Below, piece by piece: positions 1 to 64,000 of a DNA stretch of 64,000 nt. The DNA comes from a virus. The DNA is taken from the IMG/VR virus record IMGVR_UViG_3300002307_000003. One strand, written 5' to 3'. How positions within the stretch are numbered: the first letter of the stretch is position 1; each line of letters begins with the position of its first letter. A program made the position numbers and the translations under genes. The notes beneath the pieces are model-generated. The model was not told where the DNA came from, did not search any database, and saw nothing but the letters and a program-made list of their open reading frames with translations.

Positions 1-199
1 CCAATGTCACTTGGATAAATCCGAAACCCCAATGTCACTTGGATAAATCAATAACCCAATGTCATTTGGATAAACCCCAATGTCACTTGGATTGCTGCAA
101 AACCAAATGTCACTTGGATTATGGCAAATTGCAATCGCACCCAGGCGTGACCCGATGTCACTTGGATAAATTTAAAACCCCAATGTCACTTGGATAAAT
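1..199 (+). repeat. Array of seven ~20-bp direct repeats (iterons), consensus CCAATGTCACTTGGATAAAT
   Basis: Core ATGTCA(C/T)TTGGAT starts at 4, 32, 59, 80, 107, 155 and 183, all in the same orientation. The array touches the window start, so it may be truncated. The TTGGATAA half resembles the complement of a DnaA box (TGTGGATAA). Confidence 0.9.
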
Positions 200-204
200 T
201 TCGC

Positions 205-233
205 TTGACATGTATCTAGGAATTTGAGATACT
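205..233 (+). promoter_or_regulatory. sigma70-like promoter downstream of the iterons
   Basis: TTGACA (205-210), 17-bp spacer, GATACT (228-233). It lies 39 nt upstream of ATG 272. Confidence 0.4.
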
Positions 234-271
234 CACCAGGCAATACTTAACTACCACAAAAGGAGAAACAA

Positions 272-658
272 ATGTTATTAAATATGCAGTATAAAACACA
301 CAACGATATTAAAAGTATCAATGTGACAGGAACCTCATTACGAGGTGCCATCGATTGTAGCTTTGATCAATTAGTAGAAGCTTTTGGTAAACCTATGTAT
401 AACACAAGCGGCGACGATAAAGTCAAAGCTGAATGGTATGTAGAATTTGACGATGATACTGTCGCCACGATCTATGATTGGAAATCTAACCTTGACCCAG
501 AAGATAATACCGACTGGCACATAGGTGGATTTGCAAAGGGTGATCCTACAAACTATGTGTTAGCCATATTGGCAATGCTTGCTTTAGACAAAGTGCCATC
601 AGATGATGACACACCATCATTGCCGCAAGTTAATTTTTATTCAACAGTAACTCATTAA
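272..658 (+). CDS. hypothetical early protein
   Basis: 128-aa ORF with AAGGAG upstream of the ATG. No motif recognised. Confidence 0.7.
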   Translation: MLLNMQYKTHNDIKSINVTGTSLRGAIDCSFDQLVEAFGKPMYNTSGDDKVKAEWYVEFDDDTVATIYDWKSNLDPEDNTDWHIGGFAKGDPTNYVLAILAMLALDKVPSDDDTPSLPQVNFYSTVTH

Positions 659-668
659 GGAGAATAAC

Positions 669-821
669 ATGACCAAGAAAAGAATCGTAACACACAGGCA
701 GTTAGCTAGGCATAATGGTTGGCATAACGAATACCATGATGATATAGAACATGACCCGATTGATAAAGCAGCATGGTGCGTCATTATCTTCTGTATTGTT
801 TTGTTTATATTCTTGGTGTGA
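669..821 (+). CDS. small membrane protein (50 aa)
   Basis: Below the ORF-track cutoff. AAGGAG RBS, ATG at 669, TGA at 819-821. C-terminal hydrophobic helix AAWCVIIFCIVLFIFLV. Confidence 0.5.
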   Translation: MTKKRIVTHRQLARHNGWHNEYHDDIEHDPIDKAAWCVIIFCIVLFIFLV

Positions 822-827
822 CCTATC

Positions 828-1085
828 ATGATTACTATATCTGTTGAAATCACACAAGACCAATATGACACAATTATCATTGATGCTTTGAGTCATAGCT
901 TTACTACCTTATATAAAGATTATGAAAAAACTAAAGATGAGTCGTTGATGGAATACATCACAGCTTATCGTGTAGTCTTAAATGATTATATGAGACCTAG
1001 TGAATTTGAAGCATTACTTGATAAGATTAAAAAGACTAAAAAATATGATGGCAAAAGATTGACCGATGCCAATAATGGTCTATAA
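828..1085 (+). CDS. hypothetical protein
   Basis: 85-aa ORF packed co-directionally with its neighbours. No clear SD. Confidence 0.5.
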   Translation: MITISVEITQDQYDTIIIDALSHSFTTLYKDYEKTKDESLMEYITAYRVVLNDYMRPSEFEALLDKIKKTKKYDGKRLTDANNGL

Positions 1086-1119
1086 TAGATCTTGCAACTT
1101 AACCACCAAGGAGAATATT

Positions 1120-1401
1120 ATGAATGACGATTTAGTTAAAACCATTGACACTTTAGGCATGATTGATAAACAAATCAAAGAACTTGAAGCATCTGCGCGT
1201 AAATTAAAAGACGCGTTGATTGCCAGAGGTGTTGGCAAGTACGACGGCAATTTGTTCCAAGTCAACGTGCAACAATTCGATCGCGCGGCAATTAGCCCAA
1301 CGCTTGTTCGAGAATTAGCAGATGATAACTTTGTGTCCTCTGTGACCGAAATTAAAACTGTCAACGCCGTAGTAGTAAAACCTTTGTCGCTAGGTATCTA
1401 A
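1120..1401 (+). CDS. hypothetical protein
   Basis: The internal ATG at 1120, preceded by AAGGAG, is preferred over the track start at 1066. N-terminal coiled-coil-like region. Confidence 0.6.
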   Translation: MNDDLVKTIDTLGMIDKQIKELEASARKLKDALIARGVGKYDGNLFQVNVQQFDRAAISPTLVRELADDNFVSSVTEIKTVNAVVVKPLSLGI

Positions 1402-1583
1402 TGCGACAACCCTCATACGAACTACGAGATGAAACCGGCGAAGCAATTCGTCGGTTTTATTCTATGGAGTTTGCAGAAAAGTTTTTATGTCAAGGCTACA
1501 CCATCACCAAATTAAATCTTCCTAAACCACCATCCCCATATCAGCAATTACTTTCCCTCAACCTTGGAGACCCACCATTTTGA
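1401..1583 (+). CDS. hypothetical protein
   Basis: 60-aa ORF with a TAATG overlap onto the upstream gene. Confidence 0.45.
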   Translation: MRQPSYELRDETGEAIRRFYSMEFAEKFLCQGYTITKLNLPKPPSPYQQLLSLNLGDPPF

Positions 1584-2161
1584 CAGAAGAACATCAACCC
1601 AATGATATACTCACAGACTATTTACAGTCGCTCTATGGTGTGGACATACTACCTACGGAAGAAGAACACCGCCTGGCTTATCGCATCGCATCAGGTGACC
1701 AAAAAGCCCTCGATAAACTTATCAAGCATAATTTAAGATTTGTAGTTTATGTCATACGCAAAATGACAGCTTGGAAATATGGCAAAATGCCACTTGAAGA
1801 TTTGCTTGCTATGGGTAATGAACAACTTACTATTGCAGCAAAGAGATGGACACCTACAAACAATGCACGCTTTGCAACTTATGCTAGATCTTTTATTGAA
1901 AAAGGAGTACGACGCGAATTGGATAATACGGCTAACCTCATACGCCTTCCTGTAAATATAATGGAAGCTGTTAAGAAAATGAATTATAATGAACGTGCCT
2001 TATCACAAGTTTTAGGTCGCAAACCAAAAATAAGTGAAGTAGCCACAATGATGGGTGTCGATGAGGAAAGAGTCAGACTACTACAATCTTACCTTACACG
2101 TGAACCCATATCACTCGAACACTTAAATGAAGAAAGATTTTTGGAGGAACAAGATGACTAA
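1580..2161 (+). CDS. sigma-70 family RNA polymerase sigma factor
   Basis: Region 2-like DKLIKHNLRFVVYVIRKM. Region 4 HTH-like KISEVATMMGVDEERVRLLQ. TTG start with GGAG about 11 nt upstream; the start codon is uncertain. Confidence 0.75.
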   Translation: MTEEHQPNDILTDYLQSLYGVDILPTEEEHRLAYRIASGDQKALDKLIKHNLRFVVYVIRKMTAWKYGKMPLEDLLAMGNEQLTIAAKRWTPTNNARFATYARSFIEKGVRRELDNTANLIRLPVNIMEAVKKMNYNERALSQVLGRKPKISEVATMMGVDEERVRLLQSYLTREPISLEHLNEERFLEEQDD

Positions 2162-2414
2162 CGTTATACAAATCAAACGCCGTACTAAAGATGTAGAAAA
2201 AGAATTGGCGGCAGAAAAAGGATTGGCAGTACCTACAGATGTCTTTGATAAAGAGGGTAACTTTAAAAAGATAGACTTTCATAATAGCTCAGGCAACTTT
2301 ATCTTAGAAGCACTATGGGACGACCGCGATGAACAGAATGAAGAGAATCGCATTGCTTTTCGTAAATGGGCTTATCACATGATGAAGAATAAGGGGTATG
2401 CAATTGAACTTTGA
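2154..2414 (+). CDS. hypothetical protein
   Basis: ATG at 2154 preceded by GGAGG, preferred over the track start at 2127. Confidence 0.55.
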   Translation: MTNVIQIKRRTKDVEKELAAEKGLAVPTDVFDKEGNFKKIDFHNSSGNFILEALWDDRDEQNEENRIAFRKWAYHMMKNKGYAIEL

Positions 2415-2512
2415 TAATGAAAAGACATGGTGGCAAGTTGCAAAATGGTACGTAGTTATCCTATTTACTTACTTTTTTGGCAGAATACTATATGATTATG
2501 TTATTTGCTATT

Positions 2513-2782
2513 TGTAAGTCATTGATTAATAACACTTTGTCACACTTGTCACACTTGTCCCCCTCAAAACACACATTGGTACACCCCTGTAATTTATTTT
2601 ATTTTATTATAAATTGAATAATAACACAGACAAGTGTGACAAGTATGACAACTTGTTTAAAATCAATGGGTTACAGAGGGGTAAAGGGTGACACACAATT
2701 GTAACAGAATTGTAACAACCCTTTATAATCAAGCACTTAGCTAAAAAGAAGTATGACAAACTGTTATAAATCAAGGACTTAC
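2513..2782. repeat. 270-bp repeat-rich control module A (reverse complement of module B at 60841-61110)
   Basis: Bounded by inverted TGTAAGTCATTGATT / AATCAAGGACTTAC. Contains tandem TTGTCACAC units and their inverted copies (GTGTGACAAG), AATTGTAACA repeats and an AT-rich centre. Roughly 80% identical by eye to the reverse complement of 60841-61110. Confidence 0.9.
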
Positions 2783-2790
2783 GATACTCC

Positions 2791-2820
2791 TTGACAGAGT
2801 AGAAAAAATATATCTATAAT
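2791..2820 (+). promoter_or_regulatory. near-consensus sigma70 promoter for the primase operon
   Basis: TTGACA (2791-2796), 18-bp spacer, TATAAT (2815-2820), immediately after module A. Confidence 0.6.
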
Positions 2821-2833
2821 TTTGAACAAAATT

Positions 2834-2843
2834 TGCATTAGTT
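2834..2843 (+). promoter_or_regulatory. TGCATTAGT motif copy (no GGGCG partner)
   Basis: TGCATTAGTT, 9 nt before ATG 2853 and 13 nt after the TATAAT. Confidence 0.35.
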
Positions 2844-2852
2844 AGGACGAAT

Positions 2853-5180
2853 ATGGAAAACACCACGGATAATTTAAAACCACAATGCTTGCCCGTTAAT
2901 ATGGCAAACATTCCACTCGAACTCAAAACGATACCGCGTTGGGTATTATGGCGTATGGTACAGATGGGCGATGAAAACGCACCACGATGGTCAAAAATGC
3001 CAGTCCAGCCCAATGGCCAATCTGCTTCATCAACCAATGCAGAACAATGGACAGACTTCATGACTGTCGAACACGCATACAACTCCAACCCAGGCAAGTT
3101 TGATGGCATAGGCTTCGTCTTCTCGAAAGATGACAACTTAGTAGGCATAGACCTAGACGACTGCCTTGATCCCGTCACTCACCAATTTATCTCGCCCGCA
3201 TCAGAGCAAATTGCGACGCGACTCAACGGGTATATGGAAGTCTCACCCTCGGGCACAGGTGTTAAGATATTCACACGTGCAACGCTTCCCGCCGCACATG
3301 TAGATCACTCGATCGGGTTAGAAGTTTATCCTCACTCACGATACTTTACTGTGACGGGTCATCACATCTCAGGTACGATTCCTGATGATGAACAAGACGT
3401 AACTGCTATAGTGCCGCCGAGACAACTTACCAAAACAGGTGACGCGTTCGCGGACTATACACCCCCGCTCGAAGGATATGATATTGCCAAAGTAGAATCG
3501 GAGATCCTACCGAACTACTCACCCGATACAGGTTATGCAGAGTGGTTAAAGATCGGCGCAATTCTTCATCATCAAGGTCAAGGTGACATTGAGTGGTGTG
3601 AGTTATGGGACAGATGGTCAAGCCAATCGGGTAAGTATCAATCGACAGGGCTCAACTCGTGTGAATCCAAATGGAGAACGTTTAAAGGCAGTGGTGCCAC
3701 GTTGCGCTCACTTGTGTTTGAAGTGAATCAGCAATTACTAAAGCAAGCGCTCGCCAATGGGGACACGATTTTAGACAACAACGTGATGGCGCACGCTCGA
3801 GTATTCCTCGATAGTTTTTACTCATCAGAAGAAGGTTACCGAATCGTACATTATGCCGATGACTTTTATATTTATGCAGACACACACTATGAGATCATAG
3901 AAGAATTAACTGTCAGATCAGACCTATATAAGTTTTTAGATAAGTGCAAGAAGTTAGGAAGGAAGCAAGAGATCTTACCATTTAATCCAACGCCCGCATC
4001 GGTATCCGCCGCATTGGATGCGATCAAGTCGATCACACACTTACCTAACCACCCGAATACAAAACCACCGATATGGTTAATGCAGCATCGTCATAATAAA
4101 CCACCAGCATCTAAATTGATTTCGTTACATAATGGATTATTCCATTTAGAAGATGATGTATTGATACCACACTCATTAGGATTCTTTACACAGAATTCTT
4201 TAAACTTTGGCTATGATGATTCAGCATCATGTCCAACGTGGTTAAACTTTTTAAACTCAGTATGGGAGGAAGACCATGAATCAATCGAAACCTTACAAGA
4301 AATGTTCGGCTACATCCTCAGCGGGGACACACGCCAACAAAAGTTTTTTAACATCATTGGCCCTCGAAGATCAGGCAAGGGAACGATCAATAAAGTACTC
4401 GTGTCTCTCCTCGGACAACATAACACGGTCGCTCCCGAATTGGGCGAACTATGTGATAGCTTTGGTCTACAGCCTTGGCTTGGCAAGTTGCTTGCTAGTT
4501 TTACTGATGCCCGCGCTCCAGAGCGTAACCGTAATGCTGTTGTGTCTCAACTCCTTCGTATCGTTGGTGGTGATACCATTACTGTTAATAGGAAGAACAA
4601 AGAATCATGGAACGGATACTTACCCACAAGAATCGTCATCTATTCCAACGAAGTATTACAACTCACAGAAAATTCAAACGCCCTCACAGGACGAATGGTG
4701 GTATTAAAAATGACTAAATCTTTCTATAACAAGGAAGACACAGAACTTGCACGTAAGTTAGAAAATGAATTATCTGGTATTTTTAATTGGGCGATGGAAG
4801 GATTACGTAGACGATTAACACGTGGTGGATATTTCACACAACCTAAATCGGGGGCTTCATATTTAGACTTGATGACTGAATTGGGAAATCCAATCGGTTT
4901 ATTTGTAGAAGATGCATTAGTATTTGATCCGGCGGCATCTGTATCCAAAGACGATGTGTTTACATGTTACTCACGTTGGGCAATTAAGAAGAAGTTACCG
5001 CCTGGCACAGAGTTTTCATTCAAGCGTCGATTCTTGGCAGCAACGCAAGAGCATCGTATTGAAGTGGGACTACTACGCCAAGATGGAAAACGAGACCATG
5101 TATACATGGGCATCAAACTTAATGACGAAGCTCAAAAGTATATTAATAGTGTTATTACATTTGAGGAGGGTGCATTTTGA
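2853..5180 (+). CDS. bifunctional primase-polymerase / SF3 (P4/D5-type) helicase
   Basis: 775 aa. Prim-pol-like N-terminus (GIGFVFSKDDNLVGIDLDDC). P4/D5-type C-terminal domain with Walker A GPRRSGKGT and IVIYSNE. Confidence 0.85.
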   Translation: MENTTDNLKPQCLPVNMANIPLELKTIPRWVLWRMVQMGDENAPRWSKMPVQPNGQSASSTNAEQWTDFMTVEHAYNSNPGKFDGIGFVFSKDDNLVGIDLDDCLDPVTHQFISPASEQIATRLNGYMEVSPSGTGVKIFTRATLPAAHVDHSIGLEVYPHSRYFTVTGHHISGTIPDDEQDVTAIVPPRQLTKTGDAFADYTPPLEGYDIAKVESEILPNYSPDTGYAEWLKIGAILHHQGQGDIEWCELWDRWSSQSGKYQSTGLNSCESKWRTFKGSGATLRSLVFEVNQQLLKQALANGDTILDNNVMAHARVFLDSFYSSEEGYRIVHYADDFYIYADTHYEIIEELTVRSDLYKFLDKCKKLGRKQEILPFNPTPASVSAALDAIKSITHLPNHPNTKPPIWLMQHRHNKPPASKLISLHNGLFHLEDDVLIPHSLGFFTQNSLNFGYDDSASCPTWLNFLNSVWEEDHESIETLQEMFGYILSGDTRQQKFFNIIGPRRSGKGTINKVLVSLLGQHNTVAPELGELCDSFGLQPWLGKLLASFTDARAPERNRNAVVSQLLRIVGGDTITVNRKNKESWNGYLPTRIVIYSNEVLQLTENSNALTGRMVVLKMTKSFYNKEDTELARKLENELSGIFNWAMEGLRRRLTRGGYFTQPKSGASYLDLMTELGNPIGLFVEDALVFDPAASVSKDDVFTCYSRWAIKKKLPPGTEFSFKRRFLAATQEHRIEVGLLRQDGKRDHVYMGIKLNDEAQKYINSVITFEEGAF

Positions 5181-5314
5181 TGTTAGATTTTCTCGTAGCA
5201 TTTTCGTTATATCATTTTCAAGCTGATTATAAATGGTGGATTGGGTTTATAATTGTGGTATTAATAGAAACAATTCAAGACATTAATAATAAATATGGAG
5301 TTAAGAATGATTGA
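5180..5314 (+). CDS. possible small membrane protein (44 aa)
   Basis: GAGGAGGG about 10 nt upstream of ATG 5180. Hydrophobic WWIGFIIVVLI. Below the ORF-track cutoff. Confidence 0.35.
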   Translation: MLDFLVAFSLYHFQADYKWWIGFIIVVLIETIQDINNKYGVKND

Positions 5315-5924
5315 ACCAAATTTTGAATTGTTATTTCCTACCCCTGTTATGTTTAATAGCATCGGCAGAGACTTTACTAAAGAAGAACTTGCATACATAG
5401 AAAGCCATGCAACAGCTACCAATCGTAATGTAGGTAACGTAACATCTAACAACAACTATATACTTAATGAACCTGAGATGGCAGACTTGAATAAGTTTGT
5501 TACTGAACAGCTAAATGAATATGTTAAGCGAGTATACAAACCTAAGTTTCCTGCTGAAGCTTTTGTTACACAGTCATGGCTTAATTGGACTAAGAAGGGT
5601 GAATTCCATCATAAGCACGAACATCCAAATAGTTTTATATCAGGTGTGCTATACCTATCTACAGATTCCACTAAAGACAAGATTACTTTTCATAGAGCAG
5701 GTTACAAACAATTACAATTAGTTAGTGATACCTTTGACATATACAACTCTGACTCGTGGTGGTTCAATGTTAAGACGGGTGGCATAGTGATGTTTCCTTC
5801 AAGCTTAACGCATCATGTAGAAGATGTAATAGCCGATGATGTACGAGTAAGTCTTGCATTTAATTCGTTTATCAAAGGAACACTCGGCGATAACAAGTCA
5901 TTGACGGAGTTTAAAAATGGATAA
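5307..5924 (+). CDS. 2OG-Fe(II) oxygenase-like protein (TIGR02466-like)
   Basis: HKHEHPNSFISGVLYL and FPSSLTHHV motifs, typical of the double-stranded beta-helix family common in marine phages. ATG 5307 (GGAG upstream) is preferred over 5295. Confidence 0.65.
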   Translation: MIEPNFELLFPTPVMFNSIGRDFTKEELAYIESHATATNRNVGNVTSNNNYILNEPEMADLNKFVTEQLNEYVKRVYKPKFPAEAFVTQSWLNWTKKGEFHHKHEHPNSFISGVLYLSTDSTKDKITFHRAGYKQLQLVSDTFDIYNSDSWWFNVKTGGIVMFPSSLTHHVEDVIADDVRVSLAFNSFIKGTLGDNKSLTEFKNG

Positions 5925-6477
5925 GTTAACAGACTACATTAAAGTATATCCTTGGCTTGATAAAGAGTTATGTGACCAGATAAGAAAAGAAATAGATGAA
6001 GCTACATGGAAACAACATGTATTTTATAATGCTGATGGTAAGTATGTTACTCAAAGTGGTGACCAAGAACTTGATGTATCGTGGGATAACATAGCTACAC
6101 GCGATAAGCTTACTCAAAAAGTATGGGAAGCTATCAGCCAATACATCTTGACCGATTTTAAGAAGGATTACTTTAATGGATGGCAAGGCTTTACCCATAT
6201 AAGATTTAATCGGTATAAAGAAGGTAAGACTATGGCTAAACATTGTGATCATATTCATGACATGTTTGATGGTAAAATGAAAGGCATACCTACATTATCT
6301 ATCGTAGGCTTTCTTAATGATGATTATGAAGGTGGAGAATTTATCATGTTTGATGACATGGAAATTAAACTAAAACAGGGGGACATATTAATATTTCCAT
6401 CTAACTTTTTGTACCCACATAAAGTTAATCCAGTGACCAAAGGGATACGAGATAGTTTCGTATCATGGGTATGGTAG
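5917..6477 (+). CDS. prolyl 4-hydroxylase-like 2OG-Fe(II) oxygenase
   Basis: HCDH..D metal motif, GGEFIMF, FPSNFLYPHKVNPV and the R in KGIRDSF. GGAG RBS. Confidence 0.65.
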   Translation: MDKLTDYIKVYPWLDKELCDQIRKEIDEATWKQHVFYNADGKYVTQSGDQELDVSWDNIATRDKLTQKVWEAISQYILTDFKKDYFNGWQGFTHIRFNRYKEGKTMAKHCDHIHDMFDGKMKGIPTLSIVGFLNDDYEGGEFIMFDDMEIKLKQGDILIFPSNFLYPHKVNPVTKGIRDSFVSWVW

Positions 6478-6539
6478 TAACCACTAAAAAAGAAATGATT
6501 AACAATTTATTGGAAGAAATAAATAATGAATACCATTGA
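6471..6539 (+). pseudogene. vestigial duplicate of the 5' end of gene 6758-7066
   Basis: ATGGTAGTAACCACTAAAAAAGAAATGATTAACAATTTATTGGAAGAA parallels ATGGTAACTAAAAAAGAAATGATAGATAATTTACTTGAAGAA at 6758. The 22-codon ORF (MVVTTKKEMINNLLEEINNEYH) runs into the ACP gene start. Confidence 0.5.
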
Positions 6540-6768
6540 TGTATTAAGAGAGTTTATCAACGATAAAGTACCAACAGTTAATTTAGGGGCAATCAAGCCC
6601 GAAAGTAAATTTGACGAGCTGGGTATCGATTCGCTTGATTTAATTGATTTATTATTTGAAGTCGAAACAAGACTTGATATAAAGTTAGGTAATGATTTTC
6701 AAAACATTGAGACGATACAAGATCTCATCACTAAAATAGAAACGGTAAAGGCAAACCATGGTAACTAA
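6526..6768 (+). CDS. acyl carrier protein-like
   Basis: 80 aa. Phosphopantetheine-site motif LGIDSLDLIDLLFEVE. Confidence 0.7.
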   Translation: MNTIDVLREFINDKVPTVNLGAIKPESKFDELGIDSLDLIDLLFEVETRLDIKLGNDFQNIETIQDLITKIETVKANHGN

Positions 6769-7066
6769 AAAAGAAATGATAGATAATTTACTTGAAGAAG
6801 TTAAGATGAAACCATCTACGCTTCTTAAGCTTAAACTCGAGATTGATGACTCTGGATATTACTATGAGCTTGATCCAGCGCGTGATGTGTCTCCATATGA
6901 ATGTATGTTACTGTTTAAATTAGTCACAGTGGCCATGAATACAGAAACGCCCATTGATTTAACAAAACGGTACATTAAACTAAATAATTTAAGACGTCAC
7001 TTCATCAAAACAAACGATATCGTCGAAGAAGCAGAGTATGAAGATGACGAAGAGTTTGATGATTAA
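6758..7066 (+). CDS. hypothetical protein with acidic C-terminus
   Basis: 102-aa ORF ending EEAEYEDDEEFDD. Confidence 0.55.
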   Translation: MVTKKEMIDNLLEEVKMKPSTLLKLKLEIDDSGYYYELDPARDVSPYECMLLFKLVTVAMNTETPIDLTKRYIKLNNLRRHFIKTNDIVEEAEYEDDEEFDD

Positions 7067-7155
7067 TCTATTTAGTATATTTTATCCATTAATAATGTTG
7101 ATGTTTACCCTCATTGGGTTTGTGTCGGGATGGATCTTACATAAGGAGTTTGGAG

Positions 7156-7422
7156 ATGGCGAGAGTACTTATCAATGCATACAGGAATGTTGCAATCGAA
7201 GTATCGAGGAAAGACAAGTGGACAACGCTCATCACGGGATGGACACCCCACAAAAAGATCAAGATATTAAATAGTGAAGTCGATCGAGAGTGGACGGAGC
7301 TAGCCGATTACCCAGTGACCGCCGCGATACAACGGTTTTTAAAACCCATGCTGCAATTAGAACAAGAAATTGATGCAACAGCAATTCTAGAATTAAGGAG
7401 ATTACTAAATGACGGAAAATAA
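7156..7422 (+). CDS. hypothetical protein
   Basis: ATG 7156 preceded by AAGGAG, preferred over the track start at 7114. Confidence 0.5.
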   Translation: MARVLINAYRNVAIEVSRKDKWTTLITGWTPHKKIKILNSEVDREWTELADYPVTAAIQRFLKPMLQLEQEIDATAILELRRLLNDGK

Positions 7423-7921
7423 TATAACAGCAGAACAGTTTAAGAAATGGTGGTTTAAACATGGTAATCCGCTACGCATACCTTTTAAAGATTCAATATT
7501 TTTTACAGATAAGGTTCACTCGCTTTGTCTTTTTAGAAAAGGTCAATTTCAATTAGTACTCAATACAGTAAAACCTAACACGACTATACCCGAGCATAGG
7601 CATCCAGGTGTAGATAGTAGTCCCGTTTATTTGGGAGGTAATTTAAGATTAGCGCTTGAATCTGTAGGCTACGAAAAATCAAAAGAATGGGATAGTATGC
7701 AAAAAGAAAATCCTAAAAATGGTACGCATGCATTATTCGGAGTATCCATTGAGGGATACACAGGAGATTTACATGGTCTTCAATCTCTTGAAGGGGGAGG
7801 ATCATTTTTAGTATTTGAAAAATGGCACACCATGCCACCCACTACGGCATTACTTAATTGGGAAGGCGAACCCATTGATGAAGCGCACAAAAGGATGCTC
7901 GATGAACATAAAAAAGTATAA
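7409..7921 (+). CDS. cupin-like protein
   Basis: AAGGAG RBS. HRHPGVDS and a later HG, consistent with a cupin metal site. Weak call. Confidence 0.45.
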   Translation: MTENNITAEQFKKWWFKHGNPLRIPFKDSIFFTDKVHSLCLFRKGQFQLVLNTVKPNTTIPEHRHPGVDSSPVYLGGNLRLALESVGYEKSKEWDSMQKENPKNGTHALFGVSIEGYTGDLHGLQSLEGGGSFLVFEKWHTMPPTTALLNWEGEPIDEAHKRMLDEHKKV

Positions 7922-8525
7922 CTATTATAATATTGATGTGGGGTTTTTTCCTCGCTGCGTAAAATTGTGTTTTAATAACCAACAATTTCAGGAAATACTT
8001 AAAGATCAAAAATTAGATTCACAATCTATTACAGCACTTGAAATGGGCGTTGCCGAAGTGCATTACATTGGAGAAGGTAAAAAAGGAATTATCATTGCTG
8101 TCTTTAATTTAGATGATATGAAAGATAGTATAGAAGAAATGCTCGCAACCATTGCACATGAAACTGTACATATCATCGAACGCATTAGTGACTACATTGA
8201 TGAAGAAGAAATTTTTACGGAAGAAACAAGAGCTTACTTAACAGAATCTATCGTACGCCAAATTTTTAAGGCTTGCGTCATAGAAAAGGAAAAACATGTT
8301 AGAAAAACATTTGGAAAAATATTTCAAAAACTTAGTGGAGAAAGCGGGGGGTCTGACGTTCAAATGGATAAGCACAGTAACAGGAGTGCCAGACAGGATA
8401 GTATTCCTAAACGGAAAAGTGCATCTAGTGGAACTAAAGGCAAAGTCAGGCCGACTGTCTCCAAGACAATTAGTCGTATTCCGACTACTGGAAAAACACG
8501 GGTTCGTGGTAACGATTCTATTTAG
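7902..8525 (+). CDS. HExxH motif protein (putative metalloprotease-like)
   Basis: ATG 7902 is preferred over 7815. IAHETVHII motif. The last ~75 codons overlap the VRR-NUC gene out of frame and are low-complexity basic, so the 3' end is uncertain. Confidence 0.45.
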   Translation: MNIKKYNYYNIDVGFFPRCVKLCFNNQQFQEILKDQKLDSQSITALEMGVAEVHYIGEGKKGIIIAVFNLDDMKDSIEEMLATIAHETVHIIERISDYIDEEEIFTEETRAYLTESIVRQIFKACVIEKEKHVRKTFGKIFQKLSGESGGSDVQMDKHSNRSARQDSIPKRKSASSGTKGKVRPTVSKTISRIPTTGKTRVRGNDSI

Positions 8526-8580
8526 CGAAGAAGAAGCCGATGCGTTCATTAAATTTAACACCGAAACAAAGACAAATTAG
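8296..8580 (+). CDS. VRR-NUC domain nuclease
   Basis: GVPDRIVF...VELKAKSGRLSPRQ matches the PD-(D/E)XK VRR-NUC signature. AAGGA RBS. Confidence 0.8.
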   Translation: MLEKHLEKYFKNLVEKAGGLTFKWISTVTGVPDRIVFLNGKVHLVELKAKSGRLSPRQLVVFRLLEKHGFVVTILFSEEEADAFIKFNTETKTN

Positions 8581-8908
8581 AGCTCGGTATTATCATAATG
8601 CTAGATCAAGGGCTAAGAAAAATAATCTCTTCTTTGATTTAACTATAGAATATTTAGAATCAATTGCGACGGATGAATGTCCAATATTTAAAATACCCTT
8701 TGCATGGGGTCAGTCTGGATTAGGTAAAGGTAAACAAAAAGAAAACGCACCAACACTTGATCGCATACTGCCACATAAAGGGTATGTTATAGGTAATGTG
8801 GCATTTATATCTCACAGAGCTAATCGTATTAAAGATAATGCATCCATGGAAGAAATGTATAAAATAGCAGATTGGATTTGGGAACATCTTCATGCTAACA
8901 AGAAATAA
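8540..8908 (+). CDS. HNH endonuclease
   Basis: TLDRILPHKGYVIGNVAFISHRANRIK, an HNH_3-like motif. Confidence 0.7.
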   Translation: MRSLNLTPKQRQIRARYYHNARSRAKKNNLFFDLTIEYLESIATDECPIFKIPFAWGQSGLGKGKQKENAPTLDRILPHKGYVIGNVAFISHRANRIKDNASMEEMYKIADWIWEHLHANKK

Positions 8909-10241
8909 CCTACATCAGTATCAACAAGATATTATCAAGCAAGCATCTATACTTTCTTGCATAGGACTACTATTACCGCCAGGGTTGGGTAAGACAGCAA
9001 CAACTTTAACAATCATTGCAGAACAATGTAAAGGTCGCACACTCATCATTGCACCAAAAAAGGTAGCCGAAACTGTATGGACTGAAGAAGTATCAAAGTG
9101 GGAACATCTCAAACACCTCCGCGTCTCAAAGATATTAGGTAATCCAAAAGAACGCATAGAAGCTATACAAAAAGATGCAGATATTTATATTGTCAATTTA
9201 GAAAATGTAGTATGGTTGACTGATCTTAAAATACCTATGACTAAATTTCATAATCTTGTTATTGATGAATCATCAAGATTTAAAGATTCGAGTACTAAAA
9301 GATTTAAAGCTTTAAAACCTTTTCTTAAAACATTTAAACGCCGCATCATTCTAACAGGTACACCTACACCTCAAGGATATCAAGACTTATGGAGTCAAGT
9401 AGCAATCCTTGATCTAGGACAACGACTAGAAACATCACTTACTAAATTTAGAGATAAGTACATGATGCCAATTGATCGTAATAGGCACACAGGTGTGATC
9501 TATAAATGGGGCATCATCCCAAAAGCTGATGAGGTAATTAACGATAAAATTAAAGACATATGTTTTTCCCTTAAAGCAGAGGACTACCTTACACTTCCCG
9601 AAATCACCAAGATTTATCATACTGTAGAAATTGGGCAGGCCACAAGAAATGCATATGATCGATTACGTAAAGATATGGTACTAGAAGTTGAGGACAACAC
9701 CATTACGGCAGTTACCGCCGCGGCTCTATCAAATAAATTATTGCAGTTTACATCTGGTTCACTTTATCTTGAAGATGGTACATGGCTAAAACAGCATGAT
9801 GCCAAGTTAGATTATTTAGAAGATCTTATTGATGAGAACATACCCACACTAGTCTTTTACCATTATAAATCGTCTCTTGCAGGATTACAGGCAAAATTCC
9901 CCGATGCAAAATTATTAGATAGTAATCCTCAGACGATAGAAGATTGGCGACAAGGTAAGATTAAGATGTTGTTAGCCCATCCACAATCAGGTGGCATAGG
10001 AATCAATTTACAATGTAACGTAGCGGACACAGCTCAGATGGTTTGGTATGATTTACCATGGTCAAGTGAGAACTATATCCAAGCTAATGCCAGGGTACAT
10101 AGGCAAGGTCAAACAAAACCTGTAATTATCCATCATTTAGTATTGAGTAAAAGTATAGATAAACAAGTTATTGACGTTTTAGAGGGAAAAATAAATATAC
10201 AAGATGCTGTATTAAATGCATTGAATTTTGCATTAGTATAG
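8892..10241 (+). CDS. SNF2-family DNA helicase
   Basis: Walker A PPGLGKT, DExx box VIDESSRF, and C-terminal helicase motifs GGIGINLQ and ARVHRQGQTKPV. Confidence 0.85.
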   Translation: MLTRNNLHQYQQDIIKQASILSCIGLLLPPGLGKTATTLTIIAEQCKGRTLIIAPKKVAETVWTEEVSKWEHLKHLRVSKILGNPKERIEAIQKDADIYIVNLENVVWLTDLKIPMTKFHNLVIDESSRFKDSSTKRFKALKPFLKTFKRRIILTGTPTPQGYQDLWSQVAILDLGQRLETSLTKFRDKYMMPIDRNRHTGVIYKWGIIPKADEVINDKIKDICFSLKAEDYLTLPEITKIYHTVEIGQATRNAYDRLRKDMVLEVEDNTITAVTAAALSNKLLQFTSGSLYLEDGTWLKQHDAKLDYLEDLIDENIPTLVFYHYKSSLAGLQAKFPDAKLLDSNPQTIEDWRQGKIKMLLAHPQSGGIGINLQCNVADTAQMVWYDLPWSSENYIQANARVHRQGQTKPVIIHHLVLSKSIDKQVIDVLEGKINIQDAVLNALNFALV

Positions 10242-10242
10242 T

Positions 10243-10566
10243 ATGCTTAAAAAAACCGTATTAAAACATATTGTTAACGCCATGATTCCTAGATTATCTG
10301 ATGAGGATCCCGACCCTATGGAACGAGACGATTCAAAAGAGGGTAATTTTTCAGCCACTTTAATTGAAGGATGGTTACCTTGGACGGAAGAAGATTTGAT
10401 TGATATTCGAAAAATTATTGATACTCATTTAGATCCAAAGCAACAATTTATCTTTGAAGCTTATCTTGATGGATTAACTTATAATGATATTTCAGTAACT
10501 GAAAAATATTGGAGATATCATTTTGGTAAAGGATTAGAAATTATTAAAAAGGAATTAAGTTTATGA
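10243..10566 (+). CDS. hypothetical protein with sigma region-4-like HTH
   Basis: FIFEAYLDGLTYNDISVTEKYWRYHF resembles a sigma70 r4/LuxR-type HTH. Weak call. Confidence 0.4.
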   Translation: MLKKTVLKHIVNAMIPRLSDEDPDPMERDDSKEGNFSATLIEGWLPWTEEDLIDIRKIIDTHLDPKQQFIFEAYLDGLTYNDISVTEKYWRYHFGKGLEIIKKELSL

Positions 10567-10820
10567 GTGGAGCTGGAAAAGAATTTAATTGGTCAACATT
10601 TACATCAGAAGAAATAAATGATTCAGTTAATCATCCCAAACATTATACAAAACATCCAAGTGGTGTAGAGTGCATCCAAGTTACAGAACATATGAACTTC
10701 TGCCTTGGTAATGCTGTGAAGTATATCTGGCGTGCAGATTTAAAACACGATGCCATAGAAGACTTAGAAAAAGCGATATGGTATATTCAACGTGAACTAG
10801 ATAAAAGGAGAAAAGTATGA
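10563..10820 (+). CDS. DUF3310-like phage protein
   Basis: HYTKHPSGVECIQV...GNAVKYIWRA...LEKAIWYI pattern. Confidence 0.7.
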   Translation: MSGAGKEFNWSTFTSEEINDSVNHPKHYTKHPSGVECIQVTEHMNFCLGNAVKYIWRADLKHDAIEDLEKAIWYIQRELDKRRKV

Positions 10821-11026
10821 CTGATATTAGCAAAGAAACAATCACATTAACATTTACAGTAGATCAGGTGAATGCAATCCTAAACGTATTAGGTAATGCA
10901 CCATTTGTAGCTTCTGCAAATTTAATTAATGAGATTCAAACTCAAGGTGGCCCCCAAGTAGCAGAATTACAAGCTAAATGCCCACCACAAGTTGAAGAAG
11001 CTACAGCAGAAACACCAGCAGCATAA
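10817..11026 (+). CDS. hypothetical protein
   Basis: 69-aa ORF with AAGGAG RBS. Confidence 0.55.
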   Translation: MTDISKETITLTFTVDQVNAILNVLGNAPFVASANLINEIQTQGGPQVAELQAKCPPQVEEATAETPAA

Positions 11027-11223
11027 TGGCTTCCGATCTTTTAAATAAGATGCTAGAAAAAGGCGGTTTTTCCAATGCCGAAAACATTGAGAAGAAGCGC
11101 CAAGAACTAGCAGCAGCAGTCACCCGAGTCGTTATTAACGAAGCTATGGCTGAGATGAGGGCTCGCAAAGCCGAAATTGAACGCATGTCAGTTAAGACCG
11201 ATGATGGGGCGAAAAAAGACTAG
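11026..11223 (+). CDS. hypothetical protein
   Basis: 65-aa ORF with a TAATG junction onto the upstream gene. Confidence 0.5.
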   Translation: MASDLLNKMLEKGGFSNAENIEKKRQELAAAVTRVVINEAMAEMRARKAEIERMSVKTDDGAKKD

Positions 11224-11237
11224 TTTGTGCATTAGTA
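11207..11237 (+). promoter_or_regulatory. bipartite phage promoter-like element GGGCG-N16-TGCATTAGTA
   Basis: GGGCG 11207-11211, exactly 16 nt, then TGCATTAGTA 11228-11237. Lies 15 nt upstream of ATG 11253. Confidence 0.6.
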
Positions 11238-11252
11238 GGAATAGGACACCCA

Positions 11253-11423
11253 ATGTCAACTCTTAGCCCTTGTAAAGGCATTTGTCGATTAGACAAAGAG
11301 TATTGCGTTGGGTGTAAACGCCATGTTGACGAAATCGTTGAGTGGTATAACCTTTCCGAAAAACAAAAGCAAGCAGTCGTTGAAAGAATCAAAAATGGCA
11401 CAGCCCACAAATCAAAAATTTAA
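11253..11423 (+). CDS. DUF1289-like Cys-rich small protein (56 aa)
   Basis: Below the ORF-track cutoff. MSTLSPCKGICRLDKEYCVGCKRHVDEIVEW matches the C-x3-C...C-x2-C DUF1289 pattern. AGGA upstream. Confidence 0.6.
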   Translation: MSTLSPCKGICRLDKEYCVGCKRHVDEIVEWYNLSEKQKQAVVERIKNGTAHKSKI

Positions 11424-11784
11424 GTTTACTGAAGACCACGCCAAGATCATTCTTGAAATGGGTAAGCATGGAGCATCTCAAAAATCGATGTATTCCGCAA
11501 TTGGTATCAGTAAAACTACTGCTCTTAAACTTAAAAAAGAAGATCCTGATTTTGCAGAAGCTATGGACTTAGCAACAACTTATGGCCAAGCATTTTGGGA
11601 AACAATGATGTTGGCAAATATCGAAAACAAAGCATTTAATTCCCGTGTTGCAGAGATTGCATTACGTGGACAATACCCCGATGATTACAAAGATACAAGA
11701 GAACAAAAGATCGACCTCAAAGCCGAGGTAGTCGTTGACTTTAATAAAGAAATAGCTAATCTAATTTCCGCCTTAAAGCAATAA
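11395..11784 (+). CDS. terminase small subunit-like HTH protein
   Basis: ATG 11395 is preferred over 11308. An HTH (SQKSMYSAIGISKTTALKLKK) followed by EDPDFAEAMDLA resembles TerS-type N-termini. It lies about 47 kb from terL. Confidence 0.45.
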   Translation: MAQPTNQKFKFTEDHAKIILEMGKHGASQKSMYSAIGISKTTALKLKKEDPDFAEAMDLATTYGQAFWETMMLANIENKAFNSRVAEIALRGQYPDDYKDTREQKIDLKAEVVVDFNKEIANLISALKQ

Positions 11785-11810
11785 AAATATTTTCAATTTA
11801 GTTAAAAAAG

Positions 11811-11833
11811 ATCCCCCGAAAGGGGTATTTTTT
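11811..11833 (+). terminator. weak intrinsic terminator
   Basis: CCCC-GAAA-GGGG hairpin followed by TATTTTTTT. Confidence 0.45.
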
Positions 11834-11843
11834 TGCATTAGTA
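11834..11843 (+). promoter_or_regulatory. TGCATTAGT motif copy (no GGGCG partner)
   Basis: TTTGCATTAGTATAG is identical over 15 nt to the copy at 10226-10240. Lies 32 nt upstream of ATG 11876. Confidence 0.45.
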
Positions 11844-11875
11844 TAGGTAACACTATAACGAATTGAAAGACTAAA

Positions 11876-13012
11876 ATGACTGCACACGCTTTTCTATCAG
11901 CCTCTGGATCAAAACGATGGCTATCATGTACTCCTTCCGCAAGACTCGAAAGTACACTCCCAGATTCACCAAGAAGTACAACCGGATTTGATTATTCAGC
12001 AGAAGGCACAACTGCCCATACGCTATCTGAAATCAAACTGCGTCTCCAGTATGGACAAATTAGTAGTGAGGAATATAAAAGAGAGCTTGAGATTATCAAA
12101 CTCACTCAATACTATAATGAAGATATGGAAATGTATACTGACAACTATGTCGTATATGTACGATCACAGATAGGTGCTAACGATGAGCCTTTGTTTGAAC
12201 AAAAGGTAGACTTTTCAGATTGGGTGAACGACGGATTTGGAACAGCAGACGTTGTAGTATTATCAGAAAATTCAATTCATGTCATGGATTTAAAATATGG
12301 TGTTGGTGTGCCTGTATCAGCCATAGACAATTCTCAACTTAGACTTTACGCTTTAGGCGCATGGAGTAAATTTAAAGTCAAGTATCCAAATATTAAAGAA
12401 GTTAAATACACAATTATCCAACCTCGATTGGACAGCATTACAACAGATAGCACAACACTCAACAAGCTTGTTGACTGGGCAGAGTATTTTGTTAAACCTA
12501 AAGCCACAAAAGCTTGGACGGGATCAGGCAACTATGTGCCAGGAGATCATTGCCAATGGTGTAAAGCCAAAGCTTTATGTCGCGCTCGATCTGATTACAA
12601 TAATGAGCTTGCTAAATTAGATTTTAAAGAACCCCCTTTGCTATCAGAAGATGAGCTTAATACTGTGCTTACTAAAGCGCAAGATTTAAAAACATGGGTA
12701 AATGATGTAGAGGCTCACGCACTTGATCGAGCTATCAATGAGCATAAGATCCCTATTGGTTTTAAATTAGCAACGACAACAACACATCGCAAGATCACCG
12801 ATACTGAACTTGCTGCCAAAGTGCTTCTTGAAAAAGGACTTTCTGATAGTGTTATTTATGAACCAGTTAAACTAAAATCGATCGCAACATTAGAGAAGTT
12901 AGCTGCCAAAGGTCAAGTAGTTACTTGGTTAGGTGAATTAGTACAACGCCCCGAGGGATCACCTAAATTGGTCCGCGATACATCGGCTAATGCAGCAGAA
13001 GATTTTAAATGA
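11876..13012 (+). CDS. PD-(D/E)XK (Cas4/DUF2800-like) exonuclease
   Basis: N-terminal SASGSKRWLSCTPS, catalytic-like MDLKYG, and C-terminal Cys cluster HCQWCKAKALC. Confidence 0.8.
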   Translation: MTAHAFLSASGSKRWLSCTPSARLESTLPDSPRSTTGFDYSAEGTTAHTLSEIKLRLQYGQISSEEYKRELEIIKLTQYYNEDMEMYTDNYVVYVRSQIGANDEPLFEQKVDFSDWVNDGFGTADVVVLSENSIHVMDLKYGVGVPVSAIDNSQLRLYALGAWSKFKVKYPNIKEVKYTIIQPRLDSITTDSTTLNKLVDWAEYFVKPKATKAWTGSGNYVPGDHCQWCKAKALCRARSDYNNELAKLDFKEPPLLSEDELNTVLTKAQDLKTWVNDVEAHALDRAINEHKIPIGFKLATTTTHRKITDTELAAKVLLEKGLSDSVIYEPVKLKSIATLEKLAAKGQVVTWLGELVQRPEGSPKLVRDTSANAAEDFK

Positions 13013-13269
13013 TGCTTGTTAAATGTTATGAAAAGGTATACAGTGTTCCAGATAGCTTGATTAGTAAATACACCAAAGAATTTGAGGTATTGCCAGGAAG
13101 CGGGCTTCGTGATGAAATCAATTTGCTCCGCGATTCAGTCTATCAGATTCTTTTACTTATATCGGTAGATCCTGATATGCTATCAGAAGAAGATTATAAA
13201 AAAGATTTTATCAATGCCCTTGCAATTAAAAAGGCTATGGAGAATAATAAAATCTTGCATGATGATTAA
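13009..13269 (+). CDS. hypothetical protein
   Basis: 86-aa ORF with an ATGA overlap. Confidence 0.5.
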   Translation: MMLVKCYEKVYSVPDSLISKYTKEFEVLPGSGLRDEINLLRDSVYQILLLISVDPDMLSEEDYKKDFINALAIKKAMENNKILHDD

Positions 13270-13348
13270 AAGTAGTATAAGATGTTTTTTATGGGTAGAC
13301 GAACTGGCCCCAATTGAAGTCTGGTTCTTACGTTAAGGAGTAATAGAT

Positions 13349-13867
13349 ATGGCAACAACTAATAAAATTAAAATCGTAACAGGTAAAGTACGTTTTTCAT
13401 ATGCACATGTATTTCAACCAAGTGCAGCTGTTGAAGGCGGAACACCTAAGTATTCAGTATCAATCATCATTCCAAAGAGTGATACAGAAACTGTTGCTAA
13501 GTTTCAAAAAGCATTCGAAGATGCAGCGAATACAAACGCAGCGTTCTTTGGTGGTGCTGTTCCAAAAGGTTTAAAAGGTGGTTTACGTGATGGTGATGCA
13601 GAGAAAGATGATCCAGCATATGCTAACTCATTCTTTGTCAATGCTAACTCAGCTAATAAACCTGGTGTTGTTGATGCAGATATGAATGCGATCATTGATC
13701 CTTCAGAATTCTATAGCGGTTGCTATGGTCGTGCATCAGTCACACTATATCCATACAATGCTTCGGGATCTAAAGGCGTTGCAGTTGGATTAAACAATGT
13801 TCAAAAGACAGAAGACGGCGATAAATTAGGTGGCGGTACATCTGCTGCTGTAGATTTCGCAGTTTAA
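13349..13867 (+). CDS. DUF2815-like phage ssDNA-binding protein
   Basis: KVRFSYAHVFQP...KYSVSIIIPK...LRDGD...YSGCYGRASV pattern. AAGGAG RBS. Confidence 0.75.
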   Translation: MATTNKIKIVTGKVRFSYAHVFQPSAAVEGGTPKYSVSIIIPKSDTETVAKFQKAFEDAANTNAAFFGGAVPKGLKGGLRDGDAEKDDPAYANSFFVNANSANKPGVVDADMNAIIDPSEFYSGCYGRASVTLYPYNASGSKGVAVGLNNVQKTEDGDKLGGGTSAAVDFAV

Positions 13868-13870
13868 ATA

Positions 13871-14299
13871 ATGAAGAAAATCCTAGTCATGGGTCTTCCG
13901 AGCGCGGGCAAAACAACAATGGCTCGCGCTTTGATGAAGCAATTAAAACAACATAACAAAACTGTTAATTGGTTTAATGCTGATCGAGTACGTGAAGACT
14001 TTAATGACTGGGACTTTTCCGATAAAGGAAGATTAAGACAAGCTGCTAGAATGTTTTATTTAGCGCGAGATTCAAAAACAGACTATGTAATTTGTGATTT
14101 TGTATGTCCAACAAAATTAGCTTATGCACTATTCGAACCACAACATATTATATGGATGGACACCATTAATCAAAGTAAGTACGAAGATACAAATCAAATT
14201 TTTACACCACCCACCCAGTATGATTTTAGAGTGACTGAAAAAGACGCTGTAAAATATGCTGAGGATATTGCTAGAAAGATTATAAATGGATCAATATAG
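13871..14299 (+). CDS. P-loop kinase (adenylylsulfate kinase-like)
   Basis: GLPSAGKTT Walker A, then NADRVRED and DKGRLRQAARM, resembling APS-kinase motifs. Confidence 0.55.
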   Translation: MKKILVMGLPSAGKTTMARALMKQLKQHNKTVNWFNADRVREDFNDWDFSDKGRLRQAARMFYLARDSKTDYVICDFVCPTKLAYALFEPQHIIWMDTINQSKYEDTNQIFTPPTQYDFRVTEKDAVKYAEDIARKIINGSI

Positions 14300-16160
14300 A
14301 GAATACATTGCCGCAAGTCGATACGCTAGATTTATAGATGAAAAAGCACGTCGAGAAACATGGGGCGAAACAACCCAAAGATTTGTAGATTATATTTTTA
14401 GTCATACAGAATTAATTAAAGACAATGAAGCATTAAAGAAAGAAATCTTTGACGCTATTTTTAACCATCAATTAATGCCTTCCATGCGTGCCATGATGAC
14501 GGCAGGAAAGAGTGCCGATCGTGACAATACATGCGTTTATAACTGTTCTTACTTACCCGTGGACGATCCTAAATCATTTGATGAAGCCATGTTTATCTTG
14601 CTATGCGGAACAGGAGTTGGTTTCTCAGTCGAAGCAAACAATATTAACAAGTTGCCCGAAGTGCCGGACACTTTATATGAATCCAATCACACGATCGCAG
14701 TCCATGACTCAAAAGAAGGTTGGGCAAAATCATTAAGATTAATACTGGCTCATCTATGGGCTGGTGAAGTTCCACAATGGGACGTAAGTAAAATACGCCC
14801 GGCGGGTGCTCGATTAAAAACATTTGGTGGTAGGGCGTCTGGCCCACAACCGCTGATTGATTTATTTCAATTTGTAGTAGCCGTATTTAAAAATGCTAGA
14901 GGACGTAAATTAAACTCCCTCGAATGTCATGATATTATGTGTAAAATCGGTGAAGTTGTTGTAGTTGGTGGCGTACGTCGTTCAGCTATGATTTCACTAT
15001 CAGACCTAGATGATGAAAGGATTAGACATGCAAAAGCGGGACCTTGGTGGGATACAGCACCGCACCGTGCGTTGGCGAATAATTCCGCAGTGTACGACGA
15101 GACGCCTACAGTTGGCAAATTCATGGAGGAATGGCTCTCCCTCTACAATTCGCACTCGGGTGAACGAGGCATTTTCAATCGCGAGGCAGCTAAGAAAACG
15201 GTTTCCAAATTCGGGCACCGCGATCCAAATTTCGAGTTCGGTACTAACCCGTGCTCCGAGATCATTCTTCGTCCGTATCAATTTTGTAACCTCACGGAAG
15301 CTGTTGTACGTCACGACGATACCAAAGAGACTCTTATATACAAAGTCAAATTGGCTACCATTTTGGGTACAATTCAATCGACGTTCACAAAGTTCCCTTA
15401 TTTAAGAAAAGTGTGGCAAAATAATACCGAAGCAGAACGCTTGCTTGGTGTGTCATTAACTGGTATATTTGACAATAAATTATTAACTACACAAGGGACA
15501 AAATTAAATGAAATTCTTAACGAACTCAGAGATGTGGCGAGAGCTACAAACAAAGAATGGGCAGAAAAACTTGGTATTGAACCAAGTACCGCAATCACTT
15601 GCGTCAAGCCAAGTGGAACAGTCTCTCAACTTGTTGACTCTGCGTCAGGAATCCATCCAAGACATTCTAAGTACTATATCAGAAGAGTACGAGGAGACAA
15701 AAAAGATCCACTTACAACCTTCCTTGTGGAACAGGGCATTCCTAGCGAAGACTGCGTATATAAACCGACGCAAACAACAGTCTTTAGTTTCCCTCAAAAA
15801 GCACCCGACGGATTAACAAGAGAAGATGTTACACCTATAGATCACTTAGAATTATGGTTGACCTATCAAAGAGAATGGTGTGAACATAAACCTTCTGTTA
15901 CCATATCGGTTGAAGAAAAAGATTGGCCAAGTGTTGGAGCATGGGTATGGGATCACTTTGATGAGATTAGTGGAGTATCATTCCTACCATATGATGGTGG
16001 CACTTATCGCCAGGCGCCATACGAAGAGTGTACAGAAGAGCAGTACAATGAATTAAAAGCTAAAATACCTAACATTGATTGGACACATTTTAAAGAAGTG
16101 ACTGACAATGTTGAGGGAGCCCAAATGCTTGCATGCGTGGCAGGTGTTTGTGATATCTAA
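14286..16160 (+). CDS. nrdJ: class II (adenosylcobalamin-dependent) ribonucleotide reductase
   Basis: 624 aa. Active-site TNPCSEI. C-terminal redox pair CVAGVCDI. No separate small subunit. Confidence 0.8.
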   Translation: MDQYREYIAASRYARFIDEKARRETWGETTQRFVDYIFSHTELIKDNEALKKEIFDAIFNHQLMPSMRAMMTAGKSADRDNTCVYNCSYLPVDDPKSFDEAMFILLCGTGVGFSVEANNINKLPEVPDTLYESNHTIAVHDSKEGWAKSLRLILAHLWAGEVPQWDVSKIRPAGARLKTFGGRASGPQPLIDLFQFVVAVFKNARGRKLNSLECHDIMCKIGEVVVVGGVRRSAMISLSDLDDERIRHAKAGPWWDTAPHRALANNSAVYDETPTVGKFMEEWLSLYNSHSGERGIFNREAAKKTVSKFGHRDPNFEFGTNPCSEIILRPYQFCNLTEAVVRHDDTKETLIYKVKLATILGTIQSTFTKFPYLRKVWQNNTEAERLLGVSLTGIFDNKLLTTQGTKLNEILNELRDVARATNKEWAEKLGIEPSTAITCVKPSGTVSQLVDSASGIHPRHSKYYIRRVRGDKKDPLTTFLVEQGIPSEDCVYKPTQTTVFSFPQKAPDGLTREDVTPIDHLELWLTYQREWCEHKPSVTISVEEKDWPSVGAWVWDHFDEISGVSFLPYDGGTYRQAPYEECTEEQYNELKAKIPNIDWTHFKEVTDNVEGAQMLACVAGVCDI

Positions 16161-16181
16161 TTTCACGTGGTGGTGAAGTAG

Positions 16182-16210
16182 GGGGCTCTGTAGTTTGGAG
16201 CCTCTTTTTA
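16182..16210 (+). terminator. possible intrinsic terminator after the RNR gene
   Basis: GGGGCTC / GAGCCTC stem with a 9-nt loop, followed by TTTTTA. Confidence 0.4.
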
Positions 16211-16226
16211 TTTGGAGAAAACACAA

Positions 16227-16430
16227 ATGATTAAAAAAGCAAAATTAAAAGTGTTAAGTGTAAAAGAAAAAGGTGATACATGGTATATCACAGTAGACAC
16301 TAATGAAGAAGGTCGTAGAATACTTATGCAAGCTGGTATAAACCAAGCACTAAATAACATGGTAAGTGATAATTATAAAATATTATCATGGTGGCAACGA
16401 TTTAAATACGCATGGAAACACGCTAAATAA
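16227..16430 (+). CDS. hypothetical protein
   Basis: ATG 16227 with GGAG upstream, preferred over TTG 16212. Confidence 0.5.
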   Translation: MIKKAKLKVLSVKEKGDTWYITVDTNEEGRRILMQAGINQALNNMVSDNYKILSWWQRFKYAWKHAK

Positions 16431-16447
16431 ATTATTTACGGAATAGT

Positions 16448-16594
16448 ATGATAGTATATCGAATGAAACATTTGAACGGACATATTATGTTTAATCGTCC
16501 AATTAAAATGAGGGTATCTGATAAAGATAGTAGAAGATATGCTAGAATAGAACGTAAACTTAAACGAAATTCACGATATTGGTTAGGAGATTAA
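16448..16594 (+). CDS. possible small basic protein (48 aa)
   Basis: Fills the gap between neighbouring genes. Below the track cutoff, with no strong SD. Confidence 0.3.
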   Translation: MIVYRMKHLNGHIMFNRPIKMRVSDKDSRRYARIERKLKRNSRYWLGD

Positions 16595-16595
16595 A

Positions 16596-16817
16596 ATGGC
16601 AAGTGAAGCAGGCAAGGGAGATAAACGTAGACCTACAGATATGGAGTTATTTGAAACTAATTTTGAACGTATCTTTGGAAAGCCTAAAAAATCTCGTATG
16701 GATACCATTGGACAAAATGGTAATGAAGGGTTACACTATGATTCTGATGATGCAGTTGACCGATGGTCAGCCGTATTGCGAGATGAATATGATTCTAAAT
16801 ATTGGAAAGACCAATGA
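16596..16817 (+). CDS. conserved small phage protein
   Basis: AGGAGA RBS. The GKGDKRRP...NFERIFG pattern recurs in many phages, from memory. Preferred over the overlapping ORF 16579-16824. Confidence 0.6.
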   Translation: MASEAGKGDKRRPTDMELFETNFERIFGKPKKSRMDTIGQNGNEGLHYDSDDAVDRWSAVLRDEYDSKYWKDQ

Positions 16818-18724
16818 TCTATAGTATCGACTTTGAAACGAGATCTTTTGCAGATTTAAAAGATCGAGGGCTAGATATTTATGCAAATTGCTTATCTACA
16901 GAAGTTATTTGTATCGCCTTCGGTACATCAGAAGACAACGTAATTGTCAATGAGCCAACACACGCCGCGATACAACCGCTTTTAACCCATGTTGCTAATG
17001 GGGGTAAAATTGCAGCTTGGAATGCGCTCTTTGAATATGCCATATGGAATTGTGTTTGTGTTCCAAAATATGGATGGCCTGCCCTAAAACTAGAACAGTG
17101 TATCGATACTATGGGTATCGCTGCAGCTAACAATATCCCACAAAGCTTAGATGAAGCCGGTCAATTCTTAGATGCAGAATTTAAGAAAGACCCTATTGGT
17201 AAAAGGCTTATTCAGAAACTATGCAAACCCCACAAAGATGGCTTCAATAAAGACCCCGAATTAATAAATCAGTTATTTGAGTACTGTAAACAAGACGTTA
17301 AAACAGAGATAGCCATAGGACGCATTTTAAGGCCCCTAGACGCGTCTGAACAAAAGATATGGGAGTTGACTCAAAGAATTAATATTAGAGGTGTTCCCGT
17401 CGATCCTATTGAGTTAGATTTTGCAGTAACAGCCGTTGATAATGCTCAAGAAGCTATTAATCAAGAAACATTAACTTTAACTGGATGCAAACCATCAGAA
17501 CGTGCCAAACTATTAAAATGGCTTAATGATCAAGGTGCTAATTTAGAAGATTTAACTGCTGAGACTGTTGAGGCAAAGTTAAACGAAGAGCATTTAACGC
17601 CGAACGTTAAACGTGCATTAGAATTGCGACAAGAAGGAAGCCAAACTAGCGTGGCTAAGTACGCTAAAATGTTGGAGATACAAAACAATGGAAGAATTAG
17701 AAACACGTTGGTCTATCATGGGGCGAGTACTGGCCGTTGGGCTTCGAGGGGTGGACTTAATTTGCAAAATATTGCACGCCCTACATTGGAGGATAACGCT
17801 ATTACAGACGCGATTACACGAGTCTTTAGCACAGGAGTTGGCACGATGTCCGAACTCTCCTCCCTTGTACGATCTGCAATTCGTGCTCCACAAGGGCAGA
17901 CCTTCGTGGATGTCGATTTTAGCTCGATCGAAAACAGAGTGGCGTCTTGGATCGCTAACCAAAATGATAAAGTAGAGCTATTTAGAAAAGGGTTAGATGA
18001 ATACAAGGTATTTGCATCAACTTCTTTGTATCGAGTACCTTATGAAGAGGTGACTAAAGAACAACGCCAAGTCTCTAAATCAGCCGTTTTGGGTTGTATG
18101 TTTGGACAAGGTGCTAAAGGTTTGGTTGAGTATGCTAAAGGTATGGGCGTTAAATTGACAGAAGGCCAATCAAAGAATGCCGTAGATAATTATCGCGCAT
18201 CGTATCCAAAGGTTAAAGCATTATGGTATGCGTGCGAAGATGCTGCTATTCAAGCAGTACAAACGCCTGGTGTTGCATTTAAGGCTAATGATAGAGTGGT
18301 GATGAAGTTTGATAAGGGGGCTTTATGGATGCGTTTACCGAGTGGTAGATTGATATGTTGGCAAAGACCAATGTTGGAATCAGTTATGACGCCTTGGGGT
18401 GCTGAGAAGCTTGCTGTTACAGTGCATGGACTTAATACATTTACCCGTAAGTGGACGCGGAACGTTCTTATTGGAAGTTCCATATTTCAAAGTGCCGTCC
18501 AAGGAACCGCTAGGGATTTCCTTGCCATGGCTATGCTCAGTCTTGAAGATAAAGGATATAGTGTGTGTAACAGTATCCATGATGAAGTCCTATTGTTAGT
18601 TGATGAATCTAAACAAGATGTTGCACTAGATGAAGTCATTAAGATCATGACAACTACACCAAAATGGGCGCCCGATTTTCCTCTCGCTGCCGAAGGGTGG
18701 GTAGGAACTCGCTATCGCAAGTAA
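16814..18724 (+). CDS. family A DNA polymerase with 3'-5' exonuclease
   Basis: Exo I IDFETRS, Exo III YCKQDV, motif A DVDFSSIENRV, motif B RQVSKSAVLGCMFGQG, motif C SIHDEV. ATG 16814 is preferred over TTG 16802. Confidence 0.9.
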   Translation: MIYSIDFETRSFADLKDRGLDIYANCLSTEVICIAFGTSEDNVIVNEPTHAAIQPLLTHVANGGKIAAWNALFEYAIWNCVCVPKYGWPALKLEQCIDTMGIAAANNIPQSLDEAGQFLDAEFKKDPIGKRLIQKLCKPHKDGFNKDPELINQLFEYCKQDVKTEIAIGRILRPLDASEQKIWELTQRINIRGVPVDPIELDFAVTAVDNAQEAINQETLTLTGCKPSERAKLLKWLNDQGANLEDLTAETVEAKLNEEHLTPNVKRALELRQEGSQTSVAKYAKMLEIQNNGRIRNTLVYHGASTGRWASRGGLNLQNIARPTLEDNAITDAITRVFSTGVGTMSELSSLVRSAIRAPQGQTFVDVDFSSIENRVASWIANQNDKVELFRKGLDEYKVFASTSLYRVPYEEVTKEQRQVSKSAVLGCMFGQGAKGLVEYAKGMGVKLTEGQSKNAVDNYRASYPKVKALWYACEDAAIQAVQTPGVAFKANDRVVMKFDKGALWMRLPSGRLICWQRPMLESVMTPWGAEKLAVTVHGLNTFTRKWTRNVLIGSSIFQSAVQGTARDFLAMAMLSLEDKGYSVCNSIHDEVLLLVDESKQDVALDEVIKIMTTTPKWAPDFPLAAEGWVGTRYRK

Positions 18725-18725
18725 T

Positions 18726-19127
18726 CTAGCACTTCCAACGTTTTAATGATGCGGCTTTACGCGTTGGGTTTCCGTGTTCATCTTTCATAGGGCCAGGCAT
18801 GCCTGACATTCTTGCACAAAATGATTTTTTACGAGATCCACCTTCTGGTTGTGGGGCTTTTAAATGACTGCCTGTTTCTCTATTATACTTCTCACGACCC
18901 TTGGCAGTTAAGCCTGCACCTTTAGATACAGGTAGCTTTTCGCCACGACCTACAGCTAGTGATGGACCACCTTTTTTCATTGGCTTTGCAGTCTTTGCTG
19001 ACTCTTTAAAAGCCTCTGCAGTAGGTGCACCTTTTGATCCAGGTTTGCGCATTTTCTCTCCACTACCTTCTGCTATACGTTTTTGTTTAGCGTGGATGTT
19101 TGAATATAGTCCAGGTTTTGTTGCCAT
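18726..19127 (-). CDS. conserved basic phage protein
   Basis: 133 aa. GLYSNIHAKQKR N-terminus and KKSFCARMSG...LKRWKC C-terminus. Last gene of the minus-strand block. Confidence 0.6.
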   Translation of the reverse strand: MATKPGLYSNIHAKQKRIAEGSGEKMRKPGSKGAPTAEAFKESAKTAKPMKKGGPSLAVGRGEKLPVSKGAGLTAKGREKYNRETGSHLKAPQPEGGSRKKSFCARMSGMPGPMKDEHGNPTRKAASLKRWKC

Positions 19128-19135
19128 AATTTTTC

Positions 19136-20392
19136 CTAATTATAATCTTTAAAAGGTGATTTACCTTGACGCATTAAGCGCATAGCTTCTTCTCTTGCAT
19201 GTTTCATTAAAGCTTGTACATCTGGGTGATCTGGATCTAGTAAACCAACTTCAAATTCTTGAGCTGTTTTAATCATGTCAGGTGACATGTTTTGTGTAAT
19301 CATTGGATAGAATGGCTCATCAGAAGTATTACCCCCTAATGATTGTTCAGTCATAACATCACCAGTTAATGTAGGAATCTCACCTTGCCAACCTGATGTC
19401 TTAGGCATCATTTGACCTTGATAGTTTCCTTGCTCATCTTGCCATGATCTTAATCCATACGGATTAGGATAATTCGTTGCCGCTAATCCACCTTGTTTTG
19501 GGTGTGTTTGAGTTGTTGATCCACCACCTGCAAAGAAGTCTTTTAAAGTAAAATTATTTCTTGTTTGTTCTTCTGGTGCAACAAGAGGGTTATCCCCATA
19601 TTGTTTTTTAAAGTTTTTTAAAAATTGTTCTTGATCATAGTAATGATCAATATCATCACCCATAATTCTACTTTTATATACAGAAGGTTGCCCTGGAATT
19701 TCATTTAATTGATCTCTTAAATCTTTGCCAATATCTAATTCAAGAATTGTTTTATCAAATCCAGCTTTATCTAAAGCAGCTGATCTATGTCGACCTTCAT
19801 GCCCCGTAATATTTAATGGCGTACCTAAAGCTTCTTTTATAGAAGGAGATGTAATTAAATCCAAGTTTACTTTAGGAACTCTATTAAAACCACCTTGAGT
19901 TTTTAATACATTATTTGCAAGATGTGAAATATAATCAGCTTGATTTAATCCAGCATCACTTTCTAAATTGAGAAATCCTGAAGGGGATTTAACATATGTA
20001 TTGTGATATCCCGGACCTGAAGGTAATGCATATGCATATTTATCACTGAATTCCGAAGGATTGGTAATAGTTAATAGATTAGGTCTACGGCCGGACCATC
20101 CAGCGTTAGCTCTAGAAAATAAATCAAATAATCCACGTTCATCAAATTGTTTTTCTAAATTAGGAACTTCATCTGCCGCTCGTTCTAAACGAGTTGCTAA
20201 ATAATTTCCACCTTTTTCTTCATTAATTAATCTATCTTTAATTTTAGCTATCAAGCTTGGTGTAACTTTTGTTCCAATAGATCCTACAGCCATGGGTCCA
20301 AAGTTTAATGCCATATCCATCATGTCTTGTTCAGTCATGGGCTTTGCTGGCTTCTTTAAATCTTCAATGATCTTGTTACCCTCACCACGCAT
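19136..20392 (-). CDS. virion-associated protein, possibly the C-terminal part of a frameshift fusion
   Basis: 418-aa ORF with no SD before ATG 20392. Its frame stays open for a further 43 codons upstream, to the A7 run at 20521-20527. ITGHEGRHRSAAL vaguely resembles a ParB/Srx DGxHR motif. Confidence 0.55.
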   Translation of the reverse strand: MRGEGNKIIEDLKKPAKPMTEQDMMDMALNFGPMAVGSIGTKVTPSLIAKIKDRLINEEKGGNYLATRLERAADEVPNLEKQFDERGLFDLFSRANAGWSGRRPNLLTITNPSEFSDKYAYALPSGPGYHNTYVKSPSGFLNLESDAGLNQADYISHLANNVLKTQGGFNRVPKVNLDLITSPSIKEALGTPLNITGHEGRHRSAALDKAGFDKTILELDIGKDLRDQLNEIPGQPSVYKSRIMGDDIDHYYDQEQFLKNFKKQYGDNPLVAPEEQTRNNFTLKDFFAGGGSTTQTHPKQGGLAATNYPNPYGLRSWQDEQGNYQGQMMPKTSGWQGEIPTLTGDVMTEQSLGGNTSDEPFYPMITQNMSPDMIKTAQEFEVGLLDPDHPDVQALMKHAREEAMRLMRQGKSPFKDYN

Positions 20393-20495
20393 TATGCGAG
20401 CTGCGGGAGCATCACCTTTACGCCAATCATCAAACGCTACAGATAGCGGCGATGACTGATCTACAAAAGACGTAGCTTTTTTATCTTTGACATTA

Positions 20496-20527
20496 CCGCC
20501 CCCTTCAAAGGCGGGAACTATTTTTTT
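20496..20527 (-). other. candidate -1 programmed frameshift site
   Basis: mRNA AUA AAA AAA UAG, with the slippery A_AAA_AAA at 20527-20521. A 6-nt spacer is followed by a CCGCC/GGCGG stem (20514-20496). Confidence 0.4.
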
Positions 20528-21378
20528 ATGTGTGCTAACCCACCGGCTTTTTTAGATTGTGTTTCATTGCTTGGAGCAATTGCTTCAGCGCCTAATCCTA
20601 AACCCATACTCAATGGTAGTCCTACTGTTTCTAATGGTGGATAAAATTCGCTACCTAATGCAGCACCCCCACCAAGAATATTCATAGCACCAGAGACTTT
20701 ATTTCTCCAGCCTGGTTGTTGAAGTCTGTCAACACCGCCTACTAATTGAGCACCAGATAGAGCTCTACCAGCGTATGGAAGAATTGATTTAATACCTGGG
20801 GCATTAGCAACTTTACCTATAGCAGATCGGGAAGATGTTTTTGCGGCTTCTTCAGCAGCAACTTTTTCTGCTGCAGCTTTTGCTGCTGCTTGACGGTCTA
20901 TAATTAATTGTGAATTTGTACCCTTTGGCACTAATTCAGGTTTCTCTATTGAGATTTCCCATTTTGCCGCTTCTTTAGGAGACATCGCAGCATGTTGTGC
21001 TTTAATTTTTTCTAATTCTGCATTAAGATTATAAATATCAGCACCAGATGCATGCCATGCAGGTGTTCCTGCTAATGGATCTTTTGCAGCGGCTGCAGCA
21101 GCAGTTGGGTCTTTACTTGCTAGTGTTTTATTTAAGAGATCAATTGTTTTATGTTTTAATCCCAATCCTACATCTTGAATAAGTTTGGAAGCTGCTCCAA
21201 TTGCGGCACCTGCTGTTTTAGTTTGATTTGGATAATAATTAGGTGCATTTAAATTACCATTTTCATCCGTATGATTTTGAACAAGGTCATCAATAAATTG
21301 TTTTTGGTCTTCTGGAGATTTATCTTCAAAATGATTTGGAAGATTAACTATTGTTCCATTAATAGCATATTGTCCCAT
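20518..21378 (-). CDS. virion/internal protein (Ala-rich)
   Basis: 286-aa ORF ending KKAGGLAHIKK at the slippery run. Confidence 0.6.
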   Translation of the reverse strand: MGQYAINGTIVNLPNHFEDKSPEDQKQFIDDLVQNHTDENGNLNAPNYYPNQTKTAGAAIGAASKLIQDVGLGLKHKTIDLLNKTLASKDPTAAAAAAKDPLAGTPAWHASGADIYNLNAELEKIKAQHAAMSPKEAAKWEISIEKPELVPKGTNSQLIIDRQAAAKAAAEKVAAEEAAKTSSRSAIGKVANAPGIKSILPYAGRALSGAQLVGGVDRLQQPGWRNKVSGAMNILGGGAALGSEFYPPLETVGLPLSMGLGLGAEAIAPSNETQSKKAGGLAHIKK

Positions 21379-21379
21379 G

Positions 21380-23200
21380 TTAGTCTCCTACCTTTTGTAC
21401 AGTATGGCCAGCATTTGTTTTAATTGCATTTTGTGGATTATCTCCAAGCGACTCTTTACCGGGGGATAAACTTTTCCAATGGCCATAAGCATCTGTCGAT
21501 TTAAAATTAGTCCATGTAGGTCTAATTCCCATTTTGGCTTCTTGTTCATAAAATTTTTGCCAAGCATTAGCTAAACCTAAATTTTTAGTAGCTTCATGTT
21601 TAATAAGATTAATAGCAAGTTGATTAGACGTCGTTGGATCATCCACACTTAAACCTTTAGCTTTTTGTTGTTGACCTAATTCCATGTTAGTCATACGACC
21701 AGGGAAGTTTAATTTAGCATAAGCGATACCTAATTGAGTAGCTAATGCATCAGCATTATTACGATAACCTAATTCTTTTTCATTTAATTCAGTATTAGTA
21801 ATAGCATTTCTTAAATCCCAACCATGACCTGCTTCTGATCCAGGTTTTTTAACACCAGGTAAAGCTTCTAACCAAGGCACTACATCTTTTAAAATTGGAT
21901 GGCTTGTAATAGGAGCAAAAATATTTGGATGTTTATCTAAATATTGTTCATATCTTTGTACATCATCAAGCGCATTTTTAGCTTGTGCAGCACGTGATTG
22001 TAGATCCTTAATATCAAGCATGTCTTCTTTTTCACGCTCATTACCACCTGTTGTTTCAATTGTGTTTTTAATATCTCTATTCTTTGCAATTTCTTCAGGC
22101 GCTGTAGGATAGCTTTCTATAGGTGCTGGTCTTGTTACAACTTTTGGAGTATTGGGAGTAACATTAACAACTGGAGCTGCAGGTATACGAACATTATTAC
22201 TTGCATCAGCAACTAAAGTTGGAGGCACATCTGCAAATACTGAATTACCATCAGCATAATGTTGAACCCTTCCACCTTCTTTGTATTCAGTTCTTGCTTT
22301 TGGAACAAGAGATGGATCAGGAACAAATTTAGGAGCTGCAGGTTTATTATGTATTGGGGCATTTGATGAAACTATAGGCTTACCAGTGGGATCAAGCTGT
22401 TGTCCTGTTGAAGGATCCATAATAGTTACATTTGGCTGATTTAAATATTTTTGAGCATCTCTTAATGACATTTGTTTAGTAGTTGAGTTAACACCCTTAC
22501 CAAATCCAAGAAGAATAGGTTTATTCCACTCAATATTATAAAAGTTTTTAGCGCGCTCTACGTTAACATCTTTAGCATATTCATTATAAATTTTATCCCA
22601 TTCAGCTTTTGTTTGAGCACCAGCTAATGCATTTTGAATTTCAGTAGGTAAAGTATAAATATTAGAAATTCCACCTAAATTAGCAGATCCTTCAGCACCA
22701 GATGGGGCATTTGCACCAGTTAAAAATTTATCTTTCATTTTATTAAATGCAGCTTGGTTTGCTTGACCAGCTTTAAACTGTTCAATCTGCATTTGCATAT
22801 CAAATGCGGATTTAGCATTATCTTGAGATTGTTTTTGGATATTAAGTATATCTTCAGGATTTCCTGTGCCATATGCAATCGCTGATTGTAAATGTTGATC
22901 CAATGGAGACATCATATTTCCAGAACTACCTTCTCTTTGATTCTTAAATGCTTGCATGTTTTCTAGTATGCGTGCAGATTGTTCAGGATCATAAAGGCCA
23001 GTACCATAATTAATACCACCTTTACCTTTTGCTCCCGTTCCAGTTCCAGATTTCATAACAGTAGAAGTACCTTGAGTGTCTCCTGAATCTGATGTATTAT
23101 TTAATGGTGAATCAGTAGACATGCCAGGATCACGTTTTGGAAATGGCGAATTGCCACCTAAAACGCCAGGAATACTTAAAATAAGAGATAATGGATTCAT
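21380..23200 (-). CDS. large internal virion/ejection-like protein
   Basis: 606 aa. Assigned by position among low-complexity virion genes. No enzymatic motif recognised. Confidence 0.55.
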   Translation of the reverse strand: MNPLSLILSIPGVLGGNSPFPKRDPGMSTDSPLNNTSDSGDTQGTSTVMKSGTGTGAKGKGGINYGTGLYDPEQSARILENMQAFKNQREGSSGNMMSPLDQHLQSAIAYGTGNPEDILNIQKQSQDNAKSAFDMQMQIEQFKAGQANQAAFNKMKDKFLTGANAPSGAEGSANLGGISNIYTLPTEIQNALAGAQTKAEWDKIYNEYAKDVNVERAKNFYNIEWNKPILLGFGKGVNSTTKQMSLRDAQKYLNQPNVTIMDPSTGQQLDPTGKPIVSSNAPIHNKPAAPKFVPDPSLVPKARTEYKEGGRVQHYADGNSVFADVPPTLVADASNNVRIPAAPVVNVTPNTPKVVTRPAPIESYPTAPEEIAKNRDIKNTIETTGGNEREKEDMLDIKDLQSRAAQAKNALDDVQRYEQYLDKHPNIFAPITSHPILKDVVPWLEALPGVKKPGSEAGHGWDLRNAITNTELNEKELGYRNNADALATQLGIAYAKLNFPGRMTNMELGQQQKAKGLSVDDPTTSNQLAINLIKHEATKNLGLANAWQKFYEQEAKMGIRPTWTNFKSTDAYGHWKSLSPGKESLGDNPQNAIKTNAGHTVQKVGD

Positions 23201-23220
23201 AAATATTTATACTTTCAAAA

Positions 23221-24153
23221 TTATATTGTCATACCTGGATCAGAACCACCAAAATATGGATCACTGCCACCACCACCACTATATGGATCATTGCCACTGC
23301 CATAAGAAGAATCTGCTCCGGTATAAATAGGTAAGTTACCATAAGAGTCAGAACCTGCTGTTCCATTACCACCACCACCAAGTAATCCACCTATAACATT
23401 AAGAATACCACCAGAACCAGATCCTATACCAAGATTTTTAAGAATATCTCCACCAGCTCCAAGAATACTACTAATACCCCCAATTTGAGCAGCTAAAGGT
23501 AACTGAGTTGTAACTTGTGTTGATTCAGGAGCTTTAATTGTATTTAAAATTTGAGCTAAATTCGCTGTTGACTGCATTGGATTAGCTTGTTGTAATTGAC
23601 CTAATGCCGTTTCAGTTGCAGTTCCTTGTGAACCCACATTTCCTAAAGCAGTATTAGCTCCAATAGCTGTTTTTTGAGCATCAAGAGCTGCTTGATATTG
23701 TCCCGGCAACATTTGAGCTTGAGCATTAGCAATAGCTGTATCTGCAGCAGTAGCATTTCTTAAACTACCAAATTGACCACCAGAGATTGATTGTGCATTT
23801 GGTTGAGCTGTATATTGAGGAATAAGTTGTTGTAGTTGTTGATTTTGTGCTGCAAATAACCCACCTAATGGTGTTGCCGTATTTGGAGTAACTTGTCCAG
23901 ATGCCGATGTTAACCAAGGATTGGCGTTAGATGAAGCTATTGAAGATAAATTAGATTGAGCTTGAGCAAAAGGATTAGTAGGGCCAGATAAATTATTAAT
24001 GGCTTGACCTGCCACAGTATTTTGTAATGTTGGCATTGCTGCCGCACCAGCAGTTGCTTGATTAACAACATTTTGTTGTGCCTGGTCATACCACGCAGGC
24101 ATTGCCGTAGTTGAGGTTTTACTTGTGGTTAATAGACTATCTAATCCAGACAT
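23221..24153 (-). CDS. Gln/Ala/Gly-rich virion protein
   Basis: 310 aa, low complexity. C-terminal GSDPY/GSDS repeats. Confidence 0.55.
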   Translation of the reverse strand: MSGLDSLLTTSKTSTTAMPAWYDQAQQNVVNQATAGAAAMPTLQNTVAGQAINNLSGPTNPFAQAQSNLSSIASSNANPWLTSASGQVTPNTATPLGGLFAAQNQQLQQLIPQYTAQPNAQSISGGQFGSLRNATAADTAIANAQAQMLPGQYQAALDAQKTAIGANTALGNVGSQGTATETALGQLQQANPMQSTANLAQILNTIKAPESTQVTTQLPLAAQIGGISSILGAGGDILKNLGIGSGSGGILNVIGGLLGGGGNGTAGSDSYGNLPIYTGADSSYGSGNDPYSGGGGSDPYFGGSDPGMTI

Positions 24154-25190
24154 TATTTTTTCACCTTATGATTTGCTTCTGATAAATAAGATAAAACACC
24201 TTTACTATCTGGTGGTAACTTATTAGGAGCATGTTGTTGTTTATGTTGTCTTATTGTATGTAAAAATTTATCTAAGACTTTAGATCCACTATCATTACTT
24301 CCATTACCTAATGATGAAACGACATCAGCAGGAATAACAAATTCACCATTAGCAAGCATGGCTGGTACACTATCAGAAGTACCGTCTCCATCACCTTGTA
24401 CATATGTATTTTTCATACCACCTTCACTATAAAATTCAGGAGTATGTTCTGCTTCTCCACCTTCTGCATATAGTTCTGGTTTAACTGCAGGTACTAAATT
24501 TTCAAAACCTGTGGGTTTATTAATTAATGAAATCGGAGCAAAAGTTCTACCATGAAACGCATTATGAGATAGCGATGGATTAGGATTATCTCTTAACCAA
24601 TTTTTATTTGATAAGCCCATATCAGTAGTGCCACCAGTAGCAAAATTAACTGGAGATCCAAATGTTTCGGCTTTAACACCACCGCTTGTTAAATTAATTG
24701 GAGCACTGCTTCCTGGCGTTACTTGAGGAACAACAACAGAAGAATCAGTTAATCCTTTAGCTGAAGAGTACGGATCTGATCCTTTAGATGTGCCTGTGCC
24801 TGTACCTGTACCTGTGCCTTTACCACCACCTGATGTAGAACCTGGGAATAATCCTGGAATATTAGGAATGTGTGGTAATCTTATACCACCGAAAGGATCA
24901 GATCCACCAGGTATTTTTGATACATCTGTTCCAGGAGGAACACCTGGATCCCATCCGCCATATGAATCTGTGCCTGAAATATAATCTGAGCCAGGGTCAA
25001 TGCCACCAAAAGCATCGCCGCCAACACCCGGATCAATACCACCAAATGAGTCGCCACCTGGAAGAAAATCTGAGCCTGAGTCAAAACCAAGAACATCCCC
25101 AATACCGATATCAATTCCTAAGACGTCAGTTACCCCTGGAACAAAGTCACTGCCCGGTATAAAATCACTTCCTGGTACAAAATCACCCAT
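24153..25190 (-). CDS. virion protein with GSDF/GIDPG repeats
   Basis: N-terminal short repeats (GSDFIPGSDFVPG, FGGIDPG x2), a (GT)n tract, and a C-terminal GDGDGTSDSVPAMLANGEFVIPADVV motif. Confidence 0.6.
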   Translation of the reverse strand: MGDFVPGSDFIPGSDFVPGVTDVLGIDIGIGDVLGFDSGSDFLPGGDSFGGIDPGVGGDAFGGIDPGSDYISGTDSYGGWDPGVPPGTDVSKIPGGSDPFGGIRLPHIPNIPGLFPGSTSGGGKGTGTGTGTGTSKGSDPYSSAKGLTDSSVVVPQVTPGSSAPINLTSGGVKAETFGSPVNFATGGTTDMGLSNKNWLRDNPNPSLSHNAFHGRTFAPISLINKPTGFENLVPAVKPELYAEGGEAEHTPEFYSEGGMKNTYVQGDGDGTSDSVPAMLANGEFVIPADVVSSLGNGSNDSGSKVLDKFLHTIRQHKQQHAPNKLPPDSKGVLSYLSEANHKVKK

Positions 25191-25193
25191 TAC

Positions 25194-25652
25194 TTACTCC
25201 AATACGATCGAATATATTTTTTCAAAATAACCAGCACCAAGTCTTTCCAGTAATTTACCATAATCATTAGATGGTTTTACTGACATTAAGATCCGTTGTG
25301 GTTTCCGTTCTTTAATCTTATCTATAGACCACTTAATAAATGTAAAAGCATTCAATCCTTTTCTATATTCAGGAAGAATGTATATTAACGTGGATGTTGC
25401 GGTAACGCTTTGTTTATAGTGTATATGTCTACCTAAAATCCACATACTGTAACCTACAAGATTACCATCATCTCTGATAGTATGAACCTCAGCTCTATTT
25501 AAAGCTTCTAGTTTAAAATATTGCTTATAATTAGGATTTAATGGGATCTTATCTAAATGCTCTGAGGATTCTTCGGCATGTTTTTTAAATAAGTTTTGTA
25601 CGTCTTTATCAGATGCAAAGACGGCTCCCGGTTCTTTTTGGTAGGTTATCAT
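25194..25652 (-). CDS. GNAT-like acetyltransferase
   Basis: 152 aa. YILPEYRKGLNAFTFIKW loosely fits GNAT motif A. Has its own promoter-like element. Confidence 0.4.
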   Translation of the reverse strand: MITYQKEPGAVFASDKDVQNLFKKHAEESSEHLDKIPLNPNYKQYFKLEALNRAEVHTIRDDGNLVGYSMWILGRHIHYKQSVTATSTLIYILPEYRKGLNAFTFIKWSIDKIKERKPQRILMSVKPSNDYGKLLERLGAGYFEKIYSIVLE

Positions 25653-25659
25653 CTAGGTA

Positions 25660-25690
25660 TACTAATGCAAATTTAGCTTAGTTTACGCCC
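25660..25690 (-). promoter_or_regulatory. bipartite promoter-like element GGGCG-N16-TGCATTAGTA
   Basis: Plus strand shows TACTAATGCA 25660-25669, 16 nt, then CGCCC 25686-25690. The motif ends 7 nt before ATG 25652. Confidence 0.6.
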
Positions 25691-25691
25691 A

Positions 25692-25952
25692 CTATTTATT
25701 AGGTTTTCCGTTAATTATAAGGACAAACTCATTAGCCCAGTCTTCCCATTTACTGAATAGAGTAGGATCAGGAACTAAGTAACTTGAAAAGGATGGTAAT
25801 TGTGCTATATTTTTAGCCGTAATTTGCCAATCTGCTTCTTCGCTATAAGGAATAGGTTCTTGACCATAATACATGACTAAATTGCCATTAAAATTTTCCC
25901 ATGTTGTGTATTGAGGTAAGAATGGAAAAACATTCTGAAAATTATTAGCCAT
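25692..25952 (-). CDS. hypothetical protein
   Basis: 86-aa ORF translationally coupled to the upstream gene. Confidence 0.5.
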   Translation of the reverse strand: MANNFQNVFPFLPQYTTWENFNGNLVMYYGQEPIPYSEEADWQITAKNIAQLPSFSSYLVPDPTLFSKWEDWANEFVLIINGKPNK

Positions 25953-28243
25953 TACGGACGTTCATCTCCAAATTCAGCAGTAATAAGATTTCTGCCCATT
26001 TCGTAATTACCATCAATAGTATCAGATTCAAATTTAAGTCTAATTTCACGATGCTCAATACGTAAATCAATTTTTTCTGTATTTTCATCAAATGCAAATG
26101 GGCCAGAATCTTCTATGGGGCCGCGAGCAAATTTACGACCTAATATGTTTAAATTCATAGAACCACTTTGTACAAAATCAGGTTCTAGTCGTCTTAAATG
26201 CATACGACGGTTAATACCAATTGCCGTATCTTCAGAAGGCGTACCACCTACCCAACTAATATCACAAGTTGTAAAACTTGAATAAATAGAAGATTCAGCA
26301 TTAAGTGTTATTTTGTTTAATCCTGATTCATGTTGCCAAATTGCGTAGCCACCTTTTATAATATAAACACTAGTACCTACACTTGGGGACGATCCAAATG
26401 TTGTTGCTACGGTAACTAAAGTTGCTCCTGGAATACCAATGGTTGTATTATTAATAAATTGACTTGTTGTAATTAAATATTTTGGGGCTGATATGGATTG
26501 ATTTGAAAACGTTAAATATTGACCAGGACTAAATACTCCAGATTGATCACCTGATAAATAGAATTGAAATGCTGTTGCAGCAGATTGTCCTGTTGGCGTT
26601 GATCTAATAGTGTATGCTACGCTATAGGAAACATTATAATTCCAATCACCCCAAACAGGTGAGGGGAATACTTCTGTAGTAAATCCACTTGATCTTTGAG
26701 CACCTTCTGCTTGACCTGCATCATACCAAATTTTATCTTTAGTATTATAAATAATAGCATCTGTACATTCTGTTGCTGATCCCCTTGGGTAAAAGAACCA
26801 AATTTCATTATATTTAGGAACTTTTGTAGCCCATACTTTTTGACGTTGAGTATAATTAATATTATCAAATAGCCAGTTTACATTTTTATCATTAGGTAAT
26901 ACATTGACTTGACCATTATATACATAGAATCTATCAACACCCATCCAAAAATATAATCCGTCCATTTCAACAACAGCGCTGGAAGACATAATAGATATTT
27001 GGCTAGAGACAATATCATACTGCCAATAAGTAGGAGGATTGTTAACAAATGAAACACGAATTAAGCTATCAGTTGCCCAAAATAATCCTGATGGTGAACT
27101 TGTACCACCGCGAACTGGCATGCCCTTAATAATTTTACCTGTAGCTACGTTAACCTGATTAGCAAATGTGCCATTCCAATCTGTAAGTGTTTGATTAGTA
27201 TAGACTGCATTAACATTATTATTGGCAATATATCCATTTGATCCATATACAAATATGAATGGGTGAAGTACGCAAACTCCACCATCCACTGAAATAGGTC
27301 TATATGTAGGGGATGTTCCGCTTGTATCGGCTAATCCCGTCATAACCCATTGATTATTAGCATTAGGAATAGTGGAACCTATATAAACTTGAGAAGCGAC
27401 ACCGTTATCTATATTGTTTAAATTTAATCCAGGATGGGATATTAAATTTAAAGTACCGCCTAAAGGGGAATATTGATAATCAAATTGCCATAATAATCTT
27501 GAATCCGTTTGAAAATAAGTGTTTGCTAAATATACAGTTGATAAAGTTCCAGAAATTGCAGACCCAAAATTAACAGTTGTAATACCTACAGCAAAAGATG
27601 ACGAAGATACTGTGTAAATAGTTGAATTTGCAGTTTGATTTGTTGTTGCGGTGCCTGTACCGGTACCTACACCTGTTGCAATAAAAGATACGCCCACTGT
27701 ATTAGAAGAGGCGCCTATTAAAGTAAAATTTGTTGTACCTACAGATGCAATGGTATAAGAAGTACCAACAACAAATGCACCAGAAGTAATAAGTTTAGAA
27801 AAAACAACTTTTGTACCTGCTGGAAAAGTGGAAGTATAATCCGTGGAACTAGAAATAGTAAAAGATGTTGTAGTATTTGTTGCTATTGTGAATGGAGCAT
27901 ACCCTGTAGCCATAATGGCTGAGTATGGGCCACTACCAATACCAAAAGATTGTCCTGTTGTAAAAACATCTAAACCATTTTGATTACCTGCAAAAACATA
28001 ATTAACGCCATTATAGGCATTCATAATCATACCACGTGGAATACCATTAAATGTATTTGATAGTGTATTGTATCCGCCTATTTTTTTAGGTATGCCACGT
28101 TGAAAGCGACACCAAACACCATCACTAAATTCACGGGATTCAAATGTAGTACCATCTCTTTTTATACCGGGTTGGACACCTAATGTATAAATTTGATTAT
28201 ACTGGGACTGTCCTTGCTGCTGCTGTTGTTGATCTGCAGCCAT
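25952..28243 (-). CDS. large tail/virion structural protein
   Basis: 763 aa, Ser/Thr/Gly-rich and beta-rich in composition, within the tail gene run. Confidence 0.6.
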   Translation of the reverse strand: MAADQQQQQQGQSQYNQIYTLGVQPGIKRDGTTFESREFSDGVWCRFQRGIPKKIGGYNTLSNTFNGIPRGMIMNAYNGVNYVFAGNQNGLDVFTTGQSFGIGSGPYSAIMATGYAPFTIATNTTTSFTISSSTDYTSTFPAGTKVVFSKLITSGAFVVGTSYTIASVGTTNFTLIGASSNTVGVSFIATGVGTGTGTATTNQTANSTIYTVSSSSFAVGITTVNFGSAISGTLSTVYLANTYFQTDSRLLWQFDYQYSPLGGTLNLISHPGLNLNNIDNGVASQVYIGSTIPNANNQWVMTGLADTSGTSPTYRPISVDGGVCVLHPFIFVYGSNGYIANNNVNAVYTNQTLTDWNGTFANQVNVATGKIIKGMPVRGGTSSPSGLFWATDSLIRVSFVNNPPTYWQYDIVSSQISIMSSSAVVEMDGLYFWMGVDRFYVYNGQVNVLPNDKNVNWLFDNINYTQRQKVWATKVPKYNEIWFFYPRGSATECTDAIIYNTKDKIWYDAGQAEGAQRSSGFTTEVFPSPVWGDWNYNVSYSVAYTIRSTPTGQSAATAFQFYLSGDQSGVFSPGQYLTFSNQSISAPKYLITTSQFINNTTIGIPGATLVTVATTFGSSPSVGTSVYIIKGGYAIWQHESGLNKITLNAESSIYSSFTTCDISWVGGTPSEDTAIGINRRMHLRRLEPDFVQSGSMNLNILGRKFARGPIEDSGPFAFDENTEKIDLRIEHREIRLKFESDTIDGNYEMGRNLITAEFGDERP

Positions 28244-29506
28244 TTAGAAAGTTCCGCCTGGTATAAGCCCCGCATTTAATGTTGCTGGTGTTGATATTTG
28301 AGGACTTGATGTATTAGTATTATCTATATTTAACATTAATACACTATTAGCTGTTAAGCCTAATTTACTAGTACCTTGTAAATACATACCAGTATGAATA
28401 TCATTTGTAAAAGAAAAGGATGGGTTAGTTTGTGATCCATTTGCTGCAAAAAATATAGAAGTTGATGTTTGAGTAATTGGATATATAACACCTGCATCTA
28501 CAACAATGGTGGCTACACTATTTGCACTTAATACAAAAGTTGATGAAGTTCCTGAGATAGAAAAAATAATATTATAAGCACTTGAAGTTGTACTATTTAC
28601 AAGTACATAAAGTTGAGTAATATTAGGTAAAGTAACTGTTAAATTAGTTGTACGCGTGCCCGATAACGCAACATAAGTTTGAATAATTGGAGCATAAGAT
28701 ACTAAACTATAGGTAGACCCAATAATACTATCTACATCATATGTTGCTGCAGAAAAAGTTACATTGGCTGGAACATTCCATCCTACTGTAAAAAATTTAC
28801 TTGTAGAAGAATCATATAAAATAGTACCGGAATCACCAGGATTTGTAATAATACTGGTTAGTCCATTAATGGTGGCTGGACTTGTTGGTGTAATTGTTAG
28901 TGACCCTGTGCCTGCATTTCTAAAACTAATATACCATCCAGATGAAAGTGTTGTTACGTTAGGTAGAGAAAAATTACCAGAACCGGAAGTCCATACAAAT
29001 GTAGCTGCTCGACTTGAATTAGAAATACTAGGAGATGTTGATACTTGAACAATATTACCTGTTGTTGCAAGTTGACCTGCAATTGTTGTAGTTAATCCAT
29101 ATCCAGCAAGGCTTGCTGCATCTGCAGAAGACGTTCCAGCACCAAATGTAATATTTTGCCAAACACCCGCAACCGTTGTATTATCTGTCAAGTAAAAATA
29201 TAAACAAACACCAGGCGCAATAGAAACAACAGAACCGCCCGTATTATTTTTTACAGTAAATGTATTGGATCCTTTATTGCGAATTAAAACATCAGCACCT
29301 AGGGTTCCTTGATTAGCTGCAGGTAGTGTAATAGATAATGATGTTGCAGATGCAACACAATCCATAACACGAGCCAAAGGAACTTGTGTGGCATTAACAA
29401 CAGTAGGCCAATAGAGTGTTTGGTTAGATGCAAAAGTTAATGCATAAAAAGAAACATCTGTTGGTTGTACAATGGTTCCTGTAAAAGGAGAAACAAAGGT
29501 TGTCAT
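28244..29506 (-). CDS. tail/virion structural protein
   Basis: 420 aa, Thr/Ser-rich. Adjacent structural genes are tightly packed. Confidence 0.55.
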   Translation of the reverse strand: MTTFVSPFTGTIVQPTDVSFYALTFASNQTLYWPTVVNATQVPLARVMDCVASATSLSITLPAANQGTLGADVLIRNKGSNTFTVKNNTGGSVVSIAPGVCLYFYLTDNTTVAGVWQNITFGAGTSSADAASLAGYGLTTTIAGQLATTGNIVQVSTSPSISNSSRAATFVWTSGSGNFSLPNVTTLSSGWYISFRNAGTGSLTITPTSPATINGLTSIITNPGDSGTILYDSSTSKFFTVGWNVPANVTFSAATYDVDSIIGSTYSLVSYAPIIQTYVALSGTRTTNLTVTLPNITQLYVLVNSTTSSAYNIIFSISGTSSTFVLSANSVATIVVDAGVIYPITQTSTSIFFAANGSQTNPSFSFTNDIHTGMYLQGTSKLGLTANSVLMLNIDNTNTSSPQISTPATLNAGLIPGGTF

Positions 29507-29509
29507 AGA

Positions 29510-30130
29510 TTAAGGTTCCTGAATAGTAGTATTGCGATCCACACGACGCGCATTGTCTTCTTTTTTAAGCGCAGCTAATGAATCATCATAGTATTGCTTC
29601 CAAATTGGAAGTTTGTCTAAAGCTTTTAAATAACCTTGTGCTTGGAGTAATGTACCAAATAACATGGCTTGGGGACACTCACGTGTAAATAAATTTTGTT
29701 GATTAGTTGAATCTAAAGGTTGAATTAAACTAAAGTACGTTATTTCTATTGGATAGGATGTATCGGGTGTTGGTGCAATTGCCCAATTATTATAATCGTA
29801 ATCTGCATAATACAAAGGTTGACCTGCATCAGATTCAGATTGATATTGAGATATATAATCTTGAGATCTAATTAAAATAGGAGCGCCATTTGTTTTCATT
29901 GAAATGGTTTTACGCCATCTTGCTGGTTTTTGTAAAATAACTTGACTAGCAGAAAGCGTTGTTTCAACAACAGTAAGCTGTAAGAATGTTTTAAGTTCTG
30001 ATGCAATAGCAGCTTCGGCTAATCCAATCAATGATGGAATTTGAGCTATAAATCCGGCATCATCGCGCTCCATATAAGAGATGATATCTGCAATTAAATT
30101 ATCATAAGTTTGTTGGTATGCGTTAGTCAT
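29510..30130 (-). CDS. virion structural protein
   Basis: 206-aa ORF with an ATGA-type junction to the upstream gene. Confidence 0.5.
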   Translation of the reverse strand: MTNAYQQTYDNLIADIISYMERDDAGFIAQIPSLIGLAEAAIASELKTFLQLTVVETTLSASQVILQKPARWRKTISMKTNGAPILIRSQDYISQYQSESDAGQPLYYADYDYNNWAIAPTPDTSYPIEITYFSLIQPLDSTNQQNLFTRECPQAMLFGTLLQAQGYLKALDKLPIWKQYYDDSLAALKKEDNARRVDRNTTIQEP

Positions 30131-31200
30131 TATCTAGTATAGTAACTTATGTTAGGTTGATAGTAAATAGGTGATTTATCACGTTCTTCATTTGCTGCAT
30201 CAGATTCAAGTTGAACTGCAATTTTTTCTAAATATGCAACTCGACCCATATCTATATTAGGTAATTGTAATGCAAGTTTATGGGATAAAGATGATTGAAT
30301 AGAACTAATCCAACGATCTGGTACATAAAGTTGATTTGTCAATGTACCAACATCTTGCATTTGTTTTTCAATAATAAGTTGAAACATTTGAAAATTATTA
30401 TTTGGTACTGGCCATAAATACATTGATGGGTCAATCGTACGATCAAACCAATATTGTAATGATCTGCCACTTGGAAATTGTTTATTAGGTAGATTCCAGT
30501 AATCATCACGATTTAAACGAGCAAGAGGAATAACTTGTTGAGATTGAGCAAATTGAATAGCTCGTAAAGAAAATGTTGTTGCAACAGTTTCACGTAATCG
30601 ATAGTAATAGTATGCTTGTGTGATATTGATTGGGTAATATGCCCACTCTTTATCGGCTAAAGTTATACTATCAAATTGATCTATCGCAGACCAAGTTGTA
30701 CCATCATTACTAGCTTCAAGTACTAAATTATAGGTAGCAGATCCACTTGGGGCATAAGCGTTAAAGCCTACATAAAAAATACGTGTTTGTTGTTGGTACT
30801 GAGCACCAAACCAATTTTTACTTATTGTAGATGTTGCATGCGTTTCAAGTGCTAAAGATTGATCAAATAGATTTGGAGAATATAAATTATCGACGGGAAG
30901 TGCTTCAGCAATAGTGGGATTAATAAGATAAACCCAGTTTGCTTCTTTGACATCAATGGTACCCGCAGGCATGGACATCCATTGGGTATAGGCTCTAGGA
31001 CCAATCAAATAATCTTCAAGTAACCAAAGATTAACGCCTCGATTAGATAGATTTTGTAAGATGTAAAAAAGAGCCTGTTTACCTGCATTGATATATTCAG
31101 GCGTCATTTCTTCTGCAGCTTTACCTGCATCACGATAGGCGTAAGAGATTAATTGATCTACATTAATCTTTGTTTGATTAATAGTACCTGAATAAGCCAA
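30130..31200 (-). CDS. virion structural protein (adaptor/tail-like)
   Basis: 356 aa. TTG start with GGGAGA upstream. Confidence 0.5.
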   Translation of the reverse strand: MAYSGTINQTKINVDQLISYAYRDAGKAAEEMTPEYINAGKQALFYILQNLSNRGVNLWLLEDYLIGPRAYTQWMSMPAGTIDVKEANWVYLINPTIAEALPVDNLYSPNLFDQSLALETHATSTISKNWFGAQYQQQTRIFYVGFNAYAPSGSATYNLVLEASNDGTTWSAIDQFDSITLADKEWAYYPINITQAYYYYRLRETVATTFSLRAIQFAQSQQVIPLARLNRDDYWNLPNKQFPSGRSLQYWFDRTIDPSMYLWPVPNNNFQMFQLIIEKQMQDVGTLTNQLYVPDRWISSIQSSLSHKLALQLPNIDMGRVAYLEKIAVQLESDAANEERDKSPIYYQPNISYYTR

Positions 31201-31203
31201 AAT

Positions 31204-31377
31204 TTATCTCCCGCGACCGGCAGCTTTGCGCATTGGCTTTTGACTAAAGGATTTACCTTTATCGGCTCTTGCGAACTCCTTACCTACTTTTTGTGAAATC
31301 CCTACTTTTTTTGCAAAAGTTGGAGAATGGGCTACACCCTCCATAAGATTATGCTGTGATTTAGATTTGCTAGGCAT
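31204..31377 (-). CDS. small conserved basic protein (57 aa)
   Basis: Below the track cutoff. MPSKSKSQHNLMEGVAHSPTFAKKVGISQKVGKEF. TAATG overlap with the upstream gene. Confidence 0.5.
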   Translation of the reverse strand: MPSKSKSQHNLMEGVAHSPTFAKKVGISQKVGKEFARADKGKSFSQKPMRKAAGRGR

Positions 31378-32342
31378 TATTGATCCGTAGTTCTTTGATT
31401 AGCAGTTTGAAATTGTGGTGAATTTAAAAGTGCATCAACGCTTTGTGGATTTTGACCACTTCTTGAATATGGATTATTCATAACAGCATTTGTTGGATTT
31501 ACATAAGCTGGAGGTTGATTAGCATTGAATGTAGTATTCATTGCATTTGGATTAGCGGCTTGTTGAGCTTGTTGTCCACCTTGCATACCAGATTTTTGAT
31601 GTGCTGCTAACTGTGCTGCTAACATAGCTTGAAGAACTCGTTGTTTCATCATTTGTTGTTGATTATTATTCAAACGACCTGGGCCATTAGCTCCACCACT
31701 AGTACCTTGATTAGGGGATCCCATAATTCCAGCATTACTTGTAGGCATTACACCAGTTAGTGCACCATCAGCCATGTGTTTAATGTGTCCACCTTTTTTA
31801 TAACCATCGATATCATCAATAGCATTGATACCTTTACGGTTTGGTTTGACTGCTGCTTTGTTAGGAGCATCAGCTTTTTTGTCGCTTGTTGGTTTTACTT
31901 TTTTAATAGCATCTTTGTCGCCAGCTGGTTTTGATTTTTCTTTTTCTACATCAGAACCGTTAAAGTTTGGTTTAACTTCAGCTTTTGATGGAGCATTAGC
32001 TTTCTTAGCGCCAGTTGCTTTTACTTTTTTAATTGTGTCTAAATCGCCTGAAGATTTCTTCATTTCGATTGCGCCGCCAGCTTTATATTTTTTAACTGTG
32101 CCAGCTTCTTTTTTAACACGATTACCTTTTTTGAGTTTGATCTCTGTTGGCTCTTTATCGTGTTCTGCTTTGTCGTGTTGTTTGAATGCTTTTTTGATGA
32201 GGGCTTTATCTTGGCCTAAATCAGCTTTACCACCTTCGCTGTATTTACCACCTTTTTTCATGGCACCGCCGCCACATTTTTTAGCAGCTTCACTTACGCT
32301 GCCGCCGCACTTCATTTTTGGGAGTTTTTTAAATCCGTCCAT
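31377..32342 (-). CDS. Lys-rich virion protein with internal tandem repeat
   Basis: 321 aa. An approximately 43-aa unit is repeated (GDLDTIKKVKATGAKKANAPSKAEVKPN / GDKDAIKKVKPTSDKKADAPNKAAVKPN). Several K-x-GG motifs. Confidence 0.6.
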   Translation of the reverse strand: MDGFKKLPKMKCGGSVSEAAKKCGGGAMKKGGKYSEGGKADLGQDKALIKKAFKQHDKAEHDKEPTEIKLKKGNRVKKEAGTVKKYKAGGAIEMKKSSGDLDTIKKVKATGAKKANAPSKAEVKPNFNGSDVEKEKSKPAGDKDAIKKVKPTSDKKADAPNKAAVKPNRKGINAIDDIDGYKKGGHIKHMADGALTGVMPTSNAGIMGSPNQGTSGGANGPGRLNNNQQQMMKQRVLQAMLAAQLAAHQKSGMQGGQQAQQAANPNAMNTTFNANQPPAYVNPTNAVMNNPYSRSGQNPQSVDALLNSPQFQTANQRTTDQ

Positions 32343-32395
32343 TATGTATCCTCGAGGTTAAATTTGATTGAAATGGGATGATCAGTCCTTATGTG

Positions 32396-32426
32396 TACTA
32401 ATGCATAAATATCAGGCTTTTCGCCC
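32396..32426 (-). promoter_or_regulatory. bipartite promoter-like element GGGCG-N16-TGCATTAGTA
   Basis: TACTAATGCA 32396-32405, 16 nt, then CGCCC 32422-32426. Overlaps the 3' end of the lysozyme gene. Confidence 0.6.
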
Positions 32427-32927
32427 TGTTAGGAATAATTCTCTTTCGACCTTACGTCTTTGCTCTAAAACCGCAGGTTTATTCCATAAAAGCATAGCAT
32501 TTGCGGCTCCTACATAGTCATTTCGATTAAGTTTTTTAACGACTAAAGATGATCTAAATCGATCTGCACCTATATTAAAGCAAAAACTATAAAGGGCGTC
32601 ATATTGGAATTCTGTCAGTTGAGCTGTCACTGATTCAGCAATCATGGTTTTACAGACTTCTAAGTCCTCTTCAAATAAAGAGAACACTTCTTTGTCTGTC
32701 AAGGTCGCTGTTTTAAGATACCGTTCAGAAGGCTTAATAAGGTGCCCTATACCAATAGTTAAATACCCCTTGGCATCATGATATGCTGTATTTTTAAACC
32801 CCTCCAAACGTTGTATAAATACAATATGATGAGGTTTAAAATTATTAAAAGTAAAAGATTGTTCAGTATTACAAACTGAACTAAATATTAAAAGTGCGAA
32901 CGAAATGTACAGTACTAATTTTTTCAT
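32412..32927 (-). CDS. GH24 (T4/lambda-type) lysozyme with N-terminal signal/SAR-like segment
   Basis: FIQRLEGFKNTAYHDAKGYLTIGIGH catalytic region. ATG 32927 gives MKKLVLYISFALLIFSSVC. AAGGA RBS. Confidence 0.8.
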   Translation of the reverse strand: MKKLVLYISFALLIFSSVCNTEQSFTFNNFKPHHIVFIQRLEGFKNTAYHDAKGYLTIGIGHLIKPSERYLKTATLTDKEVFSLFEEDLEVCKTMIAESVTAQLTEFQYDALYSFCFNIGADRFRSSLVVKKLNRNDYVGAANAMLLWNKPAVLEQRRKVERELFLTGRKA

Positions 32928-33051
32928 AGTAAGTCCTTTCCTTGCGTCATGATACCGCAATTTAAGTAGTAAATCTATAATTAATTTAGGGTTGGAAAAC
33001 GCCTAGGATTGAAGAATCCGAGGGTTAAATGAATGTTTCATGAGGTACCTC

Positions 33052-33492
33052 CTATGAGAATAGCCGTGTGCCATTACGGTCTATGATGAGTTTTTGGAGT
33101 CGTGGCGCTTGCCCTTGGGGAGCAAAGCCGATATGACACCATCGATCAAATTCCAGTATGACTTGATCGTATTTAAGATCGCTTCCAATAATCGCAAGTA
33201 CGATATTGTGAGGCGAACCAAAAGCCGGACAAATAATATCCGCTGCCAAGCCTTTTGTGTGCGCGCTGGTAGGTTTACTACCCAGCAACTCATTAACAGC
33301 GAGGCTACGGTAAGCACTGTTAACGTGTATAGGATTATGTAAAATAGTTCTAACATCTTCTAACCTCTCTGCAAGGGTTTGTAAATTACTTAATATTACA
33401 CTATCCGTTGGCTTATTGTCAATGTTTTGACGGTCTGCTATTTCTGAGGCAAATAGCTCTTCCAACGTGAAGTGCGGGGTTAATCGGGTCAT
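33052..33492 (-). CDS. peptidase M15 (D-Ala-D-Ala carboxypeptidase-like) endolysin
   Basis: HFTLEEL, SAYRS, SAHTKGLAADI and a later H (WCHIGF) match the Peptidase_M15_3 zinc site. Confidence 0.8.
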   Translation of the reverse strand: MTRLTPHFTLEELFASEIADRQNIDNKPTDSVILSNLQTLAERLEDVRTILHNPIHVNSAYRSLAVNELLGSKPTSAHTKGLAADIICPAFGSPHNIVLAIIGSDLKYDQVILEFDRWCHIGFAPQGQAPRLQKLIIDRNGTRLFS

Positions 33493-34004
33493 TCTTCTGA
33501 TTGTTTATTAGACATTGGAGTTGAATGAAATAACATTTGGTCCTTGGCTTGACTACCTGCTGAAGATCCAAAATAAAAACCAATGACGCCTGTCCAGGCG
33601 GTACCTAATGATCCTAACATAATCATTAAAGCATTATTAGTTGGATCAACTTTATTAAAAAATAATAAAATAAGAATACCAAAAAATCCAACGGTAGTAA
33701 TAGAAGCTAGGATAGCTGGAATTTTTGATTGGGTGGCAATCTGCATATTTCTTGCAGATTCTTGATTCTTTTCTTCTATTTCAGCAAAGTTTAAACCAAG
33801 AGATTGCGCTTGTTTTTGAAGTTCTATTTCGGCAATCTTAACCTGTGCTAATTGATCCGCATTTAATTTGCCAGTAGTAATGATATCATTAACTGTATCT
33901 GGAGCTATATCTAATGCTTTAGATAACGCAGTTACAGCCAATCCAGCTAATGGCCCACCAAGGGCGGATGCTATAGTCGGAGCAATTTGTAACAGCCAAT
34001 TCAT
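33489..34004 (-). CDS. holin-like membrane protein (3 hydrophobic segments)
   Basis: Hydrophobic segments near the N-terminus and two near the C-terminus (IPAILASITTVGFFGILILLFF, ALMIMLGSLGTAWTGVIGFYFG). Resembles GTA_holin_3TM-type proteins. Sits next to the endolysins. Confidence 0.6.
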   Translation of the reverse strand: MNWLLQIAPTIASALGGPLAGLAVTALSKALDIAPDTVNDIITTGKLNADQLAQVKIAEIELQKQAQSLGLNFAEIEEKNQESARNMQIATQSKIPAILASITTVGFFGILILLFFNKVDPTNNALMIMLGSLGTAWTGVIGFYFGSSAGSQAKDQMLFHSTPMSNKQSEE

Positions 34005-34240
34005 TATGGCTTATCTACTTTTTGATCTAATTTATCTTCGATGCGATGAAGTAAATTAATGATCTCATCCCAACGATCGTGAAATTCGTCACGTCTCATG
34101 TATACCGCTGGAATAGAAGCTTTAAAATCAGATAAATCATCTTTTAATTCTTGAACCGCGTTCCATAACTCTTTACAAAACCAACCGATGCAAACGCATA
34201 TAAGCGGCAAAATAGTATTAATAAGTGATTGCATCTCCAT
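34004..34240 (-). CDS. membrane-anchored coiled-coil protein (spanin/antiholin-like)
   Basis: N-terminal TM segment LINTILPLICVCIGWF, then a charged helical region. Confidence 0.45.
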   Translation of the reverse strand: MEMQSLINTILPLICVCIGWFCKELWNAVQELKDDLSDFKASIPAVYMRRDEFHDRWDEIINLLHRIEDKLDQKVDKP

Positions 34241-34250
34241 GACTTTCTTC

Positions 34251-34394
34251 TTATTTAGTAAGTAATGTATCTAATTTTTGTAATAAAACTATAGTTTCTT
34301 CAACTAATGCTTTAACTGCTTTTAATAGGATTTTAATTATCCATAATGCTGCAGATTTTAAAAAATCAACTAATTGTACTAATTTTTCTTTCAT
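34251..34394 (-). CDS. small amphipathic protein (47 aa)
   Basis: Below the track cutoff. AAGGAG RBS. MKEKLVQLVDFLKSAALWIIKILLKAVKALV. Confidence 0.45.
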   Translation of the reverse strand: MKEKLVQLVDFLKSAALWIIKILLKAVKALVEETIVLLQKLDTLLTK

Positions 34395-34408
34395 GTGTTG
34401 CTCCTTGG

Positions 34409-35278
34409 TTATTGTATTACTTTTAAATCATTAATAAACTTAATACTTGGTAATTCAATTTTATAGTAATTATTGCTTTTTATATCAATGACTAATACAA
34501 AACAAGATTGAGATTTAGCATTTTTTTTAAAATTAACTGAGCATCCCACAATGATTTTATCATCAAGAATACTAAGTCCTCTTAAAAATGTACTATCACT
34601 ATCAACAATTTTATGAGCACTAAATTGCTGTGTCTCTAAATTAATCTCTAGTATTTCACCAGTACCTGTAGATAGTGTATACATAAGATTATTATAAAAT
34701 TGTATACCATGGCAACATTTACCGGCTTTTGCTACTAACTTCGCGTCTAATGTTTTTTTATCAATATATCCAAAATCAGATTCTACGATATTTTTATTGT
34801 GTCGACAAAAATATATTTTATCTCCACCATCAAACAATGAGTTAAGATGTCTTGAATCAAGTTGATCTGCCGTTTCTGGCACATTGTGAATATCAACACG
34901 ATTCAAAAGATTCACATTAACAAATCTATTTAATTTATTTTTTACATCATGAATACCAATGGTATCTATGGCAGTATGGCATATATAAAAAGTATCTTGA
35001 TCTTTGATAATTTGATGGGTATTAATCATCATGGGGACATTGATATTTTTTATATAAGCATATGTTGTTTTATCAAATTGTGCAAGTTTACTATTTGATG
35101 CCACATAAATATATTGGTCATCAATATCTATACCGAAAGGCCTGTAAGTAGGTCGTCCCTTATCTTTAAGACTCGGGGCATCAAGTTCTTTTGTTTTACT
35201 TTGACGATGTATTTCTTTATTAGTTTCTAAATCAATAACAAGAAAATCGCATTCTTCTGTGGTAACTAAGAGTTTCAT
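34409..35278 (-). CDS. hypothetical protein (repeat/beta-propeller-like)
   Basis: 289 aa, in a very AT-rich segment. No motif recognised. Confidence 0.5.
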   Translation of the reverse strand: MKLLVTTEECDFLVIDLETNKEIHRQSKTKELDAPSLKDKGRPTYRPFGIDIDDQYIYVASNSKLAQFDKTTYAYIKNINVPMMINTHQIIKDQDTFYICHTAIDTIGIHDVKNKLNRFVNVNLLNRVDIHNVPETADQLDSRHLNSLFDGGDKIYFCRHNKNIVESDFGYIDKKTLDAKLVAKAGKCCHGIQFYNNLMYTLSTGTGEILEINLETQQFSAHKIVDSDSTFLRGLSILDDKIIVGCSVNFKKNAKSQSCFVLVIDIKSNNYYKIELPSIKFINDLKVIQ

Positions 35279-35820
35279 AGGTCTAACTCCAATATGAAAT
35301 TAATAACCACTCTTCGTTTATAATTTTTAGGTACTGCAGATCTATGTGTTGTTTTTGAATTAAACCAAACACAGTTACCTTTTTTAGGTGACGAGGTTAG
35401 TACGACTGTCTTTCCATCATCATTAAATACTGTAGTATCACCATCTGAATCTGTGACGTAATATACAAAACTTACAAAATTAGCCGGATTAAATATATCC
35501 ATATCCGTATGGATTAGGTTTTCAAGTGATGCTTCTGTGTGTGCTATATTAGGTAATAGATTTCCTTTAATGCGTACTACTCGTTTTATTTTTAATCCTG
35601 TTTTTTCAACAAAGTAGCCAACCATTGCATTGACTAAATTAAAATGTGGTGACCATACTTTACGTTGTAAATAAAAAACATGGGTCATTTGGAAGATGTC
35701 TTTATCGGGGGTTGCTGGTACGATATTTTCTGAATTCCATTGCCATGGAAATGATTTAGACATCATGAGCTTATGTACAGCATCCTCCAGCTCCTGAGGG
35801 AGTAGTTTTTCAATAATCAT
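35275..35820 (-). CDS. 2OG-Fe(II) oxygenase-like protein
   Basis: IHTDMD (HxD) and a later THRS...RRVVINF, consistent with the oxygenase facial triad plus Arg. Confidence 0.45.
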   Translation of the reverse strand: MIIEKLLPQELEDAVHKLMMSKSFPWQWNSENIVPATPDKDIFQMTHVFYLQRKVWSPHFNLVNAMVGYFVEKTGLKIKRVVRIKGNLLPNIAHTEASLENLIHTDMDIFNPANFVSFVYYVTDSDGDTTVFNDDGKTVVLTSSPKKGNCVWFNSKTTHRSAVPKNYKRRVVINFILELDL

Positions 35821-35833
35821 ACGATTATTTTCC

Positions 35834-44110: not shown

Positions 44111-47100
44111 TTATAATACCAACCATCGTGATCCAGATGGTATTGTTACTGATTGTCCTGTTGCTACAGTGATAGGTCCTACAGCTATTGCATTGCTACC
44201 GGTAGGTATTACATAACTTGCCGATACAGTCTTACTATGCACAATCATTCCGTTTGATGCTACTACGTTAGGTGCTGTTAATGCGCCTGTAGAAGGATTG
44301 GCAGTAAAGTTAGTATTCACATAATCAACACTAGTTGATCCGCTAGATGCTGACTGGAATCCTAAATTATAGTTCGTGTTACTTGAGGTGGATGTAATTG
44401 TCAAACCACCTGTTGCTGCAGCCCAAGTTGCTGTTGTACCATTGGATGTTAATACATAAGTATTTGTACCAATAGCTAAACGTGTAGCACTATTAGTTCC
44501 GTTACCTATAATTAAATCACCCGCTGTGGTAATTGGACTTAATGCGTTAAATGCTGCACTTGCAGTTGTTTGTCCTGTACCACCATTTGTAATAGCTAAA
44601 GTACCTGCTAATGTAATTGCACCTGTGGTTGCACTACTTGGTGTTAATCCTGTTGTACCTGCACTAAAACTTGTGACACCGCCCGTTGATGCTGCCCATG
44701 TTGGCACACCAGAAGCTAATGTTAACACATAACCATTGGTGCCTGCAGTTAATTTACTTAAAGTATTTGCGGCCGATGCATATATTAAATCACCCGTAGC
44801 ATAAGTACTAAATCCTGTGCCGCCACTTGTTGCACCTAATGTGCCAGCTAATGTAACTGCACCTGTAGTTGCTGTATTTGGTGTCAATCCACTTAAACTT
44901 GTTTGGAATGATGTTACACCACCAGTAGATGCTTGCCACGATGCTGTCGTTCCATTCGAGGTTAAAACATATCCGTTTGTACCTATAGCTAATCTTGTTG
45001 CGCTATTAACACCATTACCAAGAATCAAATCGCCAGTTGAGGTAATTGGTGATAATGCATTAAATGCTGCACTTGCTGTCGTTTGTCCTGTACCACCATT
45101 ACCAATGGCTACCGTACCTGTAACATTTGCTGCATTTCCACTAATATTACCACTAACTTGGGATCCTGGCAAACTTAACGCACTTAATGTAGTGAGTGTT
45201 GAGTTACTTGTTGCAGTAATATTTGCTGCAGTACCTGTTGTATTCTGATTAAACGTAGGCCATGTAAATGTACCTGTACTAAAGTTACCACTTTGTGGTG
45301 TTCCAAGTATGGGTGTTGTAAAACTTGGACTTGTTGCTAATGCTACAACTGTACCAGAACCTGTTGTGGTATATGATGTTCCCCACGCAGTGCCTGTTGA
45401 ATTTGGTATTCCTGCACCTGGATAAACCATGGTGCTTGTTGCATTAATTGTTATTGCTGCCGAACCATTATATGTAGTGCCAGAACTAAATGTTATGTTT
45501 GTTCCTGCTGTGAGCGCATTGGCTACACTACCTGCTGATCCCGTTGTATTCTGATTAAACGTAGGCCATGTAAATGTACCTGTACTAAAGTTACCACTTG
45601 TAGGTGTACCTAAAACAGGTGTTACTAACGATGGAGAAGTATTAAGTACATTGCTGCCTGATCCAGTAGAGGTTGTAACTCCCGTACCACCAGAAAGAAC
45701 AGGAAGGGTGCCAGTAGTAAGAACAGAAGTTGATGACGCATAAACTGCTCCGTTTAAAGTAAATGATGATAAATTAGTACCACCGTTTGCTGTAGGTAAT
45801 ACGCCCGTCACGCCGGTTGTTAATGGTAGTCCTGTTGCACTAGTCAGTACAATAGCTGTTGGTGTGCCTAAAGCAGGAGTTACTAATGTAGGACTTGTTG
45901 CAAATACTAATGCACCAGAACCTGTTTCATCTGTTACGGCTGCTGCTAAATTAGCTGAACTTGGAGTTGCTAACCATGTTGCTACATTTGTACCTAATCC
46001 AGTAATAGATCCTACTGCGGGAGTTACTGTTGTATTGCCTGCTAAAGTCAATTGACCTTGAGCATTGACTGTAAATGTGCCTACTTGAGTAGCTGATCCA
46101 TAAGCATTTGCAGTGACTGCAGTGTTTGCAATACTAAATTGAGTGCCAGTAAGTGATAATCCTGTGCCTGCTGTATATGCTCCAGGGCCTGCAATTTGGG
46201 TAAATGATAATGCTGTTGTGCCAATTGTAATTGGGAAGTCTGTTGTTTGTACCCACTGCGTACTTGCATTCACTGTACCACTAATAATAAACATGGTATC
46301 ACCAGGAGCAACTTCATTTTGACCAGAGCCTACTTGATCATAGTCAGTGGCTCTTGTTAAAACCCAACCTACTATTAATGATCCTACACTTGTAACAGTG
46401 TACACACCATTATATTGTCCACTTGTTTCATTTTTAACTAAAATTCTTTGTCCGACTGTTGGACTTCCACCATCAATTGCAAGTGTTGCAAATGGTGTTG
46501 TTTTAGTTAATGTAGCTCCAACACCTGATGTTCCATTGCTATAAGTAACTGCGCCTAAATCTGCTGTAGTAGCATAATTACAAGCCGCATGGTAATTAAC
46601 ATTGGATACTGCCGCATCTACATATTGTTTTGTTGCTGCATCTAAGGCATTGGTCGGATTTTGTGTTAATGTAACAGTAGTTAATCCACCTAAAGTAAGT
46701 GATGTTCCACCTAAACTAATAGGTGTTGTTCCTATAGTTAACGAACTATTTGTTAGTGCACTATTAGGTATATTTGTTAATGTATTAGTCGATCCACTGA
46801 TTGACTTATTTGTTAATGTTTGACTACCTGTTAATGTGGCAACAGTTGAATCAATCGCAATTGTAACTGCTGCAGCACCTGTATAACTTGTACCACTTAA
46901 TCCTGTGCCTATCGTTAAAGCATTTGGATTAGCTGCTGTAATGGTGCCACTGCTACCTAAAGCAACAGCAACACCATTATAGGTAACTGAACTATTTGTT
47001 AAAGAGCTATTAGCAATATTAGTGAGCGTGTTATTCGCTCCACTAATTGTTTTATTTGTTAATGTTTGAGTGCCTGTTAGTGTTGCAACTGTTGAATCAA

Positions 47101-48133
47101 TTGCAATCGTAACTGGAGCAGATCCATTAAAACTTGTACCACTTAATCCTGTGCCAATCGTTAATGTGCTTGTTGTAGATGCAGTTACTGTTGTACTGCC
47201 GCCTAAACTTACACTATTACCATTAATGGTAATTGCGCTATTAGCTAATTGCACATTTGTAACTGTGCCACTTAATGCTGTCGTTGGTATAGTTGATGAT
47301 GCAGTAACTGCACTTGTTCCATTACCAATTAAATACCCTGTTAGTGTAGTAGCACCTGTACCGCCATTTGCTACATTTAATTTGCCACCTAATGTAATCG
47401 TGCCACTTGATGTGACAGGGCCACCTGATGTTGTAAGTCCTGTTGTGCCACCAGATACATCTACGCTTACTACTGTACCTGTACCAGCCACAGTAATCCA
47501 CTGTGTTTGGTAATCTAAACCATTTATTTTAGCTAATACTTGGTTTGTATTACCTCCTGCAGCAACGCCCGGACCCGCAGGTCCTGTAGCACCTTGTGTG
47601 CCTTGTGCGCCTGTAGCGCCTTGTGGTATAACAAAATTAAATACAGCAGCGCTTGAAGTTCCAGAATTATTTACTGATGCATAAGTTCCCGGTGCACCGG
47701 TATCTGTAACTCCTACAACAATCGTTGCAGCTGTTCCTGGATTACCCTGTGCGCCCGCGGGTCCTTGCGGTCCCGTAGCCCCTGTAGATCCTGTAGCACC
47801 TTGAGGACCTTGTGGAATGCCAAAATTAAATATGGCATTTTGTGCATTACCTACATTAGTTACTGTAGCACTTGATCCTGCGGACAATGTTGTCGTAGTA
47901 CCAACTGTCACTGATGCTACAACTGGACCTACAGTAGATGTTGTACCATCACTATAATTAAATACAATATTACTGCCAGATAGCTGAGCACTTGTAATAA
48001 GTTTGCCAGGCGATACCGCATTAGCAACCTGCGATACTGATGACTGTTTTGTTACGCCTCTTTGTACGACAACCGTTAACTCTGAACCCGTTAAGGCAGA
48101 CGCGACTGGCAGTTGCGATATCGGTTGATCCAT
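44111..48133 (-). CDS. giant tail fibre with collagen-like and internal repeats
   Basis: 1340 aa. G-X-Y runs (GPQGATGSTGATGPQGPAGAQGNPG; GATGAQGTQGATGPAGPG). Repeated blocks TFTWPTFNQNTTG and GGTGQTTASAAFNALSPIT. Near-identical DNA repeats at about 45246-45295 and 45549-45598. Confidence 0.8.
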   Translation of the reverse strand: MDQPISQLPVASALTGSELTVVVQRGVTKQSSVSQVANAVSPGKLITSAQLSGSNIVFNYSDGTTSTVGPVVASVTVGTTTTLSAGSSATVTNVGNAQNAIFNFGIPQGPQGATGSTGATGPQGPAGAQGNPGTAATIVVGVTDTGAPGTYASVNNSGTSSAAVFNFVIPQGATGAQGTQGATGPAGPGVAAGGNTNQVLAKINGLDYQTQWITVAGTGTVVSVDVSGGTTGLTTSGGPVTSSGTITLGGKLNVANGGTGATTLTGYLIGNGTSAVTASSTIPTTALSGTVTNVQLANSAITINGNSVSLGGSTTVTASTTSTLTIGTGLSGTSFNGSAPVTIAIDSTVATLTGTQTLTNKTISGANNTLTNIANSSLTNSSVTYNGVAVALGSSGTITAANPNALTIGTGLSGTSYTGAAAVTIAIDSTVATLTGSQTLTNKSISGSTNTLTNIPNSALTNSSLTIGTTPISLGGTSLTLGGLTTVTLTQNPTNALDAATKQYVDAAVSNVNYHAACNYATTADLGAVTYSNGTSGVGATLTKTTPFATLAIDGGSPTVGQRILVKNETSGQYNGVYTVTSVGSLIVGWVLTRATDYDQVGSGQNEVAPGDTMFIISGTVNASTQWVQTTDFPITIGTTALSFTQIAGPGAYTAGTGLSLTGTQFSIANTAVTANAYGSATQVGTFTVNAQGQLTLAGNTTVTPAVGSITGLGTNVATWLATPSSANLAAAVTDETGSGALVFATSPTLVTPALGTPTAIVLTSATGLPLTTGVTGVLPTANGGTNLSSFTLNGAVYASSTSVLTTGTLPVLSGGTGVTTSTGSGSNVLNTSPSLVTPVLGTPTSGNFSTGTFTWPTFNQNTTGSAGSVANALTAGTNITFSSGTTYNGSAAITINATSTMVYPGAGIPNSTGTAWGTSYTTTGSGTVVALATSPSFTTPILGTPQSGNFSTGTFTWPTFNQNTTGTAANITATSNSTLTTLSALSLPGSQVSGNISGNAANVTGTVAIGNGGTGQTTASAAFNALSPITSTGDLILGNGVNSATRLAIGTNGYVLTSNGTTASWQASTGGVTSFQTSLSGLTPNTATTGAVTLAGTLGATSGGTGFSTYATGDLIYASAANTLSKLTAGTNGYVLTLASGVPTWAASTGGVTSFSAGTTGLTPSSATTGAITLAGTLAITNGGTGQTTASAAFNALSPITTAGDLIIGNGTNSATRLAIGTNTYVLTSNGTTATWAAATGGLTITSTSSNTNYNLGFQSASSGSTSVDYVNTNFTANPSTGALTAPNVVASNGMIVHSKTVSASYVIPTGSNAIAVGPITVATGQSVTIPSGSRWLVL

Positions 48134-48146
48134 TTTATCTCTTTAA

Positions 48147-48782
48147 TTAAGTGTAAGTAAATATACCAACACCTGTGCCAATTCCGTAAGGATTGATAAC
48201 AACGACATCTGCAGATCCTGCAGTATGCGGTGGTGTTGTTACTACTATATTTCTATCATCTAGTACAATCATACTAGAACATGGTAATAAGCCAATTGAT
48301 ACCGTTGTTGCATATGTAAAATACAATCCTTGAATGGTAACAATAGTGCCGCCTAAATGAGTTGTTGTGCTTGGATTGACACCCAATACACTTGGTGGGT
48401 TTCCTACTGATGGTGGAGGTGGTGGAGGCGTTGGAGTATAAGTATTACCATACTCTGCAATTGGGCCTACAGTTAAATCACCTTGCTGACCTGAATAGGT
48501 TGGTACACCTTCAATAAATATTGAATTCTCATCTTGTGTTTGAATATGTAAAGCATCCACGGCAACACTTTTATCTGGTCTTGGAAAACGTAATGCAATG
48601 TTTTCTGTTTGAATTGCAGGTAAACGCCAAGGATCAAATTGATCTACATCATCTTTACATACACGCATACCAGGAAAATTTGGATCTGGCATTAACTCGC
48701 CATACGGAAACTTCCTACTGCAGCGATCACAGATCGCTATAGAAAGAACAGAGTTTCCGCGCGTGTCGATGTAAACTGGCAT
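48147..48782 (-). CDS. structural protein with poly-Pro linker and IPT/TIG-like Ig domain
   Basis: PPPPPP linker, then GGTIVTIQGLYF...VTTPPHTAGSADVVVIN, typical of an IPT/TIG fold. Confidence 0.55.
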   Translation of the reverse strand: MPVYIDTRGNSVLSIAICDRCSRKFPYGELMPDPNFPGMRVCKDDVDQFDPWRLPAIQTENIALRFPRPDKSVAVDALHIQTQDENSIFIEGVPTYSGQQGDLTVGPIAEYGNTYTPTPPPPPPSVGNPPSVLGVNPSTTTHLGGTIVTIQGLYFTYATTVSIGLLPCSSMIVLDDRNIVVTTPPHTAGSADVVVINPYGIGTGVGIFTYT

Positions 48783-48792
48783 TTAAGTGCCT

Positions 48793-49575
48793 TTAAGCCG
48801 TTTGGCTATTATTTTTTATTAAAATACCACCAGCATAAATGTTTGCAGTAAATGGACTTCCTGTATTTGATACTACTTGCCATTGAATATCAGTTTTTTC
48901 AGTATGTGCAACATATGTTGCAAAAGGTACATTTAAAACTTGAACAAAAGTTGTTTGGTTTAATAAATTAATTTCACCAGTTACATTATTTTTATTATAT
49001 TCAACATATTTCATATAATTGCTTGATGTAAAACCAATACTTGCATCTGCTTGAATGTATTTTAAATAAAATGTATAACCTGCAGGAACTGTATATAAAG
49101 ACATTTGTGTTTGTCCAATACCTGCATTTATTTTAGCATAAGTTGCTGAACTAATTTTTGCAGTAATATTACCTACATTAATTCCATTAGTTGTAGACAT
49201 TAAATTAATACGTAAAAATGAATTTACTGTAGTAACATTAGTTGTCCCATTCATTGCAATGGTTTCTGTAATAGGTGCAAAATTTGCATCTAAACCTTGA
49301 ATTTGAATACTTAATGCAGATGTGTCTGATGCAGAATCACTTACTAAAACAAGTTGAGCTGCAGAGCTTGGATAAGCGTAAGCACCGCCTGATAATGTTA
49401 AGCCTTCCCATAATGGGCCTAATGCTGTTGATCCTACGGTAGTACTATAACCAAAAATATCTAAAGACGTATGTCCCATGATTTGATTACGAGCTACTTG
49501 AAGATCAAATGGCTCATAAGCTCCCTGAACCGTAACTGAGTGCGGTGGGGCTACTTGCTGAAGATTTGTTGCCAT
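48793..49575 (-). CDS. virion structural protein
   Basis: ATG 49575 (MATNLQQ) is preferred over the longer track start. Confidence 0.5.
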   Translation of the reverse strand: MATNLQQVAPPHSVTVQGAYEPFDLQVARNQIMGHTSLDIFGYSTTVGSTALGPLWEGLTLSGGAYAYPSSAAQLVLVSDSASDTSALSIQIQGLDANFAPITETIAMNGTTNVTTVNSFLRINLMSTTNGINVGNITAKISSATYAKINAGIGQTQMSLYTVPAGYTFYLKYIQADASIGFTSSNYMKYVEYNKNNVTGEINLLNQTTFVQVLNVPFATYVAHTEKTDIQWQVVSNTGSPFTANIYAGGILIKNNSQTA

Positions 49576-49630
49576 AATTAATTGTCCTTTATAAGTTAAA
49601 CAGAGGGGGAATTGCTTCCCCCGCAATTAA

Positions 49631-50161
49631 TTAGTTGTTTGTTAAACCAGAACCGTAAGCAATGATAGAACCATCAACGTTTCGTGCAACATAAGAAACA
49701 TCAAGTACGCCTGCTAATGTACCTGTAATAGCTGATCTTGCCCATGTAAATGTGATTGTTACATCTGATGTACCAACGTTAGCTAAAAGAGCGGCTGCTG
49801 CTGTTGTTGTGGCTGGAACCATTGAAATTACTCCACCATTTGTAGCAGTTGCTGTAATTGTACCAATTGTTGTAGCGCCGATTGCAGCAGTGATAACACC
49901 TGAAGTTAATGCTGAAGGAGCTGTTGTTTCAAATAATCTAATGTTTGAAATTAAAGAGCCAGCTGGAATAACAACGCTATCTACTGTTGTTGATTGTGAG
50001 CCGATACCGTATGTAGTGATTGCGCCTGCAGTAGCTACGCCTGAGAATTGAACTTGTTGAGTTACACTTGCAGCGCCAGTGTTATCTGGAGCAATAGTGC
50101 CGTCGTTTGTTGGATTATTACGTTTAAAAATACGTATTGGGGTTGTGAATGTTGATGACAT
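49631..50161 (-). CDS. virion structural protein
   Basis: 176 aa, Thr/Ala-rich. AAGGA RBS. Has its own promoter-like element. Confidence 0.55.
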   Translation of the reverse strand: MSSTFTTPIRIFKRNNPTNDGTIAPDNTGAASVTQQVQFSGVATAGAITTYGIGSQSTTVDSVVIPAGSLISNIRLFETTAPSALTSGVITAAIGATTIGTITATATNGGVISMVPATTTAAAALLANVGTSDVTITFTWARSAITGTLAGVLDVSYVARNVDGSIIAYGSGLTNN

Positions 50162-50257
50162 GTTAGTTTTCCTTAATCTTAGTGATTATCCCAAACTGTC
50201 TCTAAGTCGTCTATCGGGAAGTGTCGATAGTCAGAGTGAGATGATTCTTCCTATGCC

Positions 50258-50288
50258 TACTAATGCATAAATTTTAAGTCTTTCGCCC
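50258..50288 (-). promoter_or_regulatory. bipartite promoter-like element GGGCG-N16-TGCATTAGTA
   Basis: TACTAATGCA 50258-50267, 16 nt, then CGCCC 50284-50288. Sits directly after the capsid-gene terminator. Confidence 0.6.
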
Positions 50289-50301
50289 TAAAATTGATAA
50301 C

Positions 50302-50330
50302 AAAAAAGCCAGCATATAGCTGGCTTTTTT
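50302..50330 (-). terminator. intrinsic (bidirectional-looking) terminator after the capsid gene
   Basis: AAAAAA-GCCAGC-ATATA-GCTGGC-TTTTTT. Confidence 0.75.
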
Positions 50331-50346
50331 GACATTACTAATAAAA

Positions 50347-51264
50347 CTATAGACCTGCTGTACCATAAATGTTACGAGCATCATGCCAACCTGTAGCATA
50401 ACGTTCTGTAGCTTTATAGCGCATAGAATCAGTTTCGAAGTCGCCTTCCATAGATTTCTCCATTGGACGACGCATTACTAACATGAGACCATTTTCAGCA
50501 TCTGTTTGAATCCACCAAGCTTTTGAAGAGCTTAGACGAGTCACAACGTGTGTACCTTTTGGTAACATACCTGTTGACTTGATTGGGTTCAAATCGTTGT
50601 CTGCAGTACCTGAACGTAAAACTGATTTAAGAATAACTTCAGCTTGGAATTCAAGTGCTGGTGGAACAACTAATTGTTCAGCTTTTAATCTAATACGTTT
50701 GCCGTTGTTGTCAACTGCAGAACGGATTTGAATTAACATTTGCTCAACTGATGTTTGTGATAACGAAGCTGCTGTTGATAATTGGTTAGAATAAGATCCA
50801 CCATTAGCAATAGGGTGAGCTGTGTTAATTAAAGTTACACCATCGCCGCCAACATAACCGCTTGTGAAAGCAAAGTTAAGTAAGTTAGCGCATAATGTTT
50901 CTTTAGTTTCAATCATAGATTGAGCTAAGTGTTTAGCGAATGTTGAGCCAATACGAATATGATCACCATCTTCCATCAAAACTTTAGTTAAAGCATATGC
51001 TAAACCATAGATTTGGTAGATAAAACGAGTGATATATAACGTACCGCCTTGGTCGTAGCTTACTGGAGTGCCGTCAGGCATTGCAGGGGCTGCGTTCATA
51101 CCAAATAACATTACTTCTTCGTGATAGTTACGTGGAATACCTTGTATTTGTTCTACAAAGCCTTTCCATTCATCATCACGCTGTTCATAAACACCATCAA
51201 AGACTTCGTTGATAATCGGTTCGACTACCGCACGAAAGTCCGTACTTCTCATTGGGGTTGCCAT
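50347..51264 (-). CDS. major capsid protein (HK97-fold-like)
   Basis: 305 aa. Assigned from its position after scaffold-like genes and before a strong terminator, and from a general resemblance to phage capsid families (memory only, no search). Confidence 0.6.
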   Translation of the reverse strand: MATPMRSTDFRAVVEPIINEVFDGVYEQRDDEWKGFVEQIQGIPRNYHEEVMLFGMNAAPAMPDGTPVSYDQGGTLYITRFIYQIYGLAYALTKVLMEDGDHIRIGSTFAKHLAQSMIETKETLCANLLNFAFTSGYVGGDGVTLINTAHPIANGGSYSNQLSTAASLSQTSVEQMLIQIRSAVDNNGKRIRLKAEQLVVPPALEFQAEVILKSVLRSGTADNDLNPIKSTGMLPKGTHVVTRLSSSKAWWIQTDAENGLMLVMRRPMEKSMEGDFETDSMRYKATERYATGWHDARNIYGTAGL

Positions 51265-51285
51265 CTAAGAGTTCCTTTCGTTACG

Positions 51286-51948
51286 TTACACTGACACTGA
51301 AGCGGCAGCGAACTGGTTATTAGAAATTTGTACTTGAACGATAGTGTAAGCATCACCCCATTGATTTGTGTTACCTGCTGGGTATGCTACTTCACGACCT
51401 AATCCAACTACACGCACTTGTCCTTGAGCACCTGTACCAACTGCTGTTGCAAGCAACGCAGTAGTAGAGAAACCAGCGCCACCATTACCGATAGCAACGC
51501 CATCAGCTACTGTGTAGTTAGTTGTTGTGTCAAAGTTATATTCTGTACCGATTGCTGCTGTTGTAGCTGAGCCGTTAACTTGCGCTTCATATACTAATGC
51601 AGGATCAGAAAAAATCCAAAATACAATGTTTGTTGAAGCATCAAGAGTTAATTTTGATGCATATTTTGCTACTGAACGACGACCGTCAGAGTTTGTATAC
51701 TCTACGCCATCGAACACGCCATATACCTTACCGCTTGCAGCAGTTTGGTTAGCGATTGTTAATTGACCTGTTGAAGTGATCGCTACAGGTTGGTATTGCC
51801 AGAAAGACTGGCCGGAACTCAAACTGTAAGGAGCTGTGTATGTCACACCTTGGACAAATGTGTTAGTACCTACGAATGGTACAGCACGATCTAATCCACT
51901 TGGGTGATACGCTGGCTTCAGGCCAAAGGGTTGAAATGTTGCTGACAT
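51286..51948 (-). CDS. head-associated structural protein
   Basis: 220-aa ORF immediately upstream of the capsid gene. Confidence 0.5.
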   Translation of the reverse strand: MSATFQPFGLKPAYHPSGLDRAVPFVGTNTFVQGVTYTAPYSLSSGQSFWQYQPVAITSTGQLTIANQTAASGKVYGVFDGVEYTNSDGRRSVAKYASKLTLDASTNIVFWIFSDPALVYEAQVNGSATTAAIGTEYNFDTTTNYTVADGVAIGNGGAGFSTTALLATAVGTGAQGQVRVVGLGREVAYPAGNTNQWGDAYTIVQVQISNNQFAAASVSV

Positions 51949-51978
51949 AATGTCTTTTTCCTTTGTGATTGAAGATTG

Positions 51979-52536
51979 TTATTGAAATCTAATATTTTTA
52001 TTATTAGCTTTTGCAGTATCTTTTTCCATTTCTAATAATCCGCCTTCAAGAATAGAGCGTCCGCCTTTACGATCTTCTGAAGTATTACGTACTTGCGCAG
52101 TAATATTACGTTGATGTTCAAGAGGGTCTTCTAAGTGAAGCATTCTCATAACTTCTTGATATACGTCTTCTGGTAATTTAAAAAGTACCATTTCATTACA
52201 ACTAATACAGCCTTCAAACTTGCCTGAGCTCATTTTGCCTAGTCCTTCAAAGCCTAATCCTAATTCCCCGGCTTTAACTGGCTCATAACCCAACGCCATA
52301 CGTTTGTCGATACTGTCATATGTGTTTGTTGTTGACAACCAACACAAGTGCATGCCAGGAATAGAATTCGCTGGAATGTCAGGCAGTGCGCTATTTGCCC
52401 ATTTATCTCTGAACGCATCAAGGCGTTCGCGATGCGCGATGTCATCGGGATTAGCTACATTAGCTCTATCCATAACTTCTTTTGCTCGATCGGTCATACG
52501 ATCGTCTAAATCTCTTTTAATTCTTGTATTAGCCAT
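51979..52536 (-). CDS. head-module hypothetical protein
   Basis: 185-aa ORF. Confidence 0.5.
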   Translation of the reverse strand: MANTRIKRDLDDRMTDRAKEVMDRANVANPDDIAHRERLDAFRDKWANSALPDIPANSIPGMHLCWLSTTNTYDSIDKRMALGYEPVKAGELGLGFEGLGKMSSGKFEGCISCNEMVLFKLPEDVYQEVMRMLHLEDPLEHQRNITAQVRNTSEDRKGGRSILEGGLLEMEKDTAKANNKNIRFQ

Positions 52537-52541
52537 GATAA

Positions 52542-53561
52542 TTATCCTTTATTAGCGCGATCATACGAAGCGTATGCGCGGATCATTTTATTTCGTTTAT
52601 CTACATCGTCCCATGCACCTGCATCTTTAATTGCCTGAACTCTATCACGACTTAACGTAATGGTATTTGGCTTTGCAGTTGAAGTATTTGCTACCCTACT
52701 TGATGCTGTAGGTCCAGCCGATCTTCTATTATTCATGTTATTCCCTTTCGCTGTGTAGCGATGGGGCAAACGAGCAGATAATCGGTTGTCTAGTTCGTCC
52801 CAATATTCAGGATCTGCGGGATCCCAACCGTCGGCGACTAACTCTTGATCTATTACCTTGGCAATTCTACTATCTGTATCTCTAGCATCTGTATCATACC
52901 AAGAATTACGCTTTAACCACTGAGTTGCGTTTCTTTGTACCTCAGCTGTTAATGTTGTGGGTACATTTTCTCTTGGTCTCTTTGCTGCTTCGAGTTGTTG
53001 TTTTTTAAAATGTTGCATTTGTTGTAACCGTTGTTTTGCATCGGTTAACTGTTCCAAATACTCTATTTGACCGGCTGCATCATTAGATTGTGCAGCTTGT
53101 AACATTTTCATTTTTGCATATTCAACTTTTGTGGCTTCATCTTCGAGTGTTTTATCGAGTTGAGCCATTTTAAATGAAGATGCAGTACTCTCTAATTTAG
53201 CTAATCTGTTAGCTAATTCTTCATTTCGTCGTTCAAGAGCACTAATTTTGTGTTTTGATGAAGCTTCACGTTGTTTTTGTAGTTCTTTTTTAAGTCTACG
53301 TTCTTCTCGGCGCGCTTCACGAATTTTTTCTCGTTCTTCATCAGATTCTTCATTAGTTTGGTCATCATCTTGATGATCTTCTGATTCGGAGTCTGTATTT
53401 TCTTCTGTTTCAGTAGGTTCAGCCGGTTCTTCAACCTTGCCACCTTCTTTTAGTTCTGGTGTTTCATCATCTGCGAAGGCATCTTCGAGATTTTCCACTT
53501 TGGCTAGAACTGAGCCGTCTTCTTGTTCCTTAATAGGAACATCTTTTTCTTTATCTGCCAT
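52542..53561 (-). CDS. scaffolding-like protein
   Basis: Acidic N-terminus and long charged coiled-coil segments (EEREKIREARREERRLKKELQKQRE). Position in the head module. Confidence 0.55.
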   Translation of the reverse strand: MADKEKDVPIKEQEDGSVLAKVENLEDAFADDETPELKEGGKVEEPAEPTETEENTDSESEDHQDDDQTNEESDEEREKIREARREERRLKKELQKQREASSKHKISALERRNEELANRLAKLESTASSFKMAQLDKTLEDEATKVEYAKMKMLQAAQSNDAAGQIEYLEQLTDAKQRLQQMQHFKKQQLEAAKRPRENVPTTLTAEVQRNATQWLKRNSWYDTDARDTDSRIAKVIDQELVADGWDPADPEYWDELDNRLSARLPHRYTAKGNNMNNRRSAGPTASSRVANTSTAKPNTITLSRDRVQAIKDAGAWDDVDKRNKMIRAYASYDRANKG

Positions 53562-53583
53562 TTTCTACTTTCTTCAAAGTTAA

Positions 53584-54027
53584 TTAATCAACAAACGCTT
53601 TCATTTTCTGCGCAAATTCATAAGACTTAATGCGAGAAATGATTTCACGAGCCTGTAATGTAATAAACACTACTGGAGCACCTTCATCACCTGCGTCAAC
53701 TACAAAGCGATCGCCACCATATTTGATAGTTCTCACTAAGTCGCCTTCTTTACACCATGCGCCCTCAGGCCATGATTCAAGTGTGAAAGGATCTTTGTAT
53801 GCTAAAGGGCCTATTTGCACCACTTTTGCTACAGTCTCATTAAATTTAATAGTTTGTCTTGTTTCGTCTACCAATAAAATTCCACCCTTGCTTAATGTCT
53901 TTTCTCGTCTTAATTGAACGAGTACTCGATCACCCGCAACTTCAATACCTGGGTCAATTACTGGAAAACAATCTAATTCGGAACGCATATCTGGATCCGC
54001 GTTTCCTACAACGTCAAATGCTGCCAT
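53584..54027 (-). CDS. GroES/Cpn10-like co-chaperonin
   Basis: GDRVLVQLRREKTLSKGGILLV...VAKVVQIG...KEGDLVRTIKYGG parallels the GroES pattern DRVIVKR..ETKSAGGIVL...VLAVG...VGDIV. Confidence 0.55.
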   Translation of the reverse strand: MAAFDVVGNADPDMRSELDCFPVIDPGIEVAGDRVLVQLRREKTLSKGGILLVDETRQTIKFNETVAKVVQIGPLAYKDPFTLESWPEGAWCKEGDLVRTIKYGGDRFVVDAGDEGAPVVFITLQAREIISRIKSYEFAQKMKAFVD

Positions 54028-54054
54028 TCGGCAATCCTCCTTAAACTTTACAGT

Positions 54055-54249
54055 TTAGTTGTTATGATCTTCGTCATCTTCGGACATGATATCGTTAAGC
54101 AGATTTAATGCTGCTTGTAAACCTTGATGAGTACCAACAAGACGTTGATAGCTTTCAATGTTGATGGCATGTCCTGCGGTTAACGATTCCGCAATTTTCG
54201 TTTGCTCAGTCTTTATCTGACCGATTAATTCCGTAATGATATCTTTCAT
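54055..54249 (-). CDS. hypothetical small acidic protein
   Basis: 64-aa ORF. Its ATG starts 6 nt after the promoter-like motif, with no SD. Confidence 0.5.
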   Translation of the reverse strand: MKDIITELIGQIKTEQTKIAESLTAGHAINIESYQRLVGTHQGLQAALNLLNDIMSEDDEDHNN

Positions 54250-54254
54250 GCGAT

Positions 54255-54285
54255 TACTAATGCATCAATTTAGGCAAATCCGCCC
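54255..54285 (-). promoter_or_regulatory. bipartite promoter-like element GGGCG-N16-TGCATTAGTA
   Basis: TACTAATGCA 54255-54264, 16 nt, then CGCCC 54281-54285. Confidence 0.6.
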
Positions 54286-54289
54286 TAAA

Positions 54290-54508
54290 TTAATAAAAGT
54301 TGCCGCCTTCAAGTTCGTTAAGATTTTTGCCTGGACCAATTGGTTTAGCATTTTTTACTTTAGCTTGTTTAGCGCCAATTTTCCAATTATCATCTCGATG
54401 TGAACCGGAAGCGCCTTGTTCTACTTTTTGATCTGGACCGCCAGCGTAACCTGGTGTGCCTGTCATTTTATAAGCTTTACGAAAGCCTAATTCTTTTTCT
54501 AATGCCAT
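54290..54508 (-). CDS. hypothetical small protein
   Basis: 72-aa ORF downstream of the portal gene. Confidence 0.5.
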   Translation of the reverse strand: MALEKELGFRKAYKMTGTPGYAGGPDQKVEQGASGSHRDDNWKIGAKQAKVKNAKPIGPGKNLNELEGGNFY

Positions 54509-54510
54509 GA

Positions 54511-57417
54511 TTATTCCTCAGTGGATGGTTGTTGATTAAATAAATCTTGTTGTGGTTGTTGCTGTTCTTGTTGTTGTTGCTGTTGTTGCTGTTGTGCAGA
54601 AAGCTCTTGATTTTGTTGATTAGCATCAGCATAATGTCCCATTGCTTGAGATGTTAAATCAACAGCATGTTGCCTTCTTTGTTGATCCGCTTGTGCGGCT
54701 TGTTGAGCAGCAGCTTGTGCCATCTGTGTTTGATGGAGGAAGTTTTGCTGATTAATATCTAAGCCATGTTGACGGATATCTGATTCGGCTTCTTGTGATG
54801 CTTCTAAAGCCAATAAATCTTGTTCATGTTGCATTGCCAATTGATCGGATGTTAATCCAGCTTTAGCAGAAATAGCTGCAATTCTTTCACGAGATGAGTT
54901 ATTAATATCTGCCATGGCAATTTGTGTAGCATTGCGTTGAGAGTCAATTGTAGATTGTGTTTGATACTTTGCTTGAAGCTCTTGCATTTTTTGTTGAAGT
55001 TCTGCCACTTTGATTTGGTAATCTTGTTGGGTTTTTTGAAGTTCAAATTGTAATTTTGTTTGTGATTCTGCTGCTTTACGTTGTGTTTCTGCCATTTGTG
55101 TTTTAAGTAATACTTGAGCAGTTGGATCAGCACTAGCTTGAGCTTGTTGTTGAGCTTCATGAGCTTGAGCCACTTTTTGAGCTAATGCAGCAATTTGTTG
55201 AGTATATTGTTGCATAGTAAGTTGTGTATCTTGACCCACTAATTCAGATGCTACAGCTAAAGCTTGTTGCGCTTCTAAATCTAATGCTTTTTCTTTATGT
55301 AAATCAAATGAATCTTTACCATCTGATGCTTGAGCTACATAAGCACGCATAGATTGTAAATAATGTAATGTTAAATGTTGTTTTAAATGATCAAGTGCTA
55401 ATGTTGAGAATGTAGGACCAATAACTGGACTTCCACCGTAAGCTGGATTATTTGCATATTCTAAATGTACTTTAATGTGAGATATATGATCTTGATCCGG
55501 ATAAGCTGCAGCAGGACGACCCATAGTCATCGCAACATTTTCTAATGCTGGATTAGATTCAGCAGCACCTTGTGGATTTGGTAATATTTCATCTATGCTT
55601 GCCACTTTTAATTGTTTTAATACACGACGATACATAGCTCTAACATCAAACATGCCTGGAGGTGCGGTTTTTGCCATTTCCAATATTGCTTGATTTTGTG
55701 CTAATCTTTGTGTTTCGGAAAATATGTTAGGATCTGAAACAGGACGTACGTCGTTATTATAAGCAAAGTCACGTACTTCAATTTCTTCACCACACTCATT
55801 ATCCATTTCATCTAAGTACCAATGATTGATACGTGAGATAATTTCTAATGATTTAGCTTGTGATCTATGTAATCTTGCATGAATACTTGAGAATACTTTT
55901 GCGCCTTGCTCTATTAAAGCTTGAGCAGTTCCCACAGGCATATTGTTATTAGCTTCGCCAATTTTTTCTTCTGCAGTAGTTACAACACCTTTTGCAGCAT
56001 CGGTTAACCAACCTAAAAGTTGGAATAATACTGATGATGGTGGATTGAATGGCATAGGCATTGCAATTTTACGAACATCATCGACGCCAGGGGCGCCTTC
56101 AATTTCCATTACTTGCGTTGGTTCGATCCTGTCACTTTGGCCACTAATGCGTCCACCTTTGAGTTTAAGCATTGTTTGACTGTTTGAAATATGTGCAGCA
56201 TCCATGAGAGCACGGAGAGCTCCAGTAAGAGCAGCAGATAAGCCACCAATAAGGTGAGGAAGACCAATAGCATAAGCACCGCGCCAAGGGATAAACTTAA
56301 ATTCCACATACCAATCCAATTTCTCAAGTTTTTCATCATTAGCTTCCCAGTTTCTATATAAAGCTAAAACTTTAGAACTTGATTCATCAATAGTTAAAAT
56401 ATATGGAGCACGTTTACCTTTAGTTAAAGGATCATCCTCCAAACGAATAAAACAAGTAATTTCATAAACTCTACGTAAACCATCAATATTTTTTGAAGGC
56501 ATATCTTTGCCTTCAATTTTATTATTAGCTTTTTCAGATTGTGTTTGATCGTTAAGAGGTGCATCTGATGAATAATTATCATCTACATCTCGATAAATAT
56601 TTTGTTCAATTCTTTGTAAATATGTATCTTCTGTAATATCTTGTACTTCTGTAACGCGCGGAGAAGTATAAAAATTAGTTGAAGAGTATGGCAATAAAAT
56701 ATTGTCAATAGGAACCCACTCACACGTTGGGCGTTTTTGTTCGCTATCATATCGCCATTTTAAAAATTGAGAACCACCAAGAGGAAGTTGCGTAAGAAGT
56801 TGTTCCATCTCATCGCGATACTCAGGTACTTGTTCAGTGAGCTGCCAATTAAGAAATGTTACTTTGCGATCTGCGGTTGCTTCTTTTTGTGCATCTGCTT
56901 CGCCTTTAATATTTGACCTAACAATTCCGTCAGGAGGTAAAAGTTCTTTTGCAGATGATGCAGCAAAGTCAACACATGACTCAGCCATAACTGGGTGGAC
57001 GACTTTAGACGCGCCGTCAAAGGTGGCCCCGCCAGGCGCGTCCTTGCCTAAGCCAGTTCTTTTTAATCCTTCTTCGTACTGTTTATCTCTTTGTTTTCTT
57101 GATTCACGATCTACATCAAGAAAATCTAAATATTCTTGCGCCATGCTATCAAGAATAGATTCATCAAAAACATCGGCTAAGTTTTCATAAAACTCTGGAT
57201 CTTGCTGTGGACTTTTTTTATCTTGGAAATTAACTACAATTGAGCCATCTTCTAATTCAATAACTTCTTGTTCTGCGTCTTCATGTTCTAATCCAAGTTG
57301 ATCAGCTAATGCTTCTGTCTCTTCATCTTGTTGGGTTGCATCTTTAATTTTATCTTCTTGATCATCTAAAGCAGGTAAATTACCGCCTTGTTGAAGTGGG
57401 ATCTGCGGATTAGCCAT
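54511..57417 (-). CDS. portal protein (putative) with Gln-rich C-terminal extension
   Basis: 968 aa. It is the largest head-module ORF and lies close downstream of terL. Long Q-rich helical tail ending in a poly-Q run. Assigned by position and size. Confidence 0.6.
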   Translation of the reverse strand: MANPQIPLQQGGNLPALDDQEDKIKDATQQDEETEALADQLGLEHEDAEQEVIELEDGSIVVNFQDKKSPQQDPEFYENLADVFDESILDSMAQEYLDFLDVDRESRKQRDKQYEEGLKRTGLGKDAPGGATFDGASKVVHPVMAESCVDFAASSAKELLPPDGIVRSNIKGEADAQKEATADRKVTFLNWQLTEQVPEYRDEMEQLLTQLPLGGSQFLKWRYDSEQKRPTCEWVPIDNILLPYSSTNFYTSPRVTEVQDITEDTYLQRIEQNIYRDVDDNYSSDAPLNDQTQSEKANNKIEGKDMPSKNIDGLRRVYEITCFIRLEDDPLTKGKRAPYILTIDESSSKVLALYRNWEANDEKLEKLDWYVEFKFIPWRGAYAIGLPHLIGGLSAALTGALRALMDAAHISNSQTMLKLKGGRISGQSDRIEPTQVMEIEGAPGVDDVRKIAMPMPFNPPSSVLFQLLGWLTDAAKGVVTTAEEKIGEANNNMPVGTAQALIEQGAKVFSSIHARLHRSQAKSLEIISRINHWYLDEMDNECGEEIEVRDFAYNNDVRPVSDPNIFSETQRLAQNQAILEMAKTAPPGMFDVRAMYRRVLKQLKVASIDEILPNPQGAAESNPALENVAMTMGRPAAAYPDQDHISHIKVHLEYANNPAYGGSPVIGPTFSTLALDHLKQHLTLHYLQSMRAYVAQASDGKDSFDLHKEKALDLEAQQALAVASELVGQDTQLTMQQYTQQIAALAQKVAQAHEAQQQAQASADPTAQVLLKTQMAETQRKAAESQTKLQFELQKTQQDYQIKVAELQQKMQELQAKYQTQSTIDSQRNATQIAMADINNSSRERIAAISAKAGLTSDQLAMQHEQDLLALEASQEAESDIRQHGLDINQQNFLHQTQMAQAAAQQAAQADQQRRQHAVDLTSQAMGHYADANQQNQELSAQQQQQQQQQEQQQPQQDLFNQQPSTEE

Positions 57418-57746
57418 TATTTAACAATTCCTGAATTTTTTAAAAAGTCGACAATGATAGGATGTAATTCTGGAGTAGTAGGTTGATTAACAGAACTACC
57501 CTCTGCATAATTAAATTGTTGTGGTGGAACTTGTTTGTTTATAATCATGGCAGCTTTCATTTGAGCTGGTGATAAATTTTGTTCAGCTTTTTTCAAATTT
57601 TTATTACCGCCTTTAGCAAATTTAGGCATAAGACCTGATTCTTGAAATAGCATTTGTTTAGGCGTGTTTAACATGCCTGGTGTAGGTAATGGAGAAGCGC
57701 CTGCTTCTTCTAACATTTTTTGATGGGGTGTTTTAAGTAAGTTCAT
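57417..57746 (-). CDS. hypothetical protein
   Basis: 109-aa ORF containing KFAKGG and NYAEGS motifs. Confidence 0.5.
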   Translation of the reverse strand: MNLLKTPHQKMLEEAGASPLPTPGMLNTPKQMLFQESGLMPKFAKGGNKNLKKAEQNLSPAQMKAAMIINKQVPPQQFNYAEGSSVNQPTTPELHPIIVDFLKNSGIVK

Positions 57747-58048
57747 GTTGTGGGTTCTATTAAAAAGACATTTGCTGGTAATATAGTTTTATCGCCTTTG
57801 AGCCATTGAATTACAATATTGTCGCCTTCATTATTATAGCACCCAAGTAAAACTGCGCCATCAATTCTTTTTGCGATATTAGCGTAAGGATATAATACTC
57901 TTAATTCAGGAAAAGGGCAATCTGAATTAGAAATAGTAATAGTCACATTATCATTAAATTTATATTTTAAAAATTTAAAATGATCCTCGGCGTATGATGT
58001 GGTCAATAAGCCTAGGATTAATATAAAACTTATTGACAGTTTATTCAT
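57743..58048 (-). CDS. secreted small protein
   Basis: ATG 58048 with GGAGG RBS. Signal-like MNKLSISFILILGLLTTSYA. The longer track start would include the promoter element. Confidence 0.55.
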   Translation of the reverse strand: MNKLSISFILILGLLTTSYAEDHFKFLKYKFNDNVTITISNSDCPFPELRVLYPYANIAKRIDGAVLLGCYNNEGDNIVIQWLKGDKTILPANVFLIEPTT

Positions 58049-58074
58049 TGCGCCTCCTAGTTGGTGCCTAATCA

Positions 58075-58105
58075 TACTAATGCATAGATTTTTCAATACC
58101 CGCCC
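58075..58105 (-). promoter_or_regulatory. bipartite promoter-like element GGGCG-N16-TGCATTAGTA
   Basis: TACTAATGCA 58075-58084, 16 nt, then CGCCC 58101-58105, overlapping the terL stop codon by 1 nt. Confidence 0.6.
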
Positions 58106-59544
58106 TATTGAGCATAAGGATTTTCTGTTCGTTTTGATTGGTCATCTGCATAGGCGTAGTCTCTTGCTGGGAGGGGATCCAATTGAATCCAACCTGAATC
58201 TCTTAAGACTCGAAGAGACTGACTTAATGAATCTACATAATCATCGTGTCCGCCGGCTTCAGGAAATGAACAGACTTGACGTAAGAAACGTTTAGACCAG
58301 TCTGCATATTCTTCAGGTCTTTCTGGATCTTCTGGAATAAATACTTTGCCTTTTGCAATTAATGGTGCTACAATATTAAGACGTTGGACTTTATCTGCGC
58401 GACCTGGGTTATATCCGCGGACAGGCACACCAGCACCTTGAAGTTCTTGTATGAGGGAGATACCTGCTGACTTATCTTCCATAAGTATGAGATCTGCTTT
58501 TCGTCCTTTGCCGAAGTCGTTGTCTGACCCATAGACAACTTCCTTAAAGTCTTCTATGACTTTGCGGCGAAGTTCTGGATAAGAAAGATGAGCATCCCAA
58601 GCATCAAGTAATATGATGGATGTGCCTGCGTCCTCCCTTTCAAATACACCCCATATGGTACAAGCTGTTGGGTCGTTCATTGTTTTTTCTGACGTAGCTG
58701 GATCGTAACTGGCAATAACATACTCAAGATCTGGCGTAGGTTTGTTTGCTGGCCACATACGAAATTGTTTACGTTTGATGATACCTGCTTGCTCAGGATC
58801 TAATATTTCACCATAAATTTCTTGGCGACCAATATCTGTGCCATCATAAGTTTCTAATTGTTTAAAGAAGGTTTCAGACAAGTGCATCTTGTTGTCATAT
58901 GATGATGCATTAACTACATAAACATCACCGCCTACTTTACCCTCGTTTAAATCAACAATTAATTCTTTAGGTTTTGGTGTTGTGGTAATGATTTGTTGAA
59001 CGCGAGGAATTCTAGCATCTTTAAGACGCAGCGTAAACTGAACGCCATCATAAGCTTCATCTAAATATTCAAATGCACATAATTCATCAAACCAAGCACC
59101 ATGGAATTGTTTACCACGATAACGTTCAGGTTCTGATCCAGGAATACCTTGAATCAAAGATCCATTGGTCAATGTAATCTCAAAAAGAGATTTGTTATAA
59201 TCTTTAATAATGGAAGGGGGTATAATGTTAAGAAGACCTGAGTCTCCTTCAAAGCATGTTGCGCGAATATCGTTTGAGGTAGGAGCTGTAACTAACCAGC
59301 GAGTATTATTGTAACGCCACGCACGAATTCCAATCCAATGGGAAGCTGTGTGGGTTTTACCTGAACCCCGGCCTGCTAACATGAGGAATGTATCAAACTC
59401 TCCGTCTTCGGGTTCCTTTTGATGGGGGAGTGCTTGTAGTGCCCATTTAATTTGCCAGATGGCAGCCTCAAGCTGAGGCTTAGGCCAATGCCTATTTTTA
59501 GTGGCAAAATCTGATAAGATTTTTTCTTGCTTGGGTGTTAACAT
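58105..59544 (-). CDS. terL: terminase large subunit
   Basis: Walker A LAGRGSGKT, Walker B HGAWFDE, and a C-terminal nuclease-like region (GGHDDYVDSL). Confidence 0.9.
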   Translation of the reverse strand: MLTPKQEKILSDFATKNRHWPKPQLEAAIWQIKWALQALPHQKEPEDGEFDTFLMLAGRGSGKTHTASHWIGIRAWRYNNTRWLVTAPTSNDIRATCFEGDSGLLNIIPPSIIKDYNKSLFEITLTNGSLIQGIPGSEPERYRGKQFHGAWFDELCAFEYLDEAYDGVQFTLRLKDARIPRVQQIITTTPKPKELIVDLNEGKVGGDVYVVNASSYDNKMHLSETFFKQLETYDGTDIGRQEIYGEILDPEQAGIIKRKQFRMWPANKPTPDLEYVIASYDPATSEKTMNDPTACTIWGVFEREDAGTSIILLDAWDAHLSYPELRRKVIEDFKEVVYGSDNDFGKGRKADLILMEDKSAGISLIQELQGAGVPVRGYNPGRADKVQRLNIVAPLIAKGKVFIPEDPERPEEYADWSKRFLRQVCSFPEAGGHDDYVDSLSQSLRVLRDSGWIQLDPLPARDYAYADDQSKRTENPYAQ

Positions 59545-60530
59545 GTAGATATAAATCCTTCGCCAACAAGTATGCTGTTGTCATTTCCCGTTGTTTCAAT
59601 ATGCACACACATTTGGGATTGAATGGGTGTGATCTTTTTAATATATCTTCTTCCAAGATAAACTTTTACTGGTGGGGAGTTTTGAATATCCATAATTTTA
59701 ATTCTAAACTTAAAATACATTGTATATGTATTTCGTCCAGGATTAAAGTTAATGGTTGTCTTTGCTCCTAATGATTCAACTAAACTTTGAATCTGTACAA
59801 CAACGTTTAAGTTCCTTGATGAGAATCTAAACCTGTCAGTCTTTTTATCATACTGATCTGACTTAGCATGCATGATGCCAGTTAATAATTCTATTCGTTC
59901 TTCTACCGATGCAAATAAATAATTGGTAGGTATGCGAGATGGAATGTTTGGTGCAAATTGTAAATGAATAGCTGGTTCTGTTTTAAAAACCCGCTTACCA
60001 TTTTTTCTTTTAGGTCCTTCAATAATTTTATACCCATGACTTTTAAACTTTTCATAAATAAAATCTTGGTAGCCTGGGATTGTTACTAAGTTATACTTTG
60101 AGTTTTTATTATAAAGCCAGAACCCAAAAATAAATGGTGGGATACTTAAAGCTTGGTAAGGAAACTCAATGGGCTTTGTGGTGGGTATAGAATACTTTGT
60201 TCGACTACGTTTATCTTTTAATGGTTCATCTATTAGGTCTTTTAGTTTAATAAACTTAAGCTTCCTCATAAATGGCCTGACGTTTTTATAAGCGTCTAAT
60301 TGTTTCCTATGGTTCCTGTCTTGGATTAAGAACCCAAGGTTAGTATCTCCCTCAATCGTTAAATGATCGTCAAAGGTAACCTCATAACATTGGTTGGCAA
60401 AATAATGTTGGACTAGTTTAACTTGAACGATTTTCCCGTCTTGGTTAAATACATAATCACCAACTTTTAATTTATCTGCTCGTTTCCAATAATCAAGCGT
60501 TAATACTTTTTGTATTGCCGTGATTGCCAT
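59538..60530 (-). CDS. free-standing intein-derived Hint + LAGLIDADG-like protein
   Basis: N-terminal Hint-like VLTLDYW...VGDYVFNQDGKIV. Two LAGLIDADG-like helices (PFIFGFWLYNKNS; IELLTGIMHAKSDQ). C-terminal Hint block CVHIETTGNDNSILVGEGFISTC. Start is ATG 60530 or TTG 60539. Its stop overlaps the terL ATG. Confidence 0.65.
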   Translation of the reverse strand: MAITAIQKVLTLDYWKRADKLKVGDYVFNQDGKIVQVKLVQHYFANQCYEVTFDDHLTIEGDTNLGFLIQDRNHRKQLDAYKNVRPFMRKLKFIKLKDLIDEPLKDKRSRTKYSIPTTKPIEFPYQALSIPPFIFGFWLYNKNSKYNLVTIPGYQDFIYEKFKSHGYKIIEGPKRKNGKRVFKTEPAIHLQFAPNIPSRIPTNYLFASVEERIELLTGIMHAKSDQYDKKTDRFRFSSRNLNVVVQIQSLVESLGAKTTINFNPGRNTYTMYFKFRIKIMDIQNSPPVKVYLGRRYIKKITPIQSQMCVHIETTGNDNSILVGEGFISTC

Positions 60531-60553
60531 TAAGTCCAAACTTATACAAGTTT

Positions 60554-60579
60554 AAAAAAAGAAGGGGCTTGACGCCCCC
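60554..60579 (-). terminator. intrinsic terminator after the pqqA-like gene
   Basis: Minus strand reads GGGGC-GTCAA-GCCCC followed by TTCTTTTTTT. Confidence 0.7.
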
Positions 60580-60608
60580 TCAAAAACTTACCTTTTTTAA
60601 GGGTAGGT

Positions 60609-60680
60609 TTATTTGTTCATTACGTACATAGTTACTTCGAAGCCAAAACGCATTTCAGTAGCTGCTGGAGTTGTCCACAT
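60609..60680 (-). CDS. pqqA: PqqA-like precursor peptide (23 aa)
   Basis: Translation checked base by base: MWTTPAATEMRFGFEVTMYVMNK. Fits the PqqA pattern M-W-x-x-P-x(5)-R-x-G-x-E-V-T-x-Y. AAGGA lies 7 nt upstream. Confidence 0.75.
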   Translation of the reverse strand: MWTTPAATEMRFGFEVTMYVMNK

Positions 60681-60698
60681 AATATTTTCCTTAAGATT

Positions 60699-60723
60699 AA
60701 GTTGTAGAATCATTCTACAACTT
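60699..60723 (-). other. perfect 10-bp stem-loop in the pqqA-like 5' leader
   Basis: AAGTTGTAGA-ATCAT-TCTACAACTT, immediately downstream (in transcript sense) of the motif at 60724-60733. Confidence 0.7.
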
Positions 60724-60805
60724 AACTAATGCAGGAAAATGGAATTGATGGCTACGCAAAACCATGAACGTTGTCTACGTATACTAATGCAAATTTGCGC
60801 AAATT
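60724..60805 (-). promoter_or_regulatory. two TGCATTAGT motifs plus a 14-bp perfect palindrome upstream of pqqA-like
   Basis: AACTAATGCA 60724-60733, TACTAATGCA 60782-60791, and the palindrome AATTTGCGCAAATT at 60792-60805. Confidence 0.5.
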
Positions 60806-60840
60806 CCTTCCAAATGCTTTAATAATTTGCGTAATACGCA

Positions 60841-61110
60841 TGTAAGTCCTTGATTCTAAACAGTTTGTCACACTTCTTTTTAGCTAAGTCATTGATTTTA
60901 AACAGTTGTTACAATTTTGTTACAATTGTGTGTCACCCTTTGACTTCTGTAACCCATTGATTAATAACACATTGTCACACTTGTCACACTTGTTTGTATA
61001 TTTATTTGATTTTAAAAAAGAAATATAGTTTACAGGGTGGTAGGTAATATGCGTTTTGAGGGTGACAAGTGTGACAAGTGTGACAACTTGTTTAGAATCA
61101 ATAACTTACA
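60841..61110. repeat. 270-bp repeat-rich control module B (reverse complement of module A)
   Basis: Same TGTAAGTCCTTGATT ends, TTGTCACAC tandems, GTGTGACAAG tandems and TTGTTACAATT repeats as 2513-2782, in the opposite orientation. Confidence 0.9.
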
Positions 61111-61319
61111 AAAGGCAAAATTGCCAGATTTTATAAAAAAAATTTTTAGACAATCGACTTTTTTAAAAATATACGGAATTTATACAAACTTGCGGTCTGT
61201 GGGGCCCCCGCCGCCCCCTCCCTCGATGGGACCCAAATTGGGTGACCGATTTATATTTAATACCCTTATTGCCATTGTGGGTATATGGTTCGCTAGTCTA
61301 GCAAGGCACACAGGGCATC

Positions 61320-61354
61320 GTGGCTCGCTGTGCTATGCTATGACTGCGAGCCAC
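61320..61354. other. 9-bp perfect GC-rich hairpin
   Basis: GTGGCTCGC (61320-61328), a 17-nt loop, then GCGAGCCAC (61346-61354). Confidence 0.6.
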
Positions 61355-61370
61355 TATGTCGGCTCAGTCG

Positions 61371-61576
61371 CGAGGCATCGAGGCAAGGTGCGAGCGAGGG
61401 TGCGCGCATCATCGAGGCAAGGTGGCAAGGTGGCAAGGTGCGACGCGATCGAGCGAGGCATTGAGGCAAGGTGCGAGGCGTGGCGATGAGGTGGCGAGGC
61501 AAGGTGCGAGGCGAGATGATCGAGCATCGAGGCATCGTGCGACGCGATCGAGCCGAGGCATCGAGGCAAGGTGCGC
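61371..61576 (+). repeat. GC-rich nest of direct repeats (GAGGCAAGGTGCGA x5, CGAGGCATCG x3, 38-nt unit x2)
   Basis: GAGGCAAGGTGCG starts at 61380, 61414 (with GCAAGGTG tripled), 61463, 61496 and 61563. TGCGACGCGATCGAGC occurs at 61439 and 61538. Confidence 0.9.
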
Positions 61577-61627
61577 GATCGATGCGCACGCGAGGGCTCG
61601 GGGGTGGCGTGAACCTCATAAGCAAAA

Positions 61628-61653
61628 CTTATCAGAGGCGCGCACCTGATAAG
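61628..61653. promoter_or_regulatory. 26-bp near-palindrome CTTATCAG-AGGCGCGCAC-CTGATAAG
   Basis: 8-bp perfect arms plus a central GCGCGC. Possible operator. Confidence 0.5.
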
Positions 61654-61758
61654 AATAAACAATTAAAAAGATTTGATATATATGGTGAATTGATTTTAAT
61701 TATCGGGTTATAATCGGGGCATGCGCAATCTCGCGCATATTTAAAAGAAAGGCTCAAA

Positions 61759-63414
61759 ATGAATCTCACAATTTCATCACCACGCGCACCACGCCTCACC
61801 ACGTTGAGCGATCTCGCTCGAGGCTTTCTCTCTGATAACATTTTAGAAAATGACAGGCGCATTTATTATCTCGACACGATGCGCGAATTTATCAGAGGCA
61901 ATCTATCATCAAGCCTCAAATATAAAACCGCGAGCAAATCATCGCGCCTCAATGAAAGACGCAAGGGGCGCAATATGTCAAAGGCGATCGCCACGATCAA
62001 AAAAAATCCGAAAGACATCGAGGCATCATTCATATACTTGTCATTGATCTATCAGATGAATGAAGACAAGGCGAGGCAATTCGAGCCCGCTTTCATTGAT
62101 GCTCGAGTGAATTTTCGCTCGGGTGAATGGCAAGCGATCACGTTAAAAAGCATCGATTCAAATATCGAGGGTTATCACCTTATCAATTTTGATCGATATA
62201 ATTTTATTTACTCATTACATTTTTCAATGAGCGAGCCGACACTCGTCGCATATTATCCAACGCTTGAGCATATGAGAAAGCGAAAAGAGGTGCGATTACG
62301 ATTCGGGAAATTTTTAACCAATATAAAAAACGAGATCGGCATTGAAAGCGAATCGATCATTAAGAATTATGTCGATGCTTACAATTCGATTTTACACGCG
62401 CGCAACGGGTGGCGATTGGATTTCATCGGCTCGAATGATCGCGAGGGGTGGCTCAATATTTATCAAGATGATAGGCACGTCAATTCATGTATGAGCGATT
62501 GTGATTCGGTGAAATTATATGCGCATGATCGATCAGTTTTGCGATTGGCTTATCTTGTCAATCAAGATAATGAGGTGCTCGCTCGTTGCATCGTGCGAGA
62601 AGATTTAAAAGAGTTTATTCGAGTTTATCCAGCCCCCGAAAATAGCACCTCGGGAAAATGGTTGCTCACTCTTTTAAAAGATCAGGGTTATTCATGGGGT
62701 TGCCTTGAGGGCGTATTAATCAAAACATATAATCACGATGAGGGGGGTTATCTCGCGCCATATATCGATCGAGGCAATTCAAACGGGTGTCAATATGGCT
62801 CAATAAAAAATATCGAGGGAAAATTATTTTTTGAAATTGGCGATAGTGGCGATTATTCGCTCACAATGACAAACGGGCGCACCGAAGAAGATGAGAGCGA
62901 AGATGATAATTCAACGTATTGCGAATGGTGCGATGATTACCACCACGAAGATGATGCTGTTTACCATGATAACCTCGGGTATTCGGTGTGCGACGGGTGC
63001 GCCAATGATTACGGCATCGAGGCAATTAATCCCGATGGTGATAGTGAGTTCATTCATCAAGATGATTCGTTTTATTGTGAGAGCGACGGCATGAATTACA
63101 CGCGCGAATCATTCGATGAGGGTGTTATCTTGCGCGATGAATCTACGGGCGATTTTTATTTGATCGAGGATTTAGTCGAGGTGTTCGAAAATGTATTCAT
63201 TCATAAAAATCAAGTCATCTCGCCGATCGTGCCTTATATAAGATCACGCACGCGATTGACGAATGGTGATCTCGTCGCGCATTTTCAATATCTTATTGAT
63301 ATTGATGAGGCTCGATTCTTACCGAATGGCGAGGCGATTCACTACACGCAACTCGATGAGATGATCGAATTATTAAACTCTTATAAACTTGAAAGCGAGG
63401 CAATTAATGCGTAA
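61759..63414 (+). CDS. hypothetical early protein with C-terminal Cys/His cluster
   Basis: 551-aa ORF, with an alternative start at ATG 61972 (MSKAIAT). CEWCDDYHHEDD...CDGC looks like a zinc ribbon. No family recognised. Confidence 0.65.
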   Translation: MNLTISSPRAPRLTTLSDLARGFLSDNILENDRRIYYLDTMREFIRGNLSSSLKYKTASKSSRLNERRKGRNMSKAIATIKKNPKDIEASFIYLSLIYQMNEDKARQFEPAFIDARVNFRSGEWQAITLKSIDSNIEGYHLINFDRYNFIYSLHFSMSEPTLVAYYPTLEHMRKRKEVRLRFGKFLTNIKNEIGIESESIIKNYVDAYNSILHARNGWRLDFIGSNDREGWLNIYQDDRHVNSCMSDCDSVKLYAHDRSVLRLAYLVNQDNEVLARCIVREDLKEFIRVYPAPENSTSGKWLLTLLKDQGYSWGCLEGVLIKTYNHDEGGYLAPYIDRGNSNGCQYGSIKNIEGKLFFEIGDSGDYSLTMTNGRTEEDESEDDNSTYCEWCDDYHHEDDAVYHDNLGYSVCDGCANDYGIEAINPDGDSEFIHQDDSFYCESDGMNYTRESFDEGVILRDESTGDFYLIEDLVEVFENVFIHKNQVISPIVPYIRSRTRLTNGDLVAHFQYLIDIDEARFLPNGEAIHYTQLDEMIELLNSYKLESEAINA

Positions 63415-63691
63415 TTATCCACTCGGGCAAATTTTGCCTTATCTCGATCGCTTTTCTCGATCATTGATTCTCGATATTGAATCGGGCGAAATCATCAATT
63501 TAATAAAGCATCTTGATTTAAGAAAATGCACCTTTGATGAGAAGTATTATCCACGCGCGTATATGGTGCTCACAAGTTTCGGATTGATCGCCGAGCAATA
63601 CGCAATTAAACTCAATCACGATCATGTCGATTTTGATGAGGATTATCTCGGATTTATTTTGAATCCAATTTTTATAAAAGAAAGAGAATAA
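63407..63691 (+). CDS. hypothetical protein
   Basis: ATG 63407 with GAGG upstream, preferred over TTG 63389. Confidence 0.5.
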   Translation: MRNYPLGQILPYLDRFSRSLILDIESGEIINLIKHLDLRKCTFDEKYYPRAYMVLTSFGLIAEQYAIKLNHDHVDFDEDYLGFILNPIFIKERE

Positions 63692-63694
63692 ATC

Positions 63695-64000
63695 ATGGAA
63701 AAATTATTAAACATTTTATCGCATCGACGCGAGCATAACTCGACGGGTGAATTATCATTCGCGCTTAAATACTTGAGCCAATTCGAGCCGATGTATGATC
63801 TCAATAATGACGTGATCGCTTATCGATTCGATAACACACACCCCGATGATCGCTCGCGCGTGCTCTTTTCGTGCCATATTGACACGATGCACCGATCGAA
63901 TCCCGAGCGCGTATTCCAAGAGGTGTATTTTGATTCATTCTCGAATCAAGTATTTATCGATTCAAGCGATGATTGCCTTGGTGCCGATGATGGTGCAGGC
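63695..64000 (+). CDS. metallopeptidase-like protein, 5' partial (runs off window)
   Basis: Not in the ORF track because no stop is reached. 102 codons open. SCHIDTMH and CLGADDGAG resemble M20/M28/M42-type metal-ligand motifs. Confidence 0.45.
   Translation, partial: MEKLLNILSHRREHNSTGELSFALKYLSQFEPMYDLNNDVIAYRFDNTHPDDRSRVLFSCHIDTMHRSNPERVFQEVYFDSFSNQVFIDSSDDCLGADDGAG

Follow-up and report, generated by a model that had tools for sequence, protein, structure and literature searches.

In phage lambda, the OL and OR operators are multi-site arrays of the same specificity that flank a swappable immunity region in inverted orientation, with outward promoters, and this specificity differs between close relatives. 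The lambda cosB site is composed of repeated TerS sites and an IHF site, and in cosB, P1 parS and the pSC101 and R6K origins, repeats for a specific protein act together with IHF sites in compacting the DNA into a folded complex. In the replication origins of SaPIs, an AT-rich region beside rep is flanked by two sets of iterons that face in opposite directions (PMC9371898). The origins of phage SPP1 consist of direct repeats together with an AT-rich unwinding element; two similarly organised origins are located ~13 kb apart, one initiator binds both, and the second is thought to stall forks, triggering the switch to concatemer synthesis (PMC6316719). T5-like phages carry two inverted 131-bp modules, 1.9–4.3 kb apart, around poorly conserved pre-early open reading frames (ORFs); these modules are highly conserved, contain paired 9-bp protein boxes, and form an IRC-spacer-IRD/IRD′-spacer-IRC′ pair that is a candidate injection stop signal of unproven function (bioRxiv 10.1101/866236).

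The locus described here belongs to a 64,000-nucleotide stretch of viral DNA (IMG/VR record IMGVR_UViG_3300002307_000003), referred to below as the window, in which positions 2513–2782 are the reverse complement of positions 60841–61110. An earlier note on this DNA had judged the two copies ~80% identical, with the AT-rich centre least alike. Alignment of 2450–2850 (plus strand) with 60773–61173 (minus strand) using MAFFT gave 84% identity (mean column identity) over ~270 nt, found the AT-rich centre to be the most divergent stretch, and placed sharp limits of similarity at the TGTAAGTC...GACTTAC ends. In a repeat search, the pair was recovered as three inverted arms of 100 nt (90%), 74 nt (85%) and 74 nt (80%). 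Both modules follow one plan, namely two to three tandem 9-bp iterons (TTGTCACAC), a short box, an AT-rich spacer of ~40 nt and inverted iterons, and each consists of a palindromic core and an outward-pointing tail that carries more iterons. The features of the two modules and their surroundings are as follows.

2513–2782, plus strand: module A, where the early cassette meets the primase operon; inverted copy of 60841–61110, with orthologues upstream of the primase in relatives
2515–2527, minus strand: IHF-consensus site A1 (AATCAATGACTTA on the minus strand), containing the stop codon of a small ORF (2404–2517)
2537–2563, plus strand: left arm of module A, tandem 9-mers TTGTCACAC TTGTCACAC TTGTCCCCC, conserved in the alignment
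2564–2587, plus strand: box adjoining the left arm (TCAAAACACACATT...), kept across iteron types; consensus in relatives ~TCTAAAnCACTTTAYCC
2588–2628, no strand: AT-rich spacer, a T-rich part followed by an A-rich part, which may unwind or bend
2629–2651, minus strand: right arm of module A, inverted iterons (GACAAGTGTGACAAGTATGACAA), from the repeat search and the exact-copy search
2661–2673, plus strand: IHF-consensus site A2 (AATCAATGGGTTA), by consensus match
2686–2719, minus strand: variant iterons, GGGTGACAC and tandem TTGTTACAA read on the minus strand; the module B copy is the tandem repeat 60906–60931
2727–2739, plus strand: IHF-consensus site A3 (AATCAAGCACTTA), by consensus match
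2751–2759, minus strand: outer single iteron (TTGTCATAC), from the exact-copy search
2769–2781, plus strand: IHF-consensus site A4 (AATCAAGGACTTA), by consensus match, at the outward end of module A
2791–2820, plus strand: sigma-70 consensus promoter TTGACA-18-TATAAT toward the primase
2834–2842, plus strand: phage-type promoter motif TGCATTAGT, 11 nt 5′ of the primase ATG
2853–5180, plus strand: primase-helicase with AEP primase, PriCT_2, D5_N, SF3 helicase and C-terminal winged helix; homologue of PriRep5 of SaPI5
11308–11784: gene for a TerS-like HTH protein
60725–60733 and 60783–60791, minus strand: two phage-type promoter motifs toward a PqqA-like ORF and the late operon
60841–61110, minus strand: module B, where the early cassette meets the late/packaging operon
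60843–60855, minus strand: IHF-consensus site, by consensus match, at the outward end of module B
60885–60897 (minus), 60950–60962 (minus) and 61096–61108 (plus): other IHF-consensus sites of module B, by consensus match
60972–60989, plus strand: right arm of module B, inverted iterons (exact copies, tandem repeat)
61060–61086, minus strand: left arm of module B, three tandem 9-mers (exact copies, tandem repeat)

The iteron is almost confined to the modules: all eight exact copies of TTGTCACAC in the window fall within the two, as do 9 of the 11 occurrences of the heptamer TTGTCAC, which leaves two outside, compared with ~9.5 expected for the whole window. The subunits outlined in the earlier note were borne out in that four 13-mers are present per module, although the gap from 13-mer to iteron is 9 nt and not 6–8 nt, and the third subunit of the module carries the variant iterons (TTGTTACAA tandem and GGGTGACAC). 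The large internal palindromes proposed around the AT-rich core correspond to a palindrome that is imperfect and extends over ~125 nt, with arms able to form a stem of 23–27 bp (fold z = −5.6 and −7.1 for the two modules). The inverted module ends are a 15-bp TGTAAGTCnTTGATT at both borders, and these ends are themselves IHF-consensus sites. Read on the opposite strand, the 13-mers that had been written as TAAGTCnTTGATT become AATCAANNNNTTA, which fits the IHF consensus WATCAANNNNTTR, an element that commonly has A/T-rich flanking sequence, with four perfect matches in each module. The window contains 16 such matches, compared with 7.3 ± 2.6 in simulated sequence, and 8 of the 16 lie within the 540 nt of the modules; in relatives, matches are enriched upstream of the primase in comparison with the remainder of each locus. 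From their sequence, the 13-mers are putative IHF sites. DnaA boxes (TTWTNCACA) are absent from the modules, so a DnaA-box element was rejected; the window contains two, compared with 12.2 ± 3.6 expected. Module A is directly followed by TTGACA-18-TATAAT, as had been noted, with 12 of 12 positions matching, and the phage-type motif TGCATTAGT occurs in 12 oriented copies in the window. Rfam and tRNA scans returned nothing in the modules. GC skew across the window tracks gene orientation and is uninformative on the origin.

More than 100 related viral contigs carry the module pair at unchanged positions, where it brackets a mosaic early-gene cassette of 5–13 kb; one module adjoins the late/packaging operon and the other lies just 5′ of the primase-helicase gene. 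Among the inspected relatives, with primases 57–97% identical, the module A orthologues are immediately upstream of the primase; the module B orthologues lie 1.3–1.5 kb upstream of TerL. All relatives have the same order of genes around the two modules, breakpoints of the mosaic fall at the module borders, and the cassette can be swapped in genomes whose flanks are still window-like (L172/L374). The layout of the module, with two to three tandem 9-mers on each side of the AT-rich spacer, is constant in both modules and in relatives, whose spacers are at least 62–86% A+T, while the 9-mer varies by lineage and falls into at least 18 types. In ~20 genomes holding both modules, the iteron types of A and B agree, with no mismatch found, and when the arms switch to another type, so do the outer iterons, which are unpaired. 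This typing was crude and assigned a single label per module, which is imperfect because some modules are composite, with outer iterons that differ from the core; one apparent discordance, between L386 and L394, is void. The bracketing of a swappable early-gene cassette by the pair, the hypervariability of the 9-mer and the putative IHF identity of the 13-mers all lay beyond the view of the earlier note. Identical 9-mers in the same core layout also occur in unrelated phages. A blastn search in distant mode against GenBank phages gave no match to the module or to the array region of the HTVC023P-like "Group X" phages, and a literature search on the 9-mer returned miRNA and primer matches only. 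An 18-mer scan of genome contigs yielded mixed MAG repeats, with no host clue and no dispersed family related to the modules; among the matches listed in a scan with AGAAGACANAGAAGACA, purine-rich coding sequence predominates.

The modules probably serve as a pair of replication origins or of control sites, read by some factor. The paired origins and the operator or enhancer that had been offered for them at the outset both remain leading readings, given the conserved multi-site module, the outward promoters and the shared specificity, although the binder was not found. We tentatively regard paired replication origins or initiator-loading sites as the best reading. The two modules would then be matched cis-acting sites, with a higher-order protein-DNA complex at each border of the early cassette, in which a sequence-specific factor would bind the tandem 9-mers flanking an easily melted AT-rich spacer, host IHF or an IHF-like protein would bend the outward tail, and the extra iterons would fold back on the core. 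Module A, which directly precedes the primase-helicase operon, would act as an origin or as a site for loading the initiator, and module B as a second origin or a partner site for the same initiator (compare SPP1 oriL/oriR and P4 ori/crr). As the modules point outward, forks would be co-directional with transcription on both arms and would meet near 19 kb.

Several features favor this assignment: the opposed sets of short iterons around an AT-rich centre with IHF-consensus sites alongside, the position of module A, which directly precedes a PriRep5-like primase-helicase (E = 2e-29 against 7OLA, PriRep5), the scarcity of the heptamer outside the modules, and the matched change of iteron type on a constant scaffold. 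Such swapping of specificity is the pattern of ori/initiator and incompatibility systems. Protein sites, and not a hairpin, are indicated by the switching of the unpaired outer iterons with the arms and by other phages, in which the right-arm copies vary while the left arm shows no compensating change. Two unrelated phages have TTGTCACAC arrays with AT-rich spacers next to a D5-like primase-helicase gene, the array being upstream of the gene in L007 and immediately 3′ of it in L019, as in SaPIs, and in a third unrelated group the arrays adjoin VRR-NUC/SNF2 replication genes. A two-site precedent is provided by oriL and oriR of SPP1, which resemble the modules in being two similar sites with repeats and an AT-rich element, kilobases apart, one associated with the replication region and the other with late genes; to our knowledge, no hypervariable specificity series has been reported for SPP1. 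The protein that binds the SPP1 origins, gp38, is known and oriL lies within its gene (PMC6316719), and the SPP1 source describes direct repeats without mention of IHF sites or a palindromic core (PMC6316719). SaPI origins share with the modules the opposed iteron sets around an AT centre beside a primase-helicase, to which the window's primase is homologous; however, SaPI iterons are 5–6 bp long and downstream of the gene (PMC9371898), whereas those of the window are 9 bp long and upstream, and, unlike SaPIs, the window has two copies per genome, IHF-consensus sites and an outward tail. In SaPIs, the C-terminal winged helix is the specificity determinant (PMC9371898), whereas that of the window's primase does not co-vary with the iterons. 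Against the origin assignment stand the lack of a cognate initiator that co-varies with the iterons, the location of module B beside packaging genes, the occurrence of the same kind of array directly upstream of TerS genes in several unrelated phages, and the outward promoters just beyond the modules, which fit a transcriptional role equally well.

Such a role is the basis of a second explanation, possible but rather unlikely, according to which a developmental switch uses the modules as its operator or enhancer arrays: a single regulator would act at both cassette borders on the outward middle (primase) and late (packaging) promoters, with IHF aiding looping. Outward promoters are indeed present ~10–60 nt beyond each module (the sigma-70 promoter at 2791–2820, and TGCATTAGT at 2834, 60783 and 60725), the specificity shared by A and B within a genome differs between close relatives, and the mosaic cassette is exchangeable with its flanks unchanged in character. 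In addition, the Group X arrays lie in a divergent promoter region, and the primase promoter of relatives carries a further putative operator, the palindrome TTTCACAATGTGAAA. Short repeats arranged head to tail would suit small proteins of the ribbon-helix-helix or Cro-like kind, which evolve too fast for the BLAST clustering used here. However, no regulator gene of the cassette co-varies with iteron type, the other phage-type promoters of the genome stand without such modules, and the AT-rich spacer would have no obvious role, as no promoter is evident there in most lineages. The likeness to lambda OL/OR lies in the arrays of the same specificity on both sides of a cassette and in the outward promoters; the lambda operators are 17-bp dyads, whereas the modules consist of head-to-tail 9-mers around an AT-rich palindrome with IHF-consensus sites. 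No repressor or Cro-like gene was found, and the phage looks lytic, since no integrase or repressor was seen.

The absence of a co-varying protein is the most interesting part of these results. The earlier note had assigned the binding to an early phage protein, and no candidate tested follows iteron type. The primase, including its winged helix, was rejected as reader of the 9-mer for want of such co-variation: phages of different iteron types share one unchanged putative recognition helix (FKRRFLAATQEH), primase phylogeny is discordant with iteron type, and no primase segments specific to same-type phages were detected. The L191 primase is 87% identical to those of TTGTCACAC phages, yet its iteron is GGGGTAC, and the L172 primase is 83% identical to that of the window, yet its iteron is AGAAGACA. 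Within ±10 kb of the sigma gene, no ORF family follows iteron type as crudely assigned, and both the phage sigma, which does not co-vary, and the w2127 family, which does not track iteron type, were rejected. These are the only universal components of the cassette, in which tiny divergent ORFs may be missed, and two AGAAGACA-type genomes have only the sigma and a w2127-type ORF in common. For a 551-aa early protein, present in few lineages only, a wHTH ORF, present in some lineages only, the SprT-like 216-aa protein, the 330-aa Hint/LAGLIDADG-like protein, the ~100-aa first late protein and the GHAW 92-aa family, co-variation was negative or no better than for controls. The TerS-like HTH protein was rejected because its HTH is nearly invariant across five iteron types and it performed no better than control proteins (12 genomes).

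It is conceivable, although improbable, that the 9-mer is a "public" address code read from outside the phage lineage. The reader would then be a host-encoded DNA-binding factor that differs by host strain, or a widely exchanged small module, and the phages would re-tune the two cassette borders to whichever reader is present locally. Such a code would account for the at least 18 types on one scaffold and the joint switching of both modules, as well as the lack of a linked co-varying phage protein and the identical 9-mers and inverted-array layout in unrelated phages. The iteron units look bipartite in a 4 + 5 pattern (GGGT followed by TGTCA, AGTAT, TGCAA, TGCTA, CTGTT or AGACA; CACT, CCCT or GGGT followed by TGTCA), which hints at a modular reader.

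A boundary for DNA entry or packaging is a doubtful alternative; the modules would serve as a T5-like injection stop signal, or as a cosB- or pac-like terminase site that, with IHF, sets the genome ends or delimits a long terminal repeat in which the early genes lie. The T5-like pair around the pre-early ORFs is the counterpart: both systems have inverted modules of 130–270 bp, a few kilobases apart, that contain 9-bp boxes and enclose early ORFs of poor conservation, the modules being much more strongly conserved than the enclosed genes. Upstream of the packaging operon, module B is the first element met, TTGTCACAC or TTGTCAGGG tandems are found directly upstream of, or overlapping, TerS genes in several unrelated phages, and, of seven Group X contigs that are nearly full length, five have an end no more than ~600 nt from the arrays. 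In contrast, the T5 boxes are invariant DnaA boxes, whereas the modules of the window contain none and their 9-mer is lineage-variable; the T5 pair is located in the terminal repeat, whereas contig ends in the window's family are not at the modules and the cassette is mid-contig in 66-kb contigs. The distance of 47 kb from module A to TerL and the near invariance of the TerS-like HTH across five iteron types also argue against a boundary. Relative to cosB, parS and the pSC101 and R6K origins, the window differs in that each 270 bp contains four IHF-consensus sites and each genome has two putative complexes that match.

It is very unlikely that the modules act purely as structural or homology elements, forming a cruciform or hairpin at the 125-nt palindrome or recombining with each other (in cassette inversion, a replication-mode switch or cassette exchange), for which no dedicated reader would be needed. 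This proposal accords with the invariable co-variation of the arms, with the absence of a co-varying protein among those tested, with the core fold scores and with the mosaic breakpoints at the module borders. However, the presence of six to eight identical 9-mers per module, and of identical ones in unrelated phages, points to a trans-acting reader, and the constant gene order around both modules disagrees with recombination between them. A simple RNA or DNA hairpin was rejected as a sufficient explanation, given that the outer iterons co-switch and right-arm variants are uncompensated. Recent gene conversion between A and B is contradicted by the greater similarity of orthologous modules than of the two copies within a genome, and, since the heptamer is avoided elsewhere in the window, chi-like sites were rejected. 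The MITE or other small mobile element in two copies that the earlier note had also considered can hardly be credited, despite the 15-bp inverted ends, as there are only two copies, syntenic in more than 100 relatives and closer between orthologues than between paralogues, the flanks show no target-site duplication, the ends are IHF-consensus sites, and the genome-contig scan revealed no dispersed family.

Should the modules prove to be origins or sites of master control, they would make up a naturally occurring set of at least 18 swaps of specificity on a single scaffold, with two matched copies per genome, and would offer a ready-made system for the co-re-tuning of cis-site and reader and for the avoidance of cross-talk among co-infecting relatives. 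As no linked co-varying protein was found, the reader may be a host factor, and thus a possible host-range marker, or one of the tiny, fast-evolving DNA-binding proteins that annotation misses. The inverted pair of tandem 9-mers, AT-rich spacer and inverted 9-mers, together with IHF-consensus sites, provides a signature for the early cassette, and for probable origins, in uncultured phages. The likeness to the T5 pair suggests that pairs of elements at the borders of the early region may be a general and under-studied feature of virulent phages.

Alignment of positions 2513–2782 with the reverse complement of 60841–61110 gave 84% identity over ~270 nt, the AT-rich centre being the least conserved portion and the similarity ending abruptly at both borders (TGTAAGTC...GACTTAC), and a repeat search of the window returned the pair as three inverted arms; these results bear out the inverted 270-nt duplication described in the earlier note, whose copies are here called modules A (+) and B (−). 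Each module is composed of a palindromic core and an outward-pointing tail. The core contains three tandem 9-mers (iterons), a 24-nt box, a 41-nt AT-rich spacer that is T-rich first and A-rich thereafter, and 2.5 inverted 9-mers; when single-stranded, it can form a 23–27 bp stem (z = −5.6 and −7.1 for the two modules in a folding computation). The tail carries three IHF-type sites, each with further iterons in the right-arm orientation. The 13-mer TAAGTCnTTGATT of the earlier note is real, and on the opposite strand the 13-mers read AATCAANNNNTTA, which agrees with the IHF consensus WATCAANNNNTTR at every position. The subunits that it had described are also present, although the third has variant iterons (a TTGTTACAA tandem and GGGTGACAC) and the gap between 13-mer and iteron is 9 nt rather than 6–8. 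There are four IHF-consensus sites per module, and the whole window contains 16 matches (7.3 ± 2.6 in simulated sequences), half of which fall within the 540 nt of the modules. All eight exact copies of TTGTCACAC in the window lie inside the modules; the heptamer TTGTCAC occurs nine times within them and only twice outside, against an expectation of ~9.5 copies over the entire window, and is thus avoided outside them. Two more IHF-consensus matches, 27184–27196 and 27343–27355 (−), lie 160 nt apart inside ORF 25952–28243, and one of them is identical to the module site AATCAATGGGTTA.

Promoters and genes near the modules and along both arms (window coordinates, strand)
2791–2820: sigma-70 promoter after module A, 12/12 consensus match
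Past module A, immediately ahead of the primase ATG: promoter motif TGCATTAGT(A), phage-specific
2834, 10229, 11228, 11834 (+): promoter-like motif TGCATTAGTA, gene-oriented
25661, 32397, 35876, 50259, 54256, 58076, 60725, 60783 (−): promoter-like motif TGCATTAGTA, gene-oriented
11308–11784 (+): TerS-like HTH protein (PHROG 309 terminase small subunit, E = 8e-12)
59538–60539 (−): 333-aa ORF overlapping the TerL start codon, with Hint-like ends and degenerate LAGLIDADG-like motifs
60612–60680 (−): PqqA-like 23-aa ORF MWTTPAATEMRFGFEVTMYVMNK, with an E-x-x-x-Y motif, resembling the PqqA precursor peptide

Rightward genes run from ~61.7 kb, over the window junction, to 18.7 kb and leftward genes from 60.5 kb to 18.7 kb. 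Module B is situated at the divergence point between the late/packaging operon (PqqA-like peptide, 333-aa intein-like ORF and TerL, with structural genes after) and the early genes. Module A lies ~7 kb beyond module B, between the early genes, which include a phage sigma factor, and the replication genes (PriRep5-like primase-helicase, SNF2 helicase, DUF2800 nuclease, Enc34-type SSB, RNR and PolA); comparison with a relative carrying both modules on one contig indicates that ~1.4 kb of the early region is missing from the window. Module B is followed by two copies of TGCATTAGT(A) directed at the late operon. The phage-specific promoter motif occurs in 12 copies in the window, all oriented with genes and often with GGGCGAAA ~14 nt upstream; GGGCG(A/G/T)(A/G)(A/T) stands ~14 nt upstream of six copies of TGCATTAGTA, a motif probably read by the phage sigma factor (1580–2161), in which Pfam detects regions 2 and 3 only. 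No close cultured phage was found, the best TerL matches being 53% (a metagenomic siphovirus) and 42% (Caulobacter phages).

Several other features of these regions were recorded. The protein sequence of a 37-aa hydrophobic ORF, 2404–2517 (+) (MNFDNEKTWWQVAKWYVVILFTYFFGRILYDYVICYL), is conserved among relatives; the stop codon of this ORF falls within the first IHF-type site of module A. In the stretch separating module A from the phage-type primase promoter, relatives have a conserved palindrome, TTTCACAATGTGAAA (L178 2955–2975, L186 2468–2490, L202 2940–2962 and others), at which position the window has the consensus sigma-70 promoter instead. The PqqA-like ORF is the first of the leftward operon past module B and is replaced in many relatives by a conserved ~100-aa ORF; the 333-aa ORF is hypervariable across the family (45–60% identity, vs 86–92% for TerL), and its PHROG matches map to internal parts of long TerL profiles. 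The TerS-like gene is oddly placed, lying 47 kb from TerL within the replication arm, and is preceded by a late-type promoter (11207–11237). The interval from module B to the first early gene contains, in this AT-rich phage, a G/C run (~61195–61225) and a GC-rich repeat field (61416–61575; GGCAAGGT three times and 4.3 copies of a 33-nt period), at whose position relatives have arrays of other 8-mers, such as GCAACATA and ACTAACAT. The window start falls within an array (1–233) of seven ~20-nt repeats (CCAATGTCACTTGGATAAAT) directly upstream of a TTGACA-17-GATACT promoter and ORF 272–658, where a close relative has another repeat, TATGTACA. A DUF2815 RNA motif (Rfam RF03084, 53 bits) was identified at 13292–13351 (+), just upstream of the Enc34-type SSB gene, and five paralogous glycine-rich ORFs of ~360–445 aa at 36639–43456 (−), which contain numerous GGN-repeat families, dominate both the list of repeats and the GC skew of the window.

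Four IMG/VR scans, using the 18-mer, primase, TerL and sigma as probes, retrieved hundreds of related contigs. Close relatives have full-length orthologues of both modules, which are 86–96% alike, vs 80–84% for A against B, indicating that the duplication is old and that both copies have been maintained. Distant members (primase 57–82% and TerL 86–92% identical) retain the same architecture at the same two positions, in the order tandem 9-mers, box (resembling TCTAAAnCACTTTAYCC), T-rich/A-rich spacer, inverted 9-mers, IHF-type sites with iterons, and promoters. The early-gene cassette between the modules measures 5.2–13 kb and is highly mosaic; its sole universal components are the sigma gene and one small ORF family (w2127).

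The 9-mer itself varies by lineage, with a period of 9 in nearly all types; these include TTGTCACAC, TTGTCACCC, TTGTCAGGG, TTGTCCAAC, AGAAGACAY, AGTAGTCAY, AGTAGTACT, AGACAGGGT, TGTTGGGTC, CTAGGGTTG, GTATGGGTA, GTATCCGAT, TCCATAGTA, GGGTTGCAA, GCACAGGTY, TTGTACCMC, CTAGGTTGG and TTTGTCGGR. Modules A and B are of the same type in ~20 genomes in which both positions are available, and differ by one base per unit in four additional genomes; no mismatch of type was found among genomes with both positions available. The unpaired outer iterons change type together with the arms, some modules are composite (e.g., outer TTGTCAGGG with a core of GTATGGGTA or AGTAGTCAY), and the units look bipartite (e.g., GGGT + 5 nt, or 4 nt + TGTCA). 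Taken together, these sequence patterns argue for a factor that would read the 9-mers specifically, rather than a mere hairpin.

Arrays of TTGTCACAC with the same inverted-array and AT-spacer layout were identified in four unrelated settings. In Group X (~48 contigs of 55–58 kb, related to pelagiphage HTVC023P/027P), two tandem units of TTGTCACAC array, AT spacer and inverted array fill the divergent gap that separates TerS from small early-like genes (L046 10030–10330; also L039, L043, L047, L011 and L066). An array is located upstream of a D5-like primase-helicase gene in contig L007 and immediately 3′ of one in L019, and in a high-GC group it adjoins VRR-NUC/SNF2 genes. Tandems of TTGTCAGGG occur in high-GC phages just upstream of a putative lambda-Nu1-type HTH (TerS) gene, as judged by eye, and as inverted arrays in another group.

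The reader was sought as a protein co-varying with iteron type. The leading candidate was the primase, given that SaPI Rep/PriRep proteins recognise their iterons through a C-terminal winged helix (PMC9371898), but the putative recognition helix of the primase does not vary, and primase phylogeny is discordant with iteron type; positions differing from close relatives of another type match distant phages of the same type only 11–26% of the time. Sigma, the w2127 family, the 330-aa intein-like protein, the ~100-aa first late protein, a SprT-like protein and a 92-aa family that also occurs in Group X all fail to co-vary with iteron type, and the TerS-like HTH protein performed no better than control proteins (12 usable genomes). 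Among the ORF families within ±10 kb of sigma, none cleanly tracks iteron type, and two AGAAGACA-type genomes have no common cassette gene apart from sigma and w2127. DnaA was excluded: DnaA boxes are absent from the modules, and across the whole window their consensus, TTWTNCACA, is strongly depleted (2 vs 12.2 ± 3.6 expected). The gene for the reader may lie in another part of the genome or in the host, or the reader may be a very small, rapidly evolving protein that escapes BLAST clustering.

We tentatively propose that the modules could be replication origins or initiator-loading sites. The core is laid out like a textbook origin, replication genes adjoin module A as well as three unrelated arrays, and ori/initiator systems typically show swapping of iteron specificity. 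The outward orientation of the modules would render forks co-directional with transcription along both arms. Phage SPP1, in which one protein binds two similarly built sites, one of them among late genes, provides a precedent for the pair (PMC6316719). The main weakness of the origin reading is that no cognate initiator was found in the co-variation tests. A lambda OL/OR-like operator pair governing the outward middle and late promoters, for which the odds are rather poor, explains why the two modules match in specificity, why promoters point outward and why the cassette can be swapped, but offers no explanation for the AT-rich spacer, and its regulator was also not found. We consider it unlikely that the modules form a T5-like early-region boundary or a terminase recognition site: the inverted 131-bp pair of T5 is a close architectural parallel (bioRxiv 10.1101/866236), arrays adjoin TerS genes in other phages, and 5 of 7 near-full-length Group X contigs end ≤ ~600 nt from the arrays, which suggests genome termini there, but in the window's family contigs do not end at the modules, and the HTH of the TerS-like protein does not vary. 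The right-arm copies of Group X vary (CGTGACAA, GTGCCAA, GAGACAA) without compensating changes in the left arm, which fits protein sites rather than structure; an element acting through structure or recombination only is quite improbable, and a MITE is scarcely credible.

The modules are of a known general kind, namely iteron and IHF nucleoprotein sites. Three features go beyond the systems compared: no linked co-varying protein was found; the modules are a matched pair that flanks the early cassette in inverted orientation; and the arrangement is conserved across a large uncultured phage family, in which a fixed scaffold carries at least 18 swapped 9-mer specificities.

Follow-up and report, generated by a model that had tools for sequence, protein, structure and literature searches.

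A probable sigma70-family promoter class and its candidate readers in an uncultured freshwater phage

Genes and motif copies in the window

The window analysed here is a 64-kb stretch of viral DNA that is divided into two gene arms, with plus-strand genes at 1–18724 and 61037–64000 and minus-strand genes at 18726–60539. Besides genes for replication and structural proteins, it encodes a phage sigma factor and a small protein with a helix–turn–helix, and it carries repeated copies of a short motif, TGCATTAGTA. The features that are discussed below are as follows; offsets are counted in nucleotides 3′ of the TG of the motif core, and the copies listed as promoters are predictions.

1580–2161, plus strand: phage sigma factor, 193 residues, regions 1.2 to 3.2, the proposed reader of the TGCATTAGTA core
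2813–2851, plus strand: putative promoter copy TGCATTAGTT, without GGGCG; predicted start at ~2849, primase ATG at 2853
4913–4922, plus strand: intragenic copy in the gene for primase; its conservation accompanies that of the protein
10208–10246, plus strand: putative promoter copy without GGGCG, within the last codons of the helicase gene; ATG 10243 at offset 14
10243–10566, plus strand: 107-residue protein composed of an acidic N-terminal tail followed by a predicted sigma-region-4/LuxR-type helix–turn–helix
11207–11245, plus strand: putative promoter copy with GGGCG at −21, preceding a 56-residue Cys-rich ORF (ATG 11253) and a 128-residue ORF
11813–11851, plus strand: putative promoter copy without GGGCG, preceding the DUF2800 exonuclease gene (ATG 11876)
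25652–25690, minus strand: putative promoter copy with GGGCG; ATG 25652 at offset 17
32388–32426, minus strand: putative promoter copy with GGGCG; ATG 32342 is 63 nucleotides downstream
35867–35905, minus strand: putative promoter copy whose upstream element is partial (GGACT); it falls within the 3′ end of the gene at 35834–36292, and ATG 35820 is 64 nucleotides downstream
45905–45914, minus strand: intragenic copy in a gene for a 1340-residue protein, without flanking features
50250–50288, minus strand: putative promoter copy with GGGCG; ATG 50161 is 106 nucleotides downstream
51592–51601, minus strand: intragenic copy in the gene at 51286–51948, without flanking features
54247–54285, minus strand: putative promoter copy with GGGCG; the ATG of a 64-residue gene (54249) lies exactly at offset 15
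58067–58105, minus strand: putative promoter copy with GGGCG, directly 3′ of the terminase stop codon; the next ATG (58048) has an AGGAGG ribosome-binding site
60716–60754, minus strand: putative promoter copy TGCATTAGTT that lacks GGGCG, second member of the tandem pair described in the next entry
60774–60812, minus strand: putative promoter copy without GGGCG; with 60716–60754 it forms a tandem at the head of the minus (structural) arm, in which it comes first

A sequence-only reading of the same DNA had described at least 15 strand-consistent copies of the motif, six of them with GGGCG at a fixed distance of 16 nucleotides upstream. An exhaustive search with a shuffled null bears this out: the window contains 15 exact matches to TGCATTAGT, at the positions reported earlier, compared with 1.18 ± 1.10 in dinucleotide shuffles (largest value 5), and six matches to GGGCG-N16-TGCATTAGT, compared with none in any of the shuffles. 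All 15 copies lie on the coding strand and none is antisense. A start codon follows 14–111 nucleotides 3′ of 12 of the 15, and the gene-proximal copies are often located directly 3′ of the preceding stop codon or of a terminator. With a weight matrix that was built from relatives only and then scored on the window, the top 11 hits are 11 gene-proximal, co-oriented copies, and no antisense site in the window scores above the shuffle range.

The same matrix gives scores of 4.8, below 2.3 and 5.3 for the intragenic copies at 4913, ~45906 and ~51593, respectively, and the flanks of the motif are absent from all three. The earlier suspicion that four intragenic copies might be codon coincidences probably holds for these: the copy at 4913–4922, from which GGGCG, the T-run and TA at offsets 14–15 are all missing, is probably a coding coincidence, and those at 45905–45914 and 51592–51601 are probably due to chance. 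The fourth, at 10229, is not mere codon coincidence, since it ends four nucleotides before the ATG at 10243 and is kept in relatives. Among the gene-proximal copies, that at 2813–2851 overlaps a perfect host-type TTGACA-N18-TATAAT at 2791–2820, that at 11813–11851 abuts an intrinsic-terminator-like hairpin (11811–11826 plus a T run) and that at 60716–60754 is followed by a 5′ hairpin and a 23-residue pqqA ORF (60680–60609). The 128-residue ORF behind the copy at 11207–11245 shows a faint, sub-threshold helix–turn–helix signal (Pfam HTH_26, E = 0.0027, obtained from the longer 11308–11784 frame of this ORF; NCBIfam, E = 0.058).

Conservation, start site and promoter geometry

The motif is kept at syntenic sites with diverged flanks in about 200 related IMG/VR contigs. 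Of the first 90 related loci, 63 retain it at the syntenic position, with downstream genes and flanks that have diverged, and the bipartite form is present in at least 119 further IMG/VR stretches; in these and all other counts across relatives, the loci are not phylogenetically independent. Only one evident antisense copy is present among 147 distinct contexts from relatives, and a distant relative, L212, has only a loose ATTAGTA-type variant that is too weak to use. A megablast search with the first 25 kb of the window against 50 697 phage records returned no nucleotide match. Among MAG hits, which might indicate the host, one contig had been placed in a bin of Lishizhenia and another in a beta-proteobacterial bin. 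The phage clade is large and uncultured, and the sample names suggest a freshwater source.

GGGCG is located at exactly −21 from TG in 87 of the 147 contexts, and the 50 nucleotides upstream of the motif contain only two other occurrences (at −46 and −20). In a second set of loci, which was chosen for at least one GGGCG-N16 copy and is hence biased, GGGCG is found in 151 of 199 contexts, in every one at −21. Where relatives retain the motif, the element never occurs at the primase, sigma4-like and exonuclease sites and is present at the 11228 site and at most structural-arm sites. The idea that GGGCG is no more than one arm, the 5′ one, of a terminator hairpin was rejected as the main explanation, because pairing is impossible at half of all sites and, in the window, at four of six; hairpin potential (48% pairable, compared with 33% with shuffled spacers) accounts for part of the pattern only.

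Downstream of the core, a T-A-(G)-G signature is located 14–17 nucleotides 3′ of TG, with conservation of 0.77, 0.81 and 0.67 for T14, A15 and G17, respectively (147 contexts). Of 100 contexts without an ATG at offset 15, 63 still have TA at 14–15, and 44 of 139 contexts have an ORF start at exactly offset 15; these represent at least four gene families, and their 5-nt spacers are not conserved. From the conservation of T14–A15 and the spike of ATG codons, we infer that transcription would start at the A at offset 15 and that mRNAs of this class would frequently be leaderless, beginning at the ATG of the gene. The copies at 50258 and 32396 had been noted to share CATA-GGA...TCATC; CATA-GGA proves to be part of the general T14-A15-n-G17 consensus, and TCATC is not generally conserved.

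Since the ATG coincides with the predicted start in about a third of the sites, those mRNAs are expected to have no leader. In the window, leaderless mRNAs are predicted for the sigma4-like gene behind 10208–10246 (ATG 10243 at offset 14) and for the gene behind 54247–54285 (ATG 54249 at offset 15); at the latter site, the ATG spacing is constant in relatives, with a variable 5-nt spacer sequence. For 2813–2851, with a start at ~2849 and the primase ATG at 2853, a near-leaderless mRNA is predicted, and for 25652–25690, with the ATG at offset 17, a leader of two nucleotides.

A start at offset 15 would place TG at −15/−14 and ATTAGT at −12 to −7. TG lies one base 5′ of the hexamer (TG-C-ATTAGT, the invariance of which follows from how the search was built), as in an extended −10 element, and positions −4 to −1 from TG are T-rich; the ATTTA-like stretch that had been noticed before the motif thus corresponds to a real T-rich stretch 5′ of TGC. 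GGGCG(R) is located 18 bp upstream of the hexamer, with GGGCG at −36 to −32 for a start at offset 15, and in the relatives L088 and L089 a canonical TTGACA-N14-TGCATTAGTA gives a 17-bp spacer to ATTAGT. Both fixed upstream elements therefore lie within 16–19 bp of the hexamer. The spacing had been said to fit neither sigma70 nor sigma54, and only the second half of this statement stands, as the extended −10 arrangement and the 18-bp and 17-bp spacers are sigma70-like. A sigma54 (−24/−12) promoter was considered, in which TTGCA would resemble the −12 element, but positions −10/−9 from TG are C/T-rich with no GG; this reading was rejected owing to the lack of GG ten nucleotides before GC.

The hexamer ATTAGT has T at −7, as expected for a −10 element, but T rather than A at −11. 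No base of sigma70 −10 elements is more highly conserved than A at −11; ATTAGT is therefore not a primary-sigma −10 element, and the mode in which region 2 reads it must differ. An alternative hexamer, TAGTAN, has A at −11 and T at −7, but its discriminator up to offset 15 would be only 4 nt long and its spacer to the TTGACA of L088 19 bp; it is a possible reading, though a less consistent one than ATTAGT.

The phage sigma factor and a small region-4-like protein

The ORF at 1580–2161 contains regions 2 and 3 of the sigma70 family. Its Pfam scores are 31.8 bits for region 3 (cut-off 25.3) and 23.2 bits for region 2 (cut-off 24), it matches the sigma factor family PHROG_351 (E = 7e-27) and it aligns to residues 96–265 of SigA (E = 5e-22, SigA structures). 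The −10-reading segment is YARSFIEKGVR, compared with YATWWIRQAIT in SigA. Region 4 is absent from this ORF, the product of which stops after EPISLEHLNEERFLEEQDD, and the end point, after EP(I/V)SL, is identical in the window and in ten of ten relatives (69–95% identity). The ORF at 2127–2414, just 3′ of the sigma gene, has no Pfam match and only a faint match to an ECF linker (E = 0.01). Matches to host-type promoters are no more frequent in the late arm than expected by chance (63 compared with 58 ± 6).

The 107-residue protein encoded at 10243–10566 is a candidate reader of GGGCG. Its AlphaFold2 model has a pLDDT above 90 for roughly residues 50–100, and the top list of a Foldseek search of the PDB consists almost entirely of sigma region 4 domains, with target-normalised TM-scores of 0.5–0.67, r.m.s.d. 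values of 2.5–3.5 Å and E values of only 0.6–4; the modelled fold thus appears to be that of region 4. The putative recognition helix is VTEKYWRYH. At the sequence level, the match to Sigma70_r4_2 (E = 0.044, 13.9 bits) is below the cut-off of 25.7, with weak matches to the same family in 15 of 38 homologues (best E = 0.0068), the match to the NCBIfam sigma70-ECF model has an E value of 0.021 and three homologues carry the JGI annotation ‘sigma24 family’. When two alignments of the family were used for profile searches of the PDB, no sigma match emerged, only GerE (E = 0.75), and hhalign found no significant match between the family and region 4 of E. coli sigma70 (an approximate query sequence). 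A profile search of 1.8 billion representatives yielded 34 short stand-alone relatives, none of which is fused to a sigma factor, and tblastn gave no match among 50 697 phage records. These sequence searches revealed no homology with full-length sigma factors. In L088 and L209, which are more distantly related, no promoter copy lies directly upstream of the sigma4-like gene.

Interpretation and comparison with known systems

Judged from the DNA, the TGCATTAGTA motif is very probably a middle/late promoter of an uncultured freshwater phage. This is supported by its position 5′ of genes, its co-orientation and its conservation compared with diverged flanks, and also by the fixed upstream element, the start-site signature and the presence of a phage sigma factor with altered −10-reading residues. 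The proposal of the sequence-only reading, a phage-specific promoter class plausibly recognized by the sigma factor at 1580–2161, agrees with every computational test available. From these features we infer promoter function, the start site, the reader of each element and the temporal order.

In the mechanism that we propose, TGCATTAGTA would be the core of a phage-specific sigma70-family promoter for replication (middle) and structural (late) genes, with a T-rich stretch at −19 to −16, TG at −15/−14, ATTAGT at −12 to −7 and A at −6, followed by a variable 5-nt discriminator and a start at the A of T(−1)A(+1)G(+2)G(+3). GGGCG(R)AAA at −36 to −28 would be an optional upstream element. Host core RNA polymerase with the phage sigma factor (regions 1.2, 2, 3.0 and 3.2) would read the core as an extended −10 promoter, and GGGCG would probably be read by the separately encoded sigma4-like helix–turn–helix protein of 10243–10566. 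Since the gene for the latter lies behind a copy without GGGCG, an ordered cascade is predicted, from host promoters to the phage sigma factor, to core-only promoters and then to GGGCG promoters. To this explanation as a whole (a phage sigma70-family promoter, its reading by the phage sigma factor, leaderless starts and recognition of GGGCG through the sigma4-like protein), we assign a probability of about 70%. A truly split sigma factor is a more tentative proposal, possible rather than probable: the 193-residue module would read the core, the 107-residue module (a region 3.2-like acidic tail and a DNA-reading region 4) would read GGGCG, and synthesis of the second module from a core-only promoter would switch transcription from middle to late. 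If this were true, one sigma factor cut into two genes would act as a feed-forward timer, with systematic leaderless starts.

It is unlikely that a host sigma holoenzyme (primary or alternative) uses these sites with a phage activator bound to GGGCG or to the core and that the phage sigma factor serves other sites. Such a holoenzyme would suit the sigma70-like geometry, the canonical TTGACA at the optimal 17-bp distance in L088 and L089 and the location of copy 2834 inside a cluster of host-type promoters, but the hexamer does not contain the −11 A needed by primary sigmas, and the invariant core of ten bases far exceeds host −10 elements. Furthermore, the conserved phage sigma factor has changed −10-reading residues, and simple inspection of the window revealed no other repeated motif that it might serve.

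Strand consistency, the location just before start codons and the fixed 5-nt gap to the ATG, which resembles the spacing of a ribosome-binding site, are also compatible with a signal at the RNA level, such as an RNase processing site or a 5′-UTR or translation element. We consider this very improbable: a second conserved block is located 16 nucleotides upstream, beyond a nonconserved spacer and often within or after the upstream stop codon, several copies lie 3′ of terminators (11811–11826), the distances to the ATG span 14 to 111 nucleotides and other genes use AGGAGG. By eye, the motif has no anti-Shine–Dalgarno complementarity to the 3′ end of E. coli 16S rRNA, which may differ from that of the host. 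We attach a similarly slight probability to an oriented, non-transcriptional DNA site, such as a Chi-like recombination site or a site for a replication or packaging protein, with a polarity that follows replication, the direction of which coincides here with that of transcription. The orientation of the motif indeed flips at the same points as the gene arms (~18.7 and ~60.8 kb), but sites of this kind are scattered in coding DNA, whereas 12 of the 15 copies here are gene-proximal, with a quantised ATG distance and a start-site signature, and the three intragenic copies lack the flanks. A promoter of a phage single-subunit (T7-, N4- or YonO-like) RNA polymerase is scarcely credible, as the contiguous conservation from the core through +3 is shared with T7-type promoters but the fixed −36 element is foreign to them, and no polymerase-like protein is found among the scanned ORFs, including all of those of at least 600 residues (several without a family hit), in a window that leaves only ~2 kb of the ~63–69-kb genome unseen.

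The phage sigma reading provides a promoter model for a clade in which the motif is present in at least 200 IMG/VR contigs, with predicted starts, operon boundaries and two promoter classes. Conservatively, it adds one more phage-sigma promoter consensus, which is useful and unsurprising; if it is true in full, the system would offer a compact orthogonal promoter/sigma pair with a defined leaderless start. If the two-protein reading is also true, two distinct genes with different timing would encode domains 2–3 and a DNA-reading domain 4, an intermediate between T4 gp55/gp33 and the cellular SigO–RsoA pair. The system is of a known kind in an unusual two-part form.

T4 late transcription depends on gp55, a truncated sigma factor, and gp33, a mimic of sigma region 4 on the beta flap, and has been described as a ‘split sigma’ (PMC2988020). 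The similarities are a shortened phage sigma factor without region 4 that replaces the host sigma, a −10-type core promoter and a second small phage protein, here a candidate, in place of sigma domain 4. However, gp55 is essentially region 2, whereas the present sigma factor extends from region 1.2 to region 3.2; gp33 does not read DNA, whereas the candidate partner has a predicted DNA-binding helix–turn–helix; and T4 late promoters have no upstream element. No clamp gene that would provide a sliding-clamp link as in T4 was recognized among the scanned ORFs. The system thus works like gp55/gp33 in part and, owing to the fixed GGGCG element, is not a member of the T4 type.

In B. subtilis, the sigma2 and sigma4 functions of SigO–RsoA are carried by two cooperating polypeptides (PMC7826278, its references 58 and 59). 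The division of functions between separate polypeptides would be shared, the partnership being a prediction here, but SigO–RsoA is cellular and of the ECF type, whereas the phage protein is a group 1/2-type sigma half with region 3. The SigO and RsoA genes are co-transcribed; the two phage genes are 8 kb from each other, and the promoter copies that precede them are of different types.

E. coli sigma70 without region 4.2 can reportedly use extended −10 (TGn) promoters, a result said to go back to Kumar et al. in 1993 in J Mol Biol. The phage promoters likewise have TG one base 5′ of the hexamer, and region 3 (Pfam Sigma70_r3), in which the TG-reading region 3.0 lies, is retained in the phage sigma factor; function without a −35 element is thus plausible for the copies without GGGCG. 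They differ from extended −10 promoters in that ATTAGT departs from TATAAT at −12, −11 and −8 and that the 10-mer, as collected by the search, is invariant. SPO1 gp28 and gp33/gp34 and phiEco32 gp36 define phage sigma-specific promoter sets and, as proposed here, redirect the host core to middle and late genes, the promoters of which share a characteristic consensus; the consensus is unrelated, those phages are cultured and any homology would be that of the sigma70 family in general. The lambda cI mRNA from PRM is leaderless, starting at the A of the ATG with no Shine–Dalgarno sequence, as predicted here, but in the present phages the leaderless start would be systematic in one promoter class (44 of 139 contexts, at least four gene families).

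Genome organization and motif copies

The window is judged from related contigs to be a phage genome of ∼63–69 kb. Its ORF map divides into a replication arm and a structural (late) arm:

1–18724 and 61037 onward, plus strand: genes for the sigma factor, primase/D5 helicase, two 2OG-Fe oxygenases, SNF2 helicase, DUF2800 nuclease, DUF2815 ssDNA-binding protein, class II ribonucleotide reductase and family A DNA polymerase
18726–60539, minus strand: terminase, portal, capsid-region and tail-fibre-like genes

No nucleotide match to the first 25 kb was found among 50,697 phage records, the DNA polymerase has a top identity of 36% and no tRNA genes were found in the region. The replication arm carries both 2OG-Fe(II) oxygenase genes together with an acyl-carrier-like (PP-binding) gene at 5295–6768 (plus strand), and an Rfam DUF2815 RNA motif (RF03084; 53.3 bits, gathering score 41.2) at 13292–13351 (plus strand), immediately 5′ of the DUF2815/Enc34 ssDNA-binding gene (13349–13867). 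At 36639–43456 (minus strand), PHROG_2295 is matched by five paralogous genes, two of which also match tail-fibre families; this stretch has a G+C of 0.43–0.46, compared with ∼0.38 elsewhere, and a strongly negative GC skew, and may represent a cassette of alternative receptor-binding proteins.

The sequence-only reading had described the 9-mer TGCATTAGT as a repeat on the locally transcribed strand, with six copies sharing the architecture GGGCG-N16-TGCATTAGT, and an exhaustive search of both strands bears this out. TGCATTAGT occurs 15 times, compared with 1.18 ± 1.10 (maximum 5) in dinucleotide-preserving shuffles, and the bipartite form six times, compared with none in any shuffle. All 15 copies lie on the coding strand of their own arm and 12 precede a co-oriented start codon by 14–111 nt. 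Variants with one or two mismatches are only mildly enriched and of mixed orientation, so the functional set is approximately that of the exact copies:

2834, plus strand: 5′ of the primase gene
10229, plus strand: ends 4 nt ahead of the ATG at 10243
11228, plus strand: gene-proximal
11834, plus strand: immediately 3′ of a terminator-like hairpin
60791 and 60733 (highest coordinate of each 9-mer), minus strand: tandem pair that heads the minus arm
58084, minus strand: immediately 3′ of the terminase stop codon
54264, 50267, 35884, 32405 and 25669, minus strand: gene-proximal
4913, 45906 and 51593: deep intragenic

In a scan of the window with a weight matrix spanning positions −23 to +17 and trained on relatives only, the top 11 matches are 11 gene-proximal copies, all co-oriented; the twelfth, at 2834, ranks thirteenth (score 11.3). 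The suspicion that four intragenic copies are codon-usage coincidences holds for those at 4913, 45906 and 51593, whose scores of ∼5 or less are within noise and which fit chance plus Ala-Leu-Val codon usage, and fails for 10229, given its position just before an ATG.

Conservation and predicted start site

The IMG/VR relatives comprise 80 loci found via the terminase (86–99% protein identity) and ten via the sigma factor (69–95%). The motif stands at syntenic sites in 63 of these 90 loci, for example ∼25 nt past the terminase stop codon, and the DNA 3′ of it is frequently unalignable. Counting from the T of TGC in the motif, GGGCG is exactly at −21 in 87 of 147 distinct contexts, with only two other occurrences within 50 nt upstream (−46 and −20). 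The element continues as (G/A)AAA; positions −4 to −1 are rich in T, and A9 (78%), T14 (77%), A15 (81%) and G17 (67%) predominate. A crude local ORF-orientation test flagged 11 of the 147 contexts; closer inspection left a single clear antisense case, most others being artefacts of short downstream genes. A pattern scan found the bipartite form in at least 119 further IMG/VR stretches; in this set, which is biased because loci were chosen for at least one bipartite copy, every GGGCG is at −21 and TA occupies 14–15 in 162 of 199 contexts. The same signals are kept in two MAG contigs with helicase/nuclease proteins merely 54–72% identical and sigma4-like proteins 61–65% identical.

Of 139 non-intragenic contexts, 44 have an ORF (≥40 codons) that starts exactly at offset 15. 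These ORFs span at least four unrelated families (post-portal, post-terminase, pre-terminase and primase genes). Their 5-nt spacers vary (agatt, gtatt, atcgc, caaac and others); conservation thus applies to the spacing rather than to the bases within it. TA at 14–15 is also retained in 63 of 100 contexts lacking an ATG at offset 15. Start sites usually prefer a pyrimidine at −1 and a purine at +1, and on these grounds the transcription start is predicted to be A15. The genes with ATGs 54249 (offset 15) and 10243 (offset 14) would then have leaderless mRNAs, and those with ATGs 25652 and 2853 leaders of 2–4 nt; downstream of other copies there are ordinary leaders with ribosome-binding sites of the AGGAGG type (e.g. 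ATG 58048).

With +1 at offset 15, TG falls at −15/−14, ATTAGT at −12 to −7 and GGGCG at −36 to −32, with an 18-bp spacer between the hexamers GGGCGR and ATTAGT. At the primase site of L088 and L089, two related loci, the arrangement is TTGACA-N14-TGCATTAGTA, which corresponds to a 17-bp spacer, the textbook value. The predicted geometry is thus that of the sigma70 family with an extended −10. The earlier view that the spacing fits neither sigma70 nor sigma54 therefore stands for sigma54 only: TTGCA resembles its −12 element, but the GG expected 10 nt further upstream is missing. ATTAGT is not a primary-sigma −10 element, since position −11 is T. GGGCG is more than a mere terminator arm: pairing is slightly enriched (48%, compared with 33% for shuffled spacers), yet four of the six window sites are unable to pair.

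Gene-proximal position, co-orientation, syntenic conservation and start-site signals support the proposed phage-specific promoter class, and we put the probability that the TGCATTAGT copies are promoters at ∼85%. The predicted start site, the tendency towards leaderless mRNAs and the candidate split sigma discussed below are additions to the earlier account.

L088, a more distant relative whose sigma is 69% identical, has TGCATTAGTA only once in 20 kb. Its early region contains three ACCACAGGGCGGGG...CCCCGCCATGTTTAAACA copies (1303–1333, 1614–1644 and 2125–2155), which retain the GGGCG-N16-TG frame with a different 10-mer and have hairpin potential. These copies could mean that the promoter drifted as the sigma diverged, or could belong to an unrelated family of terminators.

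A 23-residue ORF at 60680–60609 (minus strand; MWTTPAATEMRFGFEVTMYVMNK) codes for a PqqA precursor peptide (NCBIfam TIGR02107, E = 5.6e-10, 38.8 bits, cut-off 20). Upstream of it are both tandem promoter copies and a 5′ hairpin; two terminator-like hairpins lie downstream. The 5′ hairpin, aagttgtagaatgattctacaactt, lies within 60733–60690, 3′ of the second tandem copy; relatives (e.g. the 3847 region of L081, a related locus) have a different hairpin-forming sequence, atgtgctcatatcgagtacat, in the equivalent place, which suggests that a 5′ stem-loop is conserved on pqqA mRNAs. Predicted Methylophilaceae phages from Lake Baikal are reported to carry PqqA (PMC7678222) and one related contig was binned with a beta-proteobacterium, which together hint at a methylotrophic host. 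In the divergent inter-arm region (60860–61100), GTGTGACAA / TTGTCACAC is present at least six times, with both orientations represented. These repeats look like operators or iterons, and some of them overlap −35-like hexamers (GTGACA) that belong to host-type promoter matches.

The phage sigma factor and a candidate partner

ORF 1580–2161 (plus strand, 193 residues) encodes a sigma70-family protein, in which Pfam region 3 passes the cut-off and region 2 falls slightly short of it. It matches a PHROG sigma factor (E = 7e-27), SigA structures over SigA residues 96–265 (E = 5e-22) and, partially, the NCBIfam RpoD, RpoS and SigB models. The protein ends after EPISLEHLNEERFLEEQDD, at the beginning of region 3.2, and lacks region 4; its frame stops at the identical place in each of the ten relatives, which makes the truncation a conserved trait, not an assembly error. 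The −10-reading segment is YARSFIEKGVR, compared with YATWWIRQAIT in SigA (W to S, W to F, Q to K and T to R), which fits an altered −10 specificity. Region 3 (Pfam Sigma70_r3), which contains the TG-reading region 3.0, is retained, and a sigma without region 4 was reportedly found by Kumar and coworkers in 1993 to be able to use extended −10 promoters. These features favour the earlier suggestion that this sigma is the reader, and it probably recognizes these promoters.

No RNA-polymerase-like protein was found in the window's scanned genes. Host-type promoter matches are at chance level in the late arm and clear in the early region, where a perfect TTGACA-N18-TATAAT lies at 2791–2820. Within 2617–2853, this match is the last of three host-type matches in tandem just 5′ of copy 2834; the other two are:

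2636: GTGACA-N16-TAAAAT
2701: GTAACA-N17-TATAAT

Host and phage holoenzymes may therefore both transcribe the primase gene.

ORF 10243–10566 (plus strand, 107 residues) encodes a sigma4-like protein. Its C-terminal half, LDPKQQFIFEAYLDGLTYNDISVTEKYWRYHFGKGLEIIKKEL, has the pattern of sigma regions 4.1–4.2, and the acidic N-terminal part, PRLSDEDPDPMERDD, resembles region 3.2 by eye. Weak Sigma70_r4_2 matches are found in 15 of 38 close and four of 21 distant homologues, three homologues carry the JGI label 'sigma24-family' and the protein itself matches NCBIfam sigma70-ECF (E = 0.021); PDB profile searches and hhalign gave no significant match. An AlphaFold2 model has pLDDT above 90 over approximately residues 50–100, and its Foldseek list against the PDB is dominated by region 4 domains (SigL, SigD, SigW, SigK, SigR, SigC and sigmaE), with target-normalized TM-scores of 0.5–0.67 and E-values of only 0.6–4. 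All 34 relatives from an exhaustive search are short and stand-alone. The modelled protein likely has a sigma4/LuxR-type fold; that it reads GGGCG is a tentative proposal, at slightly under even odds.

Proposed promoter classes and comparison with known systems

Site class is stable across relatives that keep the motif at these sites. GGGCG is never found at the primase, sigma4-like and exonuclease sites of relatives with the motif there, and is present at the 11228 site and most structural-arm sites. With arms assigned by strand and contexts that are phylogenetically related, the distinct structural-arm contexts have GGGCG in 80 cases, four of its five bases in 11 and none in 20. The sigma4-like gene stands behind a GGGCG-less copy, which suggests ordered expression: host promoters would drive early genes including the sigma, core-only promoters would then serve replication genes and the sigma4-like protein, and GGGCG promoters would finally serve structural genes. 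In L209, a related locus, the sigma4-like gene is further 3′ of the same GGGCG-less site, and in L088 that site is missing, so the dedicated promoter is a feature of the closer clade only.

The nearest analogue is the T4 gp55/gp33 pair, which a review of T4 terms a 'split sigma'; gp33 sits on the beta flap and does not read DNA, and an upstream element is absent from T4 late promoters (PMC2988020), unlike the GGGCG sites described here. In SigO–RsoA of B. subtilis, a cellular system of the ECF type, sigma2 and sigma4 are on separate polypeptides (PMC7826278). The phage system resembles both in its working and is a member of neither.

Follow-up and report, generated by a model that had tools for sequence, protein, structure and literature searches.

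The 64-kb stretch of viral DNA that was analysed at its full length (hereafter the window) encodes a true PqqA-family peptide, and the 72-nt gene behind it is probably a functional phage copy of host pqqA, maintained as an auxiliary metabolic gene (AMG), as judged from comparison of the sequence with its viral and bacterial relatives. PqqA is the peptide consumed in making the cofactor PQQ, and the Glu and Tyr of its E-x-x-x-Y pair are the residues that are cross-linked in PQQ biogenesis and become the PQQ skeleton. A study of 2020 had already described viral pqqA in predicted Methylophilaceae phages of Lake Baikal (population VP_266) and proposed it to be an AMG boosting PQQ for methanol dehydrogenase (Coutinho et al., 2020, Microbiome, PMC7678222), and the gene was listed again in 2026 (PMC13188868); new here are the siphovirus lineage that carries the gene, its regulatory anatomy and the history of the lineage.

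The PqqA peptide and its orphan gene

The coding unit comprises two features:

60609..60680, minus strand: pqqA mini-gene, 23 codons plus TAA, product MWTTPAATEMRFGFEVTMYVMNK
60688..60692, minus strand: Shine-Dalgarno-like AAGGA, 7 nt 5' of the pqqA ATG

The original prediction had described a minus-strand 24-codon ORF at 60680..60609 with AAGGA 7 nt ahead of its ATG, and both were found as described on reading the sequence. It had also assigned the product to PqqA and proposed scoring it with the corresponding HMMs, by which the assignment was strongly supported: the peptide reached 40.3 bits with PF08042 (Pfam PqqA, gathering score 21.1; full-length match, 1-19 of 19) and 38.8 bits with the equivalog model TIGR02107 (cutoff 20; match 1-21 of 21), scores far beyond chance. 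Within its 23 residues, E15-V-T-M-Y19 is the conserved Glu-x-x-x-Tyr pair, and W2, P5, R11 and G13 are also kept, which are the shared positions that had been put forward together with the E-V-T-x-Y core. Residue for residue the phage peptide is the commonest chromosomal PqqA of Methylophilaceae; among the matches listed, 40 of 129 bacterial copies and 21 of 120 viral copies encode it identically. Handling by PqqD, cross-linking by the radical-SAM enzyme PqqE and conversion to PQQ would be expected from this 100% identity with the commonest host PqqA. A Shine-Dalgarno-like sequence precedes pqqA in 116 of 116 viral copies and 6 of 6 isolate copies compared.

The gene stands alone, as had been claimed: tblastn with Acinetobacter and Methylophilaceae PqqB-E found no pqqB, C, D or E in the window, Pfam/PHROG scans of its 48 ORFs found no PQQ enzymes, and no PqqB-E homologue occurred in any of ~210 viral loci, where it should be considered that the two ends of the window do not overlap and that up to a few kb of the phage genome may fall outside it. 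Phage pqqA thus lacks genomic linkage to pqqBCDE, which is not a strict requirement for a PqqA, since the identical peptide is an orphan in 19 bacterial loci and adjoins pqqB in 9. A complete pqqBCDE set was present in 25 Methylophilaceae-type loci, so that the likely host genomes do possess the enzymes, a point on which the original prediction had wanted a check; the single Methylopumilus locus fetched contained an orphan pqqA copy only and is uninformative on the pqqBCDE of that genome. Methylophilaceae have 3-12 pqqA copies per genome and a single pqqBCDE (Beck et al., 2014, PMC4109929). Single copies are not equivalent, either in how strongly they are expressed or in how much they add to PQQ (Ge et al., 2015, cited in PMC9851590), and in a methylotroph strong expression of certain copies goes together with PQQ output (PMC9851590). 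A database entry named 'Acinetobacter phage MD-2021a' was rejected as a phage with a full pqq operon, its contig having a bacterial chromosomal arrangement (ppk-pqqABCDE-dipeptidase), and served solely as a source of reference proteins.

Regulatory anatomy of the pqqA cassette

Around the coding unit, and downstream of it up to the packaging genes, the following features were recognized:

60725..60733, minus strand: proximal TGCATTAGT motif, phage-type -10-like promoter element
60783..60791, minus strand: distal TGCATTAGT motif, a tandem promoter-like pair with the proximal one
60792..60805, no strand: AATTTGCGCAAATT, a perfect palindrome of 14 bp directly adjoining the distal motif
60697..60726 (about), minus strand: 5' stem-loop (predicted fold), 13 Watson-Crick pairs and one G-U, 3-nt loop UGA
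60584..60610, minus strand: weaker A/U-rich hairpin, AAACCUACC...GGUAAGUUU, immediately 3' of the pqqA stop codon
60554..60581, minus strand: predicted intrinsic terminator/attenuator, GAGGGGGC-GUCAA-GCCCCUUC then U7
59538..60539, minus strand: conserved 333-aa ORF directly upstream of TerL, matching only part of long TerL PHROG profiles
58105..59544, minus strand: terminase large subunit (TerL), 52.7% identity to the TerL of MW202545, context gene

The TGCATTAGT motif occurs in 15 exact copies in the window vs. 1.18 expected; every copy lies on the strand that is coding locally, most stand just 5' of genes, and many sites have GGGCG ~16 nt upstream of the motif; it is the phage's own genome-wide promoter-like element and is not specific to pqqA. 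It is kept 5' of pqqA in relatives, the distal copy being conserved in L251, L252, L257, L264-266 and L320, and in 44 of 59 relatives without pqqA it ends exactly 6 nt ahead of the ATG. Both motifs had been recognized beforehand, with coordinates one base off (60724-60733 and 60782-60791). The palindrome is likewise present and perfect, as claimed; it occurs only once in the window, does not exceed chance, and is kept only in L251 and L252/255/256, other carriers having a GGGC-type sequence instead. A functional role for it was set aside as unsupported on the last two grounds.

The 5' stem-loop lies directly after the proximal motif, and is predicted to fall where the transcript begins or close by. 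It is larger than the 10-bp hairpin initially described at 60699-60723. Seven distinct variants in relatives have 54 of 56 cells paired, and 4 of the 8 pairs show double changes that compensate each other, while arms combined across sequences pair at only 5.8 of 8; pairs were counted in register by a script, as the MAFFT alignment of the leaders is not structure-aware. At the other end of the gene, the GC hairpin and T-tract expected at 60554-60579 were found with a stem reaching 60581 (8 pairs at 60581-60561, 6 of them G-C; T7 at 60560-60554). Of 14 pqqA-carrying relatives, 11 have a terminator homologous to it; among the viral pqqA copies, only about half have a terminator. The A/U-rich hairpin between stop codon and terminator is not conserved in L027, and an Rfam scan of 60000-62000 returned only sub-threshold, microRNA-type noise on inverted repeats.

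The minus strand from 58084 to 60725, which includes the stretch from the pqqA terminator to the packaging genes, has no promoter motif, and where relatives lack pqqA the next gene is driven straight from the TGCATTAGT motif. For these reasons pqqA looks like an insertion that separates the packaging-operon promoter from the first gene of the operon, its terminator serving as attenuator, and the cassette, read from its layout, looks like a promoter-proximal gene plus attenuator ahead of the terminase operon. The promoters of pqqA then probably serve the TerL gene as well, by read-through. The proposal that pqqA forms its own promoter-to-terminator unit was hence half right, the motif being the phage's general one and the packaging genes downstream having no other. 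The 333-aa ORF is present in almost every TerL relative, and in those without pqqA it has an extra ~95-aa N-terminal domain beginning at the promoter motif, a domain absent from the window. In the bacterial pqqA-hairpin-pqqB arrangement, the operon opens with a very small gene of high expression and a hairpin behind it, which results in abundant short transcripts and fewer read-through ones; in the window phage, by contrast, the genes past the hairpin are for packaging and not pqqBCDE.

Carrier lineages, acquisition and selection

The window represents a ~64-kb tailed phage, probably of methanol-oxidising Methylophilaceae, a host to which only the similarity of its pqqA points. TerL, tail, lysis and replication genes confirm the phage origin claimed for this DNA; no tRNA genes were found in the window. 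Megablast of the locus, and also of 18 kb around it, gave no match to deposited phages, and the phage is without a close sequenced isolate. TerL has 244 relatives in IMG/VR, and the carrier lineage consists of siphoviruses of ~60-66 kb with a TerL nearest to MW202545 and Caulobacter phages. The gene is flanked by viral sequence within a bona fide viral genome, the conserved phage ORF and the terminase downstream, a phage intergenic region and orf551 (common to L251, L252 and L258) upstream, and 16 related viral contigs have it at the syntenic position. In the TerL lineage all type-A pqqA carriers form one clade with no non-carrier inside, and pqqA is vertically inherited in the clade of the window phage; the ORF with Glu15 and Tyr19, whose loss in close relatives would have spoken against the original prediction, is kept in every one of them. 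A second clade of the same lineage represents a separate acquisition of pqqA, and 48 TerL relatives at 86-90% identity are without pqqA near TerL.

Outside this lineage, pqqA was found in six cultured or complete methylophage types (P19250A, MW202481, MEP301, Venkman, MEP401/402 and Melnitz), HIM624-A and MEP431-434 not being among the isolate matches. At least 120 IMG/VR contigs carry it, and all 120 pattern matches listed are PqqA-shaped ORFs, distributed among these matches over at least 16 unrelated flank clusters, none with pqqB-E nearby. The carriers span siphoviruses, podoviruses and myoviruses of both marine OM43 and freshwater LD28-type systems, and the gene lies in other lineages in a recombination module, in a tRNA cluster or at the genome end. 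Whether pqqA is a convergently acquired signature gene of Methylophilaceae phages, the methylotroph counterpart of cyanophage psbA, appears to us evenly balanced; if so, phages would control cofactor supply, and hence methanol oxidation, in infected abundant methylotrophs of lakes and coasts, and pqqA could be a host-prediction marker for uncultured viral contigs.

Nearest bacterial DNA matches of the window gene were Methylotenera MAGs (~92.5%, leader included). Homology ends exactly at the stop codon and, on the 5' side, ~12-25 nt upstream of the ATG (~60692-60703), indicating that what is conserved is the translated unit, bounded by the RBS leader and the stop codon. The leaders of L251 and L253/254 had no match among host pqqA upstream regions by blastn-short. 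Orphan chromosomal copies of Methylophilaceae encode the same peptide at a distance from pqqBCDE, usually with a Shine-Dalgarno sequence ahead and a hairpin-terminator behind (99 of 120 bacterial copies), whereas the window copy is viral, stands among phage genes behind a phage-specific promoter-like motif, and matches host DNA no further than the RBS on one side and the stop codon on the other.

Viral PqqA is under purifying selection at the peptide level. In the comparison set of 107 distinct viral nucleotide sequences, where the search pattern itself forced some residues, M1, W2, P5 and R11 are invariant outside the forced ones, Arg11 despite the use of five codons (CGT, AGA, CGC, CGA and CGG). 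Variation is mostly synonymous with constant amino acids, and the variable sites are the same in viruses and bacteria. The gene is a homologue of a host metabolic gene kept by selection in the virus. An A6S allele, found in 34 of the 107 viral sequences vs. 0 of 98 bacterial ones, is virus-only, which argues for long residence in phages.

Proposed role and alternative explanations

Methylophilaceae (OM43, LD28/Methylopumilus, Methylotenera) are major oxidisers of methanol and C1 compounds in lakes and coastal seas, with methanol dehydrogenases that are fully PQQ-dependent. The sequence signals for expression of pqqA are the promoter-like motif, the covarying 5' hairpin, the Shine-Dalgarno sequence and the terminator. 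During infection the phage transcription programme would make a short, abundant, hairpin-stabilised pqqA mRNA; from the geometry of the sequence, a phage sigma-70-family factor encoded at 1580-2161 would probably recognise the GGGCG-N16-TGCATTAGT promoters, and some transcripts may pass the terminator into the 333-aa ORF and the terminase genes. The peptide would then be taken up by host PqqD/PqqE for the Glu15-Tyr19 cross-link, processed by the protease and converted by PqqB and PqqC into PQQ, sustaining the supply for periplasmic PQQ-dependent methanol dehydrogenases (XoxF/MxaF), whose upkeep would maintain energy and carbon flow for virion production. A phage copy of the precursor would keep PQQ synthesis going because PqqA is the sole part of the pathway of which each PQQ uses up one molecule, and because transcription of host genes is likely to fall in infection. 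Against this reading, PQQ is fairly stable and the hosts already hold several pqqA copies, so that PqqA need not be limiting within one infection cycle, and the 48 TerL relatives without the gene indicate that it is dispensable in the wider lineage. The AMG role advanced by the original prediction is nonetheless the best explanation for an orphan, selected, true PqqA identical to that of the host, and, if phages sustain PQQ synthesis through the precursor alone, infection would directly modulate C1 oxidation in Methylophilaceae.

The multiplicity and dispersal of host pqqA (3-12 copies; PMC4109929), with many orphan copies among them, could also let phages pick up so tiny a gene repeatedly by illegitimate or homologous recombination and keep it for a while without benefit, as a neutral passenger. 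The patchiness of pqqA across the wider TerL lineage and the unlike leaders of L251 and L253/254, suggestive of repeated exchange, would fit such a course, which we consider unlikely in view of the peptide-level selection with its switches between Arg codon families, the virus-specific A6S allele, the retention of pqqA in every member of the window's clade, its occurrence across three morphotypes and at least 16 contexts in phage genomes that are small and streamlined, and the promoter of phage type and covarying 5' hairpin that accompany it. If pqqA instead acted on the DNA level, as a non-coding stretch that matches the host chromosome and serves as an att-like site or a target for recombination, its 88-97% nucleotide identity to host and viral copies over ~85-95 nt and its location beside Erf/Sak/YqaJ recombination genes in several siphoviruses would be accounted for; yet Pfam/PHROG scans found no integrase in the window, none is annotated in P19250A and MEP301 is without a functional one, the homology has its edges at the RBS and the stop codon rather than at a gene's 3' end, and synonymous variation with constant amino acids is the signature of selection on protein and not on DNA. 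The integration idea was rejected on the lack of an integrase and the protein-level selection, and a DNA-level role as a whole is highly improbable.

Antagonism between phage and host offers a different use for the same peptide: surplus PqqA could titrate PqqD/PqqE or the protease, or be a signal or another modified peptide, rewiring or stopping host metabolism. PqqA-family RiPP genes are reported to be co-expressed with defence systems in a metagenomic study (PMC11118758), and the orphan status of the gene would leave the phage in control of the substrate alone. A decoy would nevertheless be expected to diverge or to lose the cross-linking residues, while the phage peptide matches the commonest host substrate at every residue, keeps all conserved positions including Glu15 and Tyr19, and should just become PQQ; the PqqD/E decoy entertained in the original prediction is thus disfavoured, and we regard any such non-PQQ role as very unlikely. 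Little credence, finally, can be given to pqqA as a cis-regulatory leader cassette, whose small ORF and terminator would attenuate the downstream terminase operon with the peptide incidental. The lack of a promoter motif ahead of the packaging genes, and the next gene standing directly behind the same promoter in relatives without pqqA, speak in its favour, but elsewhere the gene occupies quite different neighbourhoods, the terminator is missing from about half of the viral copies, and attenuation leaves the exact conservation of the PqqA peptide unexplained.

Taking phage pqqA as a functional AMG, the closest precedent is population VP_266 of Lake Baikal, likewise a predicted Methylophilaceae phage encoding PqqA, and a Melnitz-like myovirus cluster in our data (13 loci) is of the same general type. 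VP_266 differs in being a T4-like myovirus with a viral methanol dehydrogenase gene and a sister population with radical-SAM genes (PMC7678222), whereas the window phage is an unrelated siphovirus with pqqA as its only PQQ-related gene.

With psbA (D1), cyanophages encode only the fast-consumed component of a host energy system and leave the rest to host enzymes. By analogy, phage pqqA may follow the same logic of replacing the consumable, with the difference that D1 is a structural subunit with a measured role in infection and PqqA a 23-aa biosynthetic substrate, known here from sequence. Several cultured phage-host pairs with pqqA (P19250A, Venkman, MEP301, MEP401/402 and Melnitz) make the hypothesis testable now. 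At 72 nt, pqqA would be an unusually small AMG, and with only 24 codons it has been largely missed by gene callers: in the isolate records it is either unannotated or overlain by a spurious ORF on the opposite strand, a reminder that phage annotation and AMG surveys routinely overlook very small ORFs.

Identity, setting and likely host of the pqqA gene

The 24-codon ORF that the original prediction had likened to PqqA is recognized by both curated models of the family: its product scored 40.3 bits against Pfam PF08042 (gathering score 21.1) and 38.8 bits against the TIGR02107 equivalog (threshold 20), far over either cutoff and matching the full length of each model, and its E-x-x-x-Y pair consists of Glu15 and Tyr19. 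A second in-frame ATG upstream, at 60713, would allow a 34-aa product; the residues preceding Met-Trp were nonetheless different in each other copy compared, and the conserved product is therefore the 23-aa form.

Features of the pqqA locus
60680..60609, minus strand: pqqA ORF, 24 codons including stop, translation MWTTPAATEMRFGFEVTMYVMNK
60725-60733 and 60783-60791, minus strand: two copies of the promoter-like motif TGCATTAGT
60792-60805: 14-bp palindrome
Between the proximal motif and the SD sequence: 5' hairpin of 13 Watson-Crick pairs and one G-U
7 nt upstream of the pqqA ATG: SD-like AAGGA
60581-60561: G+C hairpin of the terminator, followed by T7
59538-60539, minus strand: 333-aa ORF directly preceding TerL

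The AAGGA and the GC hairpin with its T-tract had both been predicted and were found in the sequence, and the 5' hairpin, predicted as 10 bp, exists but is larger. Both promoter-like motifs are likewise present, although the motif is not specific to pqqA; the palindrome is there, but its role as a functional element found no support.

The phage pqqA is a true orphan, as had also been claimed. PqqB, PqqC, PqqD and PqqE of an Acinetobacter operon gave no tblastn match in the window at E <= 10 and a best E of 0.22 over about 125 viral loci, while four Methylophilaceae-type PqqB-E sets, from fetched host loci, yielded nothing beyond short noise matches in the window and no match at E <= 1e-3 among some 210 viral loci. 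The record CAKLQF020000010.1, deposited as 'Acinetobacter phage MD-2021a', carries ppk, a whole pqqABCDE operon and a membrane dipeptidase at 105.9-112.5 kb, and its chromosomal gene order suggests bacterial DNA, or the flank of a prophage.

A bacterial scan for the MRFGFEVTMY core, with one genome per species, returned at least 120 loci, and the matches listed were nearly all Methylophilaceae (Methylotenera, Methylophilus, Methylopumilus, Methylobacillus, and Methylovorus), with some Methylophaga and Methylomonas. Among these listed matches the window peptide was the commonest variant, identical in 40 of 129 copies; the identical peptide adjoined pqqB at 9 loci and was an orphan at 19, and a complete pqqBCDE set was present at 25. 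Such counts are consistent with the 3-12 pqqA copies and single pqqBCDE(FG) set of Methylophilaceae (Beck et al., 2014, PMC4109929). The best bacterial DNA matches listed for the window ORF and leader were Methylotenera MAGs (about 92.5%), which, judging from pqqA alone, makes a Methylophilaceae host likely.

The window is the genome of a tailed phage, encoding TerL plus replication, lysis and tail genes; since its two ends do not overlap, a small portion of the genome may lie beyond it. Its TerL shares 52.7% identity with that of the uncultured siphovirus MW202545 and 42% with Caulobacter phages, and no close DNA-level relative was found among deposited phages. TerL relatives were nevertheless present in 244 IMG/VR contigs, the best 80 of the 244 at 86-99% identity and with contigs reaching about 66 kb, so that the phage belongs to an abundant uncultured lineage. 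Among the 48 ORFs screened there was no integrase, methanol dehydrogenase or PQQ enzyme.

Other genes of the phage
1580-2161, plus strand: sigma-70-family factor
5295-5924 (plus), 5917-6477 (plus) and 35275-35820 (minus): three 2OG-Fe(II) oxygenase-family genes
14286-16160, plus strand: class II (B12-dependent) ribonucleotide reductase
58105-59544: TerL
Replication and nucleotide genes: D5-type primase/helicase, SNF2 helicase, DUF2800 nuclease, Enc34-type ssDNA-binding protein, family A DNA polymerase
Also encoded: lysozyme, M15 peptidase, glycine-rich tail-fibre paralogues

Composition jumps at 34-36 kb (30.5% G+C), where an HNH-like endonuclease ORF lies (35834-36292); the adjoining block of 43-46% G+C (within 36000-44000) holds the tail-fibre paralogues (36639-38859) and three phrog_2295 paralogues (39158-43456).

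Recurrence, selection and inheritance

Deposited phages searched by tblastn with the window peptide proved to carry the gene repeatedly.

PqqA identity to the window peptide in deposited phages
LD28 phage P19250A: 100%
Uncultured MW202481: 96%
OM43 phages MEP301 and Venkman: 91%
MEP401 and MEP402: 83%
Four Melnitz myoviruses: 73%

The gene is without annotation in the records of P19250A, MEP301, Venkman and MEP401/402, and in Melnitz-1 (2461-2556) and MW202481 (2067-2195) a 'hypothetical protein' annotated on the opposite strand covers it, likely a spurious call hiding the real mini-gene. As further named methylophages were missing from these matches, pqqA is frequent in methylophages and may not be universal among them. 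When IMG/VR was scanned with a degenerate DNA pattern for GFEVTMY, at least 120 contigs matched, and all 120 of those listed held a PqqA-shaped mini-ORF with start, Trp, Pro, core, and a stop 4-5 codons on. With pqqA masked, their flanks fell into at least 16 unrelated clusters, including 90 P19250A/Venkman/MEP301-like loci, 13 Melnitz-like loci, MEP402 by itself, and the window together with one further contig.

Selection acts on the peptide. Across the viral copies of the 23-codon form (107 different nucleotide sequences), M1, W2, P5 and R11 were invariant and N22 nearly so, outside the seven residues fixed by the search pattern, with Arg11 encoded by CGT (62), AGA (27), CGC (14), CGA (3), and CGG (1) and Pro5 by four different codons; the variable viral positions (4, 6, 7, 8, 21) are those variable in bacterial copies. 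The A6S allele (MWT[KT]PSATEMRF...) occurred in 34 of the 107 viral sequences and in none of 98 distinct bacterial sequences sampled, which suggests virus-specific allele lineages and a long residence of pqqA in phages, not solely recent captures. DNA similarity between the window and all other copies, host or viral, ends exactly at the stop codon and 12-25 nt 5' of the ATG, so that the conserved object is the RBS plus ORF, as expected of a translated gene rather than of an RNA element or a patch of DNA homology.

Within the lineage, sampled as the 80 closest of the 244 TerL relatives, 16 carried pqqA just upstream of the 333-aa ORF, as in the window (type A), three carried it abutting that ORF (type B), and 48, all with enough upstream sequence, lacked it. 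In a neighbour-joining tree of TerL, a single clade free of non-carriers unites the type-A carriers (window, L251-L260, L263-L266), L320 falling immediately outside, and the type-B carriers make up a distinct basal clade; pqqA is therefore vertically inherited in the window clade, and the lineage gained it on at least two occasions. Nor had close relatives lost the ORF or its Glu/Tyr pair, an outcome that would have spoken against the prediction. The nearest relative, L251 (TerL 99%), has another allele (…YICNR, 4 of 23 residues different; 2560-2740) with a leader unlike the window's and located about 420 nt farther from TerL, and L253/L254 (4760-4940) have a distinct leader of their own, which points to allele replacement or re-acquisition inside the clade; neither leader had a match among the bacterial loci compared. 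In non-carriers the ORF preceding TerL is about 425 aa long, its extra N-terminal domain of ~95 aa (MSDYAYQIKGALENAQG...) starting 6 nt past the promoter motif; this domain was not found in the window, where the pqqA cassette thus sits in its place.

The 333-aa ORF itself is shared by nearly all TerL relatives (43-92% identity). No Pfam family matched it, and its PHROG matches covered only internal parts of very long profiles ('terminase large subunit' and helicase loader), a pattern that looks intein/Hint-like and raises the question of a small terminase substitute or a Hint-type protein.

Expression signals

The motif TGCATTAGT has 15 copies in the window, where 1.18 would be expected (plus strand: 2834, 4913, 10229, 11228, 11834; minus strand: 25661, 32397, 35876, 45906, 50259, 51593, 54256, 58076, 60725, 60783), always on the local coding strand, mainly intergenic and just 5' of replication and structural genes, often with GGGCG about 16 nt 5' and an ATG 5-10 nt 3'. 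It is kept in more than 60 related viral contigs, and in relatives without pqqA its end lies exactly 6 nt from the ATG in 44 of 59, the geometry expected of a -10-type element producing leaderless mRNAs. The genome encodes a sigma-70-family factor and the motif is missing from the first 2.8 kb, which hold that gene; this suggests a middle/late promoter class recognized by the phage sigma factor, with pqqA in its regulon.

The 5' hairpin differs in sequence among relatives and keeps its position between proximal motif and SD. The seven distinct variants had 54 of their 56 stem cells paired and showed compensatory double changes at 4 of 8 pairs, and swapping arms between sequences lowered mean pairing to 5.8 of 8 positions; such covariation favours an RNA structure over a protein-binding palindrome, probably a stabilizer at the transcript 5' end. 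An SD-like sequence precedes 116 of 116 viral copies, 54 of these copies are followed by a terminator-like hairpin, compared with 2 of 116 when sequences were shuffled, and the terminator is kept in 11 of 14 pqqA carriers.

The locus had been described as an isolated promoter-to-terminator unit. Between 60725 and 58084, however, the minus strand has no copy of the motif even with one mismatch allowed, and sigma-70-type matches are at chance level, so that transcripts of the essential 333-aa ORF and TerL probably start at the pqqA promoters and arise by read-through. The locus fits better as a promoter-proximal mini-gene whose attenuator precedes the packaging operon, a layout resembling the pqqA-hairpin-pqqB arrangement of bacterial operons.

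The divergent intergenic region 5' of pqqA also holds short-repeat arrays (60906-60931, 60967-60993, 61062-61086), comprising TTGTTACAATT x2.4 and an inverted pair of GTGACAAGT x3 around an AT-rich centre, with related 'gacaaccctgacaa' repeats at the equivalent place in relatives; they look like candidate protein-binding iterons (origin, pac site or operator). Farther on, a G+C-rich island (61180-61640) in the otherwise 38% G+C genome has a poly-C/G run (61200-61222) and a degenerate tandem array (61416-61575; periods 8 and about 33 nt; GGCAAGGTGCGA...), with neither tRNA nor Rfam match.

Proposed role

Alone among the components of PQQ biogenesis, PqqA is spent, one for each cofactor molecule made, PqqD, E, B and C being reusable. 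By supplying the host's exact substrate alone, from its own promoter-like motifs and with signals that favour a short mRNA, stable and well translated, the phage may have its peptide processed by host enzymes, and so maintain or raise PQQ for the PQQ-dependent methanol dehydrogenases these methylotrophs need, while host transcription is probably waning, which would benefit the phage. An auxiliary metabolic gene (AMG) sustaining host PQQ supply is the reading best supported by identity, orphan status, recurrence, selection, vertical inheritance and conserved expression signals, and we regard it, as a whole, as probable; that the window carries a functional, selected phage pqqA gene is very probable.

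The selection data, the clade-wide retention and the convergent acquisition all speak against a neutral passenger. The decoy for PqqD/E that had been proposed, or another antagonistic role, fits poorly with a phage peptide identical to that of the host, while an att-like role of the DNA is opposed by conservation at the protein level and by the lack of integrases, none being found in the 48 ORFs screened or annotated in P19250A, and MEP301 having no functional one. A purely cis-regulatory leader is less likely given how varied the contexts of pqqA are in other phages.

The concept of a viral pqqA is already known, and the window adds a further case to it. A T4-like Methylophilaceae virus population of Lake Baikal carries a PqqA gene beside a viral methanol dehydrogenase gene, for which the identical AMG role was proposed (Coutinho et al., 2020, PMC7678222), and viral pqqA, pqqD and pqqE are among the AMGs of a 2026 sediment survey (PMC13188868). 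The publications on Venkman, MEP301, MEP401/402 and Melnitz nowhere mention pqq as a phage gene. What appears new with respect to the cited literature is the breadth over cultured methylophages and >120 viral contigs, the repeated independent acquisition and selection on the peptide, and a regulatory layout in which the 5' hairpin covaries and an attenuator precedes the packaging genes; the locus makes a solid AMG case that can be tested and brings some new detail from comparison, unsurprising to a specialist. In contrast to the Baikal virus, no methanol dehydrogenase is among the 48 ORFs of the window; the oxygenases and the ribonucleotide reductase are additional candidate accessory genes of this phage, related to host metabolism or nucleotides.
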